From the NCBI GenBank assembly GCA_045807605.1, contig JBJMGZ010000279.1, positions 1 to 32,860 of the forward strand: 32,860 bases of DNA. Direction: 5' to 3'. The notes beneath the pieces were generated by a model. That model searched no databases. It was not told the DNA's origin and saw nothing but the letters and a program-made list of their open reading frames with translations. How positions within the stretch are numbered: position 1 is the stretch's first letter; each line of letters begins with the position of its first letter. This document shows positions 1-32,860 of this stretch, one piece after another. Source of the DNA: Thermoanaerobaculia bacterium. GTDB lineage: Bacteria; Acidobacteriota; Thermoanaerobaculia; Multivoradales; UBA5704. A program made the position numbers and the translations under genes.

Positions 1-78
1 CCTATTACATCAATGCCAGGATGATCACCGGGGCAGGGGCGGGCGACACCATCGAGCGTTCCCGGATGATCTGCACCT

Positions 79-1032
79 TCACTCCGGACTGAGCGTATCG
101 AGCGCTTCTCTCAGCACCTGATCGTCCGCTCGCCCTTCCTCCCGACGCGACGCTGGGAGGAAGGGCCGGGCGAGCTTCCTGCCGGCCAGCCTCAGACGCA
201 CCCCCCAGCGCAGCGCCCGCTCCGCTCTCGCCGCCCATCCCTCGCCCTTGTTCTTGCGCGCCCAGCGCAGCAGGTCGTTCCACAGCAGCCCGGGATTCTG
301 GCGGCCCAGCGAGCCGGGTCCGCGGCCGATCGTGGCCCCGTGGTGATGGAGGACGCGGAGCGCCGTCGCGATCTCGATCTCCCACCCGGCCCGCCGTACC
401 CTCGCGCAGAGGTCCAGGTCCTGGGCATAGAGCCGGAAGCGCTCGTCGAGCGGGCCGGCCTCGGCCCACGCCTCGCGGCGGATGGCGAGCGCCGCCCCGG
501 TCACCCAGCCGGCGCGCCGCGGCCCTTCCAGGGGCGTCAACGGCCGGGCGCGCCGGTAGAACGGCAGGCGCGCCAGCAGGGGAGGGATGCCGCTGGCGAG
601 GCCGAAGAGCCAGAGGAGCGACGGCTCGTCTCCGCCGCTCCACTGCGGGCTGCCGTCCGGATAGTGGAGCGCCGCGCCGATCACCCCGAGCGCGGGCTGC
701 GAGGAGAAACGTTCGAGCAGCGCGCCGATCCCGGCGGGCTCGACCTCGGTGTCGCTGTTGAGGAGGAGAAGGACGCCGCCCCGCGCGGCCCGCAGGCCGC
801 GGTTGGCGGCGCGGGTGAACCCCTCGGGGGATTCGTTGCGGAAAACCTGGACGGAAGGGAAGCGCGCCGCCACCGCCTCGGCCGTGCCGTCGCCGCCGCC
901 GTCGTCGACCAGGATGATCTCGAGGTCGGAGCGGCCGGCGGCGGCCAGCGAGCCGAGGCAGCGCAGGGCGAGCTCGCGCGTGTCGTGGGTGGGGATGACG
1001 ACGGACAGCCGAGGGAGCCTGAGCTCGGGCAT
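79..1032 (-). CDS. Family 2 glycosyltransferase (GT-A fold)
   Basis: 317-aa ORF with protein-like composition. GT2 signatures are 'LSVVIPTHD', 'IILVDDGGGDGT' and 'LLLNSDTEV' at the DxD-type position. Only 3 nt separate it from the upstream gene stop at 1036, so it is probably in the same operon. Confidence 0.85.
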   Translation of the reverse strand: MPELRLPRLSVVIPTHDTRELALRCLGSLAAAGRSDLEIILVDDGGGDGTAEAVAARFPSVQVFRNESPEGFTRAANRGLRAARGGVLLLLNSDTEVEPAGIGALLERFSSQPALGVIGAALHYPDGSPQWSGGDEPSLLWLFGLASGIPPLLARLPFYRRARPLTPLEGPRRAGWVTGAALAIRREAWAEAGPLDERFRLYAQDLDLCARVRRAGWEIEIATALRVLHHHGATIGRGPGSLGRQNPGLLWNDLLRWARKNKGEGWAARAERALRWGVRLRLAGRKLARPFLPASRREEGRADDQVLREALDTLSPE

Positions 1033-1035
1033 TCC

Positions 1036-2889
1036 CTAGGACCCGATCGTCTCCAGGCGCTCCATGATCTTGCGCGCCGTCATCTTCCAGCTCCAGCGCG
1101 CGGCCACCTCGGCGGCGGCGGCCTGGCCGCGCCGGCGCGCCTCGTCGCGGTTCTCGTAGACCTCGCGCAGCAGGTGCCGCAGGTGCTCGGGGTCCGGATC
1201 GGCCCAGGAGAAGCCGGCGTAGTAAGGGCATTTGGCCACGGCGGGCACGGTGCCGCGGATGCGCAGCGGATAGGCGATGCCGTCGTGGACGAACTCCTGG
1301 TGGGCGCCCCAGTCGGTGGCGATCGCCGGCAGGCCGCAGGCCATCGCCTCCATGAGCGGCATGTTCCAGCCCTCGCCGCGGCTGACCGCCACGAAGCAGT
1401 CCGCCGACCGGTAGAGCGAGCCGAGCTGGTAGTGCGGGAACTCCAGGTTGAAGAGATAGGAGATCCTGCCGCCGCTCTCCTTGAGGCCGAGCTTGCGGAT
1501 CTCCTGCTTGACGCCGAGGCCGGGGTCGCGGTTCATCACCTTGCACAGCAGGCGCACGGGCTCGTCCGCCGAGAAGGTCTCGTTGAAGGCGCGCAGGAGC
1601 AGCCAGGGCTCCTTGCGCTCTCCCCACTCGAAGATGGACAGGAAGACGAGCTCCCCCATCGGGTTGGGATGGGCCTGGAGGCCGGGATGGAAGTAGTTCG
1701 TGTCGACCCCGAGCTGCATCACGTGCACCGGCCGCTTCAGGCCGGCCGCGAGGAAGCCCTGGCGGTTGAACTCGGACGGCACCCAGACCTCGTCCATCTG
1801 ATTCGCCTGCCGCACCCACTCCTCGGGGAAGCCGTCGACCTCCAGCATGGTGTAGCCGACCTTGTAGCGCCCGCGGTTGCGCTGGAAGACGTCGCCCTGG
1901 CCGTAGACCACGGCGACCGCCGGGTGGGCCGGCGGCTCGCGCTGGGCGATCACGTTGAGCCGGTAATCGCCGCTGTTCTCCGGCTCGGGAACGGGGAAGG
2001 GGGAGCCGGCGCCGTAGACGTAGCGGTAGATCGTGCGCACCCCCTCCTGCTCGAGAGCGCGGAGGATCTCGCGGCTGCTCATGGCATAGCCGGAGGGGAA
2101 GTTCAGGATCGATTGCCAGAGCAGATCGCGCCGGTATCGCCCGTTCAGCTCCTTCTCCCACTTCTTGCGGAAGGCCTCCTGGCTCCGGCGGAACAGGCGC
2201 ATCAGCGCCCCCTGGTCGTCGCGGGTCGAGCCGTGCTCGTCGTGCACCAGGGTGACGTCGCCGCAGACCGCGGTGTCGAAGCCCGCCTGCCTGGCGCGCA
2301 GGCAGTAGTCCGTGTCCTCGAAGTACGACTCGAAGTCCAGCGCCAGACCGCCGATGGCGCGGATCAGCTCGCGCCGGATGTAGGCGCAGGCGAACACGAT
2401 CCCCTGGACCCGGCGCACGCCCGGGTACTGCCCGATGTCCCGCTCCAGGCCGCCGATCTGCTGTCCCCACATCGTATCCGGCAGGATGTAGGTGCCGGCG
2501 TGGAGCAGCTTGCCGCCCGGCTGGATCAGCCGGCAGCCGACGACCCCGATGTCAGGGGCCGAATGGGCGCACCCGCGCAGGCGCTGGAGCCAGTCGCGCT
2601 GCGTGAATTCCATGTCGTTGTTGAGCAGGACGATGTCGGATTCCGGGTCCGCGGCCTCGATCCCGGCGTTGTTGCCGCGCACGAAGCCGAGGTTGGCGGG
2701 CAGGGTGAGGGTGCGGACCCAGGGGATCTCCGCAAGCCGCTGCGGCGTCTCATCCGTCGAGCCGTTGTCGACGACCAGGACCTCGGCGCCGGTGAGATCG
2801 GTCTCGCGCAGGGTCTCCAGGCAGCGCCGGGTGAGAGGCCACTTGTTCCAGGCGAGGATGACGAGCGTGGCTTTGCGCGGCATGGACAT
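1036..2889 (-). CDS. Bifunctional glycosyltransferase, N-terminal GT2 domain fused to C-terminal GT4 (group 1) domain
   Basis: 617 aa. The N-terminus has 'LVILAWNKW...VLVVDNGSTDET...LLNNDMEF...FEDTDYCLRA' (GT2). The C-terminus has 'VAVSRGEGWNMPLMEAMACGLPAIATDWGAHQEFV' (GT-B/GT4 EX7E region). Its start ATG shares one base with the upstream stop (TGATG at 2887-2891). Confidence 0.85.
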   Translation of the reverse strand: MSMPRKATLVILAWNKWPLTRRCLETLRETDLTGAEVLVVDNGSTDETPQRLAEIPWVRTLTLPANLGFVRGNNAGIEAADPESDIVLLNNDMEFTQRDWLQRLRGCAHSAPDIGVVGCRLIQPGGKLLHAGTYILPDTMWGQQIGGLERDIGQYPGVRRVQGIVFACAYIRRELIRAIGGLALDFESYFEDTDYCLRARQAGFDTAVCGDVTLVHDEHGSTRDDQGALMRLFRRSQEAFRKKWEKELNGRYRRDLLWQSILNFPSGYAMSSREILRALEQEGVRTIYRYVYGAGSPFPVPEPENSGDYRLNVIAQREPPAHPAVAVVYGQGDVFQRNRGRYKVGYTMLEVDGFPEEWVRQANQMDEVWVPSEFNRQGFLAAGLKRPVHVMQLGVDTNYFHPGLQAHPNPMGELVFLSIFEWGERKEPWLLLRAFNETFSADEPVRLLCKVMNRDPGLGVKQEIRKLGLKESGGRISYLFNLEFPHYQLGSLYRSADCFVAVSRGEGWNMPLMEAMACGLPAIATDWGAHQEFVHDGIAYPLRIRGTVPAVAKCPYYAGFSWADPDPEHLRHLLREVYENRDEARRRGQAAAAEVAARWSWKMTARKIMERLETIGS

Positions 2890-3179
2890 CAGCGCGGTTC
2901 CGCCGGTTCCGCCACATTGAGCGAGCTCCAGAGGGCCTCCAGGGTCGGCTCGACCTCCGCCTGGGTCAGGGCCGTGGTCTCCTGCCAGAAGTCGGGATCG
3001 AAGGCTCCGAAGGGCAGGGGGGAGAGCCCGGCCGAGACCCGCGAGATGACCAGCAGGTCGCGGTGGCAGACGTGCTTCTGGATCAGCCGCAGCTCGCGGG
3101 AGCGCCGCTCCAGGAGAGCTTCGAGCGCGGCTACGCGGGACTTGAGCCGCGCGATCTCCTTCGTCTCGGCCGTCTCCAT
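2889..3179 (-). CDS. Small hypothetical protein with N-terminal coiled-coil segment
   Basis: 96 aa. 'KEIARLKSRVAALEALLERRSRELRLIQ' is heptad-like. It has no signal peptide. It sits between another coiled-coil ORF and the GT2-GT4 gene, with a 1-nt stop/start overlap. I recognise no family. Confidence 0.55.
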   Translation of the reverse strand: METAETKEIARLKSRVAALEALLERRSRELRLIQKHVCHRDLLVISRVSAGLSPLPFGAFDPDFWQETTALTQAEVEPTLEALWSSLNVAEPAEPR

Positions 3180-3183
3180 CAGC

Positions 3184-3483
3184 TCACCAGCTCCGCCTGA
3201 ACGGGCGCCGCAGGAGCTGGACGGCCCGCCATCCCTTGGAGCGGAGGACCGCCTGCTGGAAGTCGGCGAGCAGCGTCACCTCCCGCTGCAGCCGCTCGAT
3301 CTCCGAGACGGAGGGCGCGGCGGGTGCCGCGGGCGAGGCCGCGAGGTCCGGCCGCTCCGCCACGAGACGGGTCAGCCGGTCCTCCCGCTCGCGGCTCTCG
3401 AGCTGGCGCAGGCGGAGCTCGAAGGCTCTCGCCTCCAGCTCTCCACACTTTTCCGCTTCCAGGGTCTCGTCGAGTTTATCCAT
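3184..3483 (-). CDS. Small hypothetical coiled-coil protein, first gene of the minus-strand GT operon
   Basis: 99 aa. It has two charged heptad-like stretches ('ELEARAFELRLRQLESREREDRL', 'EIERLQREVTLLADFQQAVL') separated by an Ala/Pro linker. The basic tail is 'SKGWRAVQLLRRPFRRSW'. A 93-bp divergent intergenic region lies upstream. Confidence 0.5.
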   Translation of the reverse strand: MDKLDETLEAEKCGELEARAFELRLRQLESREREDRLTRLVAERPDLAASPAAPAAPSVSEIERLQREVTLLADFQQAVLRSKGWRAVQLLRRPFRRSW

Positions 3484-3576
3484 CCGAGTAAGGTTGCTGA
3501 CGTGAATGCGCGAAGGCGGCTGAGTATACTAACGCCCGCTCGCCGGCCGCAACCGTGGCCCCCGCTGCGATAGGCT

Positions 3577-4338
3577 ATGCGCGTGAACGCCGAAGCTCCC
3601 CAGCCAAGAACGCAGAAGATCTGCGTCGTGATGCCGGCCTACAACGCGGAGAAGACGCTCGAGCGCACCTACCGGGACCTGCCGCTCGAGTGGGTGGACG
3701 ACATCGTGCTGGTCGACGACGGCAGCCGGGACCGCACCGTCGAGATCTCCCGCCGGCTCGGCCTGCACACGATCGTCCATCCGAAGAACCGCGGCTACGG
3801 CGGCAACCAGAAGACCTGCTACGCCGAGGCGCTCGCCCGCGGGGCGGACATCGTCGCCATGGTCCACCCCGACCACCAGTACGACCCGAAGTACATCCCC
3901 GAGCTGGTCGCGCCGCTGCTGCGCCAGGAGTGCGACGCCGTCTTCGGCAGCCGCATGCTCGGCGGCAGACCGCTGGAGGGGGGCATGCCGAAGTGGAAAT
4001 ACTTCGCGAACCTCTTCCTCACGGCGGTGGCCAACGCCAGCTTCTACATCTTCCTCTCCGAGTATCACTCGGGCCTGCGCGCCTACAGCCGGCGCTACCT
4101 CGAAGCGGTGGACCTCGCGGCGAACTCCGACGACTTCGTGTTCGACACCGAGATCATCGCACAGGGGGTGGTGAAGGGGATGAGGATCCGGGAGATCCCG
4201 ATCGCCACGCGCTACTTCGACGAGGCGTCGCAGATCGGCTTCGGGCGCAGCGTCGTCTACGGGCTGTCGATCCTGAACGTGCTGTTCCGCTACAAGCTGC
4301 ACAAGAAGGGCATCTACCGCTCCAGGCTGTTCGCCTGA
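3577..4338 (+). CDS. GT2 glycosyltransferase, Dpm1/GtrB-like (candidate polyprenyl-phosphate sugar synthase)
   Basis: 253 aa. Motifs are 'ICVVMPAYNAEKTLE', 'VLVDDGSRDRT', 'NRGYGGNQKTCY', 'MVHPDHQYDP' and 'FGSRMLGG'. Its 3' end overlaps the convergent GT-C gene by 25 bp (4314-4338). Confidence 0.8.
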   Translation: MRVNAEAPQPRTQKICVVMPAYNAEKTLERTYRDLPLEWVDDIVLVDDGSRDRTVEISRRLGLHTIVHPKNRGYGGNQKTCYAEALARGADIVAMVHPDHQYDPKYIPELVAPLLRQECDAVFGSRMLGGRPLEGGMPKWKYFANLFLTAVANASFYIFLSEYHSGLRAYSRRYLEAVDLAANSDDFVFDTEIIAQGVVKGMRIREIPIATRYFDEASQIGFGRSVVYGLSILNVLFRYKLHKKGIYRSRLFA

Positions 4339-6341
4339 GCGCCTGCCGCCGCCAGGATGTCGACCGGATGGTCGGAGAGGCTGCCGCCGGCCTGATCGAA
4401 CCAGGCCACGCCCTCCTGAACCAGGGTGAGGCGGAGGAGATGGGGGCCCGCCAGGGCGGGGACCTGCACCCTGACGATCATCTCGAGCGTCCCGCCGACC
4501 GGGACGTCTTCGGGCAGGAGCGAGCGCTCGCCCTCGATCGGCAGGATGCCGCCGTCCGGAGCCAGCCAGCGGTAGGAGGCGGAGACGCGGACGGCGCCCG
4601 CCTGGAACGGCAGGCCGGAGGCCGCCCAGAAGGCGTCGCTGCGGTTGATCACCTTGACGGGGATGGAGATCTGCGAGCCGGCCACGGCCCGCTCGGGAAC
4701 CGCGGCCGAGAGGAACTCCGCCCCCGGCCTGGCGAGCGGCACCGGCTGGCGGAGCAGCGGCGGCGGCAGGAGACGCCGCCCGTCCTCTCCCACGTAGATG
4801 CGATAGCCGAAGGCGCGGAGCACCCGGTAGGGATGCCCCGAGCTGGCGAGCTGGTTCAGGAGGGACGCCTCCAGCGGGTCGGGTCCCAGCATCTCTCCCG
4901 GGAAGATCCAGGCGACCCGGTCCGTGTCGCGCAGCCGGCGGGAGTAGGGCGGGTAGCGGTCCCAGCCCATGTAGGGGGCAAAGACCAGCTTCTCGCCGGC
5001 GAAGAAGGTGGCCCTGTACGCGTCCCAGTAGCCGGCATACCCTCCGGCCAGCCCCTGCGACCGGAGCACCGGAAGCAGGCTGCGGAGCGGCACCCGCTGG
5101 GCTTCCACCTCCAGCGAGGGAGTCAGGTGGGAGTGGTCGACGAGCCAGAGGGTGGACTGGAGGGCGGGCAGAGCGACCGCGAGGAGGCCCGCCACGGCCA
5201 TGGAGGGGAAGTTCCGGCGGCCCCAGCGGACGAGGGCGGCGCCCACCAGCGGCAGCGCGCTCAGCCAGGGCAGGAGATAGCGGTTGGAGCCCGCGTCCTG
5301 GGGGTTCGGGCTGAGCACGAAGAGCAGGGCCACCAGGGGGATGAGCGCGACGAGCAGCCCCTCGGTCCACCTCCGGGCGCCCTCTTCCACCTCTTTCGCG
5401 AGCGGGCGGACCAAGCGGACGAGCGCCCGGATCCAGGCTGCCGCATAGACCAGGAGCAGGAGCGCGCCGAGAGCGGAGGAGAGCGGACCGAGCGCCGGCC
5501 CGTTGTAGAACTCCAGCGGCGTTTCGGGACCGAGATTCACCCCGAAGAGCGCCGGGATGCAGTCGCGCACCAGCAGCCGCACGTTCGAGAGCACCTGTGC
5601 CGCTCCGGCGAGAGCGTAGGCCGGACGCTTCGCGCCGCGGCCCGACGCGAGCAGCGCGATCTTGGGAGCCGCGCCGAGCGCGAACCCGGCGGCCGCGAGA
5701 GCTGCGGTGCCGAGGCGCTCGCGGAGCACCGGGAGGCTCCGGAGAGACAGGAGGAAGGCGATGCCGCCCGCGAGCAGGAGGAGCGCGAAGTAGGGCAGGT
5801 ACAGCTCGTAGATGTAGAGGCCGAAGCCGGCGAAGAAGCCGAGCGCCGCGAAGCGCAGGCGGCGGGCGGGCGCCCGCAGCGCGTGCAGGAAGCAGAGCAG
5901 CGTGAGAGTCCCCCAGGCGACGATCAGGCAGTAGCCGCCGGCGGCCAGCGTGCTCCAGAACAGGAGCTGCGGGGAGAAGACGGCCAGGAGGGCGGCGGCC
6001 GCCAGCCCCTCGGCCGCGCCGTAGAGAGCGCGGCCAAGGCTGAACACGGCCACGAGGAGCGCGAGGAACCCGACGACCGCGGAGAGCTTGAACGCCAGCG
6101 CGCTGGGACCCAGGACGGCGACGAAAGGGATCGCCAGGAGACCCTCGACGATCCCGTAGTACGTCGTGTCCCAGTTGAACGCCGAGACCTCCGTGCCGGC
6201 CAGGAGGTGCTGGACGGCGAGAGCGTCGACAGCCTCGTCGGACGTGAACGCCGCCTCGGCGTTGGCGAGCAGCGGGATCCGCAGCAGGAGGCTCGCCGCC
6301 AGGAGGAGGCCGAGAAGGAGGGCCCAGGTCCGGGTCCGCAT
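4314..6341 (-). CDS. GT-C type membrane glycosyltransferase (PMT/ArnT, GT39/GT83-like) with C-terminal soluble beta-rich domain
   Basis: 675 aa. It has many hydrophobic helices. The acidic motif 'FTSDEAVD' lies directly after TM1, at the GT-C catalytic loop position. The roughly 200-aa C-terminal domain is non-hydrophobic ('SQISIPVKVINRSDAFW...LLRLTLVQEGVAWFD'). Confidence 0.7.
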   Translation of the reverse strand: MRTRTWALLLGLLLAASLLLRIPLLANAEAAFTSDEAVDALAVQHLLAGTEVSAFNWDTTYYGIVEGLLAIPFVAVLGPSALAFKLSAVVGFLALLVAVFSLGRALYGAAEGLAAAALLAVFSPQLLFWSTLAAGGYCLIVAWGTLTLLCFLHALRAPARRLRFAALGFFAGFGLYIYELYLPYFALLLLAGGIAFLLSLRSLPVLRERLGTAALAAAGFALGAAPKIALLASGRGAKRPAYALAGAAQVLSNVRLLVRDCIPALFGVNLGPETPLEFYNGPALGPLSSALGALLLLVYAAAWIRALVRLVRPLAKEVEEGARRWTEGLLVALIPLVALLFVLSPNPQDAGSNRYLLPWLSALPLVGAALVRWGRRNFPSMAVAGLLAVALPALQSTLWLVDHSHLTPSLEVEAQRVPLRSLLPVLRSQGLAGGYAGYWDAYRATFFAGEKLVFAPYMGWDRYPPYSRRLRDTDRVAWIFPGEMLGPDPLEASLLNQLASSGHPYRVLRAFGYRIYVGEDGRRLLPPPLLRQPVPLARPGAEFLSAAVPERAVAGSQISIPVKVINRSDAFWAASGLPFQAGAVRVSASYRWLAPDGGILPIEGERSLLPEDVPVGGTLEMIVRVQVPALAGPHLLRLTLVQEGVAWFDQAGGSLSDHPVDILAAAGAQANSLER

Positions 6342-6352
6342 CAGAAACGCAG

Positions 6353-6378
6353 AAAAGGCGGTCCGGAGACCGCCCTTT
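6353..6378 (-). terminator. Intrinsic terminator downstream of the small TPCR-domain gene
   Basis: On the minus strand the stem is GGCGGTC, the loop TCCG and the return arm GACCGCC (plus-strand stem 6357-6363 / 6368-6374). It is followed by TTTTCTGCGTTTCTG. It lies 33 nt after the stop at 6411 and 12 nt before the ATG at 6341. Confidence 0.6.
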
Positions 6379-6410
6379 CGACCTGCACCTTGAAGCTGCG
6401 CGTCACCGGG

Positions 6411-6890
6411 CTACGGGACCGTGGCGAAGTAGCCGGTCACGTCGAAGACGATGTGTCCCGTCCCCGGGGAGGTCATCGAGTAGCGGAAGCTCACGTCGTC
6501 CGCGCCCCCGGCGTCCGGGCCGAGCGGCACGATGGCGCCGTTCGCCAGCGCGGACTCGCCGGCCAGGAAGTTCAGGGTCGAGACCACGGGCTCGGAAGCG
6601 CCCACCGGCCAGATGGTGATGTGGCCGCTCCGGTTCGGCGTGACGACCGTCACGTTCAGGGCCGCCGCCTTGGCGCCCACCGGCACGCCGCAGGTACCCT
6701 GGACCCGGATCGAATGAATGCCGTTGGCCAGTGGGGTCGTACCATCAAAGTCCGCCCGGGAGTCGTAAACCCGGCAGGGGGTGATGGCATAGAACCGGAA
6801 AGGACCGTCGGCCGAGGCGACGTCCGGTACCGCCGTCATGAGGGTGGCGAAAGCGAGCAAAGTGGCACTAAGAACGTAAATCCTCTTCAC
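6411..6890 (-). CDS. Small secreted protein consisting of one 'TPCR...GxCGVP...DVxGYF' domain (unknown function)
   Basis: A GTG start at 6890 is preceded by GGAGGAGG with a 7-nt spacer. The signal peptide is 'VKRIYVLSATLLAFATLMTAVPDVASA'. The mature domain is clearly homologous to the C-terminus of the FG-GAP protein at 10664-12562. The 712-aa track ORF (to 8549) upstream of this start is RGPA-rich shadow. Confidence 0.75.
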   Translation of the reverse strand: MKRIYVLSATLLAFATLMTAVPDVASADGPFRFYAITPCRVYDSRADFDGTTPLANGIHSIRVQGTCGVPVGAKAAALNVTVVTPNRSGHITIWPVGASEPVVSTLNFLAGESALANGAIVPLGPDAGGADDVSFRYSMTSPGTGHIVFDVTGYFATVP

Positions 6891-6998
6891 GTGTGGTCCT
6901 CCTCCTTTTTCAAGAGGATAACACAAACCGGCCGTCAAGTGCCATCCCTCCCTTTCGTCGTTGCGGCGGCTCCGGTTTCGCCTTAGGCTTCTGCGCCT

Positions 6999-8879
6999 AT
7001 GTCTCGACCGCTCGTCGTGGCCGGCATGCACCGCTCCGGCACCTCCCTGGTCGCCTCCCTCGCGGCAGCGGCCGGCGTGGACATGGGCGAGCGGCTGATG
7101 GAAGCCGATCAGGCCAACCCGAGGGGCTACTTCGAGGACGTCGGCTTTCTCTCCCTGCAGCAGCGGATGCTCGCCGACTCCACGCCCGCGGACGACGGCG
7201 GGCACCGTGACTGGGGATGGACCGAGAGCGAGCGCCTCGACCGGGAAAGGTTCGCTCGGCACCAGGAGGAGGCCAGGAGCCTGATCGAAGCCGGCCGCCG
7301 CGCCGGCCGGCCGTGGGGCTGGAAGGACCCGCGCACGACGCTCGCCCTCGAATTCTGGGACGGGCTTCTGGGGGATGCCCGCTACCTGCTCGTCTATCGC
7401 TATCCCTGGGACGTCGCGGACTCGATGCAGCGGCTTGGCGCCGAGGTCTTCCTCCGCAACCCCGAGTACGCGTACCGGATCTGGGCCTTCTACAACCGCC
7501 ACCTCCTCGATTTCCACCGGCGCCACCGGGAGCGCTCGCTGCTGGTCGGCGTCAACGCCTTGATGCGCGACCCCGGCCGCTTCCGGATCCTCCTCGCGGA
7601 ACGGCTCGGCCTGGATCTCGCGCAGGAGCGGATGCGGGAGATCCTGGAGAACGGCCTGCTGCGGACGACCGGCGGCGCCGATCCCCTGATCGGGCTGGTG
7701 GCCGCGACCTCCCCGGAGGCCGTGCGGCTGCTGGCCGGGCTCGACGCGGAAGCCGACCTGCCGTCCACCGGCCTGTGGGAGGTCCGCCCCGCAAGCGAGC
7801 ACCGGGCGCTCTCCGTTCCCGGCGCGGCGCCGGTCCGCCTCTCGGTCGTGATCCCCTGCTACGACCATGGGGAGCTCCTGGTCGAAGCCGTGGCGAGCGC
7901 CGAGCGCAGCATCGCCGAGCTCTACGAGCTGATCGTGGTCGACGACGGCTCGCGGCAGCCGTGGACCCTGGAGGTGTTCGCCGCGCTGGAGGCCGCCGGC
8001 TATTTCGTCGTGCACCAGGAGAACCAGGGGCTCGCCGCGGCGCGCAACCGGGGGATTGAGCTGGCCACGGGCCGCTACGTCCTTCCGCTCGACTCCGACA
8101 ACCGGATCCTCCCCGGGTTTCCCGAGACGGCGGCGGGCATCCTCGACGAGGACCCGCGCGTGGGAGTGGTCTACGGCGACCGCCGCGAGCTCGGCCTGCG
8201 CGCGGGAGTGGTCCAGGTCCCGGAGTTCGATCTCGACTTGCTCCTGACCGGCAACTTCATCGACGCCTGCACCGTGATCCGCAAGAGCGCCTGGTCCGAG
8301 TGCGGCGGCTTCGACCGCAACATGCCCCATCAGGGCTGGGAGGACTGGGACTTCTGGCTCTCGGCGGCGGAGCAGGGGTGGGGCTTCCACCACCTGCCCT
8401 GGGCCACGTTCGAGTACAGGGTTCGTCCCGGATCGATGATCTGGCGCCTGGCCAGCCCGGAGGTGGGGAGGCCCTTGCAGGGCTACATCGTCGAGAAGCA
8501 TCGGGATCTTTACTTGAGGCGCCTGCCGCAGCTCCTGATGAGCGTGCAAGCAGCCCAGCGCGAATCGCGGAGCCTTCTCGACGAGGCTGCCCGCCTGCGG
8601 CGCGAGTCCGAGGCCCTCGCGCGGGAGCGGGAGGCGCTAGCGGAGGAGCGGGAGGTGCTTGCGGGGGAGCGGTATACCCTCGCCAAGGAACGGGAGAAGC
8701 TGGTCTCCCAGCGCGACGCGCTCCTCGCGGACCAGGAGCGCCTGCAGACCGAGCGCGACCTGCTCTACCGGGAGCTGGGCTTCTGGAGGGAGCGTGTGGC
8801 CTTCATGGAGAAGACCGCGGCATGGCGGTGGCGCGAGCGCTGGATCCGGTTCAAGGGCAGGTGGCGGCGCTCGGCCTGA
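6999..8879 (+). CDS. Sulfotransferase - GT2 glycosyltransferase fusion with C-terminal heptad-repeat coiled coil
   Basis: 626 aa. The N-terminus has 'VVAGMHRSGTSLV' (5'-PSB-like PAPS loop) and 'WGWKDPRTTL' (3'-PB-like). The middle has 'LSVVIPCYDHGE...LIVVDDGSRQ...LPLDSDN' (GT2). The C-terminus has 'LAREREALAEEREVLAGERYTLAKEREKLVSQRDAL'. Confidence 0.8.
   Translation: MSRPLVVAGMHRSGTSLVASLAAAAGVDMGERLMEADQANPRGYFEDVGFLSLQQRMLADSTPADDGGHRDWGWTESERLDRERFARHQEEARSLIEAGRRAGRPWGWKDPRTTLALEFWDGLLGDARYLLVYRYPWDVADSMQRLGAEVFLRNPEYAYRIWAFYNRHLLDFHRRHRERSLLVGVNALMRDPGRFRILLAERLGLDLAQERMREILENGLLRTTGGADPLIGLVAATSPEAVRLLAGLDAEADLPSTGLWEVRPASEHRALSVPGAAPVRLSVVIPCYDHGELLVEAVASAERSIAELYELIVVDDGSRQPWTLEVFAALEAAGYFVVHQENQGLAAARNRGIELATGRYVLPLDSDNRILPGFPETAAGILDEDPRVGVVYGDRRELGLRAGVVQVPEFDLDLLLTGNFIDACTVIRKSAWSECGGFDRNMPHQGWEDWDFWLSAAEQGWGFHHLPWATFEYRVRPGSMIWRLASPEVGRPLQGYIVEKHRDLYLRRLPQLLMSVQAAQRESRSLLDEAARLRRESEALAREREALAEEREVLAGERYTLAKEREKLVSQRDALLADQERLQTERDLLYRELGFWRERVAFMEKTAAWRWRERWIRFKGRWRRSA
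8616..8720 (+). repeat. Five tandem 21-nt (heptad) coding repeats L-A-x-E-R-E-x
   Basis: In-frame units start at 8616, 8637, 8658, 8679 and 8700. They encode LAREREA / LAEEREV / LAGERYT / LAKEREK / LVSQRDA. Nucleotide similarity is visible in the first units (gagcgggaggcgct / gagcgggaggtgct). Confidence 0.65.
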
Positions 8880-8908
8880 CTCTGCGCCGCCACCTGGATT
8901 CCCGGTCC

Positions 8909-9838
8909 TTACTGCTTCGGAATATCGGCGTCGGTCGGGGCACCGGTATCGGCGTTCATGACATCGCCGAAGGTGACGATGTGACCGCCCCCGGAGGTGG
9001 CCAGACCGGTGCCGTTGCCGGCGATCATGCAGTCGCTGACCCGGACCGTGGCATTGGGGTTGTCCGACTTCACGCCGTTCAAGTTCCCGGTCGAGACGCA
9101 ACTGAAGAGATTCAGGGTCACCCCGGTCGCATTCGAGACGGCGATGAAGCCCGAGGCGGTGGTGTTGCCGATCGCGCTGCTGTCCTTGGCCGTCACCTTG
9201 CTGTTGTCCTCGACGCGGAGGCCCTGGAAGTTGTTGTTCAGCCGAGTGTTCTCAACCACCCCCACCGCCGAGACGTTGGTGCCCGGCTTGATACGGATCC
9301 CGCCGCTCGAAGCGCCCAGGTTGTTGCGGATGATCGTATCGTTGACGTGGAGCTGGCTGGTAACGGTCGTGGCGCTCGTGGGGACGAAGTCGATTCCCCA
9401 CTGGGTGAAGTGATGGATCGTGCAGTTCTCGACGTCGACGGCGCCGGCCGACAGGACCTTGATCCCGGCGAGACCCGTGCCCAGGCCCTCGATGTCGAGC
9501 CCGCGCAGGATGATACGGTCCGTGTTCGCGGCATTGATGATGATGGCGTTGGTGCCCGATACGAGCACGCCGGCCTCGAATCCCTCGGAGGAGATCGTGA
9601 TGGACTTGGTGATCGTCACCCCGCCGAAGCCACCGGGATCGAGGACGTTGATCTCGCCCCCGGCAGCGGTCTTCGAGATCGCGCCCGCGAACGTCTTGCA
9701 GGGCGCCGTGCGGCTGCAGGGGTTGGCGTCGTCGCCGACTCCCGACACCCAGGTGCGGGTCGCCTGAGCCTGCGCTGCGGCGCTCAGGGTCAGAAGGACA
9801 AGGAACGACAGCAGAGCGTGAACGGATGTTCTCTTCAT
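8909..9838 (-). CDS. Secreted right-handed parallel beta-helix repeat protein
   Basis: The ATG at 9838 is preceded by AGGAGGAGAG. The signal peptide is 'MKRTSVHALLSFLVLLTLSAAAQA'. The N-terminal cap 'TWVSGVGDDANPCSRTAPCKTFAGAI' is typical of this family. Repetitive Asn/Gly/Thr/Ile-rich coils follow ('IENCTI', 'NDTIIRNN', 'ENTRLNNN'). The track start at 9901 adds 21 residues with no SD. Confidence 0.8.
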   Translation of the reverse strand: MKRTSVHALLSFLVLLTLSAAAQAQATRTWVSGVGDDANPCSRTAPCKTFAGAISKTAAGGEINVLDPGGFGGVTITKSITISSEGFEAGVLVSGTNAIIINAANTDRIILRGLDIEGLGTGLAGIKVLSAGAVDVENCTIHHFTQWGIDFVPTSATTVTSQLHVNDTIIRNNLGASSGGIRIKPGTNVSAVGVVENTRLNNNFQGLRVEDNSKVTAKDSSAIGNTTASGFIAVSNATGVTLNLFSCVSTGNLNGVKSDNPNATVRVSDCMIAGNGTGLATSGGGHIVTFGDVMNADTGAPTDADIPKQ

Positions 9839-9878
9839 GAGACTCTCCTCCTTGGGAATCAATAGAGCCCGGTTCAGA

Positions 9879-9908
9879 TTGACAAGGCAGTCTGAGTCCA
9901 ACTATAGG
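9879..9908 (+). promoter_or_regulatory. Candidate sigma70-type promoter for the methyltransferase gene
   Basis: TTGACA (9879-9884), an 18-nt spacer and TATAGG (9903-9908) lie in a relatively AT-rich 135-bp divergent intergenic region. This is sequence resemblance only. Confidence 0.35.
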
Positions 9909-9973
9909 ACCCCTTTGGTGCTACGTCAACAGAGGCGCGCCAGGGCCACAGAGTGTTACAGGGGATCGCATCG

Positions 9974-10660
9974 ATGATGGAATTTGACCGCTTGCCAAAT
10001 CAGTACTCCAGGCAGCTCTCGGCGGAGGAGATCGCCGCAGGAAACCACCGCGAGTTCGTAGGGGGGCTCTGGGACCACCTCGGAATCCTCCAGCTCGGGT
10101 TCCTGATCGGCCGCGGGCTGCGGCCGCCGCTGCGGCTGCTCGACCTGGGATGCGGGTGTCTGCGCGGCGGCGTCCACTTCGTCCGGTACCTGGAGCCCGG
10201 CCACTACTTTGGCGTGGACGTCAACGAGTCCCTGTTGATCGCGGGGGAACAGGAGCTGGAAAGGGAGGGGCTGCGCGAGCGGCTCCCGCCGGGCAACCTG
10301 CTTGCGAACGGTGCCTTCGAAGGCTGGCGGTTCGGCGTGGATTTCGACTTCGTCCTGGCGCAATCGGTATTCACGCACCTGCCGGCCGTCTGGCTGCGTC
10401 ACTGCCTCGGCGAGCTCACCCGCTGCGTCCGGCCAGGGGGGCAGTTCTACGTCACCTACTTCGAGTGTCCCGCGGATTGGCCGGAGCTGCCGCGGACGTA
10501 CGAGCCGCACGGGGGCACGACGTACCCGGACCGCGATCCATTTCACTATCGCGTCGAAGATCTGCGGCGCTGCGCCGAAGGCCTGCCCTGGCGCCTCGAG
10601 CCTCTCGGAAGCTGGGGGCATCCGCGAGGTCAGCACATGGCGCTGTACGTGCGGGAGTAG
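9974..10660 (+). CDS. Class I SAM-dependent methyltransferase
   Basis: Motif I is 'LLDLGCGCLRGG', followed by 'YFGVDVN' and 'PGGQFYVTY'. The start could be GTG 9953, ATG 9974 or ATG 9977, all in frame. The stop is 3 nt from the convergent FG-GAP gene stop. Confidence 0.8.
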   Translation: MMEFDRLPNQYSRQLSAEEIAAGNHREFVGGLWDHLGILQLGFLIGRGLRPPLRLLDLGCGCLRGGVHFVRYLEPGHYFGVDVNESLLIAGEQELEREGLRERLPPGNLLANGAFEGWRFGVDFDFVLAQSVFTHLPAVWLRHCLGELTRCVRPGGQFYVTYFECPADWPELPRTYEPHGGTTYPDRDPFHYRVEDLRRCAEGLPWRLEPLGSWGHPRGQHMALYVRE

Positions 10661-10663
10661 CCC

Positions 10664-12562
10664 CTACTGGAAATATCCGTTCACATCCAGGATCAGGTGG
10701 ACGCTCCCCGGGGCCGTCAGGGTGGCGCCGGCGGTGAGGACGCCATCGGCTCCCAGCACCAGGAGCGCGTTATTGGCCCGCGTCTGCCCGGTGTTGAAGT
10801 TGATGATGGTGGACACCGGGAGCTGGCAGCCGGGGGAGAAGCGGACGTACCCCGCGCCCGTGGACCCGACCACGGTGATATTGAGCGACAGCGCCTTGGC
10901 AGTGACCGGCACGCCGCAGATCCCGGTCAGGGCGAAGCTGCGCACCGCGCCGGAGGACAGGGCGGGCCCTCCGAGCGGCCCCTGGGCATTGCGGGTGTCC
11001 ACGAGGCGGCATGGGGTGAGCGTAAAGAAGTCGGGAGCCGGCGTCGCCCCGCCGCAGGAGCCCAGGCAGGGGCCGGTCCCCGGCACCACGCCGCGCCGGT
11101 CCGGGCTCTGGTGGAAGAAGCCCCAGGGCGGCGTCGAGGTGCGGTTGACCGGGTTCCAGGCGTGCACCACGGTGATCGTCTGCGTGGGGAAGTCCCGCGC
11201 GGAGACCGCCAGGACCTCGATCTTGCTGTCCGAGCCGTCCGTCTCCAGGTCGGTCACGGCCACGCCCGTGAGCGAGTCCTGGGTCATCAGGTTGGGCTTC
11301 GACAGGTCGTCCGGGAAGTTGTCGGTCTCGGTGAGCTGCACGCCCGCCGTGGTGAAGATCGCCACCTCGCCGTTGGTGGGCACCAGGATCTCCAGAACGG
11401 TGTCGCCGAGCACGTCGCCCACGACCGGCTCGCCGGCGCTGAGGCTCTGCCCGAAGAAGTCCTTGACCACGGTGGAGAAGATCTGGCTGCCGTTGCCCTG
11501 GAAGGCGTAGACGTGGAACTGGGTGCTCGAGCGGGTGTTGTCCGCGGTCGCGACCACCTCCAGCTCCGGGTCGCCGTCGAGGTTGACGAGCGCCGGCGAG
11601 GATTGGACCTGCCCCGAGACCGTCACCGGCCAACCGGGCACGGCCGAGCCGTCGCACTTCCAGGCGTAGAGCCGCTCCAACCGGTTGGGGAAGAAGGTGC
11701 CGGTGCCATGCACGATCTCGGGCTTGCCGTCGCCGTCGATGTCGCCCACGGCCGGCGAGCTGCTCACGACCTGGTCGATCTCCTTCGGGAAGCCCGGCAG
11801 CTCGGTGCCGTCGAAGTGCAGGACGCGCAGCCGCCCGCCGCTGGTCAGGTAGTAGTCGGTGCCGATGATGATGTCCAGCTTGCCGTCGCCGTCCATGTCG
11901 TGGAGGGCGGGCGACGAGAAGACCGTGTCCATCATGTCCTTGGGCCAGATCGCCGCGTTGTTCGACAGCCCGTTCTCGCCGTTGACCACGTAGAGCTTGT
12001 GGTCGAGCCCCCCGAACACCACCTCCATGGTGCCGTCGCCGTCCACGTCGCCGATGGCGGGCGTGGACATGACCGGGTCGCGGAAGCCGTTGGCCGGCCC
12101 CGGCGTGACGTCGCCCGTCAGCACCTCCCAGAGCAGGCCGCCGTCCCGGCCGTACGCCCGCGCTCCGCCATGGCCGAGGCCCTGCGTCTCGACCGAGCCG
12201 TAGCCCACGACGATATCGGGCGCGGAGTCGCCGTTCACGTCGCCCACGGCCGGGCTGGAGTAGATGTGATTGGGAAGCTGCTGCGGCCAGCCGGCCGCCG
12301 CGCCCCAGCTTCCGTTGCTGTTGTGCTTCACCACGTACAGCTTGCCGTTGCGCAGGCCGAACACGATGGACCTGTAGCCGGGGGTGAGGCCGAGGTCCGC
12401 GGCCAGGACCTGGCTCCCCACGGGAGCGGCCTGGTCTGCCGTCTGGCCCGCGAACTCCACGGGGAAACCCGGCTTGACCGCGGGCGCGTTCTGGCCCGCG
12501 GCGAATGCCGGCAGAAGGAGCAGGGCGGAGCCGGCCGCCCAGGCCCGGATCTTCGTAAGCAT
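10664..12562 (-). CDS. Secreted FG-GAP/VCBS-repeat beta-propeller protein with C-terminal 'TPCR' domain
   Basis: The signal peptide is 'MLTKIRAWAAGSALLLLPAFAAGQ'; an alternative GTG start lies at 12583. Seven calcium-loop-like repeats are present ('GDVNGDSAPDIVVG', 'GDVDGDGTMEVVFG', 'HDMDGDGKLDIIIG', 'GDIDGDGKPEIVHG', 'NLDGDPELEVVA', 'GDVLGDTVLEILV', 'TDLETDGSDSKIEVLA'). The last ~125 aa, 'FFTLTPCRLVDTR...GICGVPVTAKALSLNITVV...HLILDVNGYFQ', match the 6411-6890 product. Confidence 0.85.
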   Translation of the reverse strand: MLTKIRAWAAGSALLLLPAFAAGQNAPAVKPGFPVEFAGQTADQAAPVGSQVLAADLGLTPGYRSIVFGLRNGKLYVVKHNSNGSWGAAAGWPQQLPNHIYSSPAVGDVNGDSAPDIVVGYGSVETQGLGHGGARAYGRDGGLLWEVLTGDVTPGPANGFRDPVMSTPAIGDVDGDGTMEVVFGGLDHKLYVVNGENGLSNNAAIWPKDMMDTVFSSPALHDMDGDGKLDIIIGTDYYLTSGGRLRVLHFDGTELPGFPKEIDQVVSSSPAVGDIDGDGKPEIVHGTGTFFPNRLERLYAWKCDGSAVPGWPVTVSGQVQSSPALVNLDGDPELEVVATADNTRSSTQFHVYAFQGNGSQIFSTVVKDFFGQSLSAGEPVVGDVLGDTVLEILVPTNGEVAIFTTAGVQLTETDNFPDDLSKPNLMTQDSLTGVAVTDLETDGSDSKIEVLAVSARDFPTQTITVVHAWNPVNRTSTPPWGFFHQSPDRRGVVPGTGPCLGSCGGATPAPDFFTLTPCRLVDTRNAQGPLGGPALSSGAVRSFALTGICGVPVTAKALSLNITVVGSTGAGYVRFSPGCQLPVSTIINFNTGQTRANNALLVLGADGVLTAGATLTAPGSVHLILDVNGYFQ

Positions 12563-12611
12563 ATCGTGAGGAAAGTATACCACGCCCTCCTCAAGGGCGA
12601 TCCGGGGGGTT

Positions 12612-14615
12612 CTATTCCCGGGGCTCGCAGCCCGCGGCGAGGACCTGCACCGACAGCTCGCGCGGGTCGAACGATCCCGGGAGCAGGTCGATCGGCCGCC
12701 AGGCGCGGTCGCTCTCCAGCACGAGATGGACGCGCCGGCCGGCCCCGAGCCGCACCAGGAAGGGGAGGGCGTCGAGGCGGTAGAGGTTCGGCGCCGCGCC
12801 CTGGAGCTGGACCGTGCCCACGGGGGCCGGCCAGCCGATGCCCTCGTCGACCACCGACACCTGGACGGCCAGGGGGCCCGCCTGCAGGGCCTCCGGCGCC
12901 GTGGCGAGCACGAGCACCAGCTCGCGGCAGGAGAGGGTCAGCCCGAGCTCGCCGCGCTTCGCCATCCAGCGGTAGCTCCCCTCCCAGTCGTAGAAACCGG
13001 CCAGCGCCGCCTCCGGCTGCGCCGCCTGGCGGAAGTCGACATACGAGGTGGTGTGGGCGTCCACCAGGCGGCCGTCCCGGATCGAGAGGTAGGGGAGCGG
13101 AGCGCCGATCTCCCGCGCCCAGGCTTCGAGCACCGGGTTGAGGAGGCGGGCGTCGCGCTCGCTCACCGGACCCTTGGCGAGGCGCAGCCGCGCGCCCGGT
13201 CCCCGGCCGATGACGTGCAGCAGGGTGCGGGTGGTGACGTGGCCGTTGTGGACGTCCGGGAACCAGATCGACGTGTCCGGCACCTGGAGCGGGGGGGACC
13301 CCGCAGGCAGGGCGCGGGCCGCGGCGTGCAGGCGGTCCGCCAGGAGCCCGAGCTGCTCGAAGCGCGCCTCGTGCGCGTCGTAGACGCCGAAGGGGATGCG
13401 CCCGAGCATGGCCCGCCGGTGCAGCACAAGCTCGGCGCAGAGCCCCGCGGCCACGAGCAGCAGCAGGGCCGCGCGGGAGCGCCGCGGCCATTGCCTTAGA
13501 TGCCCGGCCACCGCGGCGGCGGCGGCCCCCGCGAGCAGCGAGAGGGGGACCAGGAGGGTGAAGAAGTAGCGGTCCGCGTCATAGAGGTCCCAGTAGCTCC
13601 AGCGCCAGCGGCCGAGGCCGACCAGGCCCACGACACCCAGGGGGCCGACCGCGAGGAGCGCCGCGATCCCGGCCAGCCGGGGCGCGCCGCGGCGCCAGAG
13701 GGCGAGGAGCAGGGCGGTGATGGGAGCGCCCACGGCCAGGCCGAGCAAGCTGCCCAAGAGCGCCGTCGCCAGCCCCGGGCTGGAGGCCGTGATCGGGATG
13801 CCTGGCACGAACAGGCGGAACGGCGCGACCAGCAGGAGGAAAGCGGCGCGCGGTACGCCGTGCCAGGGGCTCAGCGACAGTCCCGGGCCGAAGGTCCGCG
13901 TATAGAAGAACGAGGCGAGGGCCGCCACCGCGACCGTCGCGGCGATGCAGAAGACAGAGAAGAGCCCCAGCGGCCGGCGGGGCCTGCCCTGGCGCCACCG
14001 CTCGTGCTCGTCCAGGAGCAGGGGGAGAGCCGCCATGGGGGCGAGGGTGCTCTCGGTGAGGAGCGCCGCGAGCAGGGCCGCCCCCGCGATCAGGCGGGCG
14101 CGCCGGACCCCGAGCCGGTCCCGCCAGGCCAGGACCGCCAGGCTGCCGGTCAGGAGGGCCATGGCGAACGGCACCGTCGATCCCGAGGGGAACCAGATCC
14201 ACATGGAGGAGAACCCGCAGGCGCCCACATAGGTGAGGCCCGCGGCCAGGCCGGCGGCGGCGGACCCGCTGTAGCGCCGGGCCAGGAGCCCCAGGAAGAA
14301 CGCTGAGGCGGCATGGGCGGCTAGCACGAACAGGCGGAAGGGGAACGCCTGGATGCCGAAGAGCTTCAGGCTCGCATGCAGGACGAGGCGGAAGCCGGTG
14401 ACGAGGTGCTCCCCCTGGGGGCGCAGGAGGAGCGAGAGGAACCCGCGCTCGCCGGCCATGGCGTCCGCCGCCTGGTTGATGTAGTCGACGTCGTCGTAGG
14501 CCCAGGATCTGCCCAGGGTGGGGAAGTACAGCAGCAGGGCCAGGGCGAAGACGGCGGCGGCCAGGAGGACGGCGAACCGCCCGGTCCGCGGCCCGGCGGA
14601 AGGATTCTCAGTCAT
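12612..14615 (-). CDS. GT-C-like polytopic membrane protein (putative glycosyltransferase) with C-terminal soluble domain
   Basis: 667 aa. 'WAYDDVDYINQ' lies directly after TM1. About 10 or more hydrophobic helices follow, then a ~230-aa non-membrane C-terminus ('GFYDWEGSYRWMAKRGELGLTL...'). The family call rests on topology and motif position only. Confidence 0.6.
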   Translation of the reverse strand: MTENPSAGPRTGRFAVLLAAAVFALALLLYFPTLGRSWAYDDVDYINQAADAMAGERGFLSLLLRPQGEHLVTGFRLVLHASLKLFGIQAFPFRLFVLAAHAASAFFLGLLARRYSGSAAAGLAAGLTYVGACGFSSMWIWFPSGSTVPFAMALLTGSLAVLAWRDRLGVRRARLIAGAALLAALLTESTLAPMAALPLLLDEHERWRQGRPRRPLGLFSVFCIAATVAVAALASFFYTRTFGPGLSLSPWHGVPRAAFLLLVAPFRLFVPGIPITASSPGLATALLGSLLGLAVGAPITALLLALWRRGAPRLAGIAALLAVGPLGVVGLVGLGRWRWSYWDLYDADRYFFTLLVPLSLLAGAAAAAVAGHLRQWPRRSRAALLLLVAAGLCAELVLHRRAMLGRIPFGVYDAHEARFEQLGLLADRLHAAARALPAGSPPLQVPDTSIWFPDVHNGHVTTRTLLHVIGRGPGARLRLAKGPVSERDARLLNPVLEAWAREIGAPLPYLSIRDGRLVDAHTTSYVDFRQAAQPEAALAGFYDWEGSYRWMAKRGELGLTLSCRELVLVLATAPEALQAGPLAVQVSVVDEGIGWPAPVGTVQLQGAAPNLYRLDALPFLVRLGAGRRVHLVLESDRAWRPIDLLPGSFDPRELSVQVLAAGCEPRE

Positions 14616-14642
14616 TGCGGGGGCCTATTCTAGGACACGAGC

Positions 14643-16916
14643 TCAGTCCGCGAGCTTGCAGGTCTTGGCGAGCCGCACGAGGAGCTTTTCCTGCGCCTCG
14701 GGATCGGCGGGGTTCGGCGTCAGGAGGAGGATGGCCCGCTGCGGCGCGGCGAGCTCCAGCGAGCCGGTCACCCCGGCCTGCGCCGCCCAGTTCTGCAGCT
14801 GCTCGGGCCGGGCCGAGACCAGCGCCCAGCGGTACAGGCGCCCGGGGGTGCGCCGGTACCCGTACCCGTAATGGTCCGCTGTACAGGGCAGCGCGAGGAT
14901 GCTCTCGTGGCTCAGGAAGTTGATCGGATAGGCCGTCCAGTAGCCGCCGACCACGGCCGTGACGCCGCGTTGCCGGAGGAGCTCCACGAGCCGGTCGTCG
15001 CGCCGCGCTCCTTCGCGCCAGGCCTCCCGCGAAGCCCGCCCGGGCCAGTGGTAGGCCGTGAGGTTGAAGACGAGGACCATGCCGGCGAGCAGCACGGCCA
15101 GGACGCGGCTCCGCGCCGCCACCAGCGACAGGAGCACCGCGAGCATCGCCGGCACCACGAGGTAGAGCGGCAGCACGTAGCGCACCGAGACCCCCCTCAC
15201 CTGGCCGGCCTGCGAGAGGATGTTGAGCGCCGCATAGGCCACGGTCACCAGGACGAGCAGGAGCCAGGCGGGGAGGTCCTCCCTGCGGCGCACCGCGCGG
15301 CCCGCCCGGCCGGGCAGCGCGGGCGCGGCGAGGAACAGCAGGGCCGCCGCCGCGAAGAGGAGCTGGACGGGCAGCCGCAGGAGCCGGTGCAGGTCCGCCG
15401 CGGGATCGGCCAGGAACTGCGTCCAGGCCTCGTTCACCGGCGTGACGATCTCCGGCAGGCTGTAGGTGACGAAGTAGCGGGCGTTGGCAGCGATGGCTGC
15501 CATCCCCTGGGCCGGCTGGGCCGCGAAGTTGCCCTGGATCGCGTCGAGGGGCCGGACCACGTTGAAGGCGAGCCAGGGAAACGCCCCCACGACGAAACCG
15601 GCCAGCCCCAGCACCCACGGCCTGGCTTGGCGCCGCAGGTCGGGCCGGTTCCACAGCAGCCACGCCAGGGCCGCGGCGAGCGCTCCCAGGGTCTGGAACG
15701 ACTGCCACAGGCCGAGCCCGGCGACGAACCCGAAGAGGACGGCCCCGGCCGGGCTCGGACCCCGCCGCTTCAGCCGCGCGGCCAGCCAGAGGAGGGTGGC
15801 GCACAGGAAGAGGACGGCCGGGTAGCCGTTCGGCATGTAGCTCCAAGAGAGGAACGAAGGGGAGGGCAGGGCCAGGAAGGCCAGGGCCGTCAGCGCCACC
15901 CCCGGCGGGAAGAGCTCACGGTAGAGGCCGTACGCGGCAAGGAGCAGCAGGAGGGCGAAGATCAGCGGCACCGCGGCCAGCGAGGTGCGGGAGGCGCCCG
16001 CGACCAGGAAGACCGCGGCGGCGGCATGGGGCTCGATCGAGCCGAGGCGGGTCCCCGAGAAGAAGACTGGAGCCTCGCCGTGCAGCACGTGGAAGGCCTG
16101 CATCCCGGTCAAGAGGGAGTCCGCGTCCGCCATGTACTTGTGGACGGGATAGGTCACCGCCGTGCGCACGGCCATGCCGGCCAGGAGCAGGCCGAGGACC
16201 GCCAGGGTACGGGCGTCGAACCGCGCGCTCAGCAGGGCGAGATAGCTCAGGCTGGTGCGCCAGAAGTCCATCTTGGACCTGCCCTGGCGGCGGAAGATGA
16301 AATGGATGGGCTCCTCGGTGACCCGCAAGCCCAGGACGTGGGCGCGGATCAGCATCTCGGGCAGGAAGGCGAAGCCGCTGCGCCGGAAGTCGATGCGGCG
16401 CAGAGCCTCGGCGCGGTAGAGGCGGAACCCCGAGGTCTTGTCCTTCACGCTCACGCCGTAGAGGAAGCGCATCAGCACGTTGATCGACCCGGACAGCGCC
16501 TTCTTCCACAGCGGCGAGCCCTCGACCTCGCTGGCCTTCAGGAACCGCGATCCCACCAGGATGTCGGCGCCCGTTTGCCGCAGGCGCTCCAGCAGGCGCG
16601 GGATCTCCTCGGGCTGGTGGTTGAGGTCGGCGTCCAGGGTGACGACGAAATCGGCGTCCGCGGGCACCGCGTCGAAGCCGCGCCGGAACGCGGCTCCCAG
16701 GCCGGACGGCTCCGGGTTGTAGAGGATGCGGATGCCGGGGCTCTCGCGGGCCAGCCCTTCCAGGATCTCCCGGGTCCGGTCGCGGCCCTCGACCACGAAC
16801 AGCAGCTCGGCCTCGACTCCCTCCATCCCCAGGAACGTGGCCAGGAGGCGGCGGGTCAGGACCTCGATGGTCTCCTCCTCGTCGTAGGCGGCGACCACGG
16901 CGACGAGCCGGGTCAC
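14643..16916 (-). CDS. Fusion of Dpm1-like GT2 (polyprenyl-phosphate sugar synthase type) and GT-C-like membrane glycosyltransferase domain
   Basis: The GTG start at 16916 overlaps the upstream stop (GTGA). The N-terminus, 'VAVVAAYDEEETI...LDADLNHQPEEIP...VGSRF...DKTSGFRLYR...RQGRSKM', closely follows the Dpm1 pattern. It is followed by about 12 TM helices with 'YMADADSL' after the first, and by a soluble tail. The track ORF upstream to 17624 is shadow over the methyltransferase gene. Confidence 0.8.
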   Translation of the reverse strand: MTRLVAVVAAYDEEETIEVLTRRLLATFLGMEGVEAELLFVVEGRDRTREILEGLARESPGIRILYNPEPSGLGAAFRRGFDAVPADADFVVTLDADLNHQPEEIPRLLERLRQTGADILVGSRFLKASEVEGSPLWKKALSGSINVLMRFLYGVSVKDKTSGFRLYRAEALRRIDFRRSGFAFLPEMLIRAHVLGLRVTEEPIHFIFRRQGRSKMDFWRTSLSYLALLSARFDARTLAVLGLLLAGMAVRTAVTYPVHKYMADADSLLTGMQAFHVLHGEAPVFFSGTRLGSIEPHAAAAVFLVAGASRTSLAAVPLIFALLLLLAAYGLYRELFPPGVALTALAFLALPSPSFLSWSYMPNGYPAVLFLCATLLWLAARLKRRGPSPAGAVLFGFVAGLGLWQSFQTLGALAAALAWLLWNRPDLRRQARPWVLGLAGFVVGAFPWLAFNVVRPLDAIQGNFAAQPAQGMAAIAANARYFVTYSLPEIVTPVNEAWTQFLADPAADLHRLLRLPVQLLFAAAALLFLAAPALPGRAGRAVRRREDLPAWLLLVLVTVAYAALNILSQAGQVRGVSVRYVLPLYLVVPAMLAVLLSLVAARSRVLAVLLAGMVLVFNLTAYHWPGRASREAWREGARRDDRLVELLRQRGVTAVVGGYWTAYPINFLSHESILALPCTADHYGYGYRRTPGRLYRWALVSARPEQLQNWAAQAGVTGSLELAAPQRAILLLTPNPADPEAQEKLLVRLAKTCKLAD

Positions 16917-17587
16917 GTCGGCAGCTTCCGGCCCACGACGATGAAGTGGATGAAGAGGTCGTGGAGCGAGAAGTGCACCGCGGCCGGCTCGAGGCCGCCG
17001 CCGCGCAGCATCTCCCGGGCGTGCCCGAACGAGCGCAGCCGGTTGACCTCGGCGGGGAAAAACTCGAACGCCCGGCCGGTCAGCCGGGTGCGCGCCTTCT
17101 CGATGGGGCCGAGCACCAGCCGCGACGAGCCCATCTCGGGCGGCCAGAAGAGGAGAGCGGTCCCGCCCGGACGCAGCGCGCGGCCGATCTCGCGCAGGAT
17201 CGCGTGGCCCACCGGCGGCTCGAAATGCTCCATGACGCCCAGGTTCCAGACCCCTGCCAGGGACCCGTCGCGGAACGGCAGGTGGCGGATGTCGCACTGC
17301 ACCAGGGCGCGGTAGGAGGCCCGGCGGGCGTCGAGCAGCGCCTCCAGGGAGAAGTCGAGCCCCACGAGGCGGCGCTCCGCGGACTCGATCCGCTCGGAGG
17401 CCTGGCCCGTGCCGCACCCGGCGTCGGCGAACCAGCCTGCGCGCGGGAAGTAGCGCCCGGTGTAGTGGCGGACGGCCCGGCCGAGCACGAGGCGCCGCAC
17501 GAGCGACGCCAGGGTTCCGAAGAGCGACCGCTCGCCGCGCAACCCGCGCCAGTGGCGGTCCCAGATGTCCAGCTCGCGTGTCTCCAT
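16913..17587 (-). CDS. Class I SAM-dependent methyltransferase
   Basis: Motif I is 'FADAGCGTGQAS', followed by 'LVGLDFS', 'VWNLGVMEHF' and 'LRPGGTALL'. The start is ATG 17587 or the adjacent GTG 17590. The stop overlaps the next gene's GTG start. Confidence 0.85.
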   Translation of the reverse strand: METRELDIWDRHWRGLRGERSLFGTLASLVRRLVLGRAVRHYTGRYFPRAGWFADAGCGTGQASERIESAERRLVGLDFSLEALLDARRASYRALVQCDIRHLPFRDGSLAGVWNLGVMEHFEPPVGHAILREIGRALRPGGTALLFWPPEMGSSRLVLGPIEKARTRLTGRAFEFFPAEVNRLRSFGHAREMLRGGGLEPAAVHFSLHDLFIHFIVVGRKLPT

Positions 17588-17613
17588 CACCGTTCCCTAT
17601 AATATCGAAACAA

Positions 17614-18309
17614 TCATTGCGCACGCGCCGACAGGAGGAGCTGGTACCCGAGCAGCCCCGGCAGCAGGCGGGTGGCCGCCGACAGGGCGAGCGCCAGGGC
17701 GCCGAGCACGGGCTTGGGCAGGCGCGGCAGCAGGAGCGGCAGCGGGATGGTCGACACCGCCCGGCGCTCGACGACGAAGCCGGCCCTCTCCACCATCTCG
17801 CGCAGCGAGCGGGCGGTGAAGAAGTAGCGGTGGGTGCGGTCCAGGATGCCGCGGTCGGCGTAGGGGAAGCGGCCGAACAGCAGGTTGAGCCGCACGTAGA
17901 AGTTGGCCACGTTGGGGACGGACAGCAGCAGCAGCCCTCCCTTCGGCAGCGCCTCCCGGATCATCCGCAGCATGCCGTCCGGATCGGCGAGGTGCTCCAG
18001 CGTGTCGGCGGCCAGCACGGCGCCATAGCCGCGCGGCAGGCGCCCGATCGTCTCGAGGTCCACGATGGCGCCGCCGGAGAGCGTCCCGCGCAGGCCCGGC
18101 AGGCAGTCGAGCGAGCCTTCGAGCCCCACCCAGTCGAGATCGCCGCGCCGCACCAGGAGGGCGACGTGGGCCGGGCCGGGGCCGAGCTCGAGGATCCGGG
18201 TGCCGGCCGGCAATCCCTGGATCCAGCCCGCCAGGAGCCGGTGGCTCGAGCCGCGGAAGTCCTTGAGCACGTAGCGCTCGGCGGGGGAGGCGGGGCGTGG
18301 CGGGGTCAT
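17614..18309 (-). CDS. Class I SAM-dependent methyltransferase
   Basis: The ATG at 18309 overlaps the upstream stop (ATGA). Motifs are 'ILELGPGPAHVA', 'VLAADTLEHLADP' and 'LPKGGLLLLSVPN'. The C-terminal hydrophobic tail is 'IPLPLLLPRLPKPVLGALALAL'. The track ORF extension to 19518 is shadow. Confidence 0.8.
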   Translation of the reverse strand: MTPPRPASPAERYVLKDFRGSSHRLLAGWIQGLPAGTRILELGPGPAHVALLVRRGDLDWVGLEGSLDCLPGLRGTLSGGAIVDLETIGRLPRGYGAVLAADTLEHLADPDGMLRMIREALPKGGLLLLSVPNVANFYVRLNLLFGRFPYADRGILDRTHRYFFTARSLREMVERAGFVVERRAVSTIPLPLLLPRLPKPVLGALALALSAATRLLPGLLGYQLLLSARAQ

Positions 18310-19502
18310 GGCTCCTCTCGTTCGGCAGCGGAGCATACCGCGGCGATCCCGGCCGCCCCAACCTCCAGGGGGACGAGCCGGCCGGCTCCCAGGCGCGGCA
18401 GCCGGTCGCCCACGGCGCCAAGGTCGAACGCCACCACCGGCACGCCCGCGGCCCGGCACTCGTCGAGGATCAGGCTGTAGGACTCGGGCACGATCGAGAG
18501 CAGCAGCGCCAGGTCGACGCGGTCGCGGCGCAGGAGACGCGGCAGGGTGCCGCCGCGGTAGTAGCCGCGCACCCGGACGGGCAGCCGCCGCAGCCGGGCC
18601 AGGATCTCCGGATCGCCCCCGCCGTAGGCGCTCCAGCGCAGCCCCGATCCTGCCAGGAGCCGCACCACCTCCTCGAACACCAGCGCCCCCTTGTGCGCCT
18701 GCACCCCTCCGACCAGGGCGACGTGGCGCACCGGCCGTGCCTCCCGCGAAGGCAGGGGAGGGATTCCCGCGGCCGGCTCCACGATCCGCTGGCGTTCCGG
18801 AGGAAGCCCCGGGAAGAGCTCCGCGCAGGTCCGCCGCAGGAACTCGGACGGGAAGAGGAGGACCGAGGCGCTCGCCAGCAGCTCGGCCGAGATCGCCCGG
18901 CGCTCCGCCTGGTACGCGTCCTCGACCGGCCAGTCCTGGCGCAGGCAGCGCCCGCACCGTTCGAGATCGCGCGAGTACCAGCAGAACCGGAGCTGCGGGC
19001 GCTCCAGGAGGTGAGGGCGGGGGCAGAACGCGGCGAAGTCGTGCAGCGCGAGCCTCAGGTCCAGACCTCCGCGCCCGAGGCGGAGGAGAGAGCCGGGCGG
19101 CAGGCCGGCCAGCCCTTCGACGTGGACGGCCCCCGCCCCGAGGACTCCCGCCGCCGATCGGACCGCATTTTCGAACGCGGCATCCTCCAGGGCGATCGGC
19201 GAGGGGGGAGCTCCGGGGAAGGTCATGGACCTCCCCTGGACCTCCAGCCGCCACCCGGCCGCCTCGGGGTACAGGAGCGCGGTGCCAGGCTCCAGGCGGC
19301 GGAGGAGATGCGCCTGGACTCCGCCCAGCCGGGGGGCCGGAGGCGTCGCCGAGAGGTGGAGGACGGGAACGGGCGCGGGCCGCCAGCCCGGAGGAGCCGG
19401 GGAGAACGACCGTCGCCGCCGCGCTTCGGCGAGCCGGTCGAGCGCCCGGTCGCGGACCGCCAGGAGCCCCTCCGTCCGCAGCACCCGCCAGGCAACCCTC
19501 AT
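18306..19502 (-). CDS. GT-B/GT4-like glycosyltransferase with Cys-rich insertion
   Basis: 398 aa. Its start overlaps the upstream stop (ATGA at 19499-19502). The cysteine pattern 'FCPRPHLL...RFCWYSRDLERCGRC' matches that of the next gene. The C-terminal half, 'VALVGGVQAHKG...SIVPESYSLILDECRAAGVPVVAFDLGA', resembles the GT4 sugar-donor domain. This is the weakest family call among the GTs. Confidence 0.6.
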   Translation of the reverse strand: MRVAWRVLRTEGLLAVRDRALDRLAEARRRRSFSPAPPGWRPAPVPVLHLSATPPAPRLGGVQAHLLRRLEPGTALLYPEAAGWRLEVQGRSMTFPGAPPSPIALEDAAFENAVRSAAGVLGAGAVHVEGLAGLPPGSLLRLGRGGLDLRLALHDFAAFCPRPHLLERPQLRFCWYSRDLERCGRCLRQDWPVEDAYQAERRAISAELLASASVLLFPSEFLRRTCAELFPGLPPERQRIVEPAAGIPPLPSREARPVRHVALVGGVQAHKGALVFEEVVRLLAGSGLRWSAYGGGDPEILARLRRLPVRVRGYYRGGTLPRLLRRDRVDLALLLSIVPESYSLILDECRAAGVPVVAFDLGAVGDRLPRLGAGRLVPLEVGAAGIAAVCSAAEREEP

Positions 19503-21532
19503 CGCAGCACGCGCTCATAGACCGCCTCGATCTCCTCGGCGTGCTCGTCCATCCCCTTGACCCGGGGCAGGGCGGCGGCCCAGCGGTCCAGGATCTCCGG
19601 CTCCGCGATCAGGCGCTCGATCCAGCCGCGCAGCGCCGCCGGGTCTTCCGGATCGAAGAGAGCGCCGTACTCGCCGTCGAACATCTCGGGCAGCGCGCCG
19701 CGGTCGCTCGCCAGCACCGGCACGCCGTGGTGCATGGCCTCGCGGGCGACCAGGCCGAAGGATTCGAGCCCGAGCGAAGGGACGATCAGCGCGTCCATCT
19801 GCGCGAAGATCGCGGGCTTGCGCTCCTCCTCGAACGGCGGATCGCCCCAGACCGTCAGCCTCGCCTTCCCGGGGTCGATCTCCTCGAAGGCGGCGGTTGC
19901 CACGCGGATCCCCTTGTGCGGCAGGCTGGAGCCGATGGCTCCGAAGCGGAGAGGCTTTCCTCTCTCCCTTTGCAGGCGCGGCGTCAGCTCGACGCCGTAG
20001 GGGATCACGAAGACTTCGTCCTTCGGCCGCAGGTAGCCCAGGTCGAGGTAGCTCCGGTGGATGAAGCGGGAGCCCATGACGAAGGCCGCCGCGCTCCTCA
20101 GGGCCTTCTTCATCAGGGCGAAGCGGTAGACGTAGAGCGCCCGGTTGAGGAGAGAGACGCGGGTCAGCGGACGGCAGGCCGCGCATTTGCCCAGGCCCGG
20201 ACCGCTGCACAGGCGGCCCCAGGCGTCGAGCAGGTTCACGCGGGCGCAGGGCTGCCACCAGTCCTGGATCTGGAAGACGATCGGGATCCCCTGCCGCGCC
20301 GCCGCTCCGACCAGGGACGCGGCGTGGCCGGCCAGGTGATGGACGTGGAGGAGCTGCGGGCGGGTCTCGTCGAGCAGGCGCGCGAAGTCCCGCTCCAGCG
20401 CCCGGTCGCGCAGCGCGTTGCGCGACAGCGGGTCGCGTTGGGTGAAGTTGTTCACGGTCAGCCGCACGCGGGCGCCGTGGTCGAGGAACTCGACGACGCT
20501 CCCCTTGACCCGCTCGGGGTCGGCGATGCGCGCGTAGACCGTGACCTCCCGGTGGCGGGCCTGCCTGCGGACGAGCCCGGCGGCATAGAGCTCCGTGCCC
20601 GCGGAGTTCCAGGGCGGCCAGCCATGGACCAGGTGCAGCACCCGCTCGGGGCGGCTTGCAGCGCTCCGCGCCGGAACGATCGCCGAAACAACCCGCTCGC
20701 GCAGGGGGCGGATCGGGTCCTCGCGGACGAACCTGGCCACCGTGGCCAGGTACTCGGGGTGGAGCCGCCGCATGGCGCCGAGGGCGTACCTAACCAGCTC
20801 GGCCCGCCGCGTGCCGAAGCTGCGCTGGCCTTCGTGGAAGATGAAGGTGGCGTCGTCGAGGACGTGGGCATAGCCGGCCTTGAGCGCCCGCATGCAGAAA
20901 TCGGTCTCCTCGCCGTAGCCCTCGCCGAAGCTCCCGGCGTCGAAGAGCCCGATCCCGTCGAGGACCTTCCGCTTGATGTAGAGGCAGAAGCCGACGCCGG
21001 TGGGCAGGCGCGGGTAGGCCCGCAGGGAGCGCTCCTCCACCAGCCGGCCGAGCCGTTCGACATCCCAGCCGGTCGGGAGGGCATTGGTCTCCCCGACCCG
21101 GGGGAGAGAGCAGATCGTGGCGCTGTTCGAGAACGGGGTGACGGTGGCGATCTCCGGCGCCGAGTACGCGGCCTCCTGGAGCTTGGCGACCCAGCGGGAG
21201 GTGACCCGCGTGTCGCTGTTGAGCAGGATGACGTCCCGGTCGTCCGAGACGGACATGCCGAGGTTGACGCTCACCACGAACCCCTGGCGCTCGGGATTGC
21301 TCAGGACCAGGACGCTCTCCGGCGGCCGCGGCATCCCCGGCGGCTGGGGACCGTCGAGCACGACGATCAGCCGGTGTTTCTGCAGGTCGGTGTGGGCGAG
21401 CAGGCTTTCGAGGCAGCGGCCGAAGACCTCCGGCGCTCCGGCCACGGGCACGATCACGTCCACGGGTCCGGGGGGGCGGTCGGGAGGGACCCGCGAAGGG
21501 TCTCCCTGGAGCGGCAGGGGAGCGGCACGCAT
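19499..21532 (-). CDS. Bifunctional GT2 - GT4 glycosyltransferase with Cys-rich insertion
   Basis: ATG at 21532, 677 aa. The N-terminus has 'VDVIVPVAGAPE...VILLNSDTRV...GEETDFCMRA' (GT2). The C-terminus has 'LHLVHGWPPWNSAGTE...HVHHLAGH...PSLGLESFGLVAREAMHHGVPVLASDRGALPE' (GT4). The insertion is 'WWQPCARVNLLDAWGRLCSGPGLGKCAAC'. The track ORF upstream to 23257 is shadow. Confidence 0.85.
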   Translation of the reverse strand: MRAAPLPLQGDPSRVPPDRPPGPVDVIVPVAGAPEVFGRCLESLLAHTDLQKHRLIVVLDGPQPPGMPRPPESVLVLSNPERQGFVVSVNLGMSVSDDRDVILLNSDTRVTSRWVAKLQEAAYSAPEIATVTPFSNSATICSLPRVGETNALPTGWDVERLGRLVEERSLRAYPRLPTGVGFCLYIKRKVLDGIGLFDAGSFGEGYGEETDFCMRALKAGYAHVLDDATFIFHEGQRSFGTRRAELVRYALGAMRRLHPEYLATVARFVREDPIRPLRERVVSAIVPARSAASRPERVLHLVHGWPPWNSAGTELYAAGLVRRQARHREVTVYARIADPERVKGSVVEFLDHGARVRLTVNNFTQRDPLSRNALRDRALERDFARLLDETRPQLLHVHHLAGHAASLVGAAARQGIPIVFQIQDWWQPCARVNLLDAWGRLCSGPGLGKCAACRPLTRVSLLNRALYVYRFALMKKALRSAAAFVMGSRFIHRSYLDLGYLRPKDEVFVIPYGVELTPRLQRERGKPLRFGAIGSSLPHKGIRVATAAFEEIDPGKARLTVWGDPPFEEERKPAIFAQMDALIVPSLGLESFGLVAREAMHHGVPVLASDRGALPEMFDGEYGALFDPEDPAALRGWIERLIAEPEILDRWAAALPRVKGMDEHAEEIEAVYERVLR

Positions 21533-21583
21533 GGGCGGAAGGCACGGTATCACCGTTGTGCTACGATCCGCGCCCGATATCGC

Positions 21584-21595
21584 CATGAAAGCGGC

Positions 21596-21605
<10 letters not shown>
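21584..21605 (+). repeat. 11-bp tandem duplication spanning the start codon, creating a 4-codon upstream mini-ORF
   Basis: The sequence is CATGAAAGCGG CATGAAAGCGA. The first ATG (21585) reads MKAA-stop. Its TGA (21597-21599) overlaps the second ATG (21596), which opens the 482-aa gene starting MKAN. Confidence 0.6.
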
Positions 21606-23044
<1,439 letters not shown>

Positions 23045-23064
23045 ACGGCGGCATGGCTCACACC

Positions 23065-23165
23065 CACGGACGGACACGGACGGACACGGACAGACACGGA
23101 CAAAGGGGACCCGGAGCGCCGTCCCCAGGTCCGTGACCGTCCGTGGGGGTCCGTGTTCGTCCGTG
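23065..23165. repeat. Phased heptamer inverted-repeat element: 4 x CACGGAC and 4 x GTCCGTG, each set at exact 10-bp spacing
   Basis: CACGGAC occurs at 23065, 23075, 23085 and 23095. GTCCGTG occurs at 23129, 23139, 23149 and 23159. The 3-nt spacers differ between arms (GGA/GGA/AGA versus ACC/GGG/TTC). The centre carries GGGGAC (23105-23110) and GTCCCC (23121-23126). The element lies between the stop at 23044 and the start of the next gene, which it overlaps. Confidence 0.9.
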
Positions 23166-25535
23166 TCCGCCTGGATCGCGGCCGCGGCGGCGGCCCTGGT
23201 CGCGGTCTGGATGGACCTGTCGGCGCTCCACGCGTACCACACGGCCGACTCGTTCATCCCGGTCTTCGCCGGGCTCTACCGCTGGACCCCGTTCTTCTGG
23301 GAGCAGAACCGCTTCGGCCTGCTCATCCCGCTCCTCAGCCTGCCGATCGACTCGCCGTTCGCCAACCTGCTCTTCCAGGTGGGGCTGCGCCTCTTCGCGG
23401 TCGCCGCCGCCTTCTTCCTGCTCGCCCGGACCGTAGTGCCGCGGCCGTACTGGCCCGCGGTGGGAGCGCTGACGCTCGCGCTCTGGATCGGCGGCAAGGA
23501 GATCCAGGCGCATGCCTTCATCCAGATGCAGCCCTATGGCCAGGCCGCGGCGCTCGGCCTGGCCGGCCTGCTGCTCCTGGAGCGCGGGCCCGGGTGGCGC
23601 CGCGCGGCCGGGCTCGGGTTGATCCTCCTGGGCTCCTGGGTGTCGTTCACGGCCGTGCTCTGGCTCTTCCCCCTGGTGTGCGCCCGCTATCTTCTGTTCG
23701 ACAAGCTCCGGAAGGCCTGGCTCCCGCTCGCCGCCCTGGTCCTGTCGTCCGGCGCCAGCCTGCTCTTCTCGTGGCTGTCGATCTACCGGCTGTCGACCTC
23801 GTTCGCGGCGGCCGGCCCCGCGGACTGGCCGCGCGCCTGGCGCACGCTGGCGGCGCGGTCGGCGGACTACGTTTCGCTGCCGCTGGTGCTGGCCGCGCTC
23901 GGGCTGCTCGTCGTGGCCGCGCTCCTCAGGCGGCGGCTCGCGCTGTCGGCGGCGCTCTGCCTGCTGGCCGCGGGGCTGGGGGAGCTCCTCGTGGTCGGCA
24001 CCACGTTCTGGGCCGAGGCCAACGGCTGGAGCATCCGCTACGTGACCCTGGGGCTGCTCGCCCTGGGCATGCTCGCGCCCGCCCTGGCCCTCATCCTGGT
24101 GCTGGAGGGACGGCCGGAGCGCTGGCACCGGGCCGCGAACGCCCTGGCGCTCCTGGCGCTCTTCTCGGCCGCGGCGCTGCGCTACGGCGCGCCTTCCGTG
24201 CAGGCGGCGCGCGCCGCGCTCGACACGTTCGGAGGCGCCACGGAGGAGATCCTCGCCGCGCGCTGCACGCACATCCTCGGCGGCTACTGGCGCGCCTGGC
24301 CCGCGGCGTTCCATGCCGACATGGTGCGCTGGGAGCGCGGGGAGAGCACGCCGGTCTGGGTGATCACCTTCCGCTCCGGTCCGACCGAGCGCCTCTGGCG
24401 GCGCAAGGACTGGACCGGGACCCGCTTCGCCGTGCTGCGCGGCTTCCGCCAGGCGGCCGAGGACGCGCGCCGCCACGCCGGCCTGCCGCGGCTCGAGCTG
24501 ATCGAGGAGCGGCGGGACATCCTGGTCTACACGACACGCCGGGGCGGCCCGGATCTTGCTGTAAGCTCCGGCGCCATGACGAACGACCGCACGCCACAGA
24601 CCGTTTGCATCACCGGAGGAGCCGGCTTCATCGGCTCTCACCTTGCCGACGCCTTCCTCGCCCGCGACGGGCGGGTGCTGATCCTCGACGATCTTTCCGG
24701 AGGCCGGCGGGAGAACGTGCCCGCCGGCGCCGAGCTGCACGTGCTGGACATCCGCTCGCCCGAGGCGGCGGCGCTGGTGCGGGAGAGCGGCGTGGACGTG
24801 CTCGTCCATCACGCCGCGCAGATGGACGTGCGGCGCTCCGTGGAGGACCCCGCCTTCGACGCCGACGTGAACATCCTGGGCAGCCTCAACCTGGTAGATG
24901 CGGCGCGCCAGGGGGGCGTCAAGCAGGTGCTCTTCGCCTCGACCGGCGGCGCGATCTACGGCGAGCAGGACTACTTCCCGGCCGACGAGCAGCACCCGGC
25001 GCGGCCGGTGTCGCCCTACGGCGTCTCCAAGCTCGCGTTCGAGCGCTATCTCTTCTACTTTCACGTGGCCTACGGCCTCGACGCCGCCTGCCTGCGCTAC
25101 GCCAACGTCTATGGCGAGCGGCAGAACCCCCACGGCGAGGCCGGCGTGGTGGCGATCTTCCTGAGCCGCCTGCTCGCCGGCCAGGCGCCGACGATCAACG
25201 GCCCGGGGCTCCAGACGCGGGACTACGTGCACGTCTCCGACGTGGTGCGGGCGAACCTGCTGGCGGTGGGGAGGCCCGGCTTCCACATCTACAACGTGGG
25301 CACCGGCGTCGAGACCTCGGTCGTGGAGCTCTACCGCGAGCTTGCCCGCGCCGTGGGGAGCGATCTCGAGCCGCAGCACGGGCCGGCCAAGCCGGGCGAG
25401 CAGCAGCGCTCGGTCATCGACGCGCGCCTGATCAAGGCGCAGCTCGGCTGGCCCGACCCGCTGCCTCTGCGCCAGGGCATCGAGCGCACGGCCGCCTGGT
25501 TCCGCCAGCGCGCCGAGACCACCGTGCCGGCTTGA
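23133..25535 (+). CDS. Polytopic membrane protein (GT-C-like N-terminal motif) fused in frame to NAD-dependent sugar epimerase (GalE/SDR family)
   Basis: This is a single 800-aa frame with no stop. Residues ~1-370 are hydrophobic helices with 'YHTADSF' after TM1, followed by a ~110-aa soluble linker. From 24576 the sequence is 'MTNDRTPQTVCITGGAGFIGSHL...PVSPYGVSKLAFE...' (GxxGxxG and YxxxK of extended SDRs). The start is uncertain: GTG 23133, GTG 23163 or ATG 23211. Confidence 0.7.
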   Translation: MTVRGGPCSSVSAWIAAAAAALVAVWMDLSALHAYHTADSFIPVFAGLYRWTPFFWEQNRFGLLIPLLSLPIDSPFANLLFQVGLRLFAVAAAFFLLARTVVPRPYWPAVGALTLALWIGGKEIQAHAFIQMQPYGQAAALGLAGLLLLERGPGWRRAAGLGLILLGSWVSFTAVLWLFPLVCARYLLFDKLRKAWLPLAALVLSSGASLLFSWLSIYRLSTSFAAAGPADWPRAWRTLAARSADYVSLPLVLAALGLLVVAALLRRRLALSAALCLLAAGLGELLVVGTTFWAEANGWSIRYVTLGLLALGMLAPALALILVLEGRPERWHRAANALALLALFSAAALRYGAPSVQAARAALDTFGGATEEILAARCTHILGGYWRAWPAAFHADMVRWERGESTPVWVITFRSGPTERLWRRKDWTGTRFAVLRGFRQAAEDARRHAGLPRLELIEERRDILVYTTRRGGPDLAVSSGAMTNDRTPQTVCITGGAGFIGSHLADAFLARDGRVLILDDLSGGRRENVPAGAELHVLDIRSPEAAALVRESGVDVLVHHAAQMDVRRSVEDPAFDADVNILGSLNLVDAARQGGVKQVLFASTGGAIYGEQDYFPADEQHPARPVSPYGVSKLAFERYLFYFHVAYGLDAACLRYANVYGERQNPHGEAGVVAIFLSRLLAGQAPTINGPGLQTRDYVHVSDVVRANLLAVGRPGFHIYNVGTGVETSVVELYRELARAVGSDLEPQHGPAKPGEQQRSVIDARLIKAQLGWPDPLPLRQGIERTAAWFRQRAETTVPA

Positions 25536-25647
25536 GGAACTTTCCGCGCACAGCACCTCTCTAATCAGGACAGGAGCGCTCCTGGACCCCGCCTCGGGAT
25601 GGCCCGCGGGGGGAACGACCAAAACCTGACTCTGGAGGTGCACGGCG

Positions 25648-26424
25648 ATGTTCGAGCACTCGTTGATCGGTCTGGAAGCGCGCAAGAAGTCCCGCCGCGG
25701 CTGGTTCTCCCTGCCCATGGCCATCGCGATCCACCTGCTGGCCCTGGCGACCTTCACGTTCGCCAGCGTCTGGGATGTCGCCGCGGTGCCGGAGCCCCAG
25801 ACGAACGACATCTTCTACGTGAGCCTGCCTCCGCCGCCTCCGCCGCCGGCCCTCGGCGGTGGCAGACAGGAGACCCGGACGCCCGTCCGGCAGGAGGAGG
25901 TCAAGCCGCCGACGCCGCAGCAGACGGTGCAGCCTCCGAACGTTCTGACCGACCTCCCTCCGGTCGTGGCGCAGACGGTGACGACCGAAGAGGGCATCCC
26001 CGGTCTGCCCCCGGGTCCGGGGCGTCCCGACGGCACCGTCGGCGGGGACGAGAACGGCGACCCGGACAGCGAGGTGATCGGCAGCCTCACCAACGTCCCG
26101 CCGCCTCCGGTGGTCCAGGTGACGGACAACGAGCCGATCGTCGTGGGCGGCGCGGTGAAGAAGCCGGAGATCCTGGTGAAGACCCAGCCCCGCTACACGG
26201 AGCTGGCGCGGCGGGCGAACGTCGAGGGCGTCGTGATCCTGAAGGCGGTCATCGACGAGCGCGGCTACGTGACCGACCTCGAGGTGCTCAAGGACCTGCC
26301 CATGGGCCTCGACAAGGCCGCGATCGACGCGGTGCGCACCTGGCGCTTCAAGCCGGCCACCCTGCACGACCGGCCGGTGAAGGTGTACTTCAACCTGACC
26401 GTGAACTTCCAGATTCAGAGGTAA
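25648..26424 (+). CDS. tonB: TonB-family energy transducer
   Basis: 258 aa. The ATG is preceded by GGAGGTG. The N-terminal anchor is 'WFSLPMAIAIHLLALATFTF', followed by the Pro-rich linker 'LPPPPPPPALGG...KPPTPQQTVQPP'. The C-terminal TonB domain is 'PRYTELARRANVEGVVILKAVIDERGYVTDLEVLK...AAIDAVRTWRFKPA'. Confidence 0.85.
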   Translation: MFEHSLIGLEARKKSRRGWFSLPMAIAIHLLALATFTFASVWDVAAVPEPQTNDIFYVSLPPPPPPPALGGGRQETRTPVRQEEVKPPTPQQTVQPPNVLTDLPPVVAQTVTTEEGIPGLPPGPGRPDGTVGGDENGDPDSEVIGSLTNVPPPPVVQVTDNEPIVVGGAVKKPEILVKTQPRYTELARRANVEGVVILKAVIDERGYVTDLEVLKDLPMGLDKAAIDAVRTWRFKPATLHDRPVKVYFNLTVNFQIQR

Positions 26425-26427
26425 CCG

Positions 26428-26450
26428 GGGGCGGCCACGAGGGCCGCCCC
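26428..26450. terminator. GC-rich hairpin between convergent tonB-like and GerMN-like genes
   Basis: GGGGCGGCC (26428-26436), loop ACGAG, GGCCGCCCC (26442-26450) form a 9-bp perfect stem. There is no clear U tract on either strand. It overlaps the minus-strand stop codon. Confidence 0.45.
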
Positions 26451-27022
26451 TACTCGCCCTTCCCCGACAGCAGCCCCGCGAGCGGCTTGCCTTCGAGATA
26501 GAACGTGGCGCGCTGCACGTCCGGGAACTGCAGCGCGGTCTCGGTGAGCTGCGCGAGCACCCGCGGGCTGTCGCACTCGCCGCCGATCTCCAGGTAGCCC
26601 TTCAGGTGGACGCGGACCTCGGCTCCGGCGCGCTCGATGCGGTCGATCTCCAGGCGCGAGCCGTGGAGCGCGTTGTAGAAGCCGGTGCGCGAGTCCCAGG
26701 TCTCGCGCTGGGCGAGCAGCGCCTCCAGCGCCCCGCGGAGCGCCGGTCCGCGGCGGACGAGGCCGACCTCCACCGGCACGGCGCTGTCGCCGCAGCCCAC
26801 CCGCCGGCCCTCGACCCCGCCGTCCTCCATCGAGATCAGGAAGACGGGCGCCCGGTCCGTGACCGTGCCGGACTGGAGATCCGTGTGCGAATCGCCGGCG
26901 CCGCACGAGATGGCCACCAGGAGCGGCACCCAGAGCCCGCGCCAGCGGCGCTCACGCGCGCTCAGAACGCCGATACCAGACCTGGAAGGACCAGGCGAAA
27001 GGAACCTCCGCAGTCGGCTCAT
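26450..27022 (-). CDS. GerMN-domain-like putative lipoprotein
   Basis: The lipobox-like segment is 'LWVPLLVAISCGAG'. The body, 'PVFLISMEDGG...ALRGALEALLAQRE...RLEIDRIERAGAEVRVHLKGYL...LAQLTETALQFPDVQRATFYLEGKP', resembles GerMN. The start is uncertain. ATG 27022 overlaps folA by 71 nt. A CTG at 26965 would give an ideal 21-aa lipoprotein signal. Confidence 0.6.
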   Translation of the reverse strand: MSRLRRFLSPGPSRSGIGVLSARERRWRGLWVPLLVAISCGAGDSHTDLQSGTVTDRAPVFLISMEDGGVEGRRVGCGDSAVPVEVGLVRRGPALRGALEALLAQRETWDSRTGFYNALHGSRLEIDRIERAGAEVRVHLKGYLEIGGECDSPRVLAQLTETALQFPDVQRATFYLEGKPLAGLLSGKGE

Positions 27023-27464
27023 GGTCCTCGCGCTCCACGAGCCGCCACTCGGTCTCGTCAAATTCGGGAAAGTAGGCATCTCCAGGTATTTCTTCCTCGA
27101 TCCGTGTGAGCTGAAGCCGGTCCGCGACCGGCAGGGTCTGTCGGTAGATCTCTTCGCCGCCGGCCACGAACAGCTCGGTCTCGCCGGCCTCGCGCGCCAG
27201 CTCGAGGCCTTCCTGCACGGAGTGGGCCACGCGCACCCCCTCCGGTACAGAGCCTTCCTGCCGGCTGACCACGATCAAGGGCCTCCCCGGCAGCGGCCGG
27301 CGGCCGATGGAGTCGAACGTCTTGCGCCCCAGAAGCATCCTGTGGCCCATGGTGAGCTGCTTGAAGCGCCGGAGATCGGCCGGAAGGTGCCAGGGCAGCC
27401 CGTTGTCGAGCCCGATGACCCGGTTGCGCGCCATGGCCGCGATCAGGGTTATCTTCATGCTCAT
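26952..27464 (-). CDS. folA: Dihydrofolate reductase
   Basis: 170 aa. Motifs are '[50 protein letters not shown]' and '[10 protein letters not shown]'. The ATG overlaps the thyA stop (ATGA at 27461-27464). Confidence 0.95.
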
Positions 27465-28255
27465 ACCGCGATCGGCGCCTTGATGGCCGGGTGGGGATCG
27501 TAGCCGGTGAGCTGGAAGTCCTCGTAGCGGTAGGCGAACAGGGACTTCACCTCGGGGCTGATCTCCATCCGCGGCAGCGGCCGCGGCTCGCGGGCGAGCT
27601 GCAGCCGCGCCTGCTCCAGGTGGTTGAGATAGAGGTGGGCGTCGCCCAGTGTGTGGACGAATTCGGCCGGCTCCAGGTCCGTGGCGCGGGCCACCATCAT
27701 CGTGAGGAGAGCGTAGGAGGCGATGTTGAACGGCACGCCGAGGAACACGTCGGCGCTCCTCTGGTAGAGCTGGCAGGAGAGGCGCCCGTTCGCCACCCAG
27801 AACTGGAACAGGGTGTGGCAGGGAGGGAGCTTCATCCTGTCCACCTCGGCCACGTTCCAGGCGCTCACGATATGGCGCCGGGAGTCGGGGTTGCGCCGGA
27901 TCTGCTCGACGACCTTCGCGATCTGGTCGATGCTGCCGCCGTCCGGAGTCGGCCACGAGCGCCACTGCCTGCCGTAGACCGGGCCGAGCTCGCCGTCCGC
28001 GTCGGCCCACTCGTCCCAGATCGTCACCCCGTGCTCGCGCAGGTAGGCGACGTTGGTGCTGCCCGACAGGAACCAGAGCAGCTCGTGGAGGATCGAGCGC
28101 AGGTGGAGCTTCTTGGTGGTGAGCGCCGGGAACCCCTGGGCCAGGTCGAAGCGCATCTGGTAGCCGAAGACGCTGAGCGTCCCGGTGCCGGTCCGGTCGG
28201 ACTTCTCGACCCCGTGCTCCAGGATGTGCCGGAGGAGGTCCAGGTATTGCAACAT
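27461..28255 (-). CDS. thyA: Thymidylate synthase (ThyA type)
   Basis: 264 aa. The sequence runs '[31 protein letters not shown]...[12 protein letters not shown]...[24 protein letters not shown]...GDAHLYLNH...IAV', including the catalytic Cys motif PPCH. The track ORF upstream of 28255 is shadow. Confidence 0.97.
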
Positions 28256-28273
28256 GCCGCGTGACTGTATCAT
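28247..28273 (+). promoter_or_regulatory. Weak candidate promoter for lemA, inside the thyA 5' end
   Basis: TTGCAA (28247-28252), a 15-nt spacer (short) and TATCAT (28268-28273) lie about 22 nt upstream of the lemA ATG. The GGAGGGAGGAGAG SD sits in between. This is resemblance only. Confidence 0.25.
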
Positions 28274-28294
28274 CCACCCGAGGAGGGAGGAGAG

Positions 28295-28927
28295 ATGAAA
28301 AACATCGGCTGTCTGGTGGTCGCTGGAGTGCTGGTCCTGCTGGTCCTCTGGGGCATCGGCTCCTACAACGGGCTCGTCGGGGCCCAGCAGGCCGTCGAAG
28401 CGCAATGGGCGCAGGTGCAGTCCTCGTATCAGCGCCGGGCCGACCTGATCCCGAACCTGGTGAGGACCGTGCAGGGCTCGGCCAACTTCGAGCGCGGCAC
28501 GCTCAAAGACGTGGTCGAGGCGCGCGCCCGCGTCGGCCAGGTCACACCGCAGGCCACGAGCGAGATCCTCAACGATCCCCAGAAGTTCCAGCAGTTCCAG
28601 CAGGCCCAGGACCAGCTGTCCTCGGCCCTGTCGCGATTGCTGGTTGTGGTCGAGCGCTACCCGGAGCTGCGCTCCACGCAGGCGTTCCAGGACCTGATGA
28701 ACCAGCTCGAGGGCACCGAGAACCGGATCAACGTGGAGCGCAACCGCTTCAACCAAGTGGCGCAGGACTACAACACCCGGATCAAGCGCTTCCCCACGGC
28801 CCTGTTCGCCAACATCTTCGGCTTCCAGCCGAGGCCCTACTTCGAGGCCCAGCCCGGCGCCGAGACCGCGCCGAAAGTGGACTTCTCCGGCATGGAGCCG
28901 AAGGCCCCGGCCACGGCCACACCCTAA
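28295..28927 (+). CDS. lemA: LemA family membrane protein
   Basis: 210 aa. The N-terminal TM is '[18 protein letters not shown]'. It continues '[33 protein letters not shown]...[36 protein letters not shown]...YNTRIKRFP', which is characteristic of LemA. Confidence 0.9.
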
Positions 28928-28930
28928 TGC

Positions 28931-28992
28931 AAAAAAGATGTAGGGGAGGGGTTTACCCCCTCCCGGGCGGGGGCAAGCCCCGCCCCTACATC
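28931..28992 (-). terminator. Composite GC-rich palindromic terminator (intrinsic for the minus-strand protease operon; also placed to stop lemA)
   Basis: The outer arms are GATGTAGGGG (28937-28946) and CCCCTACATC (28983-28992). Two inner hairpins lie between them: GGGG-TTTA-CCCC at ~28948-28959, and GGGCGGGG-GCAAG-CCCCGCCC at 28965-28985. On the minus strand the structure is followed by TTTTTT (28931-28936). It starts 8 nt after the astacin-like stop. Confidence 0.7.
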
Positions 28993-29000
28993 GAGATCGG

Positions 29001-30101
29001 TCAGGCCTTCTTCGCCGACACCTTGTAGCTGCCCGTGCCCGTCGGGCTGAAGTGGCGCAGCCGCAGCCAGTACTGGCCTGCCTGCAGGCTGGCCGTGATC
29101 AGGGCGTTGCGGCCCTGGCCGCTGTCGTCGTCCTCGGCCACCAGCTTCTTGATGTCCTCCGGACCGAGCAGCGACATCACCACGTCGGTGCTCCCCTGGG
29201 TCTCGAACCGGTACTTGCCGGCGGCGTCGATCTTGACCCGGTAGAGGTCCTCCTCGCCGTGCTTGCCGATCGACGCGGAGACAGTGGAGCCGACCTTGAG
29301 CTCCGTGCCCTCCGGCGGCTTCGTGGTGGTGGCGAGGGGATAGGCGACGCCGATGAACTCCTTGTCCGTGTCCGACAGCTTCTTGTTCCAGCCGATCTCG
29401 AAATCGCCGAGGGTCAGCGCGTTGTCCACCGGGTAGAGCATGATCGACTTCGTGTCGAAGGCCGAGAACTGCGTCGAGCTGGCGCTGTAGCGCTGGAAGA
29501 GGTTGGTCTCCACCTGCTCGCGGGTCCAGTTGTTCGGCGGTCCCATGTAGTAGCGGAAGACCGCGTCGCGGTCCCAGGGGATGCCGGCGTTCGGGTGCTG
29601 GTGCTCGTGGATGCAGCCCAGGGCGTGGCCGAACTCGTGCACCACCGTGCGCTCGTACTCCTCGTCCGGGGTGGAGGTCGTGAACCAGCCGAAGTTCATG
29701 GTCGACTGGTTCTTGGGGATGACGAGGTTGTCGGTGCCGATGTAGGACCAGGAGCCGTCCTTCTGGAAGGCGATGCGGATCTCGGCGTCGGGGCTGTTGT
29801 CGAACTCCAGCTTGATGTTCGCGAACTGGCACCACTGCACGGCGAACTGCTTGACCTTGGCCTGGATCTGCGGCTGGCCTTCGAGGAAGCGCACGTGCAG
29901 GGTGCGGCCGTTCTGCCACTTCTTGCCGGTGACGAGCGCGAGCTGCAACGGCGAGGGCGCGACACCCATGCCGGGGCGGTGGCGGAAGATCGGCAGGTTC
30001 GAGGGGTTCTCCTCGACCGCCCTCTCCGCGGCCTCCACCTGCAGCGCGGGCGGCAGGACCATGTCGAGACAGACGTGCGGGATTTTCTCTTCTTCGGGCA
30101 T
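29001..30101 (-). CDS. Astacin-like (M12A-type) zinc metalloprotease with C-terminal PPC-like beta domain, no signal peptide
   Basis: ATG at 30101, 366 aa, with an AGGAAA SD-like sequence 8 nt upstream. The zinc site '[14 protein letters not shown]' matches HExxHxxGxxHE, and the Met-turn is 'SIMLY'. The C-terminus, '[35 protein letters not shown]...[14 protein letters not shown]...[13 protein letters not shown]', resembles a bacterial pre-peptidase C-terminal domain. The N-terminus '[15 protein letters not shown]' is not a signal peptide. The track ORF upstream to 30815 is shadow. Confidence 0.85.
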
Positions 30102-30115
30102 GCTCTGTTTCCTTT

Positions 30116-31888
30116 CTAACCGCGGCTGCGGTACTCCACCAAATCGTAGAACGCACCGGCGTCGACGCCGGGCGGAGGGATCGGTCGTGCGGAAGACGGG
30201 GCCGGCCTGGGCTCGGGGGCCTTCGGCTCCGAAGAGGAGACCGCTGCGGCGACGTGCAGCATGCGGGCGGTCGCGCGGACGCGCATCACGCCGTTGCTCT
30301 TCTCGACGCGCAGCCCCGCCCCTCCGTCCTCGCTCAGAGCGCCGGCTGCCGCGAGCTTGCGCAGCATCTCGTCGCGGTCGGCCGGCTGCTCGCCCTTCCA
30401 CTGCGAGGTGAGCCGCGCCCGCACCGTGCGGGTCTCCCAGTCGATCGCGAGGGTGGTGCCCACGGTGATCTGGCGCTTGCCTGGTATCTGGAGGGGGGGG
30501 CTGCCGGTGCCGTTGGGCTCCTCCTGGTCCCAGGAGACCTTGAAGATCAGCTCGCGGATCGGCTCGGGATCGGCTCCCTTGGTGCGGTAGTACAGCTTGG
30601 TCGTGTCGAGCCGCGGGCAGACGCGGAACGCGATCCCGTCGGGGATGCCGAGGAATTCCCGGTTCTTGTCCGCGAACCGGTAGGCGGCCCAGTCGCTGTC
30701 CGCGAGCGTCTGGAGCTCCACCTTGGCCAGCGGCCTGTAGCGGACGTTGGTCTCGACCTCCAGGGCGGCCTTGTCCGGCACCAGGGCGCGGCGGACGAAC
30801 TCTTCGCAGATCCACTGCCGTTCCTGCCCGTCCTTGGGATGGGCGGCCTGGTCGGAGGCGAGGATGGCGCGGCCATAGTCGCCGAAGGAGACCTCGCCCG
30901 GCGGCAGGTAGTCGAGGGCGCGCAGGATCATCCGCTTGAAGCGCTCGCCGCCCACGAAGAGCGCCTTGCCCGAGCCGGAGTAGCCGGTCGAGAGCGCGCC
31001 ATGGATCTTGACCATGACCGTGTAGAGCGCGCCGGAGAGCGCCTCGGAGAGCGAGTGCGGCTCGTAGCGGTTGACCCGGTTGGGCACGCCGTTCTCGTCG
31101 AGCGACGTGTCCTCGCGGTTGAGCGTCTTCTCGTTGAGGAGCGAGCGCAGGTAGCGCGCCGCGCCCGTGGGGTCGCGCGCCATGCCGAACTCCGGCGCGA
31201 CCGTGGCGAAGGCGGTCGAATCGGCGATGGAGCCGTTCGTGGCCTTGAGCACCGCCTGGCGGAGCTTGGAGCTGCGGAACGACATCAGCAGGGCCGTCAG
31301 GTCGGCGATGGCCTCGTGGAGGGCGAGCGACTGCGGCGTGAGCGAGTTGTAGAGGTCGGGCGCGATGCCGTCGAGGATGGCGTGGCCGGTCTCGTGCGAG
31401 ATGATGTCGCGCGACAGGCAGGCGCAGGCGGGCGGCCTGCCGGCCCGGGAGATATGGAAGAGCTGCAGGCTATGCGACTCGCGCTCGTAGAACGCGTTGG
31501 CCTTCTCGCCGGCGCGGGGCACGACCAGGAGCTGCGGCGCGCCGAACGCCCAGGTGAGCCGCCGGCCGAGGGCGTCGGGCTCCTCGTACATGTACATGGT
31601 ACGGAGCACCGTGGCGAAGGCGTTTACCTGCTGGAACGAGCGCCCGTAGATGCCCTCCTCGGCGGGGCACTCGTAGCCGCCGAGCTTGCGCTTGCCGGGA
31701 TCGGCGAAGCGGGCGCCCGGCAGCACCGTGCCGTTGTCGGTGTCGAAGTCGAGCACGGCCACGCGGCGGCTGACCGGTCCGTCCAGGAAGAAGTCCTCGT
31801 CGCGGGTGTCGAACATCTCGAAGTCGTCCAGGCCGGCGTACCTGGACGTCTCCGGATCGTCGAGCTTCATGGGGAGCCTGGCTTTCAC
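30116..31888 (-). CDS. Thermolysin-like (M4-type gluzincin) metalloprotease homolog, no signal peptide
   Basis: The GTG start at 31888 has AGGAGG 6 nt upstream; the in-frame ATG at 31870 is an alternative. The catalytic-core order is 'ANAFYERESHSL', then 'DIISHETGHAILD' (HExxH), then 'LHEAIADL' about 20 residues later (third-ligand Glu motif). The acidic N-terminus has no hydrophobic leader. I do not recognise the ~300-aa C-terminal region. Confidence 0.7.
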   Translation of the reverse strand: MKARLPMKLDDPETSRYAGLDDFEMFDTRDEDFFLDGPVSRRVAVLDFDTDNGTVLPGARFADPGKRKLGGYECPAEEGIYGRSFQQVNAFATVLRTMYMYEEPDALGRRLTWAFGAPQLLVVPRAGEKANAFYERESHSLQLFHISRAGRPPACACLSRDIISHETGHAILDGIAPDLYNSLTPQSLALHEAIADLTALLMSFRSSKLRQAVLKATNGSIADSTAFATVAPEFGMARDPTGAARYLRSLLNEKTLNREDTSLDENGVPNRVNRYEPHSLSEALSGALYTVMVKIHGALSTGYSGSGKALFVGGERFKRMILRALDYLPPGEVSFGDYGRAILASDQAAHPKDGQERQWICEEFVRRALVPDKAALEVETNVRYRPLAKVELQTLADSDWAAYRFADKNREFLGIPDGIAFRVCPRLDTTKLYYRTKGADPEPIRELIFKVSWDQEEPNGTGSPPLQIPGKRQITVGTTLAIDWETRTVRARLTSQWKGEQPADRDEMLRKLAAAGALSEDGGAGLRVEKSNGVMRVRATARMLHVAAAVSSSEPKAPEPRPAPSSARPIPPPGVDAGAFYDLVEYRSRG

Positions 31889-31933
31889 CGTGGACCTCCT
31901 GCGGTGTGGTGGGTGGGTTTCTGAAATGCTTTC

Positions 31934-32716
31934 ATGGGCACGGCGGTCCGTCAATCACAGGCGCGCGGAGGGCACGTTCCGTTGCAGCAAACGAAAAAGA
32001 AGGGCCAAGTCCCTCTCGAAAGGGCGCTCTCCAAGCTCGGCCTGGCCTCGCGGACCGAGGCGCGGGCCCTGATCCGCGACGGCCGGGTGGCGGTGGACGG
32101 CCGTCCGGTGATCGATCCGCTCTTCGCGGTGGTGCCCGAGAGCGCCCACATCGAGATCGACGGACAGAAGGCGGAGCTTCCCCGGTCCTTGACGATTCTG
32201 CTCCACAAGCCACGCGGCGTGGTGACGACCCGCTCGGACCCCGAGGGCAGGCCGACCGTCTACGCCTGCCTGGAGGGCCTGGACGCCCACGTCGTGCCCG
32301 TCGGCCGGCTGGACGCCGCCACCTCGGGCCTCCTCCTGCTTACGAATGACTCCCGCTTTGCCGACTGGGTGACCGACCCAAGGAATGAAATTCCGCGGGT
32401 CTACCTGGTGACCGTGAGGGGGGAGCTGTCCGACGAGGAGGCCCGCCGCCTGGAGGAGGGGATCGTGACGGTCCGCAAGCGCTCGAAGCGGGAGACCCAC
32501 CTTGTGGTGGAGCTGACCGAGGGCAAGAACCGCGAGATCCGCAGGATGCTGGCCCGTGTCGGCCACGAGGTCACGAAGCTCAAGCGGGTGTCCTTCGGGG
32601 GACTGGAGCTGGGGGAGCTGCCGCCAGGGGAGTGGCGGGAGGTGACGACAGAGGCGCTGCGGGGGACTTTTCCTGGAGCGCCTTTGCGGTATACTTCTCT
32701 CGGAGACGAACGATGA
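31934..32716 (+). CDS. Pseudouridine synthase, RsuA/RluB family (S4 domain + catalytic domain)
   Basis: The S4-like region is 'LERALSKLGLASRTEARALIRDGRVAVDGRPV'. The catalytic Asp motif is 'VGRLDAATSGLLLLTND', followed by 'EGKNREIRRMLARVGHEV'. ATG 31934 has no SD. TTG 31982 with GGAGGG 9 nt upstream is a plausible alternative start. Confidence 0.85.
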   Translation: MGTAVRQSQARGGHVPLQQTKKKGQVPLERALSKLGLASRTEARALIRDGRVAVDGRPVIDPLFAVVPESAHIEIDGQKAELPRSLTILLHKPRGVVTTRSDPEGRPTVYACLEGLDAHVVPVGRLDAATSGLLLLTNDSRFADWVTDPRNEIPRVYLVTVRGELSDEEARRLEEGIVTVRKRSKRETHLVVELTEGKNREIRRMLARVGHEVTKLKRVSFGGLELGELPPGEWREVTTEALRGTFPGAPLRYTSLGDER

Positions 32717-32860
32717 CAGCCTACACGACTCGGGAAGCGGAAGCGAGGTTCGGCGAGATCCTGCGCAGGGTTCGGGAAGGGGAGCGGGTGGTTCTCGTCG
32801 AAGAGGGGAAGGACGTGGCGGAGATCCGGCCCCTCCATGGCGAGGGCTCCTCGCAGGAGG
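32713..32860 (+). CDS. Phd/YefM-family type II antitoxin (partial, runs off window end)
   Basis: It is not in the ORF track because no stop is reached. The ATG at 32713 overlaps the upstream TGA (ATGA). The translation is 'MTAYTTREAEARFGEILRRVREGERVVLVEEGKDVAEIRPLHGEGSSQE'. This fits the antitoxin N-terminal pattern (xEAKAxxSELLxRVxxGExVxITxxGKPVAxLxP). Confidence 0.7.
   Translation, partial: MTAYTTREAEARFGEILRRVREGERVVLVEEGKDVAEIRPLHGEGSSQE

Follow-up and report, generated by a model that had tools for sequence, protein, structure and literature searches.

The window analysed here, 32,860 nt from a metagenome-assembled genome (MAG) of Thermoanaerobaculia (Acidobacteriota), carries the greater part of a conserved cluster (∼31 kb) for glycan biosynthesis. 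This cluster probably makes an envelope glycan that depends on an ABC transporter for its export and is afterwards decorated by GT-C enzymes; an exporter-less protein-glycosylation system is not the best reading of the locus. The kind of pathway is already known, while the number of its parts is unusually high and some of them are unclassified. An initial annotation of the same DNA had proposed that lipid-linked monosaccharides are used outside the membrane to decorate co-encoded secreted proteins or a surface glycoconjugate; its synthase and GT-C parts are kept in what follows, and its polymer-free inference is not. The genes are listed in Table 1; GC3 frame analysis supports all reading frames that bear the motifs quoted below.

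Table 1. Features of the cluster located inside the window, with the evidence for each assignment
Feature	Position	Strand	Evidence
GT2, cytoplasmic chain-building type	79..1032	-	Pfam Glycos_transf_2 5.8e-24
GT2 + GT4 two-domain cytoplasmic glycosyltransferase	1036..2889	-	Pfam Glycos_transf_2 5e-17, Glycos_transf_1 1.5e-13
Two small soluble coiled-coil proteins, conserved in the cluster	2889-3179, 3184-3483	-	translations
G1: polyprenyl-phosphate sugar synthase-like GT2	3577..4338	+	Pfam GT2 7e-23
M1: GT-C, remote PMT_2/GT39-like, ∼10 TM, periplasmic C-terminal region	4314..6341	-	family profile
S1: small secreted protein, signal peptide + one 'S1' C-terminal domain	6411..6890	-	homology to S3 C-terminus
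Sulfotransferase + GT2 + C-terminal coiled coil, cytoplasmic	6999..8879	+	Pfam Sulfotransfer_3 1.5e-7, Glycos_transf_2 7.5e-22
S2: secreted right-handed beta-helix protein	8909..9838	-	signal peptide, Pfam Beta_helix 5e-8
SAM-dependent methyltransferase	9953..10660	+	Pfam Methyltransf_12, _25, _11
S3: secreted FG-GAP beta-propeller + C-terminal S1 domain	10664..12562	-	Pfam FG-GAP_3 4e-25
M2: GT-C-fold glycosyltransferase, unclassified family, CBM-like C-terminal beta-sandwich	12612..14615	-	AF2 + Foldseek
M3: polyprenyl-phosphate sugar synthase (residues 1 to ∼235) + PMT_2-type GT-C, single polypeptide	14643..16916	-	Pfam Glycos_transf_2 3.7e-23, PMT_2 4.8e-9
SAM methyltransferase, stop overlaps M3 start by 4 nt	16913..17590	-	Pfam Methyltransf_11 2.9e-16
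Methyltransf_23-type methyltransferase, start codon uncertain	17614..18303	-	Pfam 1.4e-17, GC3 frame
GT4-like glycosyltransferase	18306..19502	-	Pfam Glyco_trans_1_4 4.8e-6
GT2 + GT4 two-domain cytoplasmic glycosyltransferase, start ∼21460-21545	19499..21460	-	Pfam Glyco_transf_4, Glycos_transf_1, Glycos_transf_2
G3: polyprenyl-phosphate sugar synthase-like GT2 + SAM methyltransferase fusion	21596..23044	+	Pfam GT2 1e-35, Methyltransf_12 4e-16
M4: GT-C, remote PMT_2 relative	23133..24560 (end approximate)	+	AF2 model, hhalign
GalE-like NAD-dependent sugar-nucleotide 4-epimerase	24576..25535	+	Pfam Epimerase 1.7e-57, NCBIfam GalE 3.1e-48

The case against a classical polymer had leaned on a missing exporter. 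Indeed, the window itself contains no exporter gene. On the source contig, however, a Wzm/Wzt-type ABC exporter lies 2.5–4.1 kb left of the window edge (2.5–5.2 kb together with a further GT4 gene), and exporter and GT4 are equally placed in relatives that share 76% and 51% identity; the exporter genes, ABC2_membrane and ABC_tran, are present on the source contig and at the equivalent place in loci L039 and L040. The permease has its top matches to galactan-export Wzm (3e-25) and KpsM, the ATPase to TagH (8e-63) and galactan-export Wzt (6e-60). Because this conserved exporter stands beside the window, the inference that no classical polymer is made is unsupported. The locus is, moreover, full of cytoplasmic chain-building enzymes and methyltransferases: about six GT2/GT4 enzymes, four to five methyltransferase domains and one sulfotransferase domain. 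The GT-C and synthase genes are interleaved with the chain-building genes, and the block from the epimerase through the ABC transporter is syntenic in three genomes.

Several of the cytoplasmic enzymes recur in the 31 loci that contain M2. The GT2 + GT4 enzyme at 1036..2889 has a counterpart in 15 of them and the GT4-like gene in eight, and in 13 a counterpart of the methyltransferase at 16913..17590 precedes the M3-type GT2. The second two-domain enzyme (19499..21460) has a 681-aa homologue of identical architecture in L001. The sulfotransferase protein shows coiled-coil-type matches at residues 514–606. Neither its GT2 domain, whose NCBIfam matches are not of the synthase kind, nor the GT2 at 79..1032 (top NCBIfam matches MftF, EpsD and PgaC) was accepted as a polyprenyl-phosphate sugar synthase (PPGS).

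Three GT2 modules, G1, the N-terminal domain of M3 and G3, are supported by homology as PPGS-like enzymes of the Dpm1/GtrB/ArnC class, as had been proposed from their motifs (MVHPDHQYDP in G1, LDADLNHQPEEIP in M3 and FQDADLEYDP in G3, each confirmed in translation). Their top NCBIfam matches are PpgS, AglJ, Dol-P-hexose transferase and ArnC, with scores that, as for all functional assignments given here, are far below the equivalog cut-offs; the other four GT2 domains of the window match no PPGS family in NCBIfam. The top PDB match of all three modules is the Pyrococcus DPMS, followed by ArnC and GtrB. For G1 the values are 5.6e-21 for PpgS (full profile), 2.2e-20 for AglJ and 3.7e-8 for DPMS (5mlz), with ArnC next. 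The synthase domain of M3 matches DPMS (8.3e-26), ArnC (7e-17) and GtrB (8e-6). G3 matches AglJ (2.6e-27) and ArnC (4.9e-20) in NCBIfam and, over the entire GT-A domain, DPMS (3.6e-17) and ArnC (5e-17) in PDB; its architecture is kept in a cluster of 35 members. For a lipid-sugar synthase, G3 is atypical in lacking a membrane segment and in being fused to a methyltransferase, and this counts against the explanation we prefer.

All four membrane proteins, M1 to M4, are supported as GT-C enzymes, and none of them matches O-antigen ligase, polymerase or transporter families. The acidic motifs that the initial annotation had placed directly after TM1 (FTSDEAVD in M1, WAYDDVDY in M2, YMADADSL in M3 and YHTADSF in M4) are present in the translations and lie in the first extracytoplasmic loop. 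Residues D35/E36 (M1), D41/D42/D44 (M2) and H33/D39 (M4) are invariant in the respective family alignments, whose mean column identity is 36–41%, so the motifs are not a matter of chance. M3 matches PMT_2 directly; the homology of the M1 and M4 families to PMT_2 is remote. M1 itself has no Pfam match; PF13231 is carried by 26 of its 90 homologues, some of them named GT39, and the M1 family profile aligns with the PMT_2 domain of M3 in hhalign with a probability of 99% (E-value 3.4e-18, 417 columns). The GT-C part of M4 has no direct Pfam match either; the M4 family aligns with the GT-C domain of M3 (probability 93%, E-value 3.5e-7) and with the M1 family (E-value 2e-4). An AF2 model of M4 (pLDDT 91.1, pTM 0.91) retrieves ArnT (5f15, 5.3e-4) as the best single Foldseek match, along with EmbA/B, AftA/B and PglB. 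Foldseek TM-scores of 0.3–0.48 are modest, as is expected for comparisons of multi-domain GT-C proteins.

The coordinates given in the initial annotation stand with one exception, an 800-aa ORF at 23133-25535 that had been listed as one membrane protein or domain. This ORF consists of two units, M4 and, starting from a separate ATG at 24576, a GalE-like epimerase. In this assembly the stop codon of M4 is missing and the frame runs on into the epimerase; in relatives a stop codon closes the frame, and the intergenic sequence there is conserved. The M4 homologues examined are standalone proteins of 426–679 aa, none with an epimerase domain, and the epimerase is a separate gene of 321–322 aa behind M4 in L001 and also in L041, where the two genes overlap by 4 nt. 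The NCBI annotation also calls it separately, at 319 aa.

M2 and its 79 homologues have no match in Pfam or NCBIfam. The AF2 model (pLDDT 93.2, pTM 0.88) gives EmbB, STT3, ArnT, EmbC, ALG12, DPY19, PglB, AftA and Pmt4 as top Foldseek PDB matches, with AglB also among the structural matches, and its C-terminal domain matches CBMs. Judged from the predicted structure, M2 is a separate GT-C family that has no Pfam model. A scan of species genomes found M2 only in Thermoanaerobaculia/Acidobacteriota MAGs and in one bin labelled Anaeromyxobacter. The source bacterium of the window is itself uncultured and of soil type.

The pairing of synthases with membrane proteins, noticed initially in this one window, recurs across Thermoanaerobaculia genomes. 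The M3-type GT2 stands immediately upstream of M2 in 17 of the 31 M2 loci; in L001 the GT2 gene overlaps the start of M2 by 4 nt (translational coupling), and P0148 is a GT2-M2 fusion. The M3-type fusion of synthase and GT-C is a single open frame in five other genomes, each time just upstream of M2. G1 is convergent with M1 with an overlap of 25 nt, and this convergent pair is kept in at least seven genomes (L038, L039, L040, L006, L011, L014 and L016). G3 adjoins M4 in some relatives, not always.

From homology, we infer the following course of events. Soluble GT2, GT4 and GT2-GT4 enzymes would assemble a lipid-linked glycan on the cytoplasmic face, which the methyltransferase and sulfotransferase domains would modify and the Wzm/Wzt-type transporter would export. 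In parallel, G1, the M3 N-terminal domain and G3 would transfer individual sugars from nucleotide-sugar donors to polyprenyl phosphate, one of them probably being supplied by the epimerase that adjoins M4. A putative flippase would turn the polyprenyl-phosphate sugars outward (no GtrA/SMR/MATE-type flippase was found within the window), and M1, M2, M3 and M4 would pass them to the exported glycan at the periplasmic face, with the invariant Asp/Glu residues in the first extracytoplasmic loop as the catalytic acids. The conserved proteins S1, S2 and S3 may be accessories that bind the glycan, are anchored to it at the surface or serve as processing factors. The cluster yielded neither an initiating phosphoglycosyltransferase nor a ligase or an LCP-type attachment enzyme, which, like the lack of a flippase gene in the window, counts against this course of events.

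The closest precedents support this logic. In Streptococcus mutans SCC, two Und-P-Glc synthases (SccN/SccP) and two GT-C enzymes (SccM/SccQ) decorate a polyrhamnose exported by an ABC transporter, with no flippase identified (PMC11754754). As in SCC and the S. pyogenes GAC, the present locus combines a cytoplasmic backbone, ABC export and several synthase/GT-C pairs that would add side chains outside, with no flippase identified in the locus. It differs from SCC in its diderm host, in having four GT-C enzymes and three synthases (versus two and two), in the fusion of one synthase to a GT-C and of another to a methyltransferase, in GT-C enzymes that are PMT_2-like or unclassified rather than of streptococcal types, in methylation and sulfation enzymes in place of GroP transfer and in conserved secreted proteins within the cluster. 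Several donor/GT-C pairs in one locus had been called unusual; their number is at the high end for an ABC-dependent locus but not unprecedented, given the two pairs published for SCC.

The three-component Gtr systems (GtrA/GtrB/Gtr*), including the Klebsiella and Citrobacter variants that act on ABC-transporter-dependent O antigens, similarly use a GtrB-like synthase to make a polyprenyl-phosphate sugar and a periplasmic GT-C that acts on a premade polymer; such a scheme can operate on backbones of the ABC-dependent kind, and the ABC-dependent O antigens of Klebsiella are modified in this way (PMC11127046). Unlike the three-gene Gtr cassette, the pairs described here are multiple, are interleaved with backbone genes and come without a GtrA/SMR or MATE flippase gene found in the window.

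A third parallel comes from the galactan-export models to which the permease and ATPase score well. In mycobacterial arabinogalactan/LAM, galactan is exported by Wzm/Wzt (Rv3781/Rv3783) and then acted on by Emb/Aft GT-C enzymes that use decaprenyl-P-arabinose. Both systems would place several GT-C enzymes on one exported polymer, EmbB/EmbC are the best structural matches of M2, and M2 and Emb share a CBM-like periplasmic C-terminal domain. There is, however, no sequence-level kinship to Emb or Aft; phylum and envelope differ, and the donors would come from Dpm1-like GT2 enzymes rather than by the PRPP/DprE route.

S1, S2 and S3 have typical N-terminal signal peptides, as was first annotated. 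S1, which has no Pfam match, is homologous to the C-terminus of S3 (blastp 2e-19). The shared domain is always C-terminal, ends in DVxGYF, has an invariant N-x-T and occurs in 22,599 cluster representatives, with tandem copies usually numbering 3, 6 or 9; unannotated and very widespread, it looks like a surface-protein module. Proteins with this domain are present in 18 of the 31 M2 loci, and one locus can have as many as six copies. S2, kept in L001, L003 and L040, has weak NosD/pectate-lyase matches in NCBIfam and no match in a PDB sequence search; judging by these similarities, it is possibly a glycan-processing or glycan-binding protein. S3 is the most constant neighbour of M2 (adjoining it in 20 of 31 loci), and in L017 the M2-S3 pair is present without any other cluster gene nearby. 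A glycan acceptor explains this constancy and the L017 pair no better than would a protein that serves as acceptor or partner, and both observations count against the explanation we prefer.

The same observations argue for an alternative that we regard as unlikely, the reading of the initial annotation, in which the synthase/GT-C pairs (if not all of them, then M2 and the synthase upstream of it) glycosylate S1, S3 and perhaps S2 outside the membrane in the manner of PMT or Pgf enzymes. The kinship of M1, M3 and M4 to PMT_2 and the S1 domain, tag-like at the extreme C-terminus with its N-x-T, are in keeping with it. Typical targets of PMT and Pgf enzymes are Ser/Thr-rich tracts, and S1, S2 and S3 have no disordered tract of this kind (the maximum is 6–7 Ser+Thr per 20 residues). 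The S1 domain family is also far wider than the narrow range of M2, so the domain does not need M2; the C-terminal domain of M2 resembles carbohydrate-binding modules; and the exporter, the many cytoplasmic glycosyltransferases and the methyltransferases are left unexplained. The S. mutans Pgf operon (PgfS, PgfE, PgfM1 and PgfM2 with the adhesins Cnm/CnaB/CbpA) follows the same logic: it brings a polyprenyl-phosphate sugar synthase and two GT-C enzymes together with a sugar epimerase and with surface proteins that are secreted (PMC12041528). Its GT-C enzymes are of the YfhO type, however, and Pgf has neither an ABC exporter nor a battery of cytoplasmic glycosyltransferases; the present locus has both.

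We consider it quite improbable that lipid A or the LPS core, rather than an O-chain-like polymer or proteins, is the target to which the GT-C enzymes add sugars from polyprenyl-phosphate donors (as in ArnC/ArnT or Rhizobium RgtA-E) and that the rest of the locus is an unrelated polysaccharide cluster that is merely adjacent. Acidobacteriota are diderms that bear LPS, ArnT is found among the top structural matches of both M4 and M2, and ArnC among those of all three PPGS domains. ArnC/ArnT and PMT/Ppm1 (GT83/GT39) share with the locus the synthase/GT-C logic, the acidic motif after TM1 and, for M1, M3 and M4, remote PMT_2 homology. Yet no protein here reaches the family-specific models; no ArnA/ArnB/ArnD-type donor-modification gene is present in the window by Pfam, nor is a MIR domain; the CBM-like domain of M2 is absent from ArnT; and the interleaved, syntenic arrangement is that of a polysaccharide cluster. 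Least probable of all is that one GT-C, most plausibly M2, is an OST-like en-bloc transferase or ligase joining the exported glycan to S1-domain proteins or another envelope anchor: the structural matches to STT3, PglB and AglB, the tight linkage of M2 to S3 and S1, the N-x-T of the S1 domain and the lack of a WaaL, PglL or LCP-type attachment enzyme seen in the cluster would suit it, but EmbB and ArnT score equal to or above the OSTs, and the coupling of M2 to a PPGS in many genomes, up to fusion in P0148, indicates a polyprenyl-monophosphate monosaccharide donor.

The two coiled-coil proteins at 2889-3483 have no NCBIfam match and were rejected as flippases because their translations have no TM segment; equivalents of 93–100 aa are kept in L038, L039 and L040.

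Because the window has about 70% G+C, reading frames were picked by third-position GC and then translated; every ORF named here lies in a GC3-supported frame. The peptide motifs quoted in the initial annotation were all found in these translations at the positions where it had placed them. Public annotation calls the genes of the cluster just 'glycosyltransferase', 'FG-GAP repeat protein' or 'hypothetical protein'. Within the window there are about six cytoplasmic GT2/GT4 enzymes (two of them GT2-GT4 fusions), four or five methyltransferase domains and one sulfotransferase-GT2-coiled-coil protein. The right-hand limit of the cluster is set by TonB, DHFR, ThyA and LemA genes; this right flank (25648-28927: TonB-C protein, DHFR, thymidylate synthase and LemA) is syntenic with the homologous locus L041, the cluster itself ending at the epimerase gene.

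Features of the cluster discussed in the text, with window coordinates
Feature	Coordinates	Strand	Assignment
G1	3577-4338	+	synthase-like GT2
M1	4314-6341	-	GT-C membrane protein
S1	6411-6890	-	secreted protein
S2	8909-9838	-	secreted protein
S3	10664-12562	-	secreted protein
M2	12612-14615	-	GT-C membrane protein
M3	14643-16916	-	GT2 + PMT_2 fusion
G3	21596-23044	+	synthase-like GT2 + SAM methyltransferase
M4	23133 to about 24560	+	GT-C membrane protein

The left flank was read from a 47,995-bp contig (L038; JBJMGY010000059.1, ACJ76J_03820 to _03850) reached via the M1 cluster representative. Moving left from the window, it encodes in order two proteins of ~400 aa, an ABC2_membrane permease of 255 aa, an ABC ATPase of 264 aa, a GT4 and a ComM-like gene, the last of which forms the left end of the cluster. 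The best NCBIfam matches of the permease are galactan-export Wzm/RfbD (3e-25) and then KpsM, those of the ATPase TagH (8e-63) and galactan-export Wzt (6e-60). This transporter pair (18886-20454 of L038, 2.5-4.1 kb beyond window position 1) is conserved in the homologous loci L039 and L040, and the same left-flank arrangement recurs in an 8.38-Mb genome with an M2 51% identical to ours and in a relative with an M2 identity of 76%. Judged from sequence, the Wzm/Wzt pair would place the cluster in the ABC-transporter-dependent polysaccharide type. The initial annotation, seeing no exporter in the window, had argued against a classical polymer; the observation stands for the window, and for the cluster the argument is refuted in part, since an exporter flanks the window and the anatomy of the locus is that of an ABC-dependent polysaccharide cluster.

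The two conserved ~400-aa proteins (16250-18670 of L038) fill the interval between the last GT2 and Wzm/Wzt in 3/3 genomes examined; the first of the two genes overlaps the window, its last 92 nt being window positions 1-92. Searches of Pfam and NCBIfam gave no match for either protein. No WecA/WbaP-type initiator, WaaL/Wzy_C-type or LCP-type domain was detected across the cluster, epimerase through ComM-like gene, and the ~400-aa pair are candidates for the missing initiator, terminator or attachment enzyme. Genes for initiators, ligases and attachment enzymes are often located elsewhere in the genome.

The protein at 6999-8879 (+) combines in one chain a Sulfotransfer_3 domain, a GT2 domain and a C-terminal coiled coil of ~100 aa. 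Its sulfotransferase domain suggests a sulfated glycan, and its coiled coil may resemble the molecular rulers that regulate chain length in O-antigen systems of the ABC-dependent type, e.g. WbdD and WbbB.

Three GT2 modules had been described as Dpm1/GtrB-type: G1, the N-terminal domain of M3 (M3-N) and G3. All three match Pfam Glycos_transf_2, and their best NCBIfam matches are PpgS, AglJ, Dol-P-hexose transferase, ArnC and PgfS. The top PDB match is in each case the Pyrococcus Dol-P-Man synthase 5mlz (8.3e-26 for M3, 3.6e-17 for G3 and 3.7e-8 for G1). For M3 and G3 it is followed by ArnC, GtrB scores too, and the alignments span the entire GT-A domain, beyond the nucleotide-binding half; for G1 the general GT-A enzymes glucosyl-3-phosphoglycerate synthase and chondroitin synthase rank above ArnC, and GtrB is absent. 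A control NCBIfam scan of the GT2 domains in 79-1032, 1036-2889, 6999-8879 and 19499-21460 returned no synthase family, the best matches being of the MftF, EpsD and PgaC types. Since these four remaining GT2 domains thus lack DPMS/ArnC/PpgS/AglJ-like matches, the three modules form a real subclass, as had been claimed. Because every NCBIfam score falls well short of the equivalog cut-off, the modules are putatively assigned to the Dpm1/GtrB/ArnC class of polyprenyl-phosphate glycosyltransferases at class level only. A TM helix (residues 237-255) directly follows the GT2 domain of M3. G1 and G3 have zero predicted TM segments; the tail of G1 is basic and amphipathic-looking, and G3 runs on into its methyltransferase domain.

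The architecture of G3 (synthase-like GT2 plus SAM methyltransferase, no membrane segment) is conserved in a 35-member cluster. Its product could be a methylated lipid-linked sugar, or alternatively G3 could act on the polymer.

Among the four polytopic membrane proteins a direct GT-C family match was obtained in M3 only (PMT_2, PF13231; 4.8e-9, 37.1 bits vs a cut-off of 26.1). The membrane parts of M1, M2 and M4 gave no match in Pfam or NCBIfam, their PDB sequence searches and that of the M1 family profile yielded noise, and a Pfam search with the C-terminal domains of M1 and M2 was empty. PF13231 is found in 26/90 homologues of M1, several of which are named GT39, and in hhalign the M1 family profile aligned with the GT-C domain of M3 over 417 columns (probability 99%, E 3.4e-18). 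The M4 family profile aligned with M3 (93%, E 3.5e-7) and with the M1 family (E 2e-4). M1, M3 and M4 have their acidic motifs in register and share, behind the membrane bundle, a 'GGYW.A(Y/W)' motif. The AlphaFold model of M4 (64 sequences; pLDDT 91.1, pTM 0.91) retrieved in Foldseek ArnT first (5.3e-4, TM 0.48), then EmbA/B, AftA/B and PglB.

For M2, no Pfam domain was found in any of 79 homologues, and hhalign against the M1 family gave a probability of 3% and no alignment. As M2 could not be joined to PMT_2 by sequence, its GT-C status is accepted on fold alone: the AlphaFold model (pLDDT 93.2, pTM 0.88) has exclusively GT-C enzymes at the top of its Foldseek results (EmbB at 9.7e-6, STT3, ArnT, EmbC, ALG12, DPY19, PglB, AftA and Pmt4). 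The C-terminal beta-sandwich of M2 resembles carbohydrate-binding modules (CBM15, CBM16, a mannanase CBM and a xylanase CBM). M2 and M4 are two GT-C families without a Pfam model, recognized by fold only (M2) and by remote profile only (M4).

Family alignments place the invariant residues after TM1 at D41/D42/D44 in M2, D35/E36 in M1 and H33/D39 in M4; the acidic motif noted earlier at this position is invariant in these three families and lies in the first extracytoplasmic loop. The N-termini are basic, consistent with an N-in topology. The view of all four proteins as GT-C enzymes is upheld by PMT_2 for M3, by hhalign to M3 for M1 and M4, and by predicted fold for M2 and M4. The alternative that they are O-antigen ligases, polymerases or transporters, which the initial annotation had set against its own reading, was rejected: no WaaL, Wzy or transporter fold ranked high with good probability in the Foldseek searches of M2 and M4, and M1-M4 are unlike any of the three.

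An M2 profile scan of 185,579 species genomes gave 33 loci, hosted by Thermoanaerobaculia, Acidobacteriota or 'Holophagales' MAGs with the exception of one bin labelled Anaeromyxobacter. Pairing was counted by tblastn of the window proteins against 31 of these loci. An M3-type GT2 is located directly upstream of M2 in 17/31 loci, with a 16913-type methyltransferase before that GT2 in 13/31. In the homologous locus L001 a standalone 242-aa GT2 overlaps the start of M2 by 4 nt, and one homologue (P0148, 913 aa) is a GT2-M2 fusion. The M3-like GT2-GT-C fusion is one open frame in five other genomes, ending each time just before M2; the M3 fusion is thus real. The convergent M1/G1 pair is retained in at least seven genomes, the epimerase consistently follows M4, and G3 does not adjoin M4 in every locus. 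The proposed pairing of synthases with membrane proteins, then, recurs in relatives as adjacency, overlap and fusion. Such fusion or coupling to synthase domains would support indirectly, on sequence grounds, the use by M1-M4 of a lipid-phosphate-linked donor outside the membrane.

A bifunctional M4-epimerase protein of 800 aa was rejected, M4 having lost its stop codon relative to L001 with the intergenic stretch conserved. In the junction alignment L001 has a TAA, the conserved intergenic stretch and the ATG of the epimerase, and the window reads in frame through the same stretch (24530-24580). The examined homologues of M4 (426-679 aa) stand alone and lack an epimerase domain, and the epimerase of relatives is a separate gene downstream of M4. 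The NCBI record starts a 319-aa epimerase at the ATG of 24576 and leaves M4 without a protein between MFL6198276 and MFL6198277. It would also be topologically inconsistent for a C-terminal domain in the periplasm to continue into an NAD enzyme of the cytoplasm. The read-through may reflect a real mutation or pseudogene, or a MAG consensus error; M4 and the epimerase are treated as two units.

The best-supported model for the cluster is one of building, exporting and decorating. A lipid-linked glycan would be built in the cytoplasm, methylated and possibly sulfated; Wzm/Wzt would export it; and at the periplasmic face the four GT-C enzymes would add single sugars to the exported glycan. The donors would be polyprenyl-P sugars made by G1, M3-N and G3, with a GalE-like epimerase supplying one nucleotide sugar. 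On this model as many as four sugars would be added to the envelope glycan outside the cytoplasm. The proposed scheme follows the logic published for the Streptococcus mutans SCC locus, where two Und-P-Glc synthases work alongside two GT-C enzymes and ABC export, with no flippase identified, and whose synthases SccN and SccP were assayed with membranes, radiolabelled NDP-sugars and Und-P (PMC11754754). Three-component modification of ABC-dependent O antigens follows it as well (PMC11127046). Mycobacterial arabinogalactan assembly is a parallel scheme, with the exporter and M2 showing their best similarities to its parts.

Of the components of a Gtr-type system, synthases and GT-C enzymes are present and a dedicated flippase gene was not found: the window has neither a GtrA/SMR/MATE flippase nor a small ORF that combines several TM segments with a coding signal, and GtrA and MATE domains are absent from the called genes of L038-L040. 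The S. mutans SCC flippase is likewise unidentified, so a three-component mechanism can still apply. Two flippase candidates were rejected: the small conserved ORFs at 2889-3483, both of which encode soluble coiled-coil proteins, and the sole small 2-TM ORF with high GC3, 8985-9410 (+), which is antisense to S2 and spurious. The former are neighbours on the minus strand (2889-3179 and 3184-3483; 96 and 99 aa) between G1 and a GT2-GT4 gene; they have no family assignment, and their position is kept in the relatives of 76% and 51% identity.

The main rival to this build-export-decorate model, put forward in the initial annotation, is that the GT-C enzymes glycosylate the co-encoded secreted proteins: S1, the beta-helix protein S2 and the FG-GAP beta-propeller protein S3. 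It draws support from the linkage of M2 to S3 and S1 and from the analogy with Pgf. S3 is the most constant neighbour of M2 (20/31 loci), and in L017 the M2-S3 pair stands alone. PMT and Pgf enzymes usually target Ser/Thr-rich tracts (PMC12041528), whereas S1, S2 and S3 have no such tract (at most 6-7 Ser+Thr per 20 residues) and therefore lack the Ser/Thr-rich disordered acceptor regions characteristic of PMT/Pgf-type substrates. Protein glycosylation would also leave the exporter and the cytoplasmic glycosyltransferases unexplained, and the CBM-like domain on M2 speaks against it.

The rival is further weakened by the breadth of the family to which S1 belongs. S1 and the last ~125 residues of S3 are homologous (2e-19). 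The S1 domain so defined (window 6411-6890 and 10664-11050) was found in 52 ORFs of the M2 loci, including loci of the series L005-L035, each locus having six at most; in every case it forms the very C-terminus and ends in DVxGYF plus 1-4 residues. The ORFs range from ~150 to ~1,000 aa or more, these lengths being upper bounds from stop-to-stop frames. The invariant core comprises PCR..DTR, G.CG.P, N.T and D.xG. The domain had no Pfam match at E up to 10, and a 30-sequence profile found nothing significant in PDB, the best hits (an unrelated phage protein and two 'S-layer' chains, E 0.17-0.55) being noise; PDB sequence searches with S2 and S3 were also without match. A HMMER scan of 1.84 billion representatives gave 22,599 proteins at E <= 1e-3 (clusters at 50% identity), mostly with 3, 6 or 9 tandem copies, and ten sampled members carry PKD, subtilase, Big_9, cadherin-like and CarboxypepD_reg domains. 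The tandem copies typically follow passenger domains of the PKD, subtilase or Ig-like kind. Given this number and these extracellular partner domains, the S1 domain is an extracellular module of very wide distribution. Its arrangement in triplets is reminiscent of domains that may anchor proteins to the cell surface, for instance SLH or CWB2. Polymer and protein readings are compatible: M2 could act on S1-domain proteins, and M1, M3 and M4 on the polymer.

Arrays of 4-6 S1-domain proteins of differing sizes lie beside M2 in L026, L028, L033, L025 and L018, suggesting a family of cargo proteins with one common C-terminal module.

The S1 domain (PCR..DTR ... N.T ... DVxGYF-stop) may be the real partner of M2. 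If so, the sugar of the coupled synthase would serve M2 either in glycosylating the S1 domain or in building a glycan epitope to which the S1 domain binds. This would amount to a system dedicated to the display of surface proteins in a diderm phylum, with a logic that may be compared with SLH/SCWP and T9SS-CTD/A-LPS anchoring. Through its genomic link with a GT-C enzyme, the S1 domain family (>22,000 clusters at 50% identity) gains a first functional hypothesis. As for M3, the recurrence of its type of fusion in a flippase-less cluster implies that a single chain may make, translocate and consume a polyprenyl-P-sugar donor; were this true, the long-open question of polyprenyl-P-sugar flipping would become directly testable. 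As a natural synthase-GT-C fusion, M3 could serve for studying how donor synthesis and use are coupled across the membrane. That both hold, with M2 founding a GT-C family partnered with the S1 domain and M3 making, translocating and consuming its donor, we consider rather unlikely.

To our knowledge, nothing is known experimentally about the Thermoanaerobaculia cell envelope. A literature search found no paper linking Thermoanaerobaculia to glycosyltransferases and none on this cluster, although such papers may exist outside the library searched. Systems of this kind are already known. New are its presence in a phylum without envelope biochemistry, the combination of four GT-C enzymes and three synthases within one cluster, the two GT-C families that Pfam does not model (M2 being recognized by fold only), the recurrent synthase-GT-C fusion together with the synthase-methyltransferase fusion, and the conservation beside a huge unannotated extracellular domain family.

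Two further proteins deserve mention. Outside the glycan cluster, 30116-31954 (-) encodes a 612-aa protein without match in Pfam, NCBIfam or PDB that carries an HETGH (HExxH) zinc-metalloprotease-like motif. Relatives share a conserved protein of 880-900 aa, likewise without match in Pfam and NCBIfam (13993-16704 of L001, 3691-6402 of L040 and 6884-9532 of L003). In L001 and L040 it takes the place of the window's 9953-10660 methyltransferase, and in L003 it lies upstream of M2.

Follow-up and report, generated by a model that had tools for sequence, protein, structure and literature searches.

What kind of sequence places eight copies of one heptamer, in exact helical phase, across the start of a gene, and does it belong to that gene or to something more general? 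The question is raised by a 101-bp element at positions 23065-23165 of a 32,860-nt contig (the window), in which four copies of CACGGAC are followed by four copies of its reverse complement, GTCCGTG, all in strict 10-bp phase. The first-pass annotation had read this element as an iteron or operator array, under selection for its heptamers rather than for continuous base pairing. The closest protein relatives of the window carry the name Thermoanaerobaculia, and its G+C content is ~70%. The features needed to follow the argument are as follows.

23042..23044, + strand: TAG that ends the upstream GT2 + methyltransferase gene, whose C-terminus (...GLGIIAVATRTG) aligns with its orthologues
23053..23136, + strand: small ORF of 27 codons (ATG...TGA) that crosses the left arm and loop, its stop codon overlapping GTG 23133 (GTGA)
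23065..23101, + strand: left arm, four CACGGAC at 10-bp spacing (23065, 23075, 23085, 23095), with spacers GGA, GGA and AGA
23102..23128, + strand: central region of 27 nt, with an inner stem of GGGGAC (23105-23110) and GTCCCC (23121-23126)
23113-23116, + strand: conserved Shine-Dalgarno-like GGAG, within the apical loop of the inner stem
23129..23165, + strand: right arm, four GTCCGTG at 10-bp spacing (23129, 23139, 23149, 23159), with spacers ACC, GGG and TTC; the N-terminus of the membrane protein is encoded here too
23133..23135, + strand: likeliest start codon for the membrane-protein gene, a GTG made of bases 5-7 of the first right heptamer
23163..23165, + strand: alternative in-frame GTG start, made of bases 5-7 of the fourth right heptamer
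23133..25535, + strand: downstream ORF, a membrane protein of ~465 aa fused in frame to an NAD-dependent epimerase of ~315 aa

The palindrome and the gene start that it overlaps

All eight heptamers lie where they had first been described, and the spacers, the inner stem and a 17-bp outer helix with one G-U pair were likewise recovered as annotated. The heptamer and its complement occur 14 times in the window against 6.86 ± 2.43 expected from dinucleotide-preserving shuffles, none of 100 of which reached 14, so that the eight copies within 101 bp depart from chance as had been claimed. The lone copies elsewhere in the window are of about the chance number, also as claimed, but the original list of four was incomplete: there are six, those at 27677 and 29364 having been overlooked. 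Both 10-bp arrays were called by Tandem Repeats Finder, an inverted-repeat search returned 37-nt arms that are 84% complementary with 27 nt between them, and a degenerate scan of the window (32.9 kb) found no second array, making the element a single copy here.

Folding of the RNA from 23050 to 23180 gave a stable predicted hairpin (-80.4 kcal/mol; z = -5.63), and the longer segment 23040-23190 gave -91.8 kcal/mol (z = -4.97). A promoter and terminator scan called nothing at the element; the sequence that follows it is TCCGCCTGGA, and the absence of a U-tract from this copy indicates that it is not a canonical intrinsic terminator. No match was found in the window with Rfam 15 at gathering thresholds, and the E-value mode yielded only sub-threshold matches to miRNA-precursor hairpin models. 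BLASTN of the element against plasmids and phages gave no match.

The element occupies the gap between TAG 23042-23044 of a GT2-methyltransferase gene and a membrane-protein gene, in a Thermoanaerobaculia-like polysaccharide locus. In orthologous contigs the gene order is GT2+methyltransferase (~480 aa), membrane protein (~465 aa), NAD-epimerase (~315 aa) and a TonB_C protein, which implies that the 1578-aa ORF of the window is over-extended and that the real upstream gene starts near 21596 (~21596-23044). The 800-aa ORF downstream joins the membrane protein to the epimerase in one reading frame, a fusion shared with the closest relative, L204.

Both GTG codons put forward as starts, at 23133 and 23163, are in frame with the downstream ORF. 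Element-free orthologues have their first transmembrane helix ~10 residues past the start codon, and alignment with the orthologues shows that the first transmembrane segment of the window (AWIAAAAAALVAVW) begins immediately after the right arm; the start codon is thus inside the arm, at GTG 23133 or GTG 23163, and not at ATG 23211. A start at the position equivalent to GTG 23133 is used in two orthologous loci, L123 and L207. The alignment therefore agrees with the first-pass annotation in placing initiation within the right arm, where the start codon would be buried in a very stable predicted hairpin. The 27-codon ORF that ends on this codon may relay ribosomes through the hairpin by translational coupling; it is found in the window only, with no equivalent in L121, L123 or L207.

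History at the orthologous loci

Nine orthologous loci were recovered, the window (WIN) among them, and they differ in how much of the element they hold.

WIN, L121, L207: complete palindrome of 4+4 units
L123: complete palindrome of 3+4 units
L204 (closest relative, at 92% DNA identity): left arm and loop missing; the four right units follow the stop codon directly, with slight decay in two of them
L120, L206, L208, L217: element absent, with an intergenic gap of 10-30 nt

In a neighbour-joining tree built on 441 nt of flanking coding DNA, the five carriers (WIN, L204, L121, L123 and L207) form one clade with 7-9% flank divergence, L120 is its sister and L206, L208 and L217 are outgroups. The presence of the element at the same site throughout this clade, and its absence from the sister and outgroup loci, implies a single gain. 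The simplest history that these sequences suggest is one gain in the ancestor of a small Thermoanaerobaculia clade, after which L204 lost the left arm and loop.

Among the five carriers, identity is 95-96% at the heptamers and only 42-50% in the spacers, as compared with 84% at the third and 96% at the first two codon positions of the flanking gene. This supports the annotated claim that the heptamers, and not an uninterrupted helix, are under selection. The right-arm heptamers each fall in a different reading frame, and the peptides that they encode differ between loci (VTVRGGPCSSVS, MSVSVRGRPWSSV, VKVRVSPCWSV and VKVHVGPCVSV), which indicates that the constraint acts on nucleotides. Separately, we observed that the spacers and loop evolve faster than the flanks; unit slippage and conversion between dispersed copies are candidate causes.

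A Shine-Dalgarno motif (GGAG or AGGAGG) is retained in the loop of WIN, L207, L123 and L121. It lies as AGGAGG 4 nt upstream of an ATG at the junction of loop and arm in L121, and as GGAG 5 nt upstream of a GTG in L207 and 8 nt upstream of a GTG in L123. The predicted hairpins of WIN, L121 and L207 are very stable (-75 to -80 kcal/mol; z = -5.5 to -9.2), and the arm-deleted L204 has no comparable fold (z = +0.7). L204 retains the gene without the left arm, so that the hairpin is dispensable.

A dispersed family of phased heptamer arrays

In a scan of a single genome from each species for three heptamers spaced 10 bp apart, we found arrays of this type at 119 or more genomic loci in more than 12 phyla (as named in the MAG records). 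The carriers belong to the Acidobacteriota (Thermoanaerobaculia, Aminicenantes and Vicinamibacteria), Lentisphaerota, Verrucomicrobiota, Planctomycetota, Kiritimatiellae, Hydrogenedentota, Sumerlaeota, Armatimonadota, Nitrospirota, Gemmatimonadota, Myxococcota, Desulfobacterota, Spirochaetota, WOR-3 and the Alpha- and Gammaproteobacteria, and one isolate, Marinobacter halophilus JCM 30472, is among the matches listed. Single MAGs hold at least three to five loci (a lower bound per genome), and at least seven loci have a second element within 8 kb. The architecture of the window, [CACGGAC-N3]n followed by a centre of 7-122 nt and [GTCCGTG-N3]n, recurs at no fewer than about 50 loci. Literature searches with 17-mer array strings and by concept found no description of such arrays, and broader searches with the heptamer returned only primers and hammerhead-ribozyme constructs. 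The element is one member of an intergenic family of phased-heptamer palindromes that is apparently undescribed.

The family is uniform in polarity and in phase. Among the matches listed, a convergent partner arm accompanies 71 of 137 arrays and a divergent one accompanies none, the count by cluster type is 51 convergent against 2, the spacing equals 10 in 413 of ~500 neighbour pairs, and the spacers are purine-rich, GAA, GGA and TGA being the commonest. Related arrays with other GGAC-type cores share this polarity; among them are CAAGGAC/GTCCTTG arrays at 9 bp in L027, CACGGAA outer arms in L110 and a giant degenerate version with ~750 bp per arm in L034.

Conservation falls on the heptamer and not on the pairing between the arms. 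In 45 palindromic members, facing spacers are Watson-Crick matched in 39.5% of positions against 31.2 ± 2.8% for shuffled partners, and 17 of 86 are fully pairable. Deviant heptamers show almost no compensatory covariation in the opposite arm (4 compensated versus 49 pair-breaking); the G-U versus A-C asymmetry, at 6 versus 18, is uninformative. This scarcity of compensation suggests that pairing itself may not be selected, and that two convergent arrays of protein-binding sites could give rise to the hairpin incidentally. The deviations cluster at heptamer positions 3 and 4, leaving a core of C-A-n-n-G-A-C.

Two control heptamers of the same composition were scanned in the viral collection only, where they formed arrays at 16 and 28 loci against 37 for CACGGAC. 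Their spacers were identical in 81% and 96% of arrays, compared with 22-28% of CACGGAC arrays, so that the control arrays are mostly perfect tandem 10-mers, that is, plain duplications, and a fixed 7-mer with free spacers appears specific to CACGGAC in this collection. The convergent pattern was represented in the control sets by one weak three-copy cluster only (L189, ++-). A constraint on the heptamer that is independent of pairing implies a trans-acting, sequence-specific reader common to many phyla, and on the pattern of conservation the heptamers are probably read by such a putative factor. The 10-bp phase, the strict convergence and the constraint on each heptamer exceed what a hairpin alone would need; they argue for a reader acting on DNA or on the sense RNA.

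Some copies have spread as whole elements. Three unrelated loci of one Acidobacteriota MAG (L085, L111 and L117) and one of a second MAG (L087) are 84-87% identical over 106-130 bp, loop included, with sharp boundaries, GA(C/T)CACGGAC ... GTCCGTG(G/A)TCTGCC, and unrelated flanks; such identity at unrelated loci indicates copy-and-paste spread. Elsewhere, copies from one MAG usually share the heptamers only. No direct repeat that would mark a target-site duplication was found at the boundaries of these four copies, no convergent array pair 1-5 kb apart that could be a parent element was found among the 119 loci listed, and a Pfam scan of 18 neighbouring ORFs found no transposase and no regulator. 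These ORFs are ordinary (PBP1A, HolB, PdxA, HtrA, sigma-54 activator, DeoA/B-like, TsaD, VanY and others).

The genomic context was assessed with crude gene calls, based on ORF length and GC3. On these crude calls, palindromic members are intergenic, with flanks that are convergent in 9 cases, co-directional in 11 and divergent in 5, and convergent flanks appear to be over-represented. The gene upstream has the same orientation in 20 cases versus 14, incoming transcription meets CACGGAC in the sense orientation first in 29 cases versus 13 for GTCCGTG, and solitary arrays with variable spacers mostly follow the end of a gene on the same strand, all by the same crude calls. Phage contigs carry solitary sense-strand arrays between cistrons, for example between portal and protease genes or between MuA-like and MuB-like genes, with no evident candidate binder on these contigs. 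These arrays fall within late and early phage operons, in which transcription would not be expected to end, a point against the hairpin reading put first below. Family-wide, the outer flanks are pyrimidine-rich and T-enriched 1.8-fold, and low-GC members (L038, L051 and L045) have A- and T-tracts as in bidirectional terminators.

Among known repeat classes, the nearest are the dispersed extragenic palindromes. Like REPINs and REP doublets, the element is a non-coding hairpin of ~100 bp with two inverted conserved arms and a less conserved spacer (PMC3116915; PMC3733652), and it likewise occurs in several dispersed copies per genome at extragenic sites, often after coding regions, between convergent or unidirectional genes; on the crude gene calls the location of the family, extragenic and mostly downstream of ORFs, is that of REPs and REPINs. 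REPs, however, have stems of 5-13 bp, loops of 2-20 nt, an overall length of 20-40 bp and an unpaired GTAG or CGTC tag (PMC3733652), whereas the arms here are 37 nt long and built of four 10-bp units around a 27-nt centre, GTAG is absent in or beside 23065-23165 and CGTC occurs inside the right arm only. A classical tagged REP is thus ruled out by the dimensions and the missing tag. The arms are tandem 7-mers in 10-bp phase rather than one 20-40-bp imperfect palindrome, the heptamer recurs across phyla while REP sequences are lineage-specific, the copy number appears low relative to REPINs, and the single-copy RAYT transposase flanked by repeats that goes with REPINs was not found among the 18 ORFs neighbouring arrays.

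With MITEs the element shares terminal inverted repeats, the lack of coding capacity and dispersed copies with unrelated flanks, including the full-length-alike copies L085, L111, L117 and L087; it differs in that no target-site duplication or parent IS was found at the boundaries and loci examined, most copies within a genome share only heptamers, and the number of units and the length of the centre are free. These comparisons place the element with REPIN/MITE-like extragenic palindromes by its dispersal, copying, extragenic site and hairpin potential. That it had been recognised as neither REP nor MITE at first reading is in keeping with the Rfam and literature searches.

Other systems share single traits. 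Bidirectional intrinsic terminators are also GC-rich hairpins between gene ends, with purine-rich upstream and pyrimidine- or T-enriched downstream flanks, but they need no conserved stem sequence and have a U-tract within 0-2 nt of the hairpin, which most high-GC copies lack, as does the window copy, itself intra-operonic and overlapping a start codon. Mycobacterial interspersed repetitive units (MIRUs) are likewise intercistronic in operons, and the window resembles them in having a small ORF that spans the repeat and whose stop codon overlaps the following start (GTGA), but MIRUs are direct repeats of 40-100 bp, not palindromic heptamer arrays, and the small ORF of the window is not conserved in orthologues. 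A match to the Acido-Lenti-1 RNA near the array in L014 is absent from 18 other loci and was taken as coincidence. The heptamer array also bears a weak resemblance to the AlgR 9-mer and the gyrase motif YRTGNYNNY, and to the ops/elemental pause signal, RNase P CR-I and 16S helix 18, in each case against a degenerate consensus.

Competing explanations and their bearing

The reading that we put first, with about as much confidence for it as against it, is that the element is a phased-heptamer palindrome of a REPIN/MITE-like dispersed family that acts here as an intercistronic hairpin burying the downstream start codon. The family would consist of two convergent CACGGAC arrays at 10-bp spacing around a free central segment, non-coding, intergenic and preferentially placed after gene ends, and a single acquisition would have placed one copy between two polysaccharide genes in tight linkage. 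In the polycistronic transcript its arms would fold into a segmented hairpin of -75 to -80 kcal/mol, which would give the upstream cistron a protective or attenuating 3' structure, while the apical loop would display the Shine-Dalgarno sequence of the next gene and the GTG start would be buried at the top of the stem. Expression downstream would then depend on the hairpin being processed or unwound, ribosomes being one possible agent (in the window, those on the 27-codon ORF ending in GTGA); a start codon so buried is proposed to throttle expression of the downstream gene. Intercistronic REP hairpins are known to act at the RNA level, and intercistronic copies of REPs can shape mRNA stability and downstream expression; it is by analogy with these that we infer an RNA-level role.

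The operator originally proposed, in which a regulator of the polysaccharide locus binds eight sites and controls initiation of the membrane-epimerase gene, now looks very improbable. The sites are phased, conserved in four full orthologous copies and overlap the start codon, but the same architecture stands at 119 or more loci in more than 12 phyla beside ordinary housekeeping genes, a dispersal that does not support an operator specific to this gene and that the first-pass annotation had itself named as the outcome that would count against its proposal. The left half is moreover lost in the closest relative, L204, sister and outgroup orthologues with the same operon lack the element altogether, and no promoter-like site lies in or near it. 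Iterons, partition sites and operators, by comparison, are unique sites beside the gene of their binder.

Considerably more plausible, although clearly behind the hairpin reading, is that the heptamer is the site of a small DNA-binding protein that stacks along one helical face, the convergent arrays forming a polar bidirectional barrier (an insulator, roadblock or topological site) to which the hairpin is incidental. Such a protein would account for the constraint on individual heptamers with free spacers and no compensation, for the strict 10-bp phase, for convergence at any centre length from 7 to 122 nt and for solitary arrays that are oriented relative to incoming transcription; elements that bracket operons at both ends (L043 and L106) and the giant arms of L034 fit it as well. 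Precedents exist: mycobacteriophage L5 has oriented 'stoperators', and MraZ, ParR and OmpR-family proteins bind phased repeats. The MraZ boxes, the ParR-parC system of plasmid R1, the OmpR/PhoB-family repeats and the L5 stoperators all resemble the arrays in having oriented short motifs repeated at about a helical turn with unconstrained spacers, but they sit at one or a few regulatory loci with a known protein, whereas the present arrays are dispersed over many phyla, convergent and mostly at gene ends. No candidate protein is encoded beside the arrays (18 neighbouring ORFs), a single DNA-binding specificity across more than 12 phyla would be unusual, the strand bias, a modest one, was derived from crude gene calls, and a roadblock would be harmful inside phage late or early operons or between the co-transcribed genes of the window.

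Only a little less probable than such a boundary is that the element has no function here, being a mobile hairpin or slippage product in a tolerant intergenic spot, whose heptamers are kept alike by stem-templated repair and ectopic conversion rather than by selection. Copying between loci is observed, adjacent identical spacers point to slippage, spacer and loop turnover in excess of the flanks suggests conversion or replacement, and the element is dispensable in L204 and absent from L120. Conversion within an element, however, explains neither the same heptamer across phyla nor the solitary arrays, which are conserved without a partner arm; copies from one MAG usually have nothing but heptamers in common, and the layout with the Shine-Dalgarno motif in the loop and the start in the arm is conserved at this locus.

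We regard as unlikely a switch in which an oligomeric RNA-binding protein comparable to TRAP, HutP or CsrA binds the single-stranded (CACGGAC-N3)n arm in competition with the complementary 3' arm, its occupancy setting hairpin formation and hence attenuation or occlusion of the start codon. The CACGGAC arm is transcribed first on either strand, and solitary arrays are mostly on the sense strand, past stop codons and just ahead of ribosome-binding sites in phage operons; bacterial arrays beside gene starts, on the other hand, are mostly antisense (14 versus 5), and no binding protein was found. The unit ACACGGACGA fits superficially the RsmE/CsrA consensus, (A/U)CANGGANG(U/A), of which GGA is essential for CsrA. 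Yet in degenerate units no base varies more than G4 of CACGGAC, with which GGA begins (13 of 39 deviations), A2 varies too, and in palindromic copies the motif lies in the stem and not in loops, whereas CsrA/Rsm sites usually expose it in a hairpin loop; since GGA is not invariant, CsrA/Rsm sites are excluded.

There is a real chance that the element marks something new. A broader and tentative proposal, which we think considerably more likely to be wrong than right, is that the arrays are cis-sites of a widespread system whose conserved factor would recognise CACGGAC at intervals of 10 bp or nt and would mark, or insulate, transcription units at their ends in many phyla and their phages, convergent pairs acting in both directions and copies spreading by a new mechanism. 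That factor could be a protein or else a universal machine such as DNA gyrase or RNA polymerase, the latter through 10-nt-phased G(-10)/Y(-1)G(+1) pause signals.

In the window, a membrane protein takes its start codon and N-terminus from the element, clearly an instance of a repeat exapted as coding sequence. The right arms all supply GTG codons, so that gene callers will mis-extend starts into the arrays. Some carriers belong to poorly studied phyla, such as Acidobacteriota, the PVC group and Hydrogenedentota, in which terminators and the limits of operons have been little characterised, and Marinobacter halophilus JCM 30472 is a carrier isolate in which the factor could be sought experimentally. 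If the interpretation is correct, the arrays would constitute a cross-phylum class of extragenic repeats whose conserved unit is a 7-mer and not a hairpin, and would point to a sequence-specific reader common to very distant bacteria and their phages.

Genes flanking the element in the window

Comparison with orthologues, together with BLASTN, showed that the 1578-aa ORF upstream of the 101-bp palindrome (18308-23044) is over-extended, and placed the start of the GT2+methyltransferase gene, which encodes approximately 482 aa, near the ATG at 21596. The following features were annotated in the window around the element:

approximately 18400-21560, minus strand: two GT4-type genes
21584-21604: 11-bp tandem duplication CATGAAAGCGG (1.9 copies)
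23053-23136: 27-codon ORF spanning the left arm and loop of the element
23133-25535: single-frame fusion of membrane protein and NAD-epimerase

The CATGAAAGCGG duplication falls exactly on the probable GT2-methyltransferase start codon and produces two in-frame ATGAAAGCGG starts.

Downstream, the junction between the membrane protein and the NAD-epimerase lies near 24530-24560 (...LAVSSGAMTND...). The same fusion was found in the closest relative of the window locus (L204), and the two proteins are encoded by separate genes with an ATGA overlap in three other orthologous loci (L120, which is element-free, L121 and L123). The 27-codon ORF starts 9 nt past the stop codon of the upstream gene and ends in a TGA that shares bases with the GTG start codon at 23133 (GTGA); this ORF was not conserved among orthologues of the window locus.

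Copied and variant forms of the element

A subfamily of the element, with copies 84-87% identical to one another over the full length, loop included, was recovered at unrelated loci, three of the copies being located in one MAG; the loop of this subfamily holds a small hairpin of its own. These copies and three variant architectures are as follows:

L085 4482-4596, L111 1985-2098, L117 1907-2007 and L087 3379-3505: subfamily copies
L034 300-2050: giant version upstream of a PBP1A gene in a Vicinamibacteria MAG
L110 3880-4260: composite palindrome of approximately 330 bp in a Marinobacter MAG
L027 4607-4686: CAAGGAC / GTCCTTG palindrome with a 9-bp period

The first arm of the giant version comprises approximately 750 bp of degenerate nCGGAY units with a period of roughly 10 bp, followed by a centre of approximately 280 bp and then approximately 750 bp of complementary units. 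In the composite palindrome, CACGGAA outer arms surround CACGGAC inner arms and a 120-nt centre. The CAAGGAC / GTCCTTG palindrome has the same polarity as the CACGGAC elements, one of which is present on the same contig.

Other short repeats, 51-55 bp in length and 93-96% identical, are common to contigs of the same MAGs and are not heptamer arrays:

L002 137-186 and L060 4637-4687: first repeat pair
L004 3470-3524 and L056 6417-6471: second repeat pair

An RNA family near one array and arrays in phage contigs

An Acido-Lenti-1 RNA (RF01687) was detected on the minus strand of one array-bearing locus (L014 1933-1977; 38.2 bits versus a gathering score of 37), approximately 275 nt away from the heptamer array; a search of 18 other array-bearing loci found none.

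Sense-strand arrays were also found in phage contigs:

L132 3157-3193 and 7845-7871
L153 4013-4050

These arrays lie 5-40 nt past a stop codon and 10-40 nt ahead of the next start, at sites such as portal/protease and MuA-like/MuB-like genes, and each array in L132 is preceded by GAAGAA.
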